Assembly (NCBI GenBank): GCA_976551045.1
Contig: CDPCPM010000030.1
Span: 2,356,001 to 2,420,000 of the forward strand
From: Glaucostegus cemiculus
Taxonomy: Eukaryota
Length of the DNA: 64,000 nt
Direction: 5' to 3'
In this document: positions 1 to 64,000 of the stretch, piece after piece
How positions within the stretch are numbered: the first letter of the stretch is position 1
How the letters are laid out: each line of letters starts with the position of its first letter
Translations under genes and position numbers: made by a program
Notes under the pieces: generated by a model
Told to the model about the DNA's origin: nothing
Database searches by the model: none
The model's input: only the letters and a program-made list of their open reading frames with translations

Positions 1-344
1 GAGATGGGAAGTACTGAGGAAAATGTGAAAGGGCAGTGAGGGTATTGGAATGATTCAGGGAGGGAGCTGCACTTGGCGACGAGAACATATTGCTATTAGG
101 GACTATATTAGTTTGGTGTCGGTCAGTTCTGACAAATGATCTTTGACCTGAAATATTAACTCAGCTCCTCTTCCCACAGACGAGTCCCGACGAATGAGCA
201 GGTCATGTATTTTCTATTTTCGTTTCAAATTTCCAGCATCTTCAGTTGTTTTTTCATTGTCAGTCATTTTCTTAAGTTTAATTCCGTCCCAACGATTGGC
301 CATTTTCCGCTCTGACAACCACCATGTGTCCTTTTGTATTACAG

Positions 345-437
345 ATCTAGCACTTTCAACGACTCAGGAACTCAACGAAAATACACCTGGGCAAATAGAT
401 TGTTTATGCACAGTGCTGTACCAAGATGCAGACACAG
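345..437 (+). CDS. Divergent upstream exon, 93 nt, phase 1-1 (DLALSTTQELNENTPGQIDCLCTVLYQDADT)
   Basis: cttttgtattacag|ATCTAG...ACACAG|gtatca; open frame. Confidence 0.55.
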
Positions 438-3400
438 GTATCAGTTTTAGGGATTGCATGACACAGACTCTTGTCCAAAATCACCATCCAGGGAATAGGT
501 GAGAGTGAGTGAGGGGAGGTGGATGTGGGAGTGACCGAGGGGAGAGGTGTGAAGGAATGACCAAAGGGAGGGGTGTAGGAGAGACCGATAGGTATGGATA
601 TGGTAGTAACCGAGGGGAGGAAACTGTGGGAGTGACCGAAGGGAAAGGGTGTAGAATGACCAAGAGGAGTAGGAGTTTAGGTTTTACCGAGGGAATATCG
701 TGGGGAAGGGGAGTGTGGGTGTTATTGAGGGGAAATGCGTAGCAACGATCGAGGATGTGGTAGCCACCGAATGGAGGGGATTTGTGGGAGCAACCGAGGG
801 GTAGGAGGTGTGGGGTCGACTGAGGGAAGGGTGTGTGGGAGCGACCAAGAGGAGGAGATGTGGGCACCACCGAGGGGAAGGCTATTACTGTGAGCGCGAG
901 GCAGAGGATGTGAGCTGGATGCACAGACCACAGGAAGACGATGCGGAATGCAGTGAGGGGTGTGTGTGGGCTTGCTGTAAATCCTAATCTGTTGAGCTGT
1001 ATTTGTTCTTTGTTGGTGCAATGAAAGTTTGGTTTTGACAATTCCCGGCAGTCTCATCTCATCACAACAAGCTGGCTGATTGATTCCTCTCTTACACCCA
1101 CCATGTGTCCCTGCTTTGTCACAGACTCGGCGTCGATTGAAACTCAGGAACAGATGGATCCAGTTCATGAATACGTCAAGAATTTGTCCACAGCCCTATC
1201 AACAGGTATAATTTAAGGTTTTGGTGAAGGGGTTGGTGAAGCAGTCCTCCCAAATCTCCATCTCAGAGATTTAAACGGAATGAGGGGTGTGGCTGGAGTG
1301 ACAGAGGGGACTGAATGCAAAGTGTGGAATTGATGGAGTGATGGAGGATTGCGGAGAGGGTTGAGTGATTCAGGATTGTTGGGGGCAGTTATCGTTTGTG
1401 AGGGTTGGGCACTAATGAGAGAGGAGATGGGAGACTGGAGAGTGAGGCGTGGACTGTATCCGATAACCATGCTTGTTTGTGTTGCAAGTTTAGACACCGG
1501 TTCTGCAAGAGTTATTATGGGAAGTTGCCTCCTCTTCTCGGAATCTGTTTAATCCTGGGAATCTGTTCAATATGTCTACAGTCTTTTTAAAGTTCCAGAC
1601 CCACCCTATATTTCCTCTCCTTTCAAATCCACAGTCAGACACAACTCTGAAAGCCCAGACGACGACTGGAGAACCTTGTCTGTGTTTGCCCACCATACCA
1701 GCAGTGTCTGAAAGCTCAGGAATCAGTGGTTGGGTTCATTGAAGGGAACGCTGATACACATGTTTCGTGCCTGAAATTCATCTGGACCAAGAATGAGAGG
1801 CGTATAATAGAATGACAGAGAGTTGGGAGGGAGAGCTGGTGAAGGGAGCTAAGATGATTTTTTTTAAATCTTTTGATCCAACCGTCCATTGTCAGAGCTC
1901 CCATCCGAGCCTAACGATCCATTTGTTGCATCCTCCTGTATCTCTGTTCTTGTATTAAAGACACGGAGACTTCCACCAGGGAACATCCCAAAAGAACATT
2001 AACCGTAGAACCCACTCAAGCACCAGCTGTCCCAGTAGCAGATACATCCTCAGGCACCAAGCTGTGTGTTTGAGGGGCCATGCTCGCTCTGTGGCACGCA
2101 GCTGCCAAACATTGATTCACTTCCTGGATGTGTGGCATGAGTGACAGTTGTTTCTTCCATCTCTGCAAAACCAACTTCAGCAGTGACCGACGATGGACAA
2201 TGTACCATGCTCAGAGGTTGCTTAATGGGGATGGAGGCCACACCTGGTGTTTGCTTGGCAACGAAATGTCAGTGGTCACTGGGGATGTTTGAATCAGATT
2301 CAGTGAAGTTCACTGCCAAGCAGAGGGAGCATGATTTTTTTTTCACGATGTATAACAGCCGGGGTTGACCAAGGTTATGAACGACATTTGGGAAAGCGGT
2401 GCAAAGATCAATAAACCTGCTTTTTCGGAGATGGGTGCAACACCCTAGGCTCAACAAATGAGCCAACTTGAACCTGGATGGTGAAGGCTTCGAGGGACCG
2501 AAGGGTCCAGGCACAACTAGAGAGATGGGTGGATGTTGGGCACTTGGGTGTTTGTGATGTTGGAGGGTACAATGTCAGGCTAGCAGGCAGTGCTTCTGAG
2601 GTTGTGACATTCGAAGGCTTTGCTGGATTTGGACACAAGAGAATGTTAGATGTTTGAGCCAGTGTTGGGTTTCTGTTGAAAGTCTGTGTTGTGGTGTGAT
2701 AAAGAGTTATGGAATGGGGCTGGTATTGGTGGGCTGTGTGGGTTGCACTGTGGGTGTTGGAGAGAGTGGGTGGAGCGACTGAGCAGAAAGTGAGGGAAAT
2801 AGAGAGATGAGGACACGGATTGAAGAGGAGAATTGGGTGAACATGGAAAAATGACTGATCGGAAGATATGGATTACAGCGGGGAAAGTCGAGAGGTGAAG
2901 GGTAAAAGGGGAGAAGGAGTGTGAGAAAGAGTAATAGGAGAGTGGAATGGAGGGAATTTGAAAGGGATAAGTGGGAAGCTAACTAATAAAAGGGATTAAT
3001 TGTAGAGAAGGTTGGTGCAGTGACTGGAAAAGTGTGTGTTGACAGTGGAATGCGTTGACAGAGAAGAGGAGGATAAAATATTGTCGAGAGGGTGTAATTG
3101 AGGAAAGGCACATAATGGGTAAGGAGACAGAAGTAGAGTTACTGAGGAGCGATTGTGGTGAATGAAAGGAGATGGATGAAGTAAATGTATCAGCTGGTAT
3201 GATCAAGGAGAGAGAGAGACTTATGGACAAGGGATTGAGTGACTGCGGAGGGAAGGATGGACAACAAGAAAGAAGTTTGGTCACAGGTGAGTGGGAAGGA
3301 TTGAGTGGAGGAGCGGGTGCAGATTACCTGGGAGAAGTGCGTTGTGCATGTGGTTGGAGGTGTGCCGTGCTCATTGATGACAGTAATCCCACTCGTTCCC

Positions 3401-6400
3401 TCCATCCCAAGCAGCTGTTCATAAATTTGCATTCCCCGTGTTCGCCACCCAACCAGAGCCACAGGAACTGGTACTTTCATGGACCATTCTCCCTCATCCA
3501 GTTCCATCGGGCCAGTCCTCGGAGTTTTTAACTGTTTCCACTTTCCAATTCACTGCCATTCTCTTGATGCACCTGAACAGTCAGACACAACGCAAACACC
3601 CAAGGGACCAATGTCTGGAGAAGGTGGTTTGGGTTTGACCACCACCCCAGCAGAGTCTACAAGCTCAGGTAGGATTGGTGGGGATCAATGAAGGGAACGT
3701 TGCTCTCCACATTGTCCCTGGAATTCACCCCTAACCCGACACTGGGCAGTGACATGGAGGAATGGATGTCTGCAAAGGGGTAATGGAAGTCAATGGACAG
3801 ACACCGAATGATTTTTTTTTCTCCACTCACCCAGCCATCTGTTCACCAAACGGCTGAGTTCCTGTTTCAAAGTCTCCACTAACCGTGTCTCTGTTCCTTA
3901 TTCCAGACACCCAGACATCCACAAGAGAACAACCGAAAGAGTTAGCCACTGGAAAGCCAACCCAGGGCCCGTCCTCTTTTCAAACAGGGGAGAAATCCTC
4001 AGGTACCAAGTCTTGTGTCAGTTGGGTCATTTAACATCTCTGTGGCCCGAAAGCTGTCATGACCGGATACATTTGTTCGATGGATCAAATGATACAGGGG
4101 GATGATAATGTTGGCAGATAAATGCGTGGCTGAGAAGTTGGTGCAGGAGGGAGGGTTTTAGATTTATGGATTATTGGGATCCCTTCTCGGGAAGGTGGGA
4201 CCTGTACAGACAGGAAGTGTGACACTCGAACCAGAAGGGGACCAATATTCTTGAGGCGAGTTTTGGTAGGGTGGTTGGGGAGGGTTTAAACTAGTTGGTG
4301 AGGGGTCAGGGAAGTGGTGCAGTATGTCAGAGGAAGAAGGGAATATGGAAGCGTTAGATCAAACAGGCAGAGCTGCTTTGGGGGAAGAGAAACAGAGTAC
4401 AGGCTATAAAAGTAGTAAGGTGGCTGGACTAATGTGCATTTACTTTAATGCGAGAATTGTCAGGAATAAGGGAGATGAACTGAGGGCTTGGATAATTATG
4501 GGGGACGTTGATATTGTGGATATTACTGAGACATAGCTGACGTCAGGACAGGACTGGATATTGAATATTCCTGGTTTTCATTGTTTTAAAAGGGATATGG
4601 GCGGCAGGATAGCGTCGCGGTTAGCGCGACGGTGTTACAGCGCCAGCGATCGGGGTTCGAATCCCGTCGCGGACTGTAAGGCGTCACTGAATGACGCGTT
4701 CTTCCGTGTCTGCGTGGGTTTCCTCCGGGTGCTCCGGTTTCCTCCCACATTCTAAAGACATACGGGTAAGTTATTTTGGGAGTTTAAAATGGGCGGCGCG
4801 AAATCGTTGGGCCGGCAGGGCCTGTTACTACGCTATAAATAAAATAAAAATGATAGGGAGGGGACAAGGAGAACGGTGGCGATATTGGACAGGAACACTG
4901 TAACGGCTGCGGAAAGGGTGGAGTTTGCAAAAGGATTCTCTCCAGAGTCAGTATGGATAGATGTAAGGACCAGGAAAGGAGCGGTCACTCGACTTGGAAT
5001 ATTCTGTAGGCCCCTGGTAGCAGTAGAGACATAGAGGAACAGATTGGCAGGCAGTATTCGCAGAGAAGCAAAAATAACAGGTTTGTTATAATGGGAGATT
5101 TCAACTTCCCAAAGATGGATAGGAACCTGCTAAATGCCAAAGGTTTCGATGGGACTGAGTTGGATAAATGTGTCCAGGGTGGATTCCTGCCGCAGTGTGT
5201 CGACAGACCGACCAGTGGGAATGCCATGTTATCTCGAGGTTTCGGAAATGATGCGGGACAGGTGAAGGTTCTATTGTTGAGCAATTCGGGGACAGTGACC
5301 ATTGCTGTATAGCCTATAAAATCGTCATGGGCAAGGATAGGTGCAGAGAGGACAGAAAAATATTTAATTGGGGAAGGGTGAACTCTGAGGCTATAAGGAG
5401 AGAATTTCAGAGTGTAAATTGGACTGTCCTTTTTTAAGGGAAATGTACTATGGAGATTTGGACGATGTTCAGGGATCTTTAACGGGATGTTTGGGATAAA
5501 TATGTCCGGATGAGGCAGATAAGAAATGGTAGAGTGAAGGAACAGTGGGTAACGAGAGAGGTGGAACAACTGGTTAGGAAGAAGAAGGCGGCATATATTA
5601 GGCGGCAATGCACAGACAGGGCCCATGAGGAATATAGAAAAGCAAGGAAGGAACTTAGGAAAGGGTCGAGTAGAGCCAGAAGTAGGTATGAAAAGGCACT
5701 GGCTTGTACGGTTAAGGAATCTCCAAGGTTTTTTCACGTACATGAAGGGCAGAAGGATGGCTAGGGTTAAGGTGGGTCCGATTAAGGAGAAAGGAGGGAG
5801 GTTGTGACTGAGGAGGCGGAAGTGGGAGAAGTTCTCAATAAATACTTCGATACGGTATTCACCACGGAAATGGGTCGATGACGCGATAGAGGGTGTTGCT
5901 GAGGGTAATGTTCTTGAGTATGCAGATATCAAGAGAGAGGGTGTGTTGAAGTTTCTCAATAATATCAAGACAGATAAGTCTCCTGGGCCTGATGTAATAT
6001 TCGTCAGGCTGCTTCGAGAGGCGATGGAGCCTCTCAAAAGCCTGATAGAGATCTGTGAGGCAGTGACAAGGAAGGTTGATGAGGGAAGTGCGGTAGATGT
6101 GGTCTACATGGATTTTAATAAGGCGCTTGATCGGGTTCCTCATGGTAGGCTTCTTCAGAATGTCGAATATTAAGGGATCCATGGAAGATTGGTTCTGTGG
6201 ATTAGGAATTTGCTTCCCTGTAGTAAGCAGATGGTTGTGGTGGAGGAAGTACCCTCGGATTGGAGGGCTGTGAGTAGTGGTGTCCCGCAGGGACAGTTCA
6301 AGCCTGGTCGACTCATTGTGGGAAGGATGTGGAGGCGCTGGAGAGTGGACAGAAGAGATTTATCAGGATGCTGCCTACATTTGAGAGTATGGAATATGTG

Positions 6401-9400
6401 GAGAAGTTTACGGTGCTACGGCTTTACTCACCGGAGAGGAGGAGGATGAGAGGAGACTTGATGCAGCTGTATAAAATATTGATAGGAATAGACAGAGTAG
6501 ACAGTCAGCGCCTCTTTCCCAGGGCAACAATGCTGATGACAAGAGGGCATGGCTTTAAAGTTATGGGGGGGGGGAGAGTTCAGGGGAGATATCAGAGGGT
6601 TAATTTTCATTAGAGAGTCTTTGGTGCACGGAATGCGCTGCCTGCTGTGGTGGAGGCATATACTTTGGTGAGGTTCAAGAGATTGTTGGATAGGCATCTG
6701 GAGGAATGTGGGATAGAGGAATAGGAGGGAGTAAAGGGTTACGTTAGGTGTAGTTTCATGGACGTCACAACATGGTGGAATGAAGGCCCTGTAGTGTGCT
6801 GTATTGTTCTATGTTTCCATGGAGTCAGTTATACCTTCACTGCCGATTTCGGAAACATCTGTGCCCTCTCGAAAGGGTGGGGAACTTTTCTGGAATGACC
6901 TGTCTTGCATGGAGGCTTCTCCCGGAGATTCTATATAGATGGTTCAGTGGATAGAGCAGGAGGACTGGAACCTGGTGTTTGGTGGCAGAGGAAAGTAACG
7001 AGGCCGATGGGTGGATTTGGAGTGACCTTCTGGCAGGGTTAATAAAATATCTGCAAACTTATGAGGGACATGGATCAGATAAATGGCAGGAAATATCTCA
7101 ACTTAACAGAGTTGAATACAACCAGCAGATATAGATTTAGTTATACATTCAGGGATCAGAGAGTTATTGGGGATCTGAGGGGGGAGGGCACCATTTGCAG
7201 CCAGAGAGAGGTGACTGCTGGTGTACACTGCCGGAGAGTGCTGGAAGCAGAGTCATCAACAGCATTTGAAAATATCGAGACGAGCACTGAAAGGACTCAG
7301 GCTGTGCTGGGAGAGAGAATTAATACAGATGACTGTCCACTGGTCGGTGTGGACTTCCTGGGCCATTTGGCCTGTTTCCATGCCATGTGACTCTTTGACG
7401 AAGGAGAGAGGCTTGGGGCAGGAAACAGGGTGGAGCTTTCGCTGAAGACCAGAACCGGAGCTGGAACTGCAGTAGGACATAGACACAGATCAGTGAACCA
7501 ACCTGTGATTAGAAAACCAGGACTTCAGCAGGACAATAGAACCGTCCCAATGGGAGAGAGTGATTGTGGCGCCAGTGCACAGGATGGTTGTGAAGGATTT
7601 ATGTCTTTCACGGTGAGGCTTGTCTGGGGGACATGGCACTGTTGGAGTGTGGTCAGTAAGAATTCTGTTCACCTGAGATCTCTTGGAGGGTCTCAATATC
7701 GGACAGCATGTTGAAGGATCAGGTCCTTGGAATACACTGGGTGTTCGTGATATTTGAGCGCACACAGGCTGAGTGTATCACACAGCAGAGACGAGNNNNN
7801 NNNNNNNNNNNNNNNNNNNNNNNNNNNNNNNNNNNNNNNNNNNNNNNNNNNNNNNNNNNNNNNNNNNNNNNNNNNNNNNNNNNNNNNNNNNNNNNNNNNN
7901 NNNNNNNNNNNNNNNNNNNNNNNNNNNNNNNNNNNNNNNNNNNCCCGAAGTCAACAGCCCAAAGGATCATCAACGGAGGTCTCACCCAGGGAAAGTCTTA
8001 TGTCCAGAGGGAGACCCATCCTCAGCAACTAAGTCTTGAGTGTATGCTGCTTCATTCAATCTCTCTCATGCTGTGATAAAGAACTCCTCGAAGACTGTTT
8101 CAACATCTGGGCGTACAGTGCAGCAGGGAGGTAAAAGGACGGTATTGGTTGTTCGTTTTTCCCCTCTGTGCCTACATTTAGCAGCACGTGAGAACACTCG
8201 AAGGGACGGTGCCAGTTCCCACGGTGGATGATCAGCACCTTGGTGTGACGCTCATCCATGGAACTTGTTGAGAATGGTTGGCAGCCACAGCGAAAACCTG
8301 AGGCTGGGAGTTTGGTAACTGGGGAAAGTTGAGTGGTCACTGGGGCTGTGTTATTCACCTTCCCGAATGAATGGGATCTGGGTGAGGGAGCGAACGGAAG
8401 TCTCCACTGACGGTGACTGCCGGGGTTGACAACAACCTGAAAGATTATGACCATCAATTTGTTCAATTGCATGGATATAGGGAAATGTGGGCTTCAGGTA
8501 TCACTGGTTCAGCCTAGGCTAATTGAGTAGGAAGAGTTGCAATGGAGTCGCCTAGGGATTGGAGAATGTTTATTGTGTGGGTGGGGGCCAGGGATGGCTG
8601 GTGATGAGATGCACAGAGGTGGGTGAGGGAATACACTGGCCATTTTGACAGTAAGTATATTAGAGTGTACGTGGAGGTCATTGAATTTGGGAGGCGTGGG
8701 TTATCAGGGAGTGAATAAAGTGTTGGGGTATGAGAGGGTGTTGTTGGATTTGGGCATCAGCGAATGATTGAGGTTTGAAGCAATGTTGAGTCCTTCTGGA
8801 AAGCTCGAGTCGTGGACCAATGAGTGGAGTCAGGAACTGAGGGTGGCTTTGTTGGGTTTTGAAGGTGGAAGCACAGTGGGTGTTGGAGAGGGTGAAGCAG
8901 AATGATGTGTGGTGGGAAAGGGTGTAAATGGGAGAGAGATTGACTGACTGTGGTCAGAGAGGAGTACTGATGGAAATGAGATGGATATTGGTTCAGAGAA
9001 TGTATGAGGAAAGACATGCGATCTGTGACAGAATGGAGGGGAGATATTGCTAGAGAGAAAAGAGAGATAAGAACCCTGATTGATCACAAACGCACCAGAG
9101 GCGGCAAGCTCCGGTTTCAGTAGTGTACATCATTGAAGGGAACATTGATCCCCATGTTCATTCCTTGAAACTGAAACTGTCTCTGACTGAGGGGAGTGAT
9201 CTGCAAGGACAGAGTTTCGGAAGAGACAGATATTGAACGGAGACGCATGATGTTGGTTTCTCCACAGGCCCATTCCCATCTCTCCCAAACTCCTGTCATA
9301 GCCTGATGACCTACTTTGCTGATTCCAATCTCCTATCTCTCTCTTCCAGTCCCAGAGACTTTCACGAGGGAAGCATCCGGAAGATTATCCAATGGAGAAT

Positions 9401-12400
9401 CAACACAGGAGCCGTCTTCTGTCCCAGCTATAGAAACGTCCTCAGGTACCAAGATTTATGTCAATGGGGTCATTTAACAAAGCTGTGGGCTCGAAGCTCC
9501 TGGGAACCATTCAATTGTTAGATGTGCATTTCAGGCGGGACATCATTGATGGTGTTAGTTCTACCACTGGCTGCCAATATCAGAAGTGCCTGAGAAGGTT
9601 GGGAGCACTTTCCAGGAAAAAAAACAGACTTTGACGGAGGGTGCTGTAGTTCACGATGTGCAGGTGGGTCTGTAGACTGAGCAGGAGGATCCGGTGTTTG
9701 TAGTCAAGGGATAGAAAGTCTCCGGTGATTGTGTTTAGAGTGACTTGCAAGCAGGATTTACAAGTTTGTGTTATAAATTTATGAGCAGTACTGCCAGGTA
9801 TGACTGCAGGAAATATGCCCTGTTATCAGAAGTGAATACAGACGACCTCAATTCGACACGGGATCAGATATTTAGAAGGGATTCCAGCAAGATGTCTGCA
9901 TACCAGAGGACACTTGGATGGTCTGTGTATCAGGGAGCATGTTAGAGTGTAAGGGCCTTGGAGTGAACTAGAGCTGAGGAAGAATGCAGAGCACTGAGGC
10001 TCTGAACGTAAGTGGGCCTTGGATATCCCAGTGATATCAGAATGCAAAGAGGGTTGGTGCACTCCCATGCCTCTGTTCCTTTATTCCAGACCAGAATACA
10101 TCCCCAGTGGAACAGCCGAATGGATTATCAACTGGAGAGCCCACACAGGATCCGTCCTCTGTCCCCTTGAGTGAGACAGACTCAGGTACAAAGTCTTGGG
10201 AGTCTGATGTTTCATACAATCTCTCTGATGCTGTGACATAGCGCATATAGCAGACTGATTCACCATCGGGGCCTGCAGTGCACCAGGGAGGTGAATAACA
10301 TTTATGGTTGTTTATGTCTCCCCTCTGTGCCAATCTTCAGTAGCTTCTGAGGACTCCACGGTGGACCATCTGCGCGGTGGTATGATCCTCATTCATGGGA
10401 CAGGATGAGATTAGTTGTCAGCCAGAGCAGCAGAAGTGAGACCTAAGGTTTGGTGACTTGGAGGGTTTGAGCGGCCACTGGGGATGTTGCAGTCAAATTC
10501 AGGAATGAATGTGATTGAGCGGACGGGAATCTCCACTGATGCTGAGAGCCAAGGCTGACAACCAGCTGAAAGGTTCAGAACATTAATATTTCGCTGGCAT
10601 GGATATCAGGAAATGTGGGCATCAGGTATCACTAGTTGAGTTTGGTCTGTTTGAATAGGAGGAGTTGCAATGGGGTGGCATTATATATAGAAATAATGTG
10701 GGGGGGGATACTGACTCAGGGAATGAATGAGGAAAGAGGATGAGAACTGTGACAAGATGGAGGGGAGAGATTTCTGGAGAGAAAGCAGAGACAGGTTCAC
10801 CGATTGACCACAATCCCACCATACGCTGCGAGCTCCAGTGTCAGTGGTGGGGATCACTGAAGAAAACAGATCCCAAGCTAAACCAGGTTGTGATTGAGAG
10901 AGTGATCTGGAGGGACAGGGCTTTGGAAGGGAGACGGAGACGCATGTTGTTGGTTTCTCCAGACACCTAGCACCTTCTCACCCAAACTCCTGATCTGGTC
11001 TGTTGACCTGATTGCAGCTTCCACTATCCCATGTCTCTCTTCCTTTATTCCAGTCCAAGACACTTCCAAAAAGGAACGATCCGCAGGATCATCCAATGGA
11101 GCATCAACACAGGAGCCGTCTTCCGTCCCAGCAGGTGACACGTCCTCAGGTACCAACATTTATGTCAATGGGGTTATTCAGCAAGCCTCTTGCCTCGAAG
11201 GTCCTGTGAAACATTAATTTGTTCGATATGCTCTTAAGCGGGTCATGATTGACAGTGTTAGTTCAAGACCCTGCTGGCAATTTCAGAAGAACTTGGGACC
11301 TCTGAAATGGGTGGGTGCACTTTCCTGGAAATGGCGGCCCTGGACGGAGGTTGGTGTAGTTCACGATGTGGAGGAGGGTCCGTGGACAGATTAGGAAGAT
11401 TGAGGTAGTCAATGCATGGTAATTATAGATGGGTGTGATTGGAGTGACTTTCCGTCAGTATTTCCAACACACTGTTATCATTTTTTGAGCGGTACTGATA
11501 GGAATGACTGCAGAAAACATGTCCTGTTATTCGAAGTGCATACAGAATCATCAACTCCGCAATGGGTCGGATATTTAGAAGGGATTCCAGCAAGATGTCT
11601 GCACACCAGAGGACACTTGGAGTGTCTGGGTATCAGGGAGCACGTTGGAGTGTCAGGGCCGTGAAGTACCCTGAAGGTTGGGAAGAATGGAGTGCAATCT
11701 GGCTCTGAACGTCAGAGGGCCCTTGGATATCCCAGTAATATCAGACTGCAAGCAGGTATGGATGAAGTCCCTGCCTCTGTTCCTTTTTCCAGACCTGAAG
11801 TCTTCCCCAATGGAGCAGTCGAGTGGATCATCAATTGGAGAGCCCACCCACGAGCCGTCCTTTGTCCCATTCACGGAGACATCCTCAGGTACCAAGTCAC
11901 GAGTGTCTGGTGTTTTATGCAATCACTCTCATGCTGCAATGCAGCACTTATTGCAGAATGATTCAACATCGGGACGTGCAGTGCATCAGGAAGGTGAATG
12001 ACGGTGTTGGTTGTTTATCTCTCCCCTCTGTGCCTATTTTAAGTAGCATCTGAGGTCTCCACGGTGGACAATAAGCACCTCGGTATAAGCCTCAGACATT
12101 GGACTGGATGAGATTTGTTAGCAGCCAGAGCAGCAGAACTGAGACCTGAGTATTGGTAACTGGGGGAATTTGAGTGCTGATGTTTCAGTCAAATTCAAAA
12201 ATAAATAGGATCTGTGGGACTGCACTGATACTAACAGGCAGGATTGACAACAGGCTGCAAGATTCTGAATATCAATTTGTTCACTGTCATGTATATCAGG
12301 AATTGTGGGCTTCAGGGGAAAACGGGCTGAACTTGGAATGATTGAATGTGAGTAGTTTCGATGGTGTGGCTGAGGGATAGCAGACTTGTCATCGTGTGAG

Positions 12401-15400
12401 TGCGAGGGATGCGTGTTGGTATGAGGCACAGATGGTTGGGTGGAAATTCACTGAACCCTGGAACGGTGAGAATATTAAAGGGTGCGTGGAGGCTAATGAC
12501 TTTAGAAGTCCCGGGGTATAATGGAGTGTATAAATTGTTGGGGTATGAGAGGGTGTTGTAGAATTTATGCATCAGAGAATCATGTACGTATGAAGCAATG
12601 TTGAGTCATAGAGGAAATCTTGTGTGGATTAGTGACTGGGGTCAGTAATAGAGGTTGTCTTTGTTGGTCTCTGAGTGTGCATTTTTGAGTGTCAGGGACT
12701 TAGAGTTCACTGGAGATTAGGATGAATGGAGTGCACTCTGACTCTTATCATACGAGGGCCTTTGGATATCCCTGCGACATCAGAGTGCAAGGAGGGTCGG
12801 ATGCACTCTCATGCCTCTGTTCCTTTTTCCAGACCTGAAGACTTTCCAAATGGAACAGCCGAGTGGATCAACAACTGGAGAGCCCATGCAGGAACCGTCC
12901 TCTGTCCCACTGAGGGAGACAAGCTCAGGTACTAAGTCGATTGTGTCTGCTGTTTCATACAATCTCTCTGACGCTGCGATATATCACCTATCGCAGACTG
13001 ATTCACCTTCGGGGCGTGCATAGTAGCAGGGAGGTGAATGACGGTGTTGGTTGTTTATCTCTCTCCTCTGTGCCTATCTTCAATAGCATCTGTTTTCTCC
13101 ACGGTGCACATTCGTCACCTTGGTATGAGCTTCATTCATGGGTCAGGATAAGATATGTTGGCAGCCAGAGCAGCAGAACTGACACATGAGGTTTGGTAAC
13201 AGGGAGAATTCGAGTGCTCATTAGGGATTTTTTTCAGTCAACTTCAGGAATAAATGGGATCTGGGTGAGGGACCGTCCGGGAGGCTTCACTAATGTTGAC
13301 AGCCACGGTTGACAACCAGCGGCAAGGTGATGAATATCAATCTGTTCACTGGCATGGATATCAGGAAATGTGGGATTCCGGGCTTCACTGTCTGTGACTG
13401 GGATGATTAAATGTGAGGAGTTTCGATGGTGTGGCTGAGGATTAGGAGACTGTTTATCGTGTGGGTGCGCGGCGATGCCTGACGTTTTGTGGCACAGATG
13501 GAGCGTTGGAAATACACTGAACACGAACTCTGAGAATATTAGAGTGTACGCAGAGGTTATTGACTTCAAGAGCCTGTGGTATCATGAATTGTATGAATTT
13601 TTGGGGTACGAAATTGTGTTCTTGGATTTGAGCATCAGACATTGATGTCCGCATGAAACAATGGTGAGTCTTTGCGGAAAGCAAGTGTTTCGAGCAATGA
13701 CGGGTGTCAGCAACTGAGGTTGTCTTTGGTCGTCTTTGAGTGTGGTGACACTGAATGTTGCAGAGGGACAGTTAGAATGATGACTGGAGGGAGGGGGTCT
13801 AACTTGGATTGTGATGAACAGAATGAGGTCAGCGAGGAGGACTGATGGAGATTAGAGGGAATAATTACTCAGTAAATGATTGAGGAAAGTGGGATGTGAA
13901 CTGCGACAAGATGGAGGGGAGAGACTGCTGCAGAAAAAGGAAATACATGGTCCCTAATTGACTGCAAACTAACCAGAGTCTGCAAGCTCTGGTGTCAGCC
14001 GTGTGGATCATTGAAATGAACACTGATCTCAACTTCGGGCACTGAATCTGAATCTAGCTGTGACTGAGAGGTGTGATGTGGAAGGACAGAGCTTCAGAAG
14101 GGATTGAACGGAGATGCAGGATGTTGGTTTCTCCACAGATCCATACCCCTCTTCCTCAAACACCTTTGCCAGCCTGACTGTCCTGCTTTACGGCTTCCAG
14201 TCTCCCATGTCTCTCTTCCTTTATTCCGTCCCAGAGACTTCCAAAATGCAACATATAGTAGGATCATCCAATGGAGAGTCAACACAGGAACCGTCTTCTA
14301 TCCAAGCTGAAAACACGTCCTCAGGTACCAAGACACTTTAACGGCGTCGTTCAGCACGGCTGTGGCGTCGAAGCTCCTGTGAAACATGCCTTTGTTAGAT
14401 GTGCATTTCTGCTTGACATGACAGGGCTTAGTGTCACCCCTGCTGGGAATTTCAGAAGAGCCTGAGACCTCTGCAAAGTTTGGGTGCACTTTCCCTGAAT
14501 TGGAAACCATGGACGGAGGCTGGTCTAGATCATGTTGTGGAGTTTGACCAGCTGGCCGAGCATGAGGACTGTGACCAGGTGCTTGTAGACAAGGGACAGA
14601 AAGTGGCCGGTGGGTGCATTTGGAGTGACCTTCAGGCAGTATCTACAAGACTGTACTGTATGACCTGTATTGATGCCATTGACTGCAGGAAACATGTCCT
14701 GTTGTCAGAAGTGAATAAAGAAGACATCAATTAAGCAAAGGTTCAGATATTTGGAAGCGATTACAGCAAGATGGCTGCACACCAGAATACACTTATAGTG
14801 GCTGCATATCAGTGTGCATGTTGGATTATCAGTGCCTTGGAGTACACTGGAGGTTAGGAAGAATGGAGTGCACTCTGGCTCTGGACATAAGCGGGTTTTT
14901 GTGTATCTCTGTGATATCAGAGTGCAAGGAGGGTCGGATGCACTCCCATGCTTCTTTGCTGTTATTCCAGACCTGAAGACTTCCCCAGTGTAACAGCTGA
15001 GTGGATCATCAACTGGAGAGCCCGCGCAGGAACCGTCCTCAGCCCATTTGAGTGAGATAGTCTCAGGTTCTGAGAGTTTGTTGTTTCAAAGAATCTCTCT
15101 GATGCTGGGACATAGCACATTGCAGATTCATTCACCTTCGGGGCGTGCAATGCAGCAGAGAACTGAATGACGGTGTTGGTTGTTTATCTCTCCCATCTGT
15201 GCTCATCTTCAGTAGCATCTGAGGTCTCCACGGTGGGCATTCAGCACTTTATTATGAGCCTTATTCATAGGTCTAGATGAGATTTGTTGGCGGCCAGAGC
15301 AGCAAAACTGAGACCTGAGGTTTGACAACAGGGGGAATTTAAGTGGTCACTGCGAATGTTTCTGCCAACTCAGGAATACATGGGATCTGGGTGAGGTAGC

Positions 15401-18400
15401 GGACGGGAGGCTTCACTGATGCTGACAGCCACGGTTGACAACCATCGGCAAGCTGATGAATTTCAATTTGTTCACTGTCATGGATATCAGGAAATGTGGG
15501 CTTCAGGGGATCAATGGCTGAGCCTGGGAATATTGAATGAAAGGGGTTTAGATGCTGTGGCTGAGAGATAGGAGACGGTCATCGTGTAGGTGCGCGGCGA
15601 TGCCTGATAGTTTAAGGCACAGATCGAGTGGTATACATGCACTCGACACGAACTGTGGAAATATTAGAAGGTACGTGGAGCTTATTGAATTTCGGAGGCC
15701 TGTGGTATCATGGAGTGTATGAATAGTTGGGGTAAGAGAGGGTATTTCAGATTTGCCATCAGAGAATTATGTGCGTATAAAGCATTGCCAATTCTTTGTG
15801 GAAGCTTGTGTCGTGGAGCAATGACTGGCGTCAATAATTGAGGTTGTCTTTGGTGGTCTCTGAGTGTGGTGACACTGAGTATTGGAGAGTGTGAGGGTGA
15901 GTGTGACCTGAAGGAGATGGCGGAATGTGGAAGGTGTTATGCGAACTGTGACAGTGTGGAGGGGAGCGATTGGTGTAACTAACGGAGAGACGCGGTCCCT
16001 GATTAACCAGGCACCTACCAGAGTCTGACATCTCTGCTATCAGCAGTGTGGATCATTGAAAGGAACTCTGATCCCCAAGTTCAGGTACTGAAGCTGAACC
16101 ACCGGTAACTGAGAGGAATGATCTGAAGGGACAGAGCTTCGAATCGGAGAGATATTGAACGGAGATGCATGATGATTGTTTCTCCACAGATCCAGCCCCC
16201 TCTTCCCCAAACTCATTTTCTGTTCTGATTGCCCTGTATGGCGGTTCCAGTCTCACGTCTCTCTTCATTTTTTCCAGTCCCAGAGACTTCCAGAAGGGAA
16301 CAATACCGAAGATCATCCAATGGGGCATCAACACAGGAGCCGTCTTCTCTTCCAGCAGGAAACACGTCCTCAGGTACCAAGACTTACGCTAATGAGGTCG
16401 TCCAGCAAGGCTGTGGCCTCGAAGCTCCTGTGAGCCATTCATTTGTTAGATGTGCATTTAAGCGGTTAATGATTGATGGTGTTATTTACTCAACATTCTG
16501 CCATTATCAAACGTTCCTGAGACCTCAGAAAAGTATGGTTGTACTTTTCAGAAATGCGCACCTTGGACGGAACTGATGTAGATCACGTTGAGAAGGCTGG
16601 TCAGTGGTTCAAGCAGGAGAATTAAGATCTGGTTACTGTAGTCAAGGTATTGAATGTGGCCTGTGGCTGTGTTAGGTTTACATTCAGGCAGGATTTGCAA
16701 GACTATTTTATAAATTTATGAGCTGTACTGAGTGAGGTTGAATGATGACTGAAGGAGAGGGTATAACTGGGAGGGTGGTGGACAGACTTAGGTCAGAGAG
16801 GAGGACAGATGGAGATTAAAATGAACAATTACTCAGGAAATGATTGAGGGAGATGTGAAGGGAACTGTGACAGGATGGAGGGGAGAGATTGCAGGCGTGA
16901 AAGGAGAGGCACGATCACTGAATGAGCACGAATCCACAAGAGTCTGCAAGCACTGGTATCAGCAATGTGGCTCATGGTAGGGAACACGAACCCCCAGATT
17001 CAGGCACTGAAGCTGAACCTGGCTGTGACTGAGAGGAGTGATGTGGAGGGACAGAGCTTCGGAAGGCAGAGATATATGAACGGAGATGCATGACGTTGGT
17101 TTCACCACAGATCCAGTCCTCAGGTATCAAGACTGATGGCAAGAGGTCATTCAACAAGGCTGTGGCAGCACCTGTGAAACATACATTTGTTATATATGCA
17201 TTTCAGCTTGACATGATTGATGGTGTGATTTTCACGCCTGCTGCCAATTTCAGAAATGCCGGAGAACTCTGAAAAGGTTCGGTGCAGCCGCAACCATGAT
17301 AGGAGGCTGGTGTCGATCACGATGTGGAGGTGGGTCAGTGGAACGTGCAGGAGGATTGAGACCTGGTGTTTATAGTAAAGGGATAAAAGGTGGCCGGTGC
17401 CTGTGTTTAGAGTGAACTCTAAGAAGGATTTACAAGACTACTTTATAAAATATGAGCTGTATTGTTTGGTTTGACTGCAATATTCTTGTCCTGTTATCAG
17501 AAGTGAATACAGAGGACATAAAGTCTGCAAGATAGTAGATATTTTGAAGGGGTTCCCGCAAGATGACTGCAGACCAATGGACACTTGGAGTGTCTGGTAT
17601 CAGCGAACATGTTGGAGTGTCAGGGATTTGGAGTTCACTGGAGGTTAGGAAGAATGTTGTGCACTCTGGCTCTGAATATTTGAGGATCCTGTGACATCAG
17701 AGTGCAAGGCGGGTCGGATGAACTCCGAGCCTCCACGCCTCTGTTCCTTTATTCCAGACCTGAAGTCTTCCCCAATGGAACGCCGGGTGGGTCAAAAACT
17801 GGAGAACCCACGCAGGAACAGTCCTCTGTCCCCTTTAGTGAGACAGCCTCAGTTACTACGTCTTGAGTGCCTGATGTTTCATAACACTCTCCGATGCTGT
17901 GATACAGCACGTATTGCAGACTGATTCACCATCGTGGCGTGCATTGCCGCAGGGAGGTGAATGGCGGTGTTGTTGTTTATCTCTCCCCACTGTGACTATC
18001 TTCAGTAGCATCTGAGGTCTCCATGCCGGACCATCAGCACCGTGATATGAGCCTCATTCATGACACTGAATGAGATTGGTTGGCAACCAGAGCAGCAGAT
18101 TTTAGACTTAAGCTTTGGTAACTGTGGGAATATAAGTGGTCACTTGGAGATGTTTAATTCAACTTCATGAATGAATTTGATCAGGGTGCGGGAGCGAACG
18201 GGAGTCTCCACTGGTGCTGAGAGACAGGGATGACAACCAGCTGAAATGTTATGAACATCAATTTGTTCACTGGGATAGGCTCAGGAAACGTGGGCATCAG
18301 GGTTCACTTGTCGAGCCTGCGCTGATTGAATAGGAGGAGTTGCAATGGGGTGGCTGAGGGAGAGGAGACCGGTCATTGTGTGGGTGGGAGGCAGGGAAAC

Positions 18401-21400
18401 CTGGTGTTTTGAGGCACAGAGTGAGGGGTGGGAATACACCGGACATTAGGACTGTGAGAATATTACAGGGTACGAGGATTTTTGAATTTGTGAGGCGTGG
18501 GGTATCAGGGAGTGCATTAAGTGGTGTGTTATGTGCGGGTGTTGTTTGATTTGAGGCTCAGTGTTTTATCGAGGTTTGAAGCAATGCTGTGTCTTTCTGG
18601 AAAGCTCGTGTGTCGTGGAGCAATGGCAGGCATCAGGAACTGAGGGAGGCTCAGTTGTGCTTTGAAGGTGGAAGCGCAGTGGGTGTTGGAGAAGGTGAAG
18701 CAGAATGATGAGTAGAGGGAAAAGTGTGCAACTGGGAGAGTGATTGACTGACTGAGGTCAGAGAGGAGGACAGACCGAAATGAGGGGGACAGAAATTCGG
18801 GGACTCAGTGAGGAAGGAGAGATGTTAACTGTGACAGGTTGGAGGGCAGCGGCCGGAGAGAAAGGAGAGACAGGATCTCTGATTGAACACACATCCACCA
18901 GAGTCTGCAGCTCTGGTATCAGCAGCGTGGTTCATTGTACGGAACAACGATTTCTATGTTCAGTCCTTGAAGCCGAACCTGCCTGTGACTTAGAGGAGTG
19001 ATCTGGTCGGACAGAGCTTCGTAAGGTAGAGTTATTTAACGTAGAGGCATGATGTTGGTTCCTCCATAGACCTTGCCCGCTCTCCCCCAAACTCCTGTCC
19101 GAGTCTGATTAGCTCCTTTGCTGCTTCCAATCTTCCATGTCTATCTTCCTTCATTCCAGTCCCAGGGACTTCCATAAGGGAAGCATCAGGAGGACCATCG
19201 AATGGAGCATCAACAGAGGATCCGATTTCTATACCATCAGGAGAAACGTCCTCAGGTACCAAGACTTATGTCAATGTGGCCATTCAGCAAAGCTATGGCC
19301 TCGAAGCTCCTGTGCACCATTCAATTGTTAGTTGTGTATATCAGCGGGACAGGATTGATATTGTTCGTTCTATCCTTTGCTGCCAATTTCAGAAATGCCT
19401 GACACCTCTGAAATAGGTGAGTACACTAACCCGGAATGGGCAGCCTTGGACGTAGTCTGTTGCAGCTCACGACGCAGAGGAGAGCCAGTGGACACATCAG
19501 GAGGACTGAGAACTGGTGTTTCTTATCAGAGCATAGATAGTGGTGGGTGACTCTGTTTGCTGTGACGTTCAGGCAGGATTTACAAGACGTTTTTATACAT
19601 TTATGAGCTCCACTGATTGGTTTGACTGCAGGAAACGTGACCTGTTATCATAAGTGAATGCAGAAGACATCAATTCGGCCAGGTTTCAGATATCTTGAAG
19701 GGATTCCAGCAGGTTGTCTGCACAGCAGAGGGCTCTTGGTGTGTCTGGGGATCAGGGAGCATGTGTGAGTGTGAGGGCCTTGGAGTAATCTGGAGGTTAA
19801 GAAGAATTGAGTGCACTCACGATCTGGAAATGAGGGCCTTTGGATAGCCCTATGACATCATAGTGCAAGGTGGTTCGGAAGCACTCCCATGCCTCTGTTC
19901 CTTTATTCCAGACTTGAAGACTTCCCCAATGGAACAGCGCAGTGGATCATCAACTGGAGAGACCACGCAGGAAACGTCCTCTGTCGCCTTGAGTGAGACG
20001 GCCTCAGGTACTACGTCTTGAGTGTCTGATGCTTCATACAATCTCTCTGGTGCTGATTGCAGTCTTATTCACCTTCGTGACGGGCATAGTAGCAGGGAGG
20101 TGAATGACGGTGTTGATTGTTTATATCTCTGTGCAGATCATCAGTAGCAACTCAGGACTCCAATGGGGACATTCAGCACCTTTGTCTGACCCTCAGTCAT
20201 GAGTTTAGATGCGATTTGTTGACAGCCAGAGCAGCCGAACTGAGACATGAGGTTTGGTAACTGGCGGAATTTGAGTGATCACTGGGGATGTTTCCGTCAA
20301 TTCAAGAATAAATGCGATCTGGGTGAGGGAGCGGACGGGAGGATTCACTGATGCTGGCGGCCAAGTTTGACAACCAGCAGCAAGGTTATGAATATTAATT
20401 TGTTCACTGGGAGGGATATCTGGAAATGTGGGATTTAGGGGATCATTGGCTGAGCCTGGGATGATTGAAAGTGTGGTGTTTTGATGTTCTGGCTCAGAGA
20501 TAGGAGACTGGTCATCGTGAGGTGCGCAGGGATGGCTATTGGTTTCAGGCACAGACGGAAGGGTGCAGATACACTGTGCACTTAGCTGTGGGAATGTTAG
20601 AGGGTAGGTGAAGGCTATTGAATTTAAGAGGCCTGTGGTGTCATGGAGTGCAACAATTGTTGGGGTATTTGAGGGTGTTGTCGGATGTGGGCATCAGAGA
20701 ATGATGTGCGTATGAAGCAATGTTTAGTCTTTCTGGAAAGCTTGTGTTGTGTAGAAATGACTGGTGTCAGTAATTAAGGTTGTCTTTGATGGTGACAGTG
20801 AGTGTTGGAGATGGTGAAGGAGAATGACGACTTCGTGGAGGGAGTGAAACTGGGAGTGTGATGGACAAACTTAGGTCAGAGAAGAGGACATGGATGTTAG
20901 AGGCAATAATTAGGAGATGATTGAGGAAGGTGGGATGGAAACTGTGACAGGATTGAGGGGAGAGATTGCTGCAAGAGAGGAGAGACACGGTCCCTGATTG
21001 ACCACAAACCCACCAGAGTCTGCAAGCTCTGGTATTGGTAGTGCAGATCATTGAAGGGAACACGAATCCCCAAATTCAGGCACTGAAGCTAAACCGGGCT
21101 GTGATTGAGAGGAGTGAACGAGAGGGACAGAGCTTCGGAAGGGAGAGATATTGAACGGAGATGCAAGATGTTGGTTTCTCCACAGATCCAGCCCCTTATT
21201 CCAAAAACACCTTTGCCAGTCTGATTGTCCTGCTTAAGGCTTCCAAACTCTCATGTCTCTCTTCCTTTATTCCAGTCCCAGAGACATCCAAAAGGCAACA
21301 ATCTGGAGGATCATCCTATGGAGCATCAAGGCAGGAGCCGTCTTCTATCCCAGATAGAAACACGTCCTCAGGTACCAAGACATTTGTCAATGGTGTCATT

Positions 21401-24400
21401 CAGCAAGGATGTGGACTCGAAGCTCCTGTGAAACATGGATTTCTCAGATGTGAATTTCAGCTTGACATGATTGATGTTGTTATATCCACGCTTGCTGCCA
21501 ATTTCAGAAGTGCCTTAGACCTCTAAAATGGGCTGGTGCACTTTCCCGTAATGGGCAACCATAGACGGAGGCTGGTGCAGATAGCAATGTCGAGGTGGGC
21601 CAGTGGACCGAGCAGGAGGAAAGATACCTGGTGTTTGTAGTCAAGGGATAGAAATTGGCCGGTGGGTGATTTTGGAATAAACTTCAGGCAGGATTTACAA
21701 GAGTAATGTATAAATTTATTATCTGTACTGTTACGTGTGACGGCAGGAATCATGTCTTGTTAACAGAATTGAACACAAAGGACATTATTTCACAAGGGTT
21801 CAGATATTTAGCTGGGATTCCAGCAAGATGTCTGCACACCAGAGGACACTTGAAGTGTCTGGGTATCAGGGGACATGTTGGCGTGTCAGTGCCTTGGAGT
21901 ACACTGGAGATTAGGAAGAATGGATCGCACTCTGGCTTAGATATCCTGTGACATCAGAGTGCAAGTTTGGTTGGATGCACTCCCATGCCTCTGTTCCTTT
22001 ATCCAGACTTGAATACTTCCCCAATGTATCAGCAAAGTGGATCATCAACTGTAGAGCCCACGCAGGAACCGTCCTCTGTCACCTTGAGTGAGACAGCTTC
22101 AGGTACTAAGTCTTGAATTTCTGATATTTCATACAATCACTCTGATGCTGTGATCTAGGACTTATTGCAGACTGATTCACCTTCATGGCGTGCATTGCCA
22201 CAGGGAATTGAATGACGATGTTGGATGTTTATCTCTCCCCTCTGTGTCTATCTTCAGCAGCATCTCAGCTCCCCACGGTGGACAAACAGTAGCATGGTAT
22301 GAGCATCATTCATGGGTCCAGATAAGATTTGTTTGCAGGCAGAGCAGCAGAACTGAGACCAGAGGTTTGGTAACTGTGGGCATTTTAGTGGGGATGCTTC
22401 AGTCAACTTCAGGAATAAGTAGGATATGTGTGAGAGAGCGGACGGGAGGCTTCACTGAAGTTTGCAGCCAAGGTTGACAACCAGAGGCAAGGTTATGAAT
22501 ACCAATTTGTTCATTGACTTGGATATCAGGAAATCTGGGCTCTCGGGAATCACTGGGAGTGCCTGGGATGATTGAATGTGATGCGTTTGAATGACGTCGC
22601 TGAGAGATAGGAGACTGGTCATCGTGAGGGTGCGCGGGGATGCCTTATGGTTTGAGGCACAGATGGTGGGGTGGAAATACACTGGACACTACAACTGTGG
22701 GAATATTAGAGGGTACCTGGAGGTTATTGAATTTAGGAGGCCTGGGGCGTCATGGACTGTACATACTGTTGCGGTATGAGGGGGTGTAGTAGGATTTGGG
22801 CATCGGAGAATGATGTTCGTATGAAGCAATGTTGGGTCTTTGTGGAAAGCTTGTGCCGTGGAGCAATGACAAGCTTCAGTAATTGAGGTTGTCTTTGGTG
22901 GTCTTTCAGTGTGGTGACCCTGAGTGTTGGAGACGGTGAGATAGAACAATGACTTGAGGGAGAGGGTGTAACTGGGAGTGTAATGGACAGTAACTGGGAA
23001 TGCGATGGGTCATTCACCAAGGATGTGGCCTCGAAGTTCCTGTTAGATGTTTATTTCAGCTTGACATGATTGATGATGTTAGTTCCACCCCTGCTGCAAA
23101 TCTCTCCTCTATGCCTATCTTCAGTAGCATCTGAGGTCTTCACGCTGTACAATCAGACACCCTGGGATGAGCCTGATTCATGGCACTGGATGATTGGTTG
23201 GCAGCCAGAACAGCAGAACTGAGACCTAGGGTTTGTTACATTAGGAATGTAAGTGGTCACTGTGCATATTTCAGTCAACGTCTCGAATGAATGAGATCTG
23301 GGTAATGGAGCGGAATGGAGTCTCGGCTGATGCTGACAGCCAGGATTGACAACTTAATGAAAGGTTATGAACACCAATTTGTTCACTGGCATGGATATCA
23401 GGAAATGTGGGCATCAGTGTTCACTTGTCGAGGCTGCGCTGATTGAATAGGAGGAGTTGCAATAGGGTGGCTGAGGGATAGGAGACTGGTTATTCTGGGG
23501 ATTGTGGGGAGGGATACCTGGTGATTTGAGGCACAGAGGGAGCGGTTGGAATACACTGGACATTTGGTCTGTGAGAATTGTCTCGGGTAAGTGGACGTTA
23601 TTGAATTTGGGAGGCGTGTATGCAGTGTTGGGTTATGAGACGGTGTTGTTTGATTTCGGTTTCAGAGTCTTTCCGAGGTTTGAAGCAATGTTCAGTCTTT
23701 CTGGAAAGCTTGTGTCGTGGAGAACAGACTGCGGTCAGGATCTGAGTGAGGCTTTCGTTGGCTTTGAAGGTGGAAGCACAGTGGGTGTTGGAGAGCGTGA
23801 AACAGAAATTTGAGTGAATGCAGAGGATGTAACTGTGAGAGTTATTGAGTGACTGTGGTCAGAGAAGAGGACTGATGGAGTTTAGAAGGAATAATCACTC
23901 AGAAAATGAATGTGGGAGGTGGGATGGTATTAGTGACTGGATTGAGGGGAGAGAATGCTGGAGAGAAAGGATATACACGGTCCCTGATAAACCACAAACC
24001 CTCCAGATTCTGCAAGCTCTGGTATCAATAGTGTGGATCATTGAAGTGAACAAGAATCACCAAGTTCCGCCACTGAAGCTGAACCTGTCTGTGACTGAGA
24101 GGAGTGATATGGAGGGACAGTGCATCAGAAGGGAGATTTATTGGGCGTAGACGCATAATGTGCCTTCTTCACATGCACCGCCCTCTGCGCCAACTCCTGT
24201 CATAGTCTGATGAACTGCTTTGCTGTTTGCAAATTCATATGTCTCTGTTCCTTGATTCCAGTCACAAAGACTTCCACAAGGGGAGCATCCGGAGAATTAT
24301 CCAATGGAGCAGCAACACAGGAGCAGTCGTCTGTCCCAGCAGGAGATACGTCCTCAGGTATCAAGACGTCTTTCAATAGGGGTCATTCAGTAAGGATTTG

Positions 24401-27400
24401 CCCTCGAAGCTCCTCCGAACGATATATTTGTTGGATCTGCATTTAAGCCGGCCATGATTGATGATTTTAGTTCCACCCCTGCTGCCAATTTCAGAAGTGC
24501 GTGAGACCTCTAAAACATGTGTGTTCACTTACCCGGAATGGGTAGCCTTGGGTGGATGCTGGTGTGGGTCGCAACGTGGAAATGTGCCAGTGGACTGATC
24601 AGGAGGACTGAGAACTGGTGTTTGTTGTCAAGGCATGAAAAGCAGCGTGTGCGTGACTTTGGAGTGACCTTCAGGCAGGATGTCCAAGACTGTGTTATAA
24701 ATTTATCCGTGGTACTGATTGGTTTGACTGCAAGAAACATGTCGTGTTATCAAGGGTGAATGAAGAGGATATCATTTCGGCAAGGGTAAAGATATTTAGA
24801 AGGTATTCCAGCAAGGTGTCTGCACACCAGGGGACACTGGTGTGCAGACACCGTCTGGGTATCAGGGAGCATGTTGGAGCGTCAGGGCTTGGAATGCACT
24901 GGAGGTTAGGAAGAATGGAGTGTACTCGGGCTCTGAACATCGAGGCCTTCGGATATCCCTGTGACATCAGAGTGCAAGGAGAGTCGGATGCACTCCCATG
25001 CCTCTGTTCATTTATTCCAGACATGAATATTTCCCCAATGGAACAGCCGAGTGGTCAACGAAAGAGCCCTCCACCCACCCCCCCCCCCCCCAGGAACTGT
25101 CCTCTGTCCATTTGAGTGAGACAGCCTCAGGTACTAAGGTTGACATGTCTGACGTTTCATTCAATCTCTCCGATGCTGTGATAAAGGACGCATCGCAGAC
25201 TGATTCAACTTCGGGACGTGCAGCTCAGTAGAGAGGTGAATGACGTGTTGGTTCTTTAATCTCTCCCCTCTCTGCCTATCTGCTGTAGCATCTGAGGTCC
25301 CCACGGTGGATATTCTGCACCTGAGTATGAGACTAATTCATGGGGCTGGATGCGATTTATTGTCAGCCGGAGCAGCAGAACTGACACCTGCAGTATAGTA
25401 TATGGAGGAATTTAAGCGGTCAATGGGGATGTTTCAGTCAATTTCAGGAATAAATAGGATCTGTGTGAGAGAGCCGACGAAAGGCTTCACTGATGTTGTC
25501 AGCCAAAATTTACAACCTGCAGCCAGGTTGTGAATATCAATTTGTTCTCTCGCATGGATGTCAGGAAATGTGGGCCATAGGCTGAGCCTGGGATGATTGA
25601 AAGTGAGGAGTTTGATGGGGTGGCTGAGGGACAGGTGACTGGTCATCGTGTGGCTGCTCGGGGATGCCTGTTGGTCTGATGTACAGATGGAGGGCTGGAA
25701 ATACACGTTGCACTTAAAATATGGGAATATTAGAGGGTACGTGGAGGTTATTTACGTCAGGAGGCCTGGGGTATCATGGAATGTATGTATTGTTCGGGTA
25801 TGAGACGGTGTTGTAGGATTTGGCATCAGAGAATGATGTACATATGAAACAATTTGGAGTCAGGAATAGGCGATGAACTGAAGGCTTGGATAAATATGTG
25901 GAACGAGGATATTGTGGCTATTACTGAGACACGGTCGTCGTCAGGGCAGGAATGGTCATTGAGTATTCATGGTTTCAGTGTTTTAAAAGGGAAAGTGGGA
26001 AAGAGGAGGAGGGTGGCGACATTGGTCAGCGACATTGATTCGACTGCGGAATGGGTGGATATTGCAGAAGAATCTTCTCCAAAGTCAATATGGGTGGAAG
26101 TTAGGAACAAGAAAGGAGCAGTTAATCTACTGGGAGTATTTCATAGGCCCACCGGTCGCAGTAGGGATATAGAGGAACAGATTGGCAGGGTTGTTTGGAA
26201 AGAATCAAAAGTAACAGTGTTATTGTAATGGGAGACTTCAACTTCCCAAATATAGACTGGAATCTGCTTAGTGCTAAACGTTTAGAAGGGGCGGAGTTTG
26301 TTAAGTGTGTCCAGGTTAGGTTCCTTACGCAGTATGATGACAAGCCAAACAGAGGGAATGCAATGTTAGATCTAGTTTTAGGAAATGAACCAGGACGGAT
26401 GAAGGAAATATTGAACCATAAAACCATGGAACAATACAGCACAATACAGTCCCTTCGGTCCACATGTTGTGCCGTCCATCAAACATCACACAATCTAACT
26501 TTTTGCTCCAACATATCCCACTATCCCACATTCCTCCATATGCCTATCCAACAATCTCTTGAACCTGTCCAACGTATCTGCCACCACCACCACCCCAGGC
26601 AGCGGATTCCATGCACCAAACACGCTATAAGTGAAAAACCTTCCTCTGACATCTCCCCTGAACATTCTACGCAATACCTCAAACCATACCCTCTCATCTG
26701 TGCCCTGGGAAAGAGGCGCTGTCTATCCACTCTATCTATTCCTCTCAAAATTTTATACACGTCTATCAATTCTCCTCTCATCCTCCTCCTCTCCAACGAG
26801 TGAAGCCCGAGCACTTAAAGCCTCTCCTCCTATCCAATACCCTCTAATCCAGGCATCATCCTGGTAAATCGCCTCTGTACCCTCTCCAACGCCATCATAT
26901 CATTTCTATAATACGGTGACCAGAACTGAACACAGTACTCTAAGGGCGGTCTAACTAGAGTTTTATAAAGCAGCATCACAACTTCGTCGCTCTTAAACTC
27001 AACCCCACGATTTATGAAAGCTAACATCCCAAAGGTCTTCTTAACTGCCCTATCCACCTGCGAGGCTACTTTGAGTTAACGGTGATATGAACCCCCAGAT
27101 CCCTCTGCTCCTCTTCACTGCCAAGCAATTTGATATTTACCTTGCACTCTACCCTGGAGTTTGTCCTACCAAAGTGCACCAACTCACACTTCTCCGGATT
27201 AATCTTCATCTGTCACTTGTCCGCCCAGCTCTGCATCCTATGAATGTCCCCCTGTAAGCTCCGACAGTCCTCAACACTATCCACCACACCTACCATTTTG
27301 GTGCCATCCTCCATCTTACTAACCCATCCTTCCACTCCTTCATCTAAGTCATCTGATAATATAGCAAAGATTACAGAAGTCCCAGATCCGATCCCTGTGG

Positions 27401-30400
27401 GACACCAGTAGTCACAGCCCTCCAATCCGAGGGAACTCCCTCCACCACAACCCCCTGCTTTCTACAGACAAGCCAATTCCTGATACAGCCAATCTTCCCT
27501 GGATCCCCCTTGACCTTTTGAAGAAACCTGCCATTCGGAACCTTATCGAACGCCTTACTAAAATCCATTTAGAACACATCCACCTCATTGCCCTTATCAA
27601 TCCTCCTCGTCACCTCCTCAAAGAATTCTATTAGGCTCGTGAGGCAAGATCGTCCCTTCACAAAGCCATGCTGACTGTCCCTAATCAGTCATGACTCTAC
27701 AGGTGTTCATTGATCTTATCCCTCAGAATCCTTTCTAACAGCTTACCCAGCACAGGCGTGAGACTCACCGGTCTGTAATTCCCTGGACAATCCCTACTAT
27801 CTTTCTTGAACAAGGCGACAGCATTCGCTACCGGCCAATCCTCCAGTACCATCCCCGTGGACAACGAGGACTCAAGGACCCTCACGAGCGGATCAACAGT
27901 CTTCTCCCTCACCTCTAAAAGCCGCCTGGGGAACATTTCGTCAGGCGCCGGAGACATAACTGTCTTCCTGGGAGAGCATTTTGGGGACAGTGAGCATTGC
28001 TCCATAACCTTTCGAAATTTCAAGAAAAGGGATAGGTGCAGAGAGGACAGGACGATATTTAATTGCTTAAGGACAAACCATAAAGCTACAAGGAGAGAAC
28101 TTGGGAAGATGATTTGGGACGTCCTTTTTGAAGTGAATTTTATTTTGGATATTTGAACGTTGTTCAGGGATATTTTGCTGAATTCATTGAGAAATATGTC
28201 CAGGTGAGGCAGAGAAGGAACAAAAGGGTGAAGGAACAGAAGGTGACGAAAAAGGTGGAACAACTTGTTAGGAAGAAGAAGACAGCATTCATAAGGTTTT
28301 AGCAGCAAGTTTCAGACAGGGCCCGTGAGGAATACAGAGTAGTAAGCAAGGAGCTCAAGAAAGGGTAGAGGAGAGGTCGAAAGGGACATGGAAAGGCTTT
28401 GGATGATAGGGTTAATGAAAATCCCAACGGTTTTTTTCTCATACGTGAAGGGCAGAAGGATGGCTAGGATAAAGGTAGGTTCTATTAAAGACAAAGGTGG
28501 GTGGATGTGCCTGGAGGTGGGACAAAGAAGGCGGAAGTGGGAGAAGTTCTCAATGAACACTTCGCTTCGGTATTCACCAAGGACAGGGGTCTTGATGACG
28601 CGGAAGAAAGCTTTGGTAAGGGTGGTTTTCTTGAGTATGTCGATGTCAAGGGAGAGGATGTGTTGAAGATGTTAAGTAATATCAAGACAGATAAGTCTCC
28701 GAGGCCTCACGGATTATTCCCCAGGCTGCTTCGAGAGGCGAGGGAGGAGATTTTTGAATCGCTGGTAAGGATCGTTCAGTCCTCGTTTTCCACAAAATTG
28801 GTACCTGAAGATTGGAGGGTGGAGAATGTTTCCCCTGATTCAGTAAGGCGAGTAGGGATAGTCCTGGGAATTACAGACCAATGAGTCTCATGTCTGTGTT
28901 GGGGAATCGGTTAGAAAGGATTCTTTTTCAATCTTTTTATTGGTTACAAATCAATACAGATTAATATATAGCACCAATGTTCAGACATGTATTACAGATA
29001 GATCAGGATAACAATCATAGCATAGGTAATCATAAGAAACAGTAAAGTATATATTTTTTAAAATACTAAGAAACAATAAAGTATACTTAAAAATAGATCC
29101 AACAATCTCTTGGTTGATGAATATAGCATGAAGTTTAAGAAAGAAAAAAGATCTGTGATATAAATTGGAAAAAATAAAATAAATAAAACACTAATCAATA
29201 AAACAATTGTAACATTTTAAAGTAAACTGAACAGAAAATTTTAGAGAAAAAGAAAACAACAAAAAAGGTTGGGCTAAAATTTCTCAACAGAAGCAGGGCA
29301 ACATTATGTCGTCAGCTCCGTTCCTCTGAATTAAAATGTTATTGAAAGGGAATCTACATCAGGTGAAAATATTAAATAAATGGACTCCAAATATTTTCAA
29401 ATTTAAGCGAAGGATCAACAGTATCACTCTTAATTTTTTCCAAGTTTAAACATGATATAGTTTGAGAGAACCATTGAAAGGTCGTAGGGGATATTGGATG
29501 CTTCCATTTATGCAGCATGGTTCGCTTGGCCAGCAATGTAACAAAGGCAATCATACCGTGAGCAGAAGCAGATAAATGGCCAGAACGTATCCATGGCAAT
29601 CCAAAAAAATTGCGGCAATAGGATGAGGTTGGAAATCAATCTTCAGTACACTAGAAATAATAATAAAAATGCCTTTCCAATATTTTTCTAAAAGAGGACA
29701 GGACCCAAACATATGTTTCAAAGAGACCACACTCGATTTACATATATCACAGAAACGGTTATATAAACGAGCTGGCTTACCTTTGGACATATGGGTCCAC
29801 TACTCTCCTTGAAACGACATCAATGAGTGTCTGGCAGACATTGACGATGTATTAACTAAATGAAGAATTTTCTTCCAAGTCTCTGTAGGTATAGATATCT
29901 GGAGTTTACTTTCCCAATCATTCTTAATTTTGTCCCATGACTCTGGTAGTATTTTCATGATTAAGACAGATTCAGAAGGTCATAGGCAAATGGATCCGGG
30001 GAAGATTGGCCATATGGATTAGGAATTGGGATGCCTGCAGAAATCAGATGGTTGTGGTGGAGGGGGTGCCCTAGGATTGGAGGGCTGTGACCACTGGTGT
30101 TCCACGGGAATTCTGTTATGGGACCTCTACTTCTTGTTATATTTATTGGCTACTTAGCTGAGGGTGTGGAAGGCTGGTTTAGCAAGTTTGCAGGTGACAC
30201 TAAGATCGACGATGCTTTGGATAGTGTGGAGGACTGTCGGAGCTTACAGAAGGATATTTATAAGAAGAAGAGTTGGGAAGACAAGTGGCAAATGGAGTTC
30301 AATCCGGAGAAGTGTGAGATGGTACACTTTGGAAGGACAAATTCCAGGGTAGAGTATAAGGTAAATGGCAAGGTACTTGCAGTATAAAGAGCAGAAAGAT

Positions 30401-33400
30401 CTGGAGGATCATATCCACATAAAACTGAAAGTTGTCTCAGAGGTGGATAGGGAAGTTAAGGAGGCCTATTGGATTCTAGTTTTCATAAATCGTGAGATTT
30501 ATGAGCCGCGAAGTGATGAAGAAGCTTTACAAATCTTTGTTTCGACCACACTTATAGTACTGTATTCATTTCTAGCCTCCGCATTACAGGAAGAATGTGA
30601 ACGCGCGGGAGAGGGTGTGAGATTTACCAGGATGCGGCCTGGATGAGAGAATATGGAACATGCGGAGAGACTTAAGGTTCTCGGGCTTTACTCATTGGAG
30701 AGGAGGAGGATGAGGAGATACGTGATAGAGGTGTATAAAATTTAACATGGAATAGATAGATTAGACAGCCAGCACCTCTTTACCAGGGCACCTATTCAAC
30801 AAACGAACGCATGAAGTTAATGGGCGGGATGTTCAGGTGAAATGTCAGAGGGCGGATTTACACCCAGAGAGTAGTTGGTGCATGGGATGCGCTGCCTGGG
30901 GTAGTGGTGGATGCAGATACATTGAACAGGTTCTAGAGATAGTTGGATAGGGATAAGAAGGAATGTGGGTCTGAAATATATGTGGGAGAAAAGGGTGACA
31001 TAGTGTTAAGTGTGTTTTGATAGACGGCAAAACATGGTGTGCCGAATGGCATGTATTGGGCTGTATTTTTCTATGTTCTATGTTCTGTGAGTCTTTGTGG
31101 AAAGCTTATATCGTGGATCAATGACTACGGTCGGCAGTTAGGTTGCTTTTGGTGGTCTTTGATGGTGGTGATGCAGAGTGTTGCAGGCGGTGAAAATGAA
31201 TGATGACTTTAGGGAGAGTGTGTAACTGGGAATGTGATGGACAGACTTAGGTCAGACAGGAAGACTGATGGAGATTGGAGGAAATAATTACGCAGGAAAT
31301 GATTGAGGAAGGTGGGAAGGGAACCGTGACAGGATGGAGTGGGAGATTGCTGGAGAGAAAGTTGGGACACCGTCCCTGATTGAGCACAAAACCTCCAGAG
31401 AATGCAAGCTCTGGTATCAGCAATGCGGAGCATTCAAGGGAACGCGAAGCCCCAAGTTCAGGCACTGAATCTGAAACTGGAAGTGACTGAGAGGCGTGAT
31501 GTGGAGGGAGAGAGCTTCGAAGGGAGAGATATTGAAAAGAGATACATGATGTCTGTTTCCCCACAGATCCAGACCCATCTTCCCCAGACACCTTTCCCAG
31601 TGTTTGACCTCCTTTGCGGCATCCAATCACCCATGTCTCTCTTCCTTTCTTCCAGTCCCAGAGACATCGAAAATGGAACAATCCGGAGGAACATCCAATG
31701 ATGCATCAAGACAGGAGCCACCTACTATCCCAGCAGGAAACGCGTCCTCAGGTACCAAGACTTATATCAATGGGGCCATTATGCAAGGATGTGGCCCCGA
31801 AGATCCTGCGAACCATACAATAGATGTGAATGTCAGCTTGACATGATGGATGCTGTTAGTTCCACACATGCTGCCAATTTCTGAAGTGCTCGAGACCTCT
31901 GAAAATGGTGCGTGCACTTTCTCCGATTGGGCAACCATGGATGGAGGCTGGTTTAGATTACAATGTGGAAGTGGGCACGTGGACCGATCAGAAGGATTGA
32001 GAACTGGTATTTGTTGTCAAGGAATAGGAAATGCCCGGTAGGTGTGTTTGGAGCGAATTTCAGGCAGGATTTAAAAGACTGATTTATAAATTCATGAGCA
32101 GTACTGATTGGTTTGACTGTATGGATCATGTACTGTTATCAGAAGTGAACACAGAGGACATCAGTTCGGCAAGGGTTCAGATGTTTAGAAGGGATTCCAG
32201 CAAGATGTCTACACACCAGAGGACACTTTGTGTGTCAGGGTATCAGGAAAAATGTTGGAGTGTCAGCGCCTTGGGGTACACTGGAGGTTAGGCAGAATAG
32301 AATGCACTCTGGCTCTGAACATCAAAGGACCTTTGGATATCCCTGTGATATCAGAATGCAAGAATGGTCGGATGAGCTCCCATGTCTCTGTTCCTTTATT
32401 CCAGACATGAAAACCTCCCCAATGGAACAACAGAGCAGATCATCAACTGAAGAGCTCTCGCAGGAACTATCCTCTGTCTCCATGAGTGAGACAGCCTCAT
32501 TCACAAAGTTTTGAGTGTTTGATCATTCATGCAATCTCACTGATGCTGTGACATATCACTTATTGCAGACAGATTCCCCTTTGTGGCATGCATTGCCGCA
32601 GGGTGGCGTATGACCGTGTTTATTGTTTATCTCTCCCCTCTGTGCCTATCTTCAGTTGCAACTGAGGTCTCCACGCGCGACATTCAGAAACTTGGTATGA
32701 GCTTCATTCATGGGTCTCGATGAGATTTGTTGGTAGCCAGAGCAGCAGAACTGAGATCTGAGGTTTGGTAACTGGGAGAATTTGAGTGGTGATTTTTCAG
32801 TCACCCTGAGGAATAACTAGGATCTGGGTGAGGGAGAGGACGGGAGGCTTCACTGATGCTGACACACAAGGATGACAAGCAGCGGAAAGGTTACGAATAT
32901 CAATTTGTTCAGTGGCATGGACATCAGGAAATGTGGGCTTTAGAGGATCACCTGCTGAGCCTGGGATGATTGAATGTGACGACTTTCGATCCTGTGGCTG
33001 AGGGATAGGATACTGGTCGTCGTGCGGGTGCGCGGGAATGCCAAGTGGTTTGAAGCATAGATGGAGGGGTGGAAGTACACTGGACTTTTGAATTATGGAA
33101 ATATTAGAGGGCATGTGGACGTTATTGAATTTCGGAGGCCTGGTGCCTTCTGCAGTGTATGATGTGTTGCGGTAGGCGAAGGTATTCTATGGTTTGGGCA
33201 CCAGAGAGTGATGTGCCAATGAAGCAATGTTGAGTCTTTGTGGAATGCTTCAGTCGTGGACCAATGACTGGTGTCATTGAGGATGTCTGCAGTGGTTTTT
33301 GAGTGCGGTGACACTGAGTGCTAGAAAGTGTGAGGGAGAATGATGACTTGAGGGGAGGGTATAACTGGGAGTGTGAAGGAGAGACTTAGGTCAGAGAGGT

Positions 33401-36400
33401 GGACTTCTGGAGATTAAAGTGAATGATTACTCAGGAACAGATTGAGGAAGGTGGGATGGGAACAGTGACAGGATGGAGGGGAGAGATTACTGATGAGAAA
33501 GGAGATTCATGGTCCCTGATTGACCACAAACCCACCAGAGACTGCAAGCTCTGATATCAGCAGTGTGGATCATTGAAGGGAACACGAATCCCCAGGTTCA
33601 GGCACTGAAGCTGAACCTGGCTGTGACTGAGAGGAGTGATCTCGAGGGACAGAGCTTCAGAAGGGAGAGGTAAAACATAGAATATAGAAAAGCCATCGTA
33701 AAATTCAGGGCCTTCGGCCCAAAACGCTGTGCCGAACATGTCCCTACACTAGAAATCACCAGGCATTCCCATAGCCCTCTATTTCACTCAGCTCCATGTC
33801 CTATCTAACAGTCTCTTGAAAGACCCCATCGTATCCGCCTCCACCACTGCCTCCGGCAGCCCATTCCACGCACTCACCACTCTCTGAGTAAAAAAGACCC
33901 CTGACATCTCCTCTATATTTACGCACCAGCACCTTAAACCTATGTCCTCTTATGGCCACAATTTTAGCCCTGGGGAAAAGCCTCTGGCCATCTACCCGGT
34001 CAATGCCTCTCATCATCTAATGTACCTCTACAAGGACCCCCACATCCTCCTTCTCTCGAAGGAGAAAAGGCCGAGTTCCCGCAACCTGCTCTCACAAAGC
34101 ATGCTCCAAATTCCAGGCAGCATCTTCGTAAACCTCTTCTATATTGAATATTAATATTGATATTAAACGGAGATGCAGGATGTCGGTTTCACCACAGATC
34201 AAGCCCCTTTTCCCCAAATGACATTCCCACTCTGACTGTCCTTCTTTGCCGCTTCCAAACTGCCATGTCTTTCTTCGTTTCTTCCAGTCCCGGAGACTTC
34301 CAAAAGGGAACAATCCAGAGGATCATCCAATGGAGCATCAGCACAGGAGACGACCTCTATCCCAGCAGGAAACACGTTCTCAGGTACCAAAACTGATGCC
34401 AATAGCGTCAGGCAGCAAGACTGTGTCTCGAAGCTAGTGTGAAACATGCATTTGTTGTATTTGCATTTCAGTATGACATGATTGCTGGTGTTATTTCCAC
34501 ACCTGCTGCCAATTTCAGAAGTGCCTGAGACGTCTGAAAGGGTAGGTGCATGGGCAACCATGATCGGAGGCTGGTGTAGATCACGATGTGGAGGTGGGCC
34601 AGAGGCCAGTGCAGGAGGATGAGTCATGGTGTTTGCATTCAAGGGATAGAAAGTGGCCAGTGTGTGTGTTTGGAGTGACATCCAGACAAGACTTACAAGA
34701 TTTATTTATTACTTTATAAGCAGTACGGATTGGTTTGACTGAAGGAACCAGGTCCTGTTATGAGAAGTGAATACAGGGAACGAGTCTGCAAACCAGCGGA
34801 CACTTGGGGTGTCTGGGTATCAGGGGGCATGTTAGAGTGTCTGTGCCTTGGAGTACACTGGAGGTTAGGAAGAAAGTTGTGCACTCAAACTCTGAACATT
34901 CTTGGACACTTGGATATCTCTGTGACATAAGAGTGCAAGGAGGATCGGATGCACTCCCATGACTCTGGTCCTTTATTCCAGACATGAAAACTTCCCCAAT
35001 GGAACAACCGAGTGGATCATCAACTGGAAAGCCCACTCGGGAACCGTCCTTTATCCCCTTGAGTGAGACAGCCTCAGCTACGATGTCTTCTGTCTCTGAT
35101 GTTTCATACAATCTCTCCGATGTTGTGATATAGCACATATTGCAGACTGATTCACTTTCGTGCGTGCATTGCCGCAGGGAGGTGAATGGCGGTGTTATTG
35201 CTTATCTCTCAACTCTTCGCCTATCATCCTTCAGTGGCACCTGTGGTCTCCACGCCTGTCATTCAGCACCTTGGCATGAGCCTTTTTCATGGGACTGAAG
35301 GAGATTGGTTGACAACCAGAGCAGCAGATTTTAGACCTGAGCTTTGGTAACTGTGGGAATATAAGTGGTAACTTGGGGATGTTTAATTCAACTTCAGATA
35401 TGAATTGGATCTTGGTGAGGGAACGGACAAGGGTCTCCACTGATGATGAGAGCAAGGGTTGACAACCAGCTGAGAGGTTATAAACTACAATTTGGTCCCT
35501 GCATAGCTATTAAGAAATGTGGGCATGAGGGTTCAATGTCGAGCCTGCGCTGATTGAATATGAGGTATTACAACGGTGTGGCTGAGGGATAGGAGACTGG
35601 TCATTTTGTGGGTGGGGTCAGGTATACCTGGTGTTTTCAGGCACGGAAGGAGGGGTGGGAAAGCTCTGGACATTTGGACTTTGACTGTATTGGAGGCTAC
35701 GTTGAGGTTGTTCAATTTGGTAGGCGCGGGGTAATAAGGGAGATTATGAGCTGCTGCGGTTTGAGAGGGTGTTGTTGGATTTGATTATCAGATGATGATC
35801 GAGGTTTGAAGCAATTCTGGGTCATTCAGGAAACCTCGTGTCGTGCAGCAATTGCTGTCGTCAGGAACTGAGTGTGGCTTTCGTGCGTTTTGACGGTGGA
35901 AGCACAGTGGGTGTTGGAGAGGGTGAAGCCGACTGATGAGTGGAGGGAATCTGTGTAACTGGGAGAATGATTGACTGACTGAGGTTGCAGATGTGGACAG
36001 ATAGAAATGAGAGGGCCAGAGAGTCGCGGAATGATTGAGGAAGGAGAGATGGGAAATGTGACAGGACGGAGAGGAGATATTGCAGCAGAGAAATGAAAGA
36101 CACGATCCCTGATTGACAGAAAATCCACCAGAGTCTGCAGTTCTGGTATCAGATGCGTTGATCATTGAAGGGAACACTGATGCCCATGTTCAGTCACAGA
36201 AGCCGAACCTGGCTGTGACTGAGAGGTGTGATCTGGAGGGACAGAGCTACGGAAGGGAGAGTTATTGAACGGAGACGCATGTCGTTTGTTTCTGCACAGA
36301 CTAAGCCCCCACTCGCCCAAACACCTGTCCTAGTCTGATGACCTTCTTTGTCGCTACCAATTGTCCATGTCTCTATTTATTACAGACCCAGAGACTTCCA

Positions 36401-39400
36401 CAAGGGAAGCATCGGGAGCATCAAGACAGGAGCCGTCTTCAGTCCCAGCACGAGACATGTCCTCAGGTATCAGGACTTATGTCAATGTGGTCAATCAGCA
36501 AAGCACTGGCCTCGAAGCTCTTGCGAACCATTCAATTGTTAGATGTGCATTTCAGCCGGACATGATTGAAGATGTTGGTTCGATACCATGCTGCCAGTTT
36601 CAGAAGTGTTTGAGACCTCAAAAAAGGGAAGGTTAACTTTCCTGGAATGGGCAGTTTAGTTCGGAAGGCGGTGTAATTCAAGATGTGGAGTTTTGTCAAT
36701 TGACAGATTAGGAAGACTGAAAACTAGCGTTTGTCCTCAAGACATGAGAAGTGGCGAGAGACTCTATTTGGTGTGACCTTCGGGCAGGATTTACAAGGGT
36801 CGGATGTACTCCCATGCCTCTTTTCCTTTATTACAGACCTGAAGACTTCCCCTATGGAACAACCGAATGGATCATCAAATGGAGAGCACACACAGGAACT
36901 GTCCTCTGTCGCCTTGAGTGAGACAGCCTCAGGTACAAAATCTTGAGTGTCTAATGTTTCATACAATCTCTATGATGCTGTGATATCGCACTTATTGCAG
37001 ACTGAGCACCTTCGTGGCCTGCATTGCAGCAGGAAGGTGAATGACGGTGTTGGTTGTTTGTCTCTCCGCTCTGTGCCTATCTACAGTAGCAACTGAGGTC
37101 TCCACGGTGGACATTCAGCACCTTGGTTTGAGCCTCACACATGGGTCTGGATGTGACTTGCTGGCCACCAAAGCAGCAGAAGTGAAACCCGAGGTTTGGT
37201 AACTGGGGAATTTGAGTCGTCACCGAGGATGTGTCAGTCATCTTGAGGAGAAAGTGGGATCTGTGTGAGGAAGCGAACGGGAGACCTCACTGATGCTGAC
37301 AGCCAATATTGACAACCAGCGGCAAGGTTATGAATATCAATTTGTTCATTGGAATGGATATCAAGAAACGTGGGCTTCAGGAGAATCACTGGCTGAGGCT
37401 AGGATGATTGAATGTGAAGTGTTTGGATGGTGTCGCTAAGGGATAGGAGACTGGTCATCGTATGGGTGCGCGGGGATACCTGCAGTGTTGAGGGACAGAT
37501 GGAGGTGTGCAAAGGCACTGGAAGCTTGTACTTTGGCAATACTGAAGGGTTCTTGGAGGCTATTGTCTTTCGGAAGCCTGGGGTATCACGAAGTATCATG
37601 AATTGCTAGGGTTTGAGTGGGTGTTCTGGGATTTGGGCATCGGATATGCGTATGAACAAATTTTGAGTCTATGGGGAAAGCTTTCACAGTGGAGCAGTCA
37701 CTGGTGTCAGTAATTGAGGTAGTCTTTGTTGGTCCTTGAGTATGGTGACACTGAATGTCGGAGAAGGTGAGGAAGAGAGCTGCTTTGAGGGAGAGTGTGC
37801 AACTGGGAGGGTGTTGGGCGGGCTTAGATCAGAGCGGTTGACTGATGGAGTTTGGATGGAATAATTACACAGGAAATGATTGAGGATGGTGTTAAAGGAA
37901 CTGTGACAAGATGGAAGGGCGAGATTGCTGTAGAAGAAGGAGATACACGGTCCCAGATTGACCACAAACACACGATGGTCTGCAAACTATGTCATCCGTA
38001 GTGAGGATCATTGAAGGGAACACGAATCCCCACGTTCAGGCACTGTCCCTCCAGATCACACCTCTGATTAACAGCCAGGTTCAGCTTCAGGGATTCGGAA
38101 GGGAGAGATATTGAACGGAGATGCATGATGTTGGTTTTCCACAGATCCAGACCGCTCTTCCACAAACTCCTTTCCCACTCTGATTGTCCTGCTTTGCGGC
38201 TTCCAATCTCCCATCTCTCTCTCTGTTTATTCCAGTCCCAGAGACTTCCAAACAGGAACAATCTGGAGGAACACCCAATGCTGCATCAGCACAGGAGCCG
38301 TCTTCTATCCCAACAGGAAACACTTCCTCAGGTACCAAGACTATGGGGTAATTCATGAAACGATGTGGCCTCGAAGCTCCTGTCAACCATACATTTCTTC
38401 GATGTGCATTTTAGCTTGACATGATGGATGGTATCAGTTCCACTCCTGAACCCAACTTCAGAATTGCCTCAGACACCTGGAATGGGTGGGTGTACGTTCC
38501 GGAATGAGCAACCAGGGACAGAGGATAGTGTAGATCACGATGTTCTGGTAGGCCAGTTGACCGAGCAGGAGGACTGAAACCTGGGGTTAATTGTATGAGC
38601 TGTACTGATTGGTTTGACTGCAGGAAACATCTCCTGTTATCAGAAGTAAGTACAGAGGACATCAGTTCGGCAAGGGTTCAGATATTTAGAAGCGATCCCA
38701 GCAAGATGTCTGCACACCAGAGGACACTTGGAGTGTTTGGGTATCTGGGAGCATATTGGAGTGTGTAGGCCTTGGAGCACACTGGAGGTTAGGAAGAATG
38801 GAGTGCACTCTGGTTCTGAACATAAAAGGGCCACTGGATATCCCTGTGACATCAGAGTGCAAGGAGGATCGGATACATTCCCATGCCTCTGTTCATGTAT
38901 TCCAGGCCTGAAGACTTCCCTAGTGGAACATCCGAGTGGATCATCAACTGCAGAGCCAAAGCTGGAACCGTTCTCTGTTCACTTGAGTGAAACAGCCTCA
39001 AGTACTAAATCTTGAGTGTCTCATGTTCATTAAAATCTCTCTGATGTTGTGACACAGCACTTATTGCAGACTGTTCCACCTTCATGGACCCTCTGTGCCT
39101 ATCTTCAGCAGCATCGGAGGTCTCCCAGGGGGATATTTAGCTCATTAGTATGAGCTTCATTCATGGGCCAGATGACGTTTGTTGTCAGCCAGAGCAGCAG
39201 AACTGAGATCTGTGGTTTCGTAACTTACGGAGTTTCAGTGGTGACCTTTCAGTCAAACTGAGGAATAAATGGGATCTGGGTGAGCGAGCATCGGAAGGTT
39301 TCACTGAATCTGACAGCCACGATTGACAAAGAGCGGGAACGTTATGATTATCAGTGTCTTCACTGAATTTGATATCAGGACATGCGGACTTGAGGGGATC

Positions 39401-42400
39401 AATCACTGAGCTTTGTTTGATTGAATATGAGGACTTTGAACGGTGTGTCTGAGGGATAGGAGACTGGTTTTCGTGTGGGTGCGCGGGAATGCCTAGTGAT
39501 TTGAGGCGGAGATGTTGGGATGGAAATAAACTGGACTTTTGAATTATGGGAATATCAGAGGACAAATGGACGTTATTGACTTTCGGAGGCCTGGTGTCTT
39601 ATGCAGTGCATGAATTGTTGCGGTATGAGAAGGTGTTCTTGGATTTGGGCATTAGAGAATGATGAAACAATGAAGCAATATTGGATCATTGTGGAATGCT
39701 TCAGTCGTGGGCCAATGACTGGGCTCAGTAATTGAGTTCGTCTTTGGTGGTCTTTGAGTGTGGTGACACTGACTGTAAGAGGGTGAGCTATAATGATGGC
39801 TTGAGTGGAGGGGAGGGTGTAACTGGGTGTGTGATGGACCTACTTAGGTCAGAGCGGTGGACTGGTGGAGATGAGACTGTATAGTTACTCAGAAACTGAT
39901 TGAGGAATTTGAGATGGGAACTGTGACAGGATGGAGGGGAGAGATTGATGTGGAGAAAGGAGATACACGGTCCCTGATTGATCTCAAACCCACCAGAATC
40001 TGCAAGTTCTGTTCTCAGCAGTGTCGATCATTGAAGGAAATACGAATCCCCAAGTTCAGGCACTGAAACTGGCTTTGACGGATAGGAGTGATCTGGAGGG
40101 AGAGATTATCTGAAGGGAGAGAAACTGAACGGAGATGCATGATGTTGGTTTCTCCACAGATCCAGCCGCCTCTTCCCTAATATCATTTCCCTCTTCCAAT
40201 CTCCCATGTCTATCATCACTTATTCCAGTCATAGAGACTTCCAAACGGGAACAATCCGGAGGTTCATCCAGTGGAGCATCAGGACAGGATCCGTCTTCCA
40301 TCCCAACAGGAAGTACGCCCTCAGGTACCAAGATTGACGTCAATGGGGTCAGTCAGCAAGGCTGTGGCCTTGAAGCTCCTGTGAACCGTTCATTTGTTGG
40401 ACGTGCATTTCAGTTTCACATGATTGATGTTGTTATTTACACACCTGCTGCCAATTTCAGAAGGTCCTGAGACGTGGGGTTGGGCCAGTGGAGCGTAAAT
40501 GAGGACTGAGACATGCTGTTTTTATTCATTGAATAGGAGGTGGCCAGTGTGTGTGTTTGGAGTCACTTTCAGGCAGGATTTACATAGCCAATTTATTAAT
40601 TTCTGAGCAGTACTGATTGGTTTGACTGAAGTAGAAACAATCCTGTTTAGAGAAGTGAATGCAGGGGACATCAAATCGGCAAGATTATAGATATTTTGAA
40701 GGGATTCCAGCAAGATGGCTGCACACCAGCGGACACATGGAGTATGGGTATCTGCGAGCATGCTGGAGTGTCAGTGCTTTGGAGTACCCAGGGGTTTAGG
40801 AAGTATGTGGTGCACTCAAGCTCTGAACATTATGGGCCTCCTGGATATCCCTGTAACATTAGAGTGCAAAGAGGGTGTGATGCGCTCCCATGCCTCTGTT
40901 CCTTAATTCAGACCGGAAGACTTCCACAATAGAACAGCCGAGTGGATCATCAACTGGAGAGCCCACGCCGGAACTGACCTCTGTCCACTTGAGTGAGACA
41001 GCCTCAGGTTCTATGTCTTGTGTGTCTGATGTTTCATACAATCTCTCCGATGCAGTGATATAGCACTTATTACAGACTAATTTACCTTCGTGGCGTGCAT
41101 TGCCGCAGGGAGGTAAATGACGGTGTTGTTGCTTATGGCTCCACTCTGTGCCTCTCTTCATTCGCATATGAGGTCTCCAGGCCTTTCAATGAGCATCCAG
41201 ATTTGAGCCTCATTCAAGGGACTGAATGATATTGGTTGACAACCAGAGCAGGAGATGTTAGAACTGAGCTTCGGTAACTTTAGGAATATAAATTGTCACT
41301 AGGCGAAGTTTAATTCACCTTCAGGAATGAATTGGATCTGGGTGAAGGATCACACTCTAGCCTCTACTGGTGCTGGGAGACAGGGTTGACAACCATCTGA
41401 AAGGTTATAAACTTCAGTTTGTTTACTGGCATAGACATCAGGAAATGAGTGTATGGTGGATCACTTGTCGAGCCTGCGCTAATCGAATATGAGGTGTTAC
41501 AATGGTGTGGCTAAGGGATAGCTGGTGATTTGAGGCACAGAATGAGGGCTGGGAAAACACTGGACATTTTGATCTTGAGAATATTGCAGAGTATGTTGAC
41601 GTTGTTGAATTTGGAAGGCGTGTGGTAAAAGGAAAATTTCTGGAAAGCTTGTGTCGTAGAGCAATGACTGGGATCAGGAACTGAGGGTGGTTTTGGTGGG
41701 TTTTGAAGGTGGAAACACAATTTGTGTTGGAGAGGGTAAGGCCGATTGATGAGTGTAGGGAATGGGTGTAACTGAGGTCGCAGATGAGGTCAGAGTGAAA
41801 TTAGAGGGACAGAGAATCAGGGAATTATGAAGAAGTAAAGATGGGAAATGTGACAGGATGGAGTGGAGAGATTGCTGCAGAGAAAGGAGAGACACGATCC
41901 CTTATTGACCGAAACCCACCAGAGCCTGCAGCTTTGGTAGAAGCAGCGTGGATCATTAAAGAGAACACTGATTCCCATGTTCAGTCACAGAAGCCAAACC
42001 TCTCTGTGAGTGAAATGAGTGATCTCGAGGGACAGAGCTATGGAAGGGAGAGTTATTGAACTGAAACGCATGACGACTGTTTCACCGCAGACCCTGCCCC
42101 ATCTCCCCCAAACTTCTGTCCTAGTCTGAGGACCTGCTTTACGACTTCCAATCTCCATGTCTCTCTTCTTTTATTCCAGTCCGAGAGATTTCCGAAAGGG
42201 AAGCATCCGAGGGATCAGTAAATGAAGCATCAACACAGGAGCCGTCTTCTGTCCCAGCAGGAGACACGTCCTCAGGTACCAAGATGGTCAGGTATCAATG
42301 TGGATATTCAGTAAAGATGTGGCCTCGAAGTTCCTGTGAACCATTAAATTGTTAGATGTGCAGATCATCCGGACATGATTGATGGTGTTAATTCTATCCA

Positions 42401-45400
42401 CTGTTGGCAATTGCATGTCCCGGAGACCTCTAAAAAATGAGGGATCAATTAGCCGGAAGGGGCAGCTTTGGACGGAGGCTGCTGTAATTCAAGAGGTGGA
42501 GATTTGTCAGTTGACAGATAAGGAGAACTGAAAACTGGTATTTGTCCTCAACGCATGGACAGTGGCCGGTAACTGTGTTTGGTGTGACATTCGGGCAGGG
42601 TTTCCAAGGGTCGGATGCACTCCCATGCCTCTCTTCCTTTAGTCTAGAGCTGAAGTCTTCCGCTATGGAAGAGCCGAGTGGATCATCAACTGGAGAGCCC
42701 ATGCTGCAACCGAACTCTGTCCCCTTGAGTGAGGCAGCCTCAGGTGCAAAGTCTTGAATGTCTTGATATTTCATACAATCTCTTCGATGCTGTGATATAG
42801 CACCTATTTGCAGCCTGATTCACTTTCGTGGCGTTCATTACCGAATGAAGGTGAATGATGGTTTTGGTTGATTATCTCTCCCCTCTGTGCCGATCTTCAG
42901 TAGCAAACTGAGGTCTCCACGGTGGACATTCAACACTTTGGTATGAGCCGCATACATGGCTCTGGTTGCGACTTGTTGGCAGCCAGAGCAGCAGAAGTGA
43001 GACCTGAGGTTTGGTAAATGGGGAATTTGAGCGGTCACTGGGGATGCTTCAGTCAACTTCAGGAAAAAATAGGATCTGTTTGTGGAAGTGGACGGAAGTC
43101 TTTCATTGTTGCTGGCAGCCAAGGTGGACAACCAGCGGCAACGTTATGACTATCAATTTGTTCACTGGCATGTATTTCAGGAAATGTGGTCTTTACGGCA
43201 TCATTGGCGGAGCCTCGGATGATTGAATGTGAGGAGATTGTATGGTGTGACTGAGGGATAGGAGACTGTACATTGTGTAGGTGTGCGGGCATTCCTGATG
43301 GTTTGAGGGGCATATTGAGAGGTGAAAATTCACTGAGCACTTGAACTGTGAGAATATAAGAGGGCACATGGTGTTTATTGACTTTCTAGTGGCGGGGTCA
43401 TCATGAAGTGCATGAATTATTCGTGTATGCGAGAATGTTCTAGGATTAGGGCTTCAGAGAATGATCAGAGTCTGAAGCACTGTTGAGACATTGTGGAAAG
43501 CTTGGGTGCTGAAGCAATGACTGGTGTCAGTAACTGAGGTTGTCTTTGTTGGTCTTTGAGTGTGGTGACACTGAATGATGGAGAGGAAGAGGAAGAATGA
43601 TGACTTGAGGGAGAAGGTTTAAATGGGAATCTGATGGACATACGTAGTTCAGAGTGCAGGCCTGTTGGACATTAGAGGGAATAATTCCTCAGGAAATCAT
43701 TGGGGAAGGTGGGATGTGACCGCCGGATGGAGTGGAGATATCGCTCTAGAGAAAGGAGAGATACTGTCTCTGATGGACTGCAAACTCACCAAAGTCTGCA
43801 AGCTCTGGGATCAGCAGTATGAATCATTGAGGGGAAAACGAATCCCCAAACTGAGAAGCTGAAACCGAACCTTCTTGTGCTGATGAGGAGTGATCGGACG
43901 GGAGGAGCTTCGGAAGGGAGATGCATGATGTTGGTTTCTCCTCAGATCCAGACCCCTCTTCCCCAATCTCCTTTCCCCGTCTGATTGTCCTGCTTTGCGG
44001 CTTCCAATCTTCCATGTTTCAGTTACTTTATTCCAGTCCCAGAGACTTCGAAAAGGGAACAATCCGGAAGCTCATCCAATGGAGCATCAACACAGGAGCC
44101 ATCTTCTATCCCAGCTGAAAACAAGTCCTCACGTCCTAAGATTTATGTCAATGGGGTCATTCAGCAAGCATGTGGCCTCGAATCTCGTGTCAACCATGCA
44201 TTTATCAGATGTGGATTTCAGCTTGACATGATTGATGGTTTTAGTTCCACCCCTGCTGCCTATTTCAGAAATTCCTGAGACCTCTGAACATGGTGGGTGC
44301 ACTTTCCAGAAAAGAACCTGGGCAGAGACTGGCGTAGAGCACGATACGGAGGTGGGCAGGTTGACCGAGCAGTAGGGCTGGTACCTGGTGTTTGTGGTTA
44401 AGGTATAGAAAGTGGCCGATGGGTGTATTTGGAGTGACATTCAGAAAGGATTTTACAAGATAATGTATAAGTTTATCAGCTGTATAAATTTGTTTGACTT
44501 CAGGCAACATGTCTTTTTATCAGAAGTGAATAAAGTGGACATCAATTCGGCAACTGTTCAGATATTTAGAAGGGATTCCAGCAGGATGTCTGTACACTAG
44601 AGGGCACGCGGTGTGCCTGGCTATTGGGGAGCATAATGGAGTGTCAGTGCCTTGGAGTTCACGGGACGTTAGGAAGAATGGAGTGCACTCTGGCTCTGAA
44701 CATAAGAGGCCTTTTGGATATCCCTGTGACATCAGACTGCAAGGATGGTCGGTACACTCCCATGCCTCTGTTCCTTTATTCCAGATCTGAAGACTTGGCC
44801 AATGGAACAGCCGAGTGGATCATCAACTGGAGAGCCCACGAAGGATCCGTCCTCTGTCCCCTTGAGTGAGACAGCCTCAGGTACCAAATCTTGTATGTCT
44901 GAACTTTCATACAATCTCTCTGCTGCTGTGATATAGCACCTCTTGTAGACTGATTCATCTTCGTGTCTTGCATTGCAGCAGGGAGGTGAATGATGGTGTT
45001 GATTGTTTATTTCTCACCTCTGTGACTATATTCAGCAACATCTGATGTCTCCACGCTGGACAATCAGCGACTTGCTATGAGCCTCATTCATGATTTTAGA
45101 TGAGTTTAGTTGGCAGCCAGAGTAGCACAAGTGAGAGCTGAGGTTTGGTAACTGGCGGAATTTGAGTCGTCACTCGGGATGTTTCAGTCACCTTCACTAA
45201 TGAATGGGATATGGGTGAGGGAGCAGACGGGAGTGTCCACTGAAGCTGACAGCCACGATTAACAACTAGCTGAAAGGGTATTAACTTCACGTTTTCACTG
45301 GCATGGGTATCAGGAAATGTGGCCAAGCGGGTTCACGTTTGTAGCTTGCTCTGATTGGATAGGAGGTGCTACAGTAGGGTGCCTGAGGGATTGGAGTCCA

Positions 45401-48400
45401 ATGATTGTGTGGGTGGGGTGCCGGGTATTCCTGATGATTTCAGGCATAGAGGGAGTGGTGGGAATGCAGTGGACATTTGGTCTGTGAGAATACTGGACTG
45501 TACTTGAAGCTTATTGAATTTGATTCATTACATTCAGAGATTGTATGAAGTGTACGGTGTGTGTGCGTTTGTATTTGGGCATCAGAGAATGATCGAGAAT
45601 TGAAGCATTGCTTGGTATTTCTGGAAAGCTTGTGTCGTGCAGCAATGAGGGGTTCAGGAACTGTGGCTGGCTTTGGTGGGCTTTGGAGGTGGAAACACTG
45701 GGTGTGCTGGAGAGACTGACGCTGAATGAGGAGTGGAGGGAAATGGTGTATCTGGGATAGTGACTGATTTGCTGAGATCAGAGAGGAGGACAAACGGAAA
45801 TGGCAGAGATAATGACTCGCGCAATGAATGAGGAAGTCGAGGAGGGAACTGGTTCAAGATGGAGGGGAGAGATTGTTTTATATATAGGAGGAACCGATCC
45901 TTGATTGCTCACTGTTAGCTCCGGTATCATTAGTGAGGATCATTGAAGCGAACACTGATGCAAATGTTCTTTCCTTGAAGCAGAAACTGGGTGTTACTGA
46001 GGGGAATCATCTGGAGGGACAGAGCTTCGGAAGAGAGAGATATTGAAGGAGATGCATGATGTTGGTTTCTCTGCAGACTCAACCTCCTCGATTCCATTCT
46101 CTTGGCCTGGTCTAATGTATTGCATTTCTGCTTCCAATTTCCCATTCTCTCTTCCTTCATTCCAGGCCCAGAGAATTCCGCAACGGAACAATCCGGAAGA
46201 ACATTCAATGGAGCATCAACACAGGAACCGTCTTCTGACCCAACAGGAGACACGTCCTCAGGTACCCAGCAAGGCTTTTGCCTCCAAACTCCTGTGACCC
46301 ATTTACTTGTTAGATGTGCATTTCTGGGGGACATGATTGATGGTTTGAGTTCCATCACTGCTGCCAAGTTTAGAAGTGCCTGGGAACTATGAGAAGGATG
46401 GGAGAACTTTCCATGAATGGGAAACCATAGACGAAGACTGGTGGAATTCAAGATGTGGAGTTGGGTCCGTGGACGCGCATCAGGACTGAAACCTGCTGTT
46501 TGCAGTCAGGCCATGGAAAGTGGTCGGTGGAAGTGTTTGGAGTGACTTTCACAAGACTGTTTTACAGATTTATGATGGTTTGACTTCAGGAAACATGTCC
46601 AGTTATTAGAAGTGAAAACAGAGGGCATCAATTCGGCAAGGATTCAGATAGTTAAAGGAGATACCAGTAAGATTTCTGCACACCAGAGAAATCCTGGTGG
46701 GCAGCAGAGACGGATGATGAGGGGGTACCTGATAGAGCTGTATAAGTAGCTGGGAGGTATTGATCTGAGGCAGAGGCTTTACCGCAGGCCTGAAATGGTG
46801 GCCACAAGAGGACATAAGTTTATGGTGATTGTGTGCAGAAACAGAGGAAATGTCAGCGACATGTTTTTTACTCAGATAGTGGTGAGTGCGTGGAGTGAGC
46901 TGCCGGAAACGGTCGGAGAGGATGACACCATAGGTTCCTTCAAGAGACTGTCAGATAGCTATATGGATCTGAGTACAACAGAGGGCTAACGTAAAGATTA
47001 ACAATTTCTAGAGTATGGACATGTTCGCATAGATTTCTGGACGAAGGGCCTGAATTGTGCTGAATTGTTTTCCGAGGATTTTCTATGTTCTCTGGGCTAT
47101 CAGAGAGCATGTTCGATTCTCAGGGGCCTTGTAGGAAACAGGATGTGAGGAAGTATGGAGTGCACTCAGGATAGGAACACAAGAGGCACCATGGATGTCC
47201 AAGTGACATCAGAGTGCAAGGACGGTTGGATGCACTCCCATCCCTCTGTTCCTTTATTGCAGACCTGGAGACATCCTTAGTGGAGGTGCCAAGTGGATCA
47301 ACAAATGCAAAGCCAACCCAGGAACTGTCTTCTGTCTCTTTGAGTGAGACAGCCTTCGGTACCAATTCTTGAGTGTCTGATGATTCAAAAAATCTCTCTG
47401 ATGCTGTGATACAGCACTTATTGCAGACTGATTCACCTTTGTGGCGGGAATAGCAGCAGGCTGATGAAAGAGGGAGTTGGATGTATATCTCTCCCATCTA
47501 TGACTATCATCAGTAGCAACGGAGGACCCCACGCCTGTCAATAAACACCTTGGTATGAGACTCATACATGTGTCTGGATGAGTCTTGTTGGCAGCCAGAG
47601 CGGCATACCTGATACCCGAGGATTGGTAACCAGGAGAATTTGATTGGAGATACTTCAGTAATTTCAGGACTAAATTGGATCTGGGTCTGGGAGCGTACGG
47701 GAGGCTACACGGATGCTGACAGCCAATTTTGATGTCCAGCTGCTAGGTTAAGAATATCAAATTCTTCACCTACATAAATATAAGAACTATGGGCTTAAGG
47801 GTATCACTGTCTGAACCTGGGGTGACTGAATGTGAGATGTTAGGATGATGTGACTGACGGATAGGAGACTCGTCATCGTGTGGGTGGGCGGGAATGCCTG
47901 GTGGTTTGAGGAGCAGATGGAGGGGTGGAAATACACTGGACACTTGAACTGTGGAAATATAAGAGTGCACGTTGTGATTATTAACATTGGCGGGCCTGGG
48001 TCATCATAAAGTGTATGAATTCTTCGTAGATGGGAGGATGTTCAAGGACTAGGGCATCAGTGAATGATCAGAGTATGAAGCACTGTTGAGCCTTTGTGAA
48101 AATCTTGTGTCCTGGAGCAATGAATGGTGTCAGAAATCGAGGTGTTCTTTGTTGGTCTTTGAGTGTGGTGACACTGAATGTTGCAGATGGTGATGTAGAA
48201 TGATGACTTAAGGGAGAGGTGTAACTGGGAATCTGATGGGCAGACGTATGTCAGAGAGCACGGCTGATGGACATTAGAGGGAATAATTCCTGAGGAAATC
48301 ATTGGGGAGGGTGTGATGGGAATTGTGAAAGGTTGGGGAGGAGAGTTTGCTCTTGAGAAAGGGGTGAAAGGGACTATGATGGACTGCAATCCCTCCAGGG

Positions 48401-51400
48401 TCTGCAAGCTCGGGATCAGCAGTATGAATCAGTAAAGGCAACAAGAGTCCCCAGTTGCAGGCACTGAATCTGAACCTGGTTGTGCTGATGAGGAGTGATC
48501 GGGCGGGAGGAGCTTCTGAAGGGAGATGCATGATGTTGTTTTTTTCTGTGATCCAATCCCCTCATCTCCAAACACCTTTCCCAGTCTGATTGTCCTCCTT
48601 TGCAGCTTCCAATCTGCCATGTCTCACTTCCTTTATTCCAGTCCCTGAGACTTCCAAAAGGGAACAATTCGGAAGAACATCCAATGGAATATCAACACAG
48701 GAGCCGTCTTCGACCGCAGCAGGAAACCAGTCATCAGGTACCAAGATTTATGTCAATTGGGTCATTCTGCAAGGATGTGACAAGGAGGCTCCTGTCAACC
48801 ATGCATTCATCAGATGTGGATTTCAGCTTGACATGAATGATGGTGTTAATTGTACACCAGCTGCCAATTTCAGAAGTGCCTGAGACCTCTGAAAAAGGTG
48901 GGTTCACATTCCCAAATGAGCAACCATGGGCAGAGTCTGGTGCAGATCACGGAGTGGAGGTGGGCCAGTGGACCGAGCAAGAGGGCTGAGACCTGGTGTT
49001 TGTAGTCAAGGTATAGAAAGTGTCCAGTGGGGGTGTTTTGAGTGACATTCAGAAAGGATTTACAAGATACTTTATAAGTTTATGAGCTGTACTGATTAGT
49101 CTGACTGCAGACAACATGTCCTTCTATCAGAAGTGAATACAGAGGACTTCAATTCGGCAATTGTTCAGATATTTAGAAGGGATCCCCGCAAGATGTCTGG
49201 ACAGCAGAGTACAATAGACAATAGGAGCAGAAGTAGACTATTCGGCCCTTCGAGTCTTCTCCGCCATTTTGAGATCATAGCTGATCCTCAACTCTCAATA
49301 TCCCGTTCCTGCCTTGTCCCCATATCCCTTGATTCCCCTAACTATAAGAAACCTATCTCGCTCCTTCTTGAAAGTGCCCAGAGAATTGGCCTCCACTGCC
49401 CTCTGAGGCAGTGCGTTCTGCAAACTCACAGCCCTCTGGGAGAAGAAGTTTTTCCTCACCTCTGTCCTAAATGGCCTACCCTTTATTCTTAAATCATGCC
49501 CTCTGTTCCTGGACTCCGCAACATCTGGAATATATTTCCTGTCTCTATCTCGTCCAATCCCTTAACAATCTTGTATGTTTCAATCAGATCCCCTCTCAAT
49601 CTTCTCAATCCCAGCGTGTACCATCCCAGTCTATCCAACCTCTCTGCATAAGACAGTTCCGCCATCCCCGGAATTAACCTCGTCAACATACGCTGCACTC
49701 CCTCTATAGCCAGGAATATCCTTCCTTAACCCCAGAGACCAAAACTGTACACAATACTCCAGGAGCGGTCTCACCAGAGCCCTGTACAAATGCAAAAGAA
49801 TCTCTTTGCTCTTGTACTCAATTTCCCTCGTAACACAGGCCAACATTCCATTAGCCTTCATCACCGCCTGCTGCACTTGCTCATTCACTTTTAGCGACTG
49901 ATGAACAAGGACTCCTATGTCCATTTGTACCTCCCCTTTACCTAACTCCACACCATTCAGTTAATAATCCGCCTTCCTGTTCCTGCTCCCAAAGTGGATA
50001 ACCTCATAGTTATCCACATTGATCTTCATCTGCCAAGTAACTGCCCACTCGCCCAACCTATCCAAGTAATCTTGAATCCTCTTAACTTCCTCTACACATG
50101 TCGCAATGCCACCCAACTTTGTATCATCAGCAAACTTGCTAATGTCATTCTCAATGCCTTCATCTAAATCATTAACATAGATCGTAAACAGCTGTGGTCC
50201 CAGCACCGTGTCCTGCCGCACCCCGCTCGTCACGGCCTGCCATTCCGAGAAACATCCATTCAAGCCCTACCCTTTGTTTCCTATCTGCCAACCAGTTTTC
50301 TATCTAAGTTAATACCATACCCCCAATTCCATGAGCCCTCATTTTACCCACCAATCTCCTGTGCGGCACCTTATCAAATGCTTTCTGAAAGTCGAGGTTC
50401 ATAATATCCACCGAAACTTCCTCGTCTATTTTCCTCGTTGCATCCTCAAAAATCTCCAGTAGTTTAGTCAAGCACGATTTGCCCTTGGTAAATCCACGTT
50501 GACTCGACCCAACTCTATCATTGCTATCCAAATATGCCGCTATTTCATCCTTAATAATGGCTCTAGCATCTTCTCCACCACGGACGTCAGGCTAACCGGA
50601 CGATAGATCCCCGTTTTTTCCCTCCCGCCTTTCTTAAAAAGTGGGGTAACATTGGTCACTCTCCAATCCTCAGTAACTTACCCAGAATCGAGTGAACATC
50701 GGAAAATGATCACCAATGCATCCACAATTTCTAGAGCCACCTCCTTCATGACCCGGGGTTGCAGACCATCCGGACCTGGGGATTTGTCAGACTTCAGCCC
50801 CATTAGTCTACCCATCACCATTTCTTACCTAATATCATTCCACTTCAGTTGCACCATCACCCTCTGCCTTTTGTCCATCCTTACCTCTGGGAGATTTCTT
50901 AAGTCTTCCCCAGTGAATACAGAGAATGCATTTGGTGTGTCAGGGTATCGGGGAGCATAATAGAGTGTAAGTGCCCTGGAGTTCACTGCATGTTAGGAAG
51001 TACCGCGTCTACTCTGGTTCTGAACATTGGAGGACTTTGGATATCCCTGTTACATCAGAGAACAAGGAGCGTCGGATGCACTCCTATGCCTCTGTTTCTT
51101 CGTTCCAGACCTGCAGAGTTCGGCAATGGAACAGCTGAGTAGATCATCAACTGCAGAGCACACGAAGGATCTGTCCTCTGTCCCCTTGAGTGAGACAGCC
51201 TCAGGTACCAAATCTTGAATGTCTGAAGGTTCGCACAATCTCACTAATGCTGTGATATCGCACCTCGAGCAGACTGATCCAACATCGTGTCGTGCATTGC
51301 AGCAGGGAGGTAAATGACGGTGTTGCATGTTCATCTCTTCAATCTGTGCCTATATTCATTAGCATCTGAGGTCTCAGCCCTGGACATTCAGTACCTTGGA

Positions 51401-54400
51401 ATGAGACTCACTCACGGATAAAGATGAGATCAGTTGACAGTCAGAGCAGCAGATCTGAGACCTGAGGTTTGGTAACTGGGGGATGTTTCATTCAAACTTG
51501 GCAATAAATGGTATCTGGGTGAGGGAGCCGGAGGGGAGTCTTCACTGATACTGACAGTCAAGGCTGACAACCAGCATCGGGTTTATCAGTATCAATTTGT
51601 TCAACGGCATTGATAGCAGGAAATGTGGGATTTCGGGGATCACTTGTTCAGCCAAGGATGGTAAAATATGAGAGATTTGAATGTTGAGGCTGAGGGATTG
51701 GAGACTGGTCATCCTTTGGGTGAGCGGGTAGCCTTGCGGTTTCAGGCAAAGCTCGAGGGGAGGAAATACACTGGACACATGAACTGTGCGAAGATAAGAG
51801 TTGACGTGGAAATTATTGTCTTCAGAAGAGCTGGGGTATCATGGAGTCTATGAATCGTTGGGGTATCCGAGAGTGTTCTGGCATGTGGACATCAGAGACT
51901 GATGCGCGCATGCAGCAATGAGGAGTCTTTATGCAAACCTTGTGTCGTGGAGCAATGAGGGGGGTCACTAATTGAAGTTGTCTTCGCTGGCCTTTGAGTC
52001 TGGTGGAACTGGATGTTGGGGAGGGTGAGGGAGAATGATGAATTGATGGAGAGGGTGTATCTGGGAGTGTGATGGACAGACGTAGGTCAGAGAGGAGGAC
52101 TGATGGAAATGAGAGGCAATAATTCCTCAGGAAAAGATTGAAGAAGGTGGTACGGCCATTGGGAGAGTATGGAGGGGAGAGTTTGCTCTGGAGAAAGGAT
52201 TGACATGGCCCTGATTGACTAACAAACCCACCAGAGTCTGCAAGCTCTGATATCAGTAGTGTGGATCATTAAAGTGAAAACGAATCCCCAAGTTCAGACA
52301 CAGGCTGAAACAGGCGGTGACGGAGAGGAGTGCTCTGGAACGAGAGAGCTTCTGAAGGGAGATGCATTGAACGGAGATGCATGATGTTGGTTTCTCCGCG
52401 GATCCAGCCGCCTCCTTACCTTACACCTCTCCCTGTCTGATTGTCCTACTTTGCGGCTCCCTGTCTCCCATGTCTTTCTTCCTTTATTCCAGTCCCAGAG
52501 ACATCTAAATTTGTACAATCCAATGCAGCATGGACACAGGAGGTGACTTCTATCTCTCCAGGAAACAAGTCTGCAGGAAACAAGACATACGTCAATGGGG
52601 TCTTTCAGCAAGGATGTGGCCTGTAATTTCCTGTGAACCATGAATTTCTTCGATGTGCATTTCAACTTGAGATGATGGATGGTGTCAGTTCCACCCCTGC
52701 TGCTAATTTCAGATGAGCTTGAGAACTCTGAAAAGGGTGGGTACACTTTCCTGGAATGTGCAACCATTGACGTTGGCAGGCGTAGATCACGATGTGGAGG
52801 TGGCTCAGTGGATCGTGCTGGAGGACTGAGACCTGGTTTTTGTAGTCAAGGGATAAAGAGTGTCCGATGAGTGAGTTTGAAGTGACTTTCAGGCAGGGGT
52901 TACAAGACTGATAACAAATTTATGAGCGGTACTGATTGGTGCGAATGCAGGAAACATGTCCTGTTATCTGAAGTGAATCTAGAGGACATCATTTCGGCAA
53001 GGTTTCAGATAATCTGAAGGGATTTCAGCAAGATGTCTGCTCACCAGAGGACACTTGGAGTGTCCTGGTATAAGGTAACATGTTGGAGTATAAGCGCCTT
53101 GGAGCACACTGGAGGTTTGGTAGCATGGAGTTAATTGTGGCTCTGAATATAAGAGAGATTTGAACGTCTCTATGACATCAGAGTGCAAGGATTGTCGAAT
53201 ACACTTCTCTGCCTCTGTTCCGTTATTCCAGACCTGAAAAATTCCCCAATAGAACAGCCGAGTGGAGCATCAACTGGTGAGCCAACCCAGGAAACGTCCT
53301 CCGTCCCGTTGAGTGAGACAGCATCAGGTACTAAGTCGTGTGTGTCTGAATTTTCATACAATCTCTACGCTGCTGTGATGAAAAACTTAATGCAGACTGA
53401 TTCACATTCGGGGCGTGCATTGCCGGTTGGAGGTAAATTACGGTACTGGTTGTTTATCTGTCCACTCTGTGCCGATCTTCAGTTTCATCTGAGGTCTGCA
53501 CGCCTGTCAATCAACATTTTGCTCGGAGCCTAATTCACAGGACTGAATGAGATTTGTTGACAACCGGAGCAGCAGATTTTCGACCTGAGCTGTGGTAACT
53601 CTGGGAATATCAGTGGTCACTTGGGGATGTCTCATTGAAATTCAGAAATGAATCGGATATGGGTGAGGTCGCGGACGGGAGACTCCAGTGGTGCTGAGAG
53701 CCAGGGTTGACAATCAGCTGAAAGATTATGAGCTTCACTTTGTTCACAGGCATAGACAACAGGAAATGAGGGTATGGTGGATCACTTGTCGAGCCTGCAC
53801 TAATCGAATATGAGGTGTAACAATGGTGTAGCTAAGGGATAGGAGACTACTTATTTTTTGGTTGGGGGGCAGGTACACCTGGTGATTTGGGGCACAGAGG
53901 GAAGGGTTGGAAAACACTGGACATTTGGACCTTGAGAATATTGGATGATCCGCTGAGGTTGCTGAATTTAGAAGGCGAGGGGAAGAAAAGAGATTATGAA
54001 CTGTTGCAGTATGAGACGGTGTTTTATTGGTTTGGGCATAGGAGGATGATCGAGGTTTGAAGCAGTTCTGGGTCTTTCTAGAAAGCTTGTGTCGCGGAAT
54101 AATGACTGTGGTCAAGAACTGAGGTGGCTTTTGTTGCGTTTTGAACTTAGAAACAGTGGGTGTTGAAGAGGGTCAAGCAGATTGATGAGTGGAGGGAATG
54201 TGTCTAACTGGGACAGAGATTGACTGAGGTCGGAGATGAGGACAGAGGGAAATGAAAGCGACAGTGACTCGGGGAATGATTGTGGAAGGAGAGATAGGAA
54301 ATGTGAGAGGACAGAGAGGAGGAATTGCTGCAGAAAATGGAGAGACACGATCCCTGATTGACAGATAATAAGACAACGTTCAGCTGTGGGATCAGAAGCG

Positions 54401-57400
54401 TTGATCATGTTCAGTCCCAGAAGCCGATGTTCAGTCACAAATCCGAACCTGGCTGTGAGTGAGAGGAGTGATCTGGAGGGATATAGCTACGGATGTGAGA
54501 ATAATTGAACAGAGGAGCATGACGTTTGTTGTTTCATGTCCCAGCCCCCTCTGCCCCAAACTCCTGCCCGATTTTGATAACCTGCGTTGTTCCTTCCAAT
54601 TGTCCATGTCTCTCTTCTTTTATTACAGTCCAAGGGACTTCCAAAATGGAAGAATACGGAGGATCAGCGAATGGAGCATCAACACAGGAGTCGTCTTCCA
54701 TACCAGTAGGAGACTCGTCGTCAGGTACCAAGACTTATTTCAACATGGTCATTCAGCGAAACTGTGTCCTCGAAGCTCTTGCTAACCATTCAATTGTTAG
54801 ATGTGCAATTCAGCCGGACTCGATTAATAGTGTTCTATCCACTGCTACAAAATCAGAAATGTCTGAGACCTCACAAAAAGGGAGCTTTCGCTTACCAGGA
54901 AAGGAGAGCCTTGGACAGACACCGGTGTAATTTATAATGTTGTGTTTTGTCAGTTTACTAATAAGGATGACAGAAGTATGCTGTTCGTCCTCAAGGCATG
55001 GAAAGCGGCCGGTGACTCTGTTTGGTTTGACCTTAAGGCAAGATTTGCAAGGTTCGGATGCACTTCCATGCCTCTGTTCCTTTATTCCAGAACTGAAGAC
55101 TTCTCCTATATACCGGCCGACTGGATCATCAACTGGAGAGCCCATGCAGGAACCGACCTATCTCCCATTGAGCGAGACAGTATCAGGTAGGAAGTCTTGA
55201 TTGTTTGATATTTCATACACTCTCCCGGAGGCTGTGATCGAGCACATTGCAGAACGGATTTTTCTTCGTGGCGTGCATTGCTGCAGGGAGTTGAATGACG
55301 GTGTTGAATGTCTCTCCCTTCTGTACCCATCGTCAGTAGTAACTGAGGTCTCCACGTTTAACAATCAGCACCTTGGTATCAGCCTCATGCATGGGTCTGC
55401 ATGAGATTTGTTGGCAGCCAGAGCAGCGGAAGTGAGAGCTGTGTTTTGGTAACTGGGAGAATTTGATTGCGAATCCATCAGTCAATTCAGGAATAAATGG
55501 ATCTGGGTGAGAGACCGGACGAGAGCATTAACTGATGCTGACAGCCAAGTTTGACATCCAGCTGCCGGGTTATGAATATCAAATTCCACACTGGCATGGA
55601 TATCAGGAAATGTGTGCTGTGGGAAGCTCAGTCTGAATCTGGGATGACAGAATGTGAGATGTTGGGATGACGTGACTGAGGGATAGGAGACTCGTCATCG
55701 TGTGGGTGGGCGGGAATGCCTGGTGGTTTGAGGAACAAATGGAGAGTTGGAAATGAACTGGAAACTTGAACTGTGGGAATATTAGAGTGCAGGTTGTGAA
55801 TATTAACAATGGGGAGCCTGGGACATCATGAAATGTATGGATTCTTCGTAGATGGGAGGATGTTCAAGGACGAGGGCATCAGAGAATGATCAGAGTATGA
55901 AGCACTGTTGAGCCTTTGTGAAAAGCTGATGTACTGGAGCAATGTCTGTTGTCAGTAATTGATGTGTTCTTTGTTGGTCTTTGAGTGTGGTGACACTGAA
56001 TGTTGCAGATGGTGATGTAGAATGTTGACTTGAGGGAGGTGTGGAACTGGGAATCTGATGGACAGACTTATGTCAGAGAGCACGGCTGATGGACATTAGA
56101 GGGAATAATTCCTGAGGAAATCATTGGGGAGGGTGTGATGGGAATTGTGAAAGGTTGGGAAGGAGAGTTTGTTCATGAGAAAGGGATGAAAGGGACGATG
56201 ATGGACTGCAATCCCTCCAGGGTCTGCAAGCTCGGGAACAGCAGTATGAATCAGTAAAGGCAACAAGAGTCCCCAATTGCAGGCACTGAATCTGAACCTG
56301 GTTGTACTGATGAGGGGTCATCGGGCGGGAGGAGCTTCTGAAGGGAGATGCATGATGTTGTTTTTTTCTGTGGTCCAATCCCCTCATCTCCAATCACCTT
56401 TCCCAGTCTGATTGTCCTCCTTTGCAGCGTCCAATCTGCCGTGTCTCACTTCCTCTATTCCAGTCCCTGAGACTTCCAAAAGGGAACAATCCAGAAAAAC
56501 ATCCAATGCAACATCAACACAGGAACCGTCTTCTCCTGCAGCAGGAAACCAGTCCTCAGGTACCAAGATTTATGTCAATTGGGTCATTCGGCAAGGACGT
56601 GCCCTCGAGGTTCCTGTCAACCATGCATTCATCAGATGTGGACTTCAGCTTGACATGCTAGATGGTGATAGTTGCACACCAGCTGCCAAATTCAGAAGTG
56701 CCTGAGACCTCTGAAAATGGTGGGAGCACTTTCCCAAATGAGCAACCATGGGCAGAGGATGGCGTAGATCACGGTGTGGAGTTGGGCCAGTGGACCGAGC
56801 ATGAGGGCTGAGACCTGGTGTTTTGTTGTCAAGTGACAGAATGTGTCCGGTGGGTGTGTTTGTAGTGACACTCAGAAAGGATTTACAGGATACTTTATAA
56901 GTTTATGAGCTGTACGGATTGGTCTGACTGCAGGCAACACGTTCTGCAATCAGAAGTAAATGCACAGGACATCAGTTCGGCAATTGTTTAGATATTTAGA
57001 AGGGATCCCGCAAAATGTCTGCACAGCAGAGGACATTTGATGTGCCTGGGTATCGGGGAGCATAATAGAGTGTAAGTGCCCTGGAGTACACTGGACGTTA
57101 GGAAGTTCCGCGTGGACTCTAGTTCTGAACATCGGATGCACTCCCATGCCTCTGTTTCTTTGTGCCAGACCTCCAGACTTTGGCAATGGAACAGCCGAGT
57201 AGATCAGCAACTGGAGAGCCCACGAAGGATCCGTCCTCTCAGCCCTTGATTGAGACAGCGTCAGGTAACAATTCCTGAATGTCTGAAGTTTCAACAATCT
57301 CCCTAATGCTGTGATATCGCACCTGTTGCAGACTGATTCATCTTCGTCTTGTGCATTGCAGCAGGGAGGTGAATGCCGGTGTTGGTTGTTCATCTGTCCA

Positions 57401-60400
57401 CTCTGTGCTGATCTTCAGTATCATTTGAGGTCTGCACGCCTGTCAATCAGCACCTTGCTAGGAGCCTCATTCATAGGACTGAATGAGATTGGTTGACAAC
57501 CAGAACATCAGATTTTAGACCTGAGCTGTGGTAACTGTGGGAGTATTAGTGGTCACATGGGGATGTAAAATTGAGCTACAGAAATGAAACGGATATGGGT
57601 GAGGGGTCGGACGAGAGTCTGAACTGGTGCTGAGAGCCAGGGTTGACAATTAGTTGAAAGATTATGAACTTCACTTTGTTCACAGGCATAGACATCAGGA
57701 AATGAGGGTATGGTGGATCACTTGTCGAGCCTGCGCTGATCGAATATGAGGTGTTTCAATGGTGTGGCTGAGGGATAGGAGACAGGCCATTTTTTGGGTG
57801 GTTGGCAGGTACTCCTGGTGATTTGATGCACAGCTGGGGGGGGGTGGTGTTTGGAAAGCTCTGGACATTTGGTGCTTGAGAATATTGGACGCTCCGTTGA
57901 GGTTGTTGAATTTGGGTTGTGCGGGGAATAAGGGAGATCATGCACTGTTGCGGTATGAGAGGGTGTTTTATTGGTTTGGGCATAGGTGAATGATCGAGGT
58001 TTGAAGCAGTTCTGGGTCTTTCTGGATAGCTTGTGTCGTGGAACAAAGACTGGGGACAGGAACTGGGGGAGGCTTTGTTACCTTTTGAAGTTAGAAACAC
58101 AGTGGGTGTTGAAGAGGGTCAAGCCGATTGATGAATGCAGAGAATGGGTGTGACTGGGAGAGTTATTGACTGACTGAGGTCGGAGTTGAGGACAGAGAGA
58201 AATGACTGGGAAAGGGTCTCGGGGAAAGATTGAGGAAGGAGTTATAGGACATGTGACAGGACGCAGAGGAGAGATTGCTGCAGAGCAAGGCGAGACACGA
58301 TCCCTGATTGACAGAAAAGCAACCAGAGTCTGCAGCTCTGGTATCAGTGCGTGGATCATTGAAGGGAACACTGATTCTCATGATCGGTCACAGAAGCCGA
58401 AATCTGTCTGTGAGTGAGAGGAGTGATCTGGATGGATAGAGCTGCGGAATGGAGAGTTATTGAGCGGAGAAGCAGACGTTTGTTTCTCCACAGTCCCAGC
58501 CCCTACTCCGCCAAACTCCTCTCCGAGTTTGATAACCTGCGTTGTTCCTTCTAATTGTCCATGTCGTTCTTCTTTTATTACAGTCCCAGGGACTTCCAAA
58601 ATGGACGATTCAGGAGGATCAGCGAATGGAGCTTCAACACAGGAGCCGTCTTCCAACCCAGCAGGAGACACGTCATCAGGTACCAAGACTGATATCAACG
58701 TGGTCATTCAGCGAAACTGTGTCCTCGAAGCTCTTGCGAACCATTCAAATGTTTTATGTGCATTTCAGTCGGACATGATTGATGGTGTTAGTTCTATCCA
58801 CGGCTGCCAAATTCAGCAATGCCTGAGACCTCTAAAAAAAGGCTGGTTGGCTTACACTACAAGGGCAGCCTTGGACGGAGGCTGGTGTAACTTATAATGT
58901 TGAGTTTCGTCAGCTTACAAATGAGGAGTACAGAAAACTGCTGTGTGTAGTCAAGGCATGGAAAGTGGCCGGTGACTGTGTTTGGTGTGACCTATAGGCA
59001 AGATTTGCAAGGGTCGGATGCACTTCCATGCCTCTGTTCCTTTATTCCAGAGCTGAAGACTTCCCCTATATACCAGCCGACTGGATCATCAACTGGAGAG
59101 CCCACGCAGGAACCGTCCTCTCTCCCCTTGAGCAATACAGACTCAGGTACTAAGTCTTGATTGTCTGATATTTCATGCGATCTCTCTGATTTTGTGATCT
59201 AGCTCATTGTAGACTGATATTCCTTCGTGTCGTGCATTGCAGCAAAGAGGTGAATGACGGTGTTGAATGTTTACCTCTCCCTTCTGTACACATCGTCAGT
59301 AGTAACTGAGGTCTGCACGGTTATCAATCGGCACCTTGGTATGTGCTTCATACATGTATCTGGATGAGACTTGTTGGCAGCCAGAGCAGCAGATCTGAAA
59401 CCTGAGGATTGGTAACTGGCAGAATTTGATTGCGGATCCTTCAGTCAATTCAGGAATAAATGGTACCTGGGTGAGAGAGCGGATAGGTGGCTTCACTGAT
59501 GCTGACAGCCAAGTTTGACATCCAGCTACTCGGTTATGAACATTAACTTCTTCACTGGCATGGATATCAGGAATTGTGGGCTTTGGGGTATCACTGTCTG
59601 ACCGTGGGATGTTTGAATATGAGAAGTTGGGATGATGTAACTGAGGGATAGGGGCTGTTCATCGTGTGGATGGGCTGGAATGCCTGGTGGTTTCAGGAGC
59701 AGATGGAGTGGTGGAAATACACTGGACCCTTGAACTGTAGTAATTAAGAGGGCACGATGTGGTTATTAACATTGACTAGATCGGAGTATCATAAAGTGTA
59801 TGAATTCTTCGTATATGGGATGATGTTCAAAGAATATTGCCTCAGAGAATGATCAGAGTATGAAGCATTGTTGAGCCTTAGTGAAAATCTTGTGTCCTGC
59901 AGCAATGACTTGTGTCAGTAATTGAGGTGTTCTTTGTTGGTGTTTGAGTGTGGTGACACTGAGTGTCGCAGTGTGTGAGGTAGAATGATATTTTGAGGCA
60001 GAGTTGTAACTGGGACCTGATGAACAGACGTATTTCAGAGAACACGACTGATGGTCGTTAGAGGGAATACTTCCTCGGGAAATCATTGAGGAAGGTGAAA
60101 GGTTGGGGTAGAGATTTTGCTCAAGAGAATGTGGTGACTGGGAATATGATGGCCTACAAACCCTCCAGAGTCTGCAAGCTCGGCATCAGCAGTATGAATG
60201 AGGAAAGGGAACAAAAGTCCCCATTTGGAGACACTGAAGCTGAACCTGGTTGTGCTGATGAGTGATCTGGAGGGTGGAGCTTCTGAAGCAAGAGATGCAT
60301 GATGTTGTTTTTTTCTGTGATCCAATCCCCTCATCTCCAATCACCTTTCCCAGTCTGATTTTCCTCCTTTGCAGCTTCCAATCTGCCATGTCTCACTCTC

Positions 60401-63400
60401 TTTATTCCAGTCCCAGAGACTTCCAAATCTGGTACTGGGATTGTACACGGTGTAATTGAGAAGATTGAGAGGGGATCTGATTTAAACATACTTGATTGTT
60501 AAGGGATTGGACAAGATAGATACGGGAAATATGTTCCAGATGTTGGGGAAGTCCAGAACCAGAGCGCATGAAAAAGGGGTTGGTCATTTAGGACAGTGGT
60601 GAGGAAAAACTTCTTCTCCCAGAGCGTTGTGAGTTTGTGGAACGCACTGCCTCAGAGGGAAGAGGAGGCCAGTTCGCTGGGCACTTTCAAGAAGGAGCTA
60701 GATAGGTCTCTTATAGATAGGGGAATCAAGGGATATGGGGACAAGGCAGGAACGGGATATTGAGTGTTGAAAAATCTGCCATTATCTCAAAATTGCGGAA
60801 GACTCGAAGGGCCGAATGGTCTTCTTCTGCTGATATTGTCTATTGCCTATTGTCTAGAACATACAATGTAACATAAATACTGGAGACGTCTTCTACCACA
60901 GCAGGAAACCAGTCCTCATGTACCAAGATTTATGTCAATTGGTCATTCTCTGAGGAAGTGACCTCGAGGCCACTGTCAACCATGCATTCATCAGATGTGG
61001 ATTTCAGCTTGACATTATTGATGGTTTTAGTTCCACCCAAGCTGCCAATTTCAGAAGTGCCTGAGACCTCTGAATATGGTGGGAGTACTTTCACAAATAA
61101 GAAACTTGGGGCAGTGGCTTCTCCAGATCACTGTGTGGAGGTGGGACTGTGGACCTAGCTAGAGGGCCGAGACCTGGTGTTTATCGTCAAGGGATAGCAA
61201 ATGTCCGGTGGGTGTGTTTGGAATGACATTCAGAAAGGATTTACACGATAATTTATTCGTTTATGAGCTGCACTGATTGGTCTGACTGCAGGCAACATGT
61301 CCTTCTATCAGAGGTGAATAGAGAGGACATCAATTCGGAAAGAGGTCATATAATAAGAAGGGATCACAGCAAGATGTCTGCACAACAGAGGACATTTGGT
61401 GTGTCTGTGTTTCGGGGAGCATAATGGAGTGTAAGTGCCCTGGAGTACACTGGACGTTAGGAAGTACCTGGTGGTTTCTGGTTCTGCACGTTGGTGGCCT
61501 TTGGATATCCCTGTGACATCAGAGTGCACAACGCGTCGGATGCGCTCCCACACCTCTGTTTCTTTGTTCCAGACCTACAGAGTTCGGCAATGGAAGGGCC
61601 AAGTAGATCATCAACTGGAGAGCCCACGAAGATACAGTCCTCTGTCCCCTTAATTGAGACAGCCTCAGGTACCAAGTCTTGAATGTCTGAAGTTTCACAC
61701 CATCTCTCTGATTCTGTGATATATCACCTCTTGCAGACTGAATCAACATCGTGTCGTGCATTGCAGCAGGGAGGTGAATGACGGTGTTGGTTGTTTATCC
61801 TTCACTCTGTGCCTATCGTCATTAGCATCCTAGCTCTCAACCGTGGACCTTCAGACTCTTGGAATGAGACTCATTCACGTGTAAAGATGAGATCTGTTGG
61901 CAGTCAGAGCAGCAGATCTGAGTCCTGAGGGTTGGTAACTGGAGGATGTTTCATTCAACCTCAGGAATAAATGGCATCTCGGTGAGGGAGCGGACGGGTG
62001 GCTTCGCTGATACTGACAGTCAAGGTTGACAACCAACATCAGATTTATCAATATCAATTTGTTCAATGGCATGGATATCAGGAAAAGTAGGATTTACGGG
62101 ATCACTTGCTCAGCCTTGGATTATAGAATGTGAGGAATTTGAATGTTGAGGCTGAGCGATAGGAGACTGACCATCCTGTGGGACAGCTGGTAGCCTTGTG
62201 GATTCAGGCACAGATGGAGGGGTGGAAATAAACTGGGCACTTGAACTGTGCGAAGATATTAGTGTACGTGGAAGTTATTGTCTTCCGGAGACCTGGGGTA
62301 TCATAGAGTCTATGAATCTTTGGGGTATCGGAGGGTGTTCTGGCATGTGGACATCAGAGTCTGATGCGCGCATGCAGCAATGTGGAGTCCTTATGCAAAG
62401 CTTGTGTCGTGGAGCAATGACGGGGGTCACTAACTGCGGTTGTCTTCGGTGGCCTTTGAGTCTGGTGGCACTGAGTGTTGGAGAGGGAGAGGGAGAATGA
62501 TGACTTGAGGGAGAGGGTGTAACTTGGAGAGGAATGGAAAGACAGGTCAGAGAGGAGGACTGATGGAGATTAGAGGCAACAATTCCTCAGGAAATGATTG
62601 AGGAATGTGGGACGGTTGCTGTGACAGGATGGAGGGGAGAGATTGCTGTGCAGAATGGAGTGACACAATCCCTGATTGAGAACAAACCCACCAGAGTCGG
62701 CAAGCTGTGGTATCAGCAGTCTAGATGATTGAAGTGAAAACGAATACCCAAGTTCATGCACTGAAGCTGAAACTGGCTGGGACAGAGGGGAGTGATCTGG
62801 AGGGAGAAAGATTCTGAAGGGAGCGGTATTGAACAGAGATGCATGATGTTTGCTTTGCCAAATCTACAGTCGCCTCTTTCCCTCACATCTTTCACAGTCT
62901 GATTTCCTGCTTTGCAGCTTCCGGTATCCCATGTATTTCTTCCTTTATTCCATTCCCAGAGACGTCTATGAGAGAACAGTACAATGGAGCATCAACACAG
63001 GAGGCATCTACAATCCCAGCAGAAAATACGTCTTCAGGGACCAAGACATATGTCAATGGGGTTATTCAACCACGATGTGGCCTGGAAGCTCCTGTGAACC
63101 ATGCATTTGTTAGATGTGCATTGCAGCTTGACACGATGGATGGTGTCAGTTCCACCCCTGCTGCTAATTTCAGAAGTGCTTGAGACCTCTGAAAATGGTG
63201 GATGCACTTTCCTGGAATGTGCAAGCATAGACACGAAGATAACAGGGATCCCCAAATTCCGGCACTGTCCTTCCAGATCACAGCTCACAGTCACAGCCAG
63301 GTTCAGCTTCAGAGATCCCGAAGGGAGAGATATTGAACGGTGATGCATGGTGTTGGTTTTCCACAGATGCAAACTTTCCCAAATTCGCAGTCTGATTGTC

Positions 63401-64000
63401 CTGTTTTGCGGCTTCCAATATCCATGTCCCTCTCCGTTTGTTTCAGTGCCAGAGACTTCCAAAGGGGAACAATCCGGAGGATCATCCAGTGGGGCATCAA
63501 CACAGGAGTCGTATTCAGGCCCAGCAGGGGACACCTCTACAGGTACCAAGACGTATGTCAATGTGGTCAATCAGAAAAGCTCAGGACTCGAAGCTCTTGC
63601 GAACCATTCAATTGTGAGATGAGCATTTCAGCCGGACATGATTGGTGGTGTGTGTTCAATCCCCTACTGGCAATTTCAGTCGTGACTGAGACCTGTAAAA
63701 AAAGAGAAAGGTTAACTTACACGGAGTGGGCAGCTTTGGTCGGCGGCTGGTGTAATTCAAGATATGGGGTTTTGTCAGTTCATCGATCAGAGGGAATGAA
63801 AACTTGTCTTTGCCCACGCGACATGGAAAGTGGCACGTGACTGTGTTTGGTTTGACCTCCGTCAGGGTTTACAAGGGTCGGATGCACTCCCATGCCTCTG
63901 TTCCATTATTACAGTTCTGAAGACTTCCCCGATGGAACAGCCGACTGGATTATCAAATGGAGAGCACACGCAGGAACCGTCCTCTGTCCCCTTGAGTGAG
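345..64000 (+). CDS. Interior of a putative multi-exon Ser/Thr/Pro/Gly-rich (mucin/proteoglycan-like) gene built from about 40 intact phase 1-1 mini-exons; 5' and 3' ends outside window
   Basis: Recurrent (Y)n-ttattccag acceptors and CAG|gtac donors bracket 81-96 nt segments that stay open in one phase-1 frame and encode S/T/P/G/E-rich peptides. No start codon, signal peptide or globular domain seen. Confidence 0.6.
498..900. repeat. Degenerate G/A-rich minisatellite-like tract (gtgggagtgaccgagggga-type unit)
   Basis: Repeated 'gaccgagggg'/'gtgtgggag' words. Confidence 0.6.
1125..1205 (+). CDS. Divergent upstream exon, 81 nt, phase 1-1 (DSASIETQEQMDPVHEYVKNLSTALST)
   Basis: ccctgctttgtcacag|ACTCGG...CAACAG|gtataa; open; acceptor context 'ccaccatgtgtcc' shared with exon 345. 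Confidence 0.55.
1635..1719 (+). pseudogene. Exon-like relic (SDTTLKAQTTTGEPCLCLPTIPAVSESS), donor lost
   Basis: Homologous to 3581-3668; ends CTCAG|gaatc with no GT. Confidence 0.35.
1961..2053 (+). CDS. Divergent A/B-family exon, 93 nt, GC donor (DTETSTREHPKRTLTVEPTQAPAVPVADTSS)
   Basis: ctgttcttgtattaaag|ACACGG...CCTCAG|gcacca; open; non-canonical donor. Confidence 0.4.
3581..3668 (+). other. Exon-like segment (SDTTQTPKGPMSGEGGLGLTTTPAESTSS) with good donor but uncertain acceptor/phase
   Basis: Ends CTCAG|gtagga; nearest AG gives 88 nt, not a multiple of 3. Confidence 0.35.
3907..4002 (+). CDS. Divergent A/B-family exon, 96 nt (DTQTSTREQPKELATGKPTQGPSSFQTGEKSS)
   Basis: ctgttccttattccag|ACACCC...CCTCAG|gtacca; open. 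Confidence 0.6.
4090..6818 (+). mobile_element. Decayed CR1-clade LINE (ORF1 esterase end, APE endonuclease, partial RT, 3' tail) with internal deletions
   Basis: Translated motifs NAWLRSWCRREGFRF, CIYFNAR..NKGDEL, ITET, MGDFNFP, KSPGPD, VYMDFNKALDRVPH, SGVPQG, ERRRMRGDL; ends 'ttctatgtt'; array intron sequence resumes at ~6820. Confidence 0.9.
4599..4850 (+). mobile_element. tRNA-derived V-SINE (HE1-like) inserted in the CR1 endonuclease region
   Basis: tRNA-like head with B-box 'ggttcgaatccc', V-domain 'tctgcgtgggtttcctccgggtgctccggtttcctcccaca', A-rich tail 'taaataaaataaaaa'. Confidence 0.85.
7045..7395 (+). mobile_element. Old CR1-like 3' fragment
   Basis: Degenerate similarity to the RT C-terminus/3' UTR of the other CR1 copies (MRDMDQING.., 'ccagagagaggtg', 'ggcctgtttccatgc'). 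Confidence 0.5.
7796..7943. other. Assembly gap (148 N)
   Basis: Run of n. Confidence 1.
9350..9445 (+). CDS. Repeat exon A, 96 nt (VPETFTREASGRLSNGESTQEPSSVPAIETSS)
   Basis: ctcttccag|...CAG|gtacca; open. Confidence 0.6.
10090..10185 (+). CDS. Repeat exon B, 96 nt (DQNTSPVEQPNGLSTGEPTQDPSSVPLSETDS)
   Basis: ttattccag|...CAG|gtacaa; open. Confidence 0.6.
11054..11149 (+). CDS. Repeat exon A, 96 nt
   Basis: AG/GT intact; open (VQDTSKKERSAGSSNGASTQEPSSVPAGDTSS). Confidence 0.6.
11793..11888 (+). CDS. Repeat exon B, 96 nt
   Basis: AG/GT intact; open (DLKSSPMEQSSGSSIGEPTHEPSFVPFTETSS). Confidence 0.6.
12833..12928 (+). CDS. Repeat exon B, 96 nt (unit lacks its A exon)
   Basis: AG/GT intact; open (DLKTFQMEQPSGSTTGEPMQEPSSVPLRETSS). 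Confidence 0.6.
14229..14324 (+). pseudogene. Exon A with normal acceptor lost (ttattccg); in-frame AG 6 nt downstream could rescue it
   Basis: 'a' of ccag deleted; body open; donor gtacca intact. Confidence 0.5.
14971..15066 (+). pseudogene. Exon B with in-frame TAA (14991-14993)
   Basis: AC CTG AAG ACT TCC CCA GTG TAA; AG and GT (gttctg) present. Confidence 0.6.
16278..16373 (+). CDS. Repeat exon A, 96 nt
   Basis: AG/GT intact; open (VPETSRREQYRRSSNGASTQEPSSLPAGNTSS). Confidence 0.6.
17758..17852 (+). pseudogene. Exon B, 95 nt, frameshift and donor lost
   Basis: 1-nt deletion at 'gaacgccg'; ends CAG|ttact. Confidence 0.6.
19160..19255 (+). CDS. Repeat exon A, 96 nt
   Basis: AG/GT intact; open (VPGTSIREASGGPSNGASTEDPISIPSGETSS). 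Confidence 0.6.
19912..20007 (+). CDS. Repeat exon B, 96 nt
   Basis: AG/GT intact; open (DLKTSPMEQRSGSSTGETTQETSSVALSETAS). Confidence 0.6.
21276..21371 (+). CDS. Repeat exon A, 96 nt
   Basis: AG/GT intact; open (VPETSKRQQSGGSSYGASRQEPSSIPDRNTSS). Confidence 0.6.
22007..22102 (+). CDS. Repeat exon B, 96 nt
   Basis: AG/GT intact; open (DLNTSPMYQQSGSSTVEPTQEPSSVTLSETAS). Confidence 0.6.
24262..24357 (+). CDS. Repeat exon A, 96 nt
   Basis: AG/GT intact; open (VTKTSTRGASGELSNGAATQEQSSVPAGDTSS). Confidence 0.6.
25021..25130 (+). pseudogene. Exon B, 110 nt, with poly-C expansion (out of frame as assembled)
   Basis: AG/GT intact; C-run at ~25079-25091. Confidence 0.5.
26413..27960 (-). mobile_element. 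5'-truncated CR1 LINE nested antisense in host CR1
   Basis: Minus-strand PGNYRPVSLT, MDFSKAFDKVP, YKTLVRPPLEYCVQFWSP, LERRRMRGELI. Confidence 0.9.
28923..29965 (-). mobile_element. 5'-truncated L1-clade LINE 3' end nested antisense in host CR1
   Basis: Minus-strand C-terminal knuckle 'FCDICK...HMFGSCPLLEKYW', 'LAKRTMLHKWK', 'FENIWSPFI'; T-rich 3' UTR; ends aataaaaagattgaaaaagaa. Confidence 0.8.
31656..31751 (+). CDS. Repeat exon A, 96 nt
   Basis: AG/GT intact; open (VPETSKMEQSGGTSNDASRQEPPTIPAGNASS). Confidence 0.6.
32405..32500 (+). pseudogene. Exon B, donor lost
   Basis: Open body; ends CAT|tcaca. Confidence 0.55.
33672..34140 (-). mobile_element. CR1 3' fragment
   Basis: Minus-strand MRGIDRVDGQRLFPRA..RGHRFKV; tail 'ctatattctatgttt'; interrupts unit motif gggagaga|tattgaac. 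Confidence 0.85.
34288..34383 (+). CDS. Repeat exon A, 96 nt
   Basis: AG/GT intact; open (VPETSKREQSRGSSNGASAQETTSIPAGNTFS). Confidence 0.6.
34982..35077 (+). pseudogene. Exon B, donor lost
   Basis: Ends CAG|ctacg. Confidence 0.55.
36386..36466 (+). CDS. Repeat exon A, 81 nt (15-nt in-frame deletion)
   Basis: AG/GT intact; open (DPETSTREASGASRQEPSSVPARDMSS). Confidence 0.6.
36837..36932 (+). CDS. Repeat exon B, 96 nt
   Basis: AG/GT intact; open (DLKTSPMEQPNGSSNGEHTQELSSVALSETAS). Confidence 0.6.
38236..38331 (+). CDS. Repeat exon A, 96 nt
   Basis: AG/GT intact; open (VPETSKQEQSGGTPNAASAQEPSSIPTGNTSS). Confidence 0.6.
38906..39001 (+). CDS. Repeat exon B, 96 nt, weakened donor
   Basis: Open; ends CAA|gtacta. 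Confidence 0.5.
40229..40324 (+). CDS. Repeat exon A, 96 nt
   Basis: AG/GT intact; open (VIETSKREQSGGSSSGASGQDPSSIPTGSTPS). Confidence 0.6.
40912..41007 (+). CDS. Repeat exon B, 96 nt
   Basis: Open; donor gttcta. Confidence 0.5.
42180..42275 (+). CDS. Repeat exon A, 96 nt
   Basis: AG/GT intact; open (VREISEREASEGSVNEASTQEPSSVPAGDTSS). Confidence 0.6.
42648..42743 (+). CDS. Repeat exon B, 96 nt
   Basis: tctag|...CAG|gtgcaa; open; competing out-of-frame AG 5 nt upstream. Confidence 0.5.
44037..44132 (+). CDS. Repeat exon A, 96 nt, very weak donor
   Basis: Open; ends CAC|gtccta. Confidence 0.4.
44785..44880 (+). CDS. Repeat exon B, 96 nt
   Basis: AG/GT intact; open (DLKTWPMEQPSGSSTGEPTKDPSSVPLSETAS). 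Confidence 0.6.
46166..46261 (+). CDS. Repeat exon A, 96 nt
   Basis: AG/GT intact; open (GPENSATEQSGRTFNGASTQEPSSDPTGDTSS). Confidence 0.6.
46700..47092 (+). mobile_element. CR1 3' fragment
   Basis: 'gatgagggggtacctgatagag', ATRGHKF..FFTQIVVSAW; tail 'ttttctatgttct'. Confidence 0.8.
47263..47358 (+). CDS. Repeat exon B, 96 nt
   Basis: Open (DLETSLVEVPSGSTNAKPTQELSSVSLSETAF); TCG|gtacca. Confidence 0.55.
48642..48737 (+). CDS. Repeat exon A, 96 nt
   Basis: AG/GT intact; open (VPETSKREQFGRTSNGISTQEPSSTAAGNQSS). Confidence 0.6.
49211..50922 (-). mobile_element. 5'-truncated CR1 LINE (RT to 3' tail)
   Basis: Minus-strand KSPGPDGLQP, GFTKGKSCLTKLL, LDFQKAFDKVPH, SKFADDTKLGG, LYRALVRPLLEYCVQFW; (ctattgt)n tail. 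Confidence 0.92.
51109..51204 (+). CDS. Repeat exon B, 96 nt
   Basis: AG/GT intact; open (DLQSSAMEQLSRSSTAEHTKDLSSVPLSETAS). Confidence 0.6.
52493..52576 (+). pseudogene. Exon A, 84 nt (12-nt deletion), donor lost
   Basis: Open; ends CAG|gaaac. Confidence 0.55.
53232..53327 (+). CDS. Repeat exon B, 96 nt
   Basis: AG/GT intact; open (DLKNSPIEQPSGASTGEPTQETSSVPLSETAS). Confidence 0.6.
54629..54724 (+). CDS. Repeat exon A, 96 nt
   Basis: AG/GT intact; open (VQGTSKMEEYGGSANGASTQESSSIPVGDSSS). Confidence 0.6.
55091..55186 (+). CDS. Repeat exon B, 96 nt
   Basis: Open; donor gtagga. Confidence 0.6.
56464..56559 (+). CDS. Repeat exon A, 96 nt
   Basis: AG/GT intact; open (VPETSKREQSRKTSNATSTQEPSSPAAGNQSS). 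Confidence 0.6.
57169..57264 (+). CDS. Repeat exon B, 96 nt
   Basis: Open; donor gtaaca. Confidence 0.6.
58584..58679 (+). CDS. Repeat exon A, 96 nt
   Basis: AG/GT intact; open (VPGTSKMDDSGGSANGASTQEPSSNPAGDTSS). Confidence 0.6.
59051..59146 (+). CDS. Repeat exon B, 96 nt
   Basis: AG/GT intact; open (ELKTSPIYQPTGSSTGEPTQEPSSLPLSNTDS). Confidence 0.6.
60411..60919 (+). pseudogene. Exon A split by a CR1 fragment
   Basis: Starts tcccagagacttccaaa, resumes at ~60856 'agaacatacaatg...aaccagtcctcat|gtacc'. Confidence 0.7.
60428..60855 (+). mobile_element. CR1 3' fragment, same subfamily as 49211-50922
   Basis: 'gagaagattgagaggggatctgattt', tail 'tattgtctattgcctattgtct'. Confidence 0.88.
61573..61668 (+). 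CDS. Repeat exon B, 96 nt
   Basis: AG/GT intact; open (DLQSSAMEGPSRSSTGEPTKIQSSVPLIETAS). Confidence 0.6.
62954..63037 (+). pseudogene. Exon A, 84 nt (12-nt deletion), both normal splice sites lost
   Basis: ttccat| acceptor; CAG|ggacc donor. Confidence 0.55.
63447..63542 (+). CDS. Repeat exon A, 96 nt
   Basis: AG/GT intact; open (VPETSKGEQSGGSSSGASTQESYSGPAGDTST). Confidence 0.6.
63915..64000 (+). CDS. Repeat exon B, truncated by window end
   Basis: ttattacag|TTCTGAAG...; open to edge. Confidence 0.55.

Follow-up and report, generated by a model that had tools for sequence, protein, structure and literature searches.

Secreted mucins with multi-exon repeat regions are known, among them FIM-B.1 and MUC19, and the membrane receptors Dscam1, CD44 and CD45 carry duplicated, frame-compatible internal exons subject to regulated exon choice. 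The PTS domain of chicken Muc13 is encoded with one repeat per exon, and its authors proposed that its length is controlled via alternative splicing within an individual (PMC1552070, available text). The Xenopus secreted mucin FIM-C.1 is described as highly polymorphic by alternative splicing (PMC7177656, available text). For chicken MUC2, the available text of PMC3549977 reports a PTS region spread over several exons, with little alternative splicing and a single splice variant characterised. A separate group of proteins is characterised by the D10C domain. In UMOD and GP2, FimH binds glycans at N275 and N65, respectively (PMC8930769, in the portion available). The teleost omcins are lineage-expanded multi-D10C genes with a ZP module, of which omc5 has a predicted GPI anchor and guards zebrafish against bacterial infection (PMC11415648, in the portion available).

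The locus discussed here lies in the ray Glaucostegus cemiculus. The window, i.e. the whole 64,000-nt stretch of DNA that was analysed, covers positions 2,356,001-2,420,000 of contig C30 in a 2.85-Gb genome (C30 position = 2,356,000 + window number), and is largely occupied by an array of short cassette exons. This array is probably the stalk of one 196-kb gene, encoding a predicted secreted, O-glycosylated, mucin-like protein with two UMOD/GP2-type D10C heads and a two-cysteine tail, the cassettes of which would be included by default and singly skipped at a low rate, resulting in variable length. One repeat per exon is already known; the scale and the host family are new. As in the published descriptions, so far as available, of UMOD, GP2, OIT3 and the omcins, D10C occurs in variable number and the genes have expanded in a lineage-specific manner. 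However, UMOD, GP2 and the omcins carry ZP, whereas in the ray gene no ZP or GPI segment was found, and it has a long Ser/Thr stalk and an unrelated C-terminus. Judged by its sequence, the gene falls outside the UMOD/GP2/omcin ZP group. Chicken Muc13, as far as its available description goes, is a membrane SEA mucin with at least 12 near-identical 20-aa repeats (the count being interrupted by an assembly gap), while the ray gene has 125 diverged 32-aa cassettes of two types. FIM-C.1, FIM-B.1 and MUC19 contain trefoil or VWD/CK domains rather than D10C and are not homologous to the ray gene. The exon arrays of Dscam1, CD44 and CD45 are alike, but in the ray gene no transmembrane segment was found, nor any clear docking-site signal in the eight anchor regions scanned. 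Moreover, Dscam1-like splicing selects one exon per transcript, whereas the RefSeq models of the relatives join many cassettes together.

A scan of the window for the strict pattern CCAG-96 nt-GTAC yielded 26 matches on the + strand and none on the - strand, one of the 26 (47599) being a weak intronic match with a stop. The nucleotide profile built from these matches, which was used for the cassette search, found 50 matches in the window: two upstream copies, one partial match beside an N stretch, and 47 in the array (9350-63915). The latter correspond to 46 copies, as 60411 and 60856 are the halves of one interrupted copy. In 37 of the 46, AG and GT are present, the length is a multiple of three and no stop occurs; one of these 37 ends at 64010, past the window edge, and the 36 lying wholly within code for 1,147 aa, or 1,268 aa together with four upstream exons. 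The profile search thus arrives at the same numbers as an earlier note on this DNA, which had claimed 46 array copies, 36 of them open with AG/GT, and more than 1,200 aa in the window. Its description of two homologous phase 1-1 cassettes per ~2.1-kb unit is borne out by an alternation of A and B cassettes, the median intron being 648 nt from an A to the following B and 1,288 nt from a B to the next A. Each ~2.1-kb unit consists of a dead C-type remnant, an A exon and a B exon, and all array cassettes and upstream linker exons are of phase 1-1. The note had also listed four upstream relatives of the cassettes; all four are open, but the exons at 345 and 1125 are not 96 nt long, are missed by the profile, and their homology to A/B is unsupported. 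The parts of the window are the following:

345..437, + strand: open linker exon of 93 nt, phase 1-1; first stalk exon after the two D10C domains, not matched by the cassette profile
1125..1205, + strand: open linker exon of 81 nt, phase 1-1, not matched by the cassette profile
1627..1719, + strand: dead C-type cassette with no in-frame AG/GT pair; a nearby AG would give a frameshift, and the donor is GA
1961..2053, + strand: open cassette of 93 nt with a GC donor, profile match
3573..3668, + strand: C-type cassette found by tblastn with the C-type peptide; in-frame acceptor lost (AC at the acceptor position)
3907..4002, + strand: intact cassette of 96 nt, profile match
9350..64000, + strand: A/B cassette array of 46 copies, 37 intact, the last intact copy ending 10 nt beyond the edge
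20956..21031, + strand: example of the dead C-type remnant, which lies ~240 nt before each A exon and serves as neutral control
21276..21371, + strand: example of an intact A-type exon, 96 nt, AG/GT, phase 1-1
25021..25130, + strand: B copy with normal splice sites and a frameshift plus stop at a run of 14 C; the lone unexplained poison copy
44785..44880, + strand: example of an intact B-type exon, 96 nt, AG/GT, phase 1-1
60411..60919, + strand: A copy split by a ~410-nt insertion, donor weakened

The ~410-nt insertion, LINE-like by eye, splits A cassettes at 60411-60919, 81114-81629 and 92978-93494; it was copied three times through higher-order duplication, and all three copies end CAT|gt. 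Positions 17116-17139 hold the 3' remnant of an A cassette with its 5' part deleted and its donor kept, which was excluded from the copy count. Long interruptions of the array lie at about 4100-7700, 26100-31000 and 49000-50900; 26165-26800 matches the LINE endonuclease family PF14529, and the other interruptions are LINE-derived by eye. The intron after exon 345-437 contains a degenerate G-rich minisatellite with a period of 25-26 nt (514-881). No Rfam match was found within the window.

The earlier note had stated that the array runs off the right edge of the window, and it does so by ~89 kb, reaching the terminal exons. In 264 kb of contiguous sequence the profile has 128 + strand matches (1,961-153,135), equal to 125 copies over ~150 kb as three are insertion-split; 98 of these copies are intact, and 27 of the 125 are damaged or not scorable. 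A units with their flanks are only ~72% alike (median pair), and on this sequence evidence the array goes back to tandem duplication of exons long ago and is no homogeneous satellite. Furthermore, neighbouring A units at 48-98 kb and 122-139 kb are 91-98% identical and mark recent higher-order duplications. Assembly duplication is unlikely as the origin of the array: identity between A units peaks at 98% and is 75-83% for most of the old ones.

Non-repetitive flanking exons in compatible phase, which the earlier note had proposed to look for, are present on both sides of the stalk. The penultimate exon, used as a query, retrieved Pristis pectinata XP_051865285, which has a D8C sequence (the Pfam name for D10C), three cassettes and the same C-terminus; with this protein the D10C exons of the gene were located. 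In the following rows, negative numbers and numbers above 64,000 extend the window numbering beyond its edges:

-39,606..-39,557, + strand: predicted signal-peptide exon, phase 1, 69-81% identical to the N-termini of relatives
-27,114..-26,976, -26,672..-26,596 and -24,967..-24,788, + strand: three exons of D10C 1, located with XP_051865285
-14,448..-14,301, -13,875..-13,799 and -12,981..-12,820, + strand: three exons of D10C 2, located with XP_051865285
153,040-153,135, + strand: last cassette
153,875-153,990, + strand: penultimate exon, phase 1-0
155,938 onward, + strand: last exon, stop at 156,025-156,027, AATAAA at 156,450 and 156,463

Outside the stalk the gene has nine coding exons, each of them open and in phase. 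The six D10C exons have compatible phases and match the D10C of the family at up to 68%, and the terminal exons are 82% and 69% identical to the corresponding two exons of a Pristis protein of the family (P0001). The signal peptide is predicted from homology and a hydrophobic core. The gene spans ~196 kb, and all its intact exons add up arithmetically to 10,755 coding nt, or 3,585 aa. The idea of several genes within the array was rejected, as D10C third exons and terminal exons were found solely at the array ends; likewise, an NLR or other large-exon host was rejected, with no such ORF of at least 170 aa seen by eye in the 264 kb.

None of the 44 genome matches to the ZP family PF00100 lies on C30, the gene ending in a stop followed by AATAAA, and ZP is absent in all six relatives scanned for it. 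Over the last 90 aa, no 19-residue stretch exceeds a hydropathy of 0.79 in any of the 32 relatives scanned, and the C-terminal tail of the gene itself is basic. Because there is no ZP match on C30 and no hydrophobic tail in the 32 relatives, the product is predicted to be soluble and secreted, no ZP, transmembrane or GPI segment having been found. The likeness to a CD44- or CD45-type stalk drawn in the earlier note therefore falls away, as the host is a predicted secreted D10C protein in which no transmembrane segment was found.

Several further elements surround the gene. Intron 1 contains D10C exons a and b on the - strand (-30677..-30817 and about -31497..-31529), and a 1.5-kb piece of the array unit with an A cassette lies on the - strand upstream of the gene (-52542..-50980); no third D10C exon was found on that strand, and the pieces are probably relics of inversion or duplication. 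Downstream, the - strand holds two rhodopsin-family GPCR frames (PF00001), L026:7669-8340 (partial) and L027:8564-9484.

The gene belongs, by sequence, to a large, automatically annotated and apparently undescribed family of sharks and rays. No paper on an elasmobranch D10C-mucin family was found in a literature search of openly accessible main texts. Relatives were found in Pristis, Mobula, Hypanus, Hemitrygon, Amblyraja, Leucoraja, Rhinoraja, Chiloscyllium, Carcharodon, Mustelus and Pristiophorus. RefSeq models of rays, skates and sharks, such as Pristis XP_051865285, Mobula XP_062892816 ('mucin-5AC-like'), Amblyraja XP_032879434-39 and Carcharodon XP_041038350 ('OIT3-like'), combine a signal peptide, D10C, cassettes of 28-32 aa and the same C-terminal domain. 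They share the layout of the ray gene, but cassette-profile matches reach a maximum of 8 in any of 160 retrieved proteins (the longer-protein search extending to 2,000 aa), compared to 125 copies in this gene. Within the genome, matches to the penultimate (C-terminal) exon number 76 and are spread over 23 contigs, all 82 candidates having been scored; D8C has at least 115, with 150 of 361 candidates scored. Some contigs, among them C34 and C140, are possibly duplicate haplotypes. A paralog on C34 has one D10C and three cassettes within 20 kb. On C591 there are 49 cassette matches within 130 kb; C110 carries 21 over 50 kb, with a D10C lying between them. The unit of construction is a different one there, and long arrays must accordingly have originated repeatedly.

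Near-identical cassettes also occur elsewhere on C110 (54-96 and 540-575 kb; 1.32, 1.6, 2.27-2.35 and 4.09-4.18 Mb), on C469 and on C591; with 40 of 982 candidates scored, these loci point to a young subfamily with several long arrays. On the - strand of C61 (C61:3876258-3886341) a D8C match lies 10 kb from a ZP match, and this locus is likely a conventional gene of the UMOD/GP2/OIT3 type. Some family members (database proteins P0003, P0013, P0028, P0040 and P0071) instead have a second C-terminal domain of ~45 aa, which lacks the conserved cysteine pair and has no convincing Pfam match.

The 98 intact cassettes comprise 3,021 residues, of which 45.6% are Ser, Thr or Pro (35.6% Ser + Thr, 10% Pro), 12.1% acidic and 6.1% basic, with a single Cys. 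N-sequons number 40, compared to 29 +/- 4 in shuffled sequences. From this composition the stalk is predicted to be densely O-glycosylated. The earlier note had called the product mucin- or proteoglycan-like; the mucin-like composition is evident, but the aggrecan-type Ser-Gly enrichment is absent, with 63 SG in the cassettes against 61 +/- 6 in 500 shuffles, although some attachment may occur.

The D10C of Mobula XP_062892816 matches human GP2 (7p6r) with E=9e-20, while the single D10C exons of the gene score below the Pfam cut-off. D10C 1 has 7 Cys rather than 10, and D10C 2 is degenerate. A sequon at the GP2 N65 or UMOD N275 position is absent in both D10C domains of the gene; among the relatives, the N65-equivalent sequon is found in 19 of 59 domains and the N275-equivalent in none of 71. 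Lacking these sequons, and with a degenerate D10C 2, this gene copy gives no sequence support for a FimH-type decoy role. The C-terminal domain is encoded by two exons, and both its Cys are invariant in 14 of 14 aligned relatives. Searches with it gave no Pfam family, no convincing PDB sequence match and no usable Atlas match. An AlphaFold model from 14 sequences predicts three helices (pLDDT 78.5, pTM 0.56), and its best fold match among 48,161 chains has Z 5.1 and rmsd 6.7; these model-based searches do not establish a new fold. No VWD/CK or SEA Pfam family was found in the scanned relatives and C-terminal alignments. The idea of a SEA-like half-domain was rejected, as the two kinds of C-terminus in the family give no convincing alignment (probability 0.9%).

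An indication that the cassettes are translated comes from nonsense changes in 104 array copies of 96 nt (48 A and 56 B), a set that leaves out other lengths and partial matches. Changes were counted by column, each variant once, rather than by branch on a tree. In the reading frame, 2 of 32 possible one-step nonsense changes are seen, compared to 213 of 379 possible non-synonymous changes, 84 of 147 synonymous ones, and 24 of 42 nonsense changes in the two alternative frames, with Fisher p-values of 1e-5 (transversions) and 0.007 (transitions); because every variant is counted once, recent duplicates do not inflate this test. Between non-synonymous and synonymous changes there is no significant difference (p=0.24 and 0.62). 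On pooled pairwise comparison, dN/dS is 1.13 for 42 A copies and 0.89 for 50 B copies, cassette copies differ at dN ~0.23-0.29, and D10C and C-terminal exons have dN/dS of 0.35-0.61. On the contrary side, the substitution rate in exons (0.12-0.15) is close to that in nearby introns (0.13-0.27), with codon positions nearly equal. Indel events number 4 (A) and 5 (B) in the 96 exon nt, compared to 23-34 per 130 nt of flank, and deletions common to several copies are of 12 nt. Furthermore, the AG/GT dinucleotides are less variable than their surroundings. In the dead C-type remnant, GT is kept in 33 of 60 copies and a stop is present in 41 of 60, while A and B copies keep GT in 110 of 121. The reading frame is thus kept while the cassette residues are largely free, and the cassettes are very likely real, translated, symmetric exons of a mucin-like stalk.

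Damage mostly hits the splice sites. Of 121 scored copies, a count that leaves out two forced alignments and five partial matches, 18 are splice-dead: 14 of them remain open, and the other 4 also carry a lesion. In 3 more copies a lesion is combined with preserved AG/GT. The lesion rate is thus 3 of 103 where the splice sites are intact, compared to 4 of 18 where they are dead (p=0.009). A T at +3 of the donor marks both stop-only copies but just one of the 98 open ones; in all three insertion-split copies the G at -1 is missing (CAT for CAG). Donors are weak in general, with G at +5 in 6 of 98 intact copies. Since in-frame stops are purged, well-spliced copies would habitually be included. 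The frameshift at 25021-25130 is possibly an assembly error at the 14-C run; if real and included, it would truncate the protein. RefSeq models of relatives contain single-cassette skips of 28-32 aa in 3 of the 8 genes with several isoform models: Amblyraja radiata has four of 32 aa, Leucoraja erinacea a single one of that length, and Rhinoraja longicauda a single one of 28 aa. These isoforms are automatic models, and 2 of the 4 Amblyraja skips fall in identical duplicates and possibly reflect ambiguous mapping. For 98 exons, an inclusion of 98% each gives ~14% full-length molecules by arithmetic, and 95% gives less than 1%; transcript heterogeneity would therefore follow from leakiness alone. 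By phase arithmetic, any subset of cassettes would join in frame. In eight anchor regions, a search for docking complementarity with 10-mers and at most one mismatch gave best values of 24-39 of 96, against shuffled means of 29-37, none being clearly above. The combinatorial diversity proposed in the earlier note is thus matched by single-cassette skips in RefSeq models of three skate genes, while a functional combinatorial repertoire would be hypothetical.

Exon order, phases, open frames, splice dinucleotides, stop purging and the absence of ZP and transmembrane segments are read directly in the sequence, and several explanations of them were weighed. A regulated, combinatorial or mutually exclusive choice of a small subset of the ~100 cassettes, as in Dscam1 or CD44, would suit their uniform phase, the weak donors, the divergence of the copies with the pooled A dN/dS of 1.13, and the skip isoform models in relatives. 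It is nevertheless unlikely: the annotated isoforms differ from a full-inclusion form by the loss of a single cassette, the strong purging of stops suits habitual inclusion, non-synonymous and synonymous changes are seen at rates that do not differ significantly, no 10-mer docking rises clearly above shuffles in the eight anchor regions, and low-complexity Ser/Thr segments would be poor specificity modules. Stop purging would be equally expected if splicing were strictly constitutive and length differed only between alleles via unequal crossing-over, as in VNTR mucins. The recent 91-98% identical duplications, which show the array changing by recombination, and the little alternative splicing of the chicken MUC2 PTS region in the available text (PMC3549977) point in the same direction. 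However, the weak donors, the single-skip models of the three skate genes and the small full-length fraction left at 98% inclusion make this account improbable as well.

The remaining explanation is that of a dead or dying gene, or of a repeat amplifying a once-coding unit of which most copies are no longer spliced. The 27 damaged or unscored copies of 125, the similar exon and intron substitution rates, the one frameshifted copy with normal splice sites and the degenerate D10C 2 are in line with it. Yet it is very improbable, as the frame-specific depletion of stops built up after amplification, the co-amplified dead C-type cassette decays while A and B do not, and all exons outside the stalk are intact; within it, only a very recent loss of function is possible. 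The reading of the array as the default-included, occasionally skipped stalk of one secreted mucin-like protein is thus retained as the probable one.

For such a stalk, the following course may be envisaged. A three-cassette unit (C-A-B) would have lost C and then been amplified by unequal crossing-over. With phase 1-1 units, copies could be gained, or lost via splice-site decay, without a break of the frame, while a stop would be eliminated from any well-spliced copy, since it would cut the protein short. Selection would act on bulk properties (length, 36% Ser + Thr and net negative charge) rather than on exact sequence. Intact cassettes would be included by default, and leaky single skips would vary stalk length, unlike a Dscam-like code. 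By analogy with UMOD, GP2 and the omcins, the protein may function as a soluble mucosal barrier or microbial decoy. A further-reaching proposal, which we regard as speculative and rather doubtful, is that of an undescribed expanded family of secreted uromodulin-decoy mucins, in which ~100 skippable exons in a single gene would yield stalks varied in length and glycan spacing, and thus a splicing-made innate decoy repertoire on the mucosa.

What appears as a repeat would then be the coding core of a very large gene, and short-exon mucin arrays may escape notice in cartilaginous-fish genomes. The family would join the antibacterial UMOD/GP2 decoy domain to a mucin stalk in place of a ZP filament. 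The array also provides a natural example of exon birth and death, in which copies would be lost by splice-site decay and in-frame stops purged. Finally, its 98 distinguishable symmetric exons make the splicing-tuned length proposed for Muc13 directly testable by long reads.
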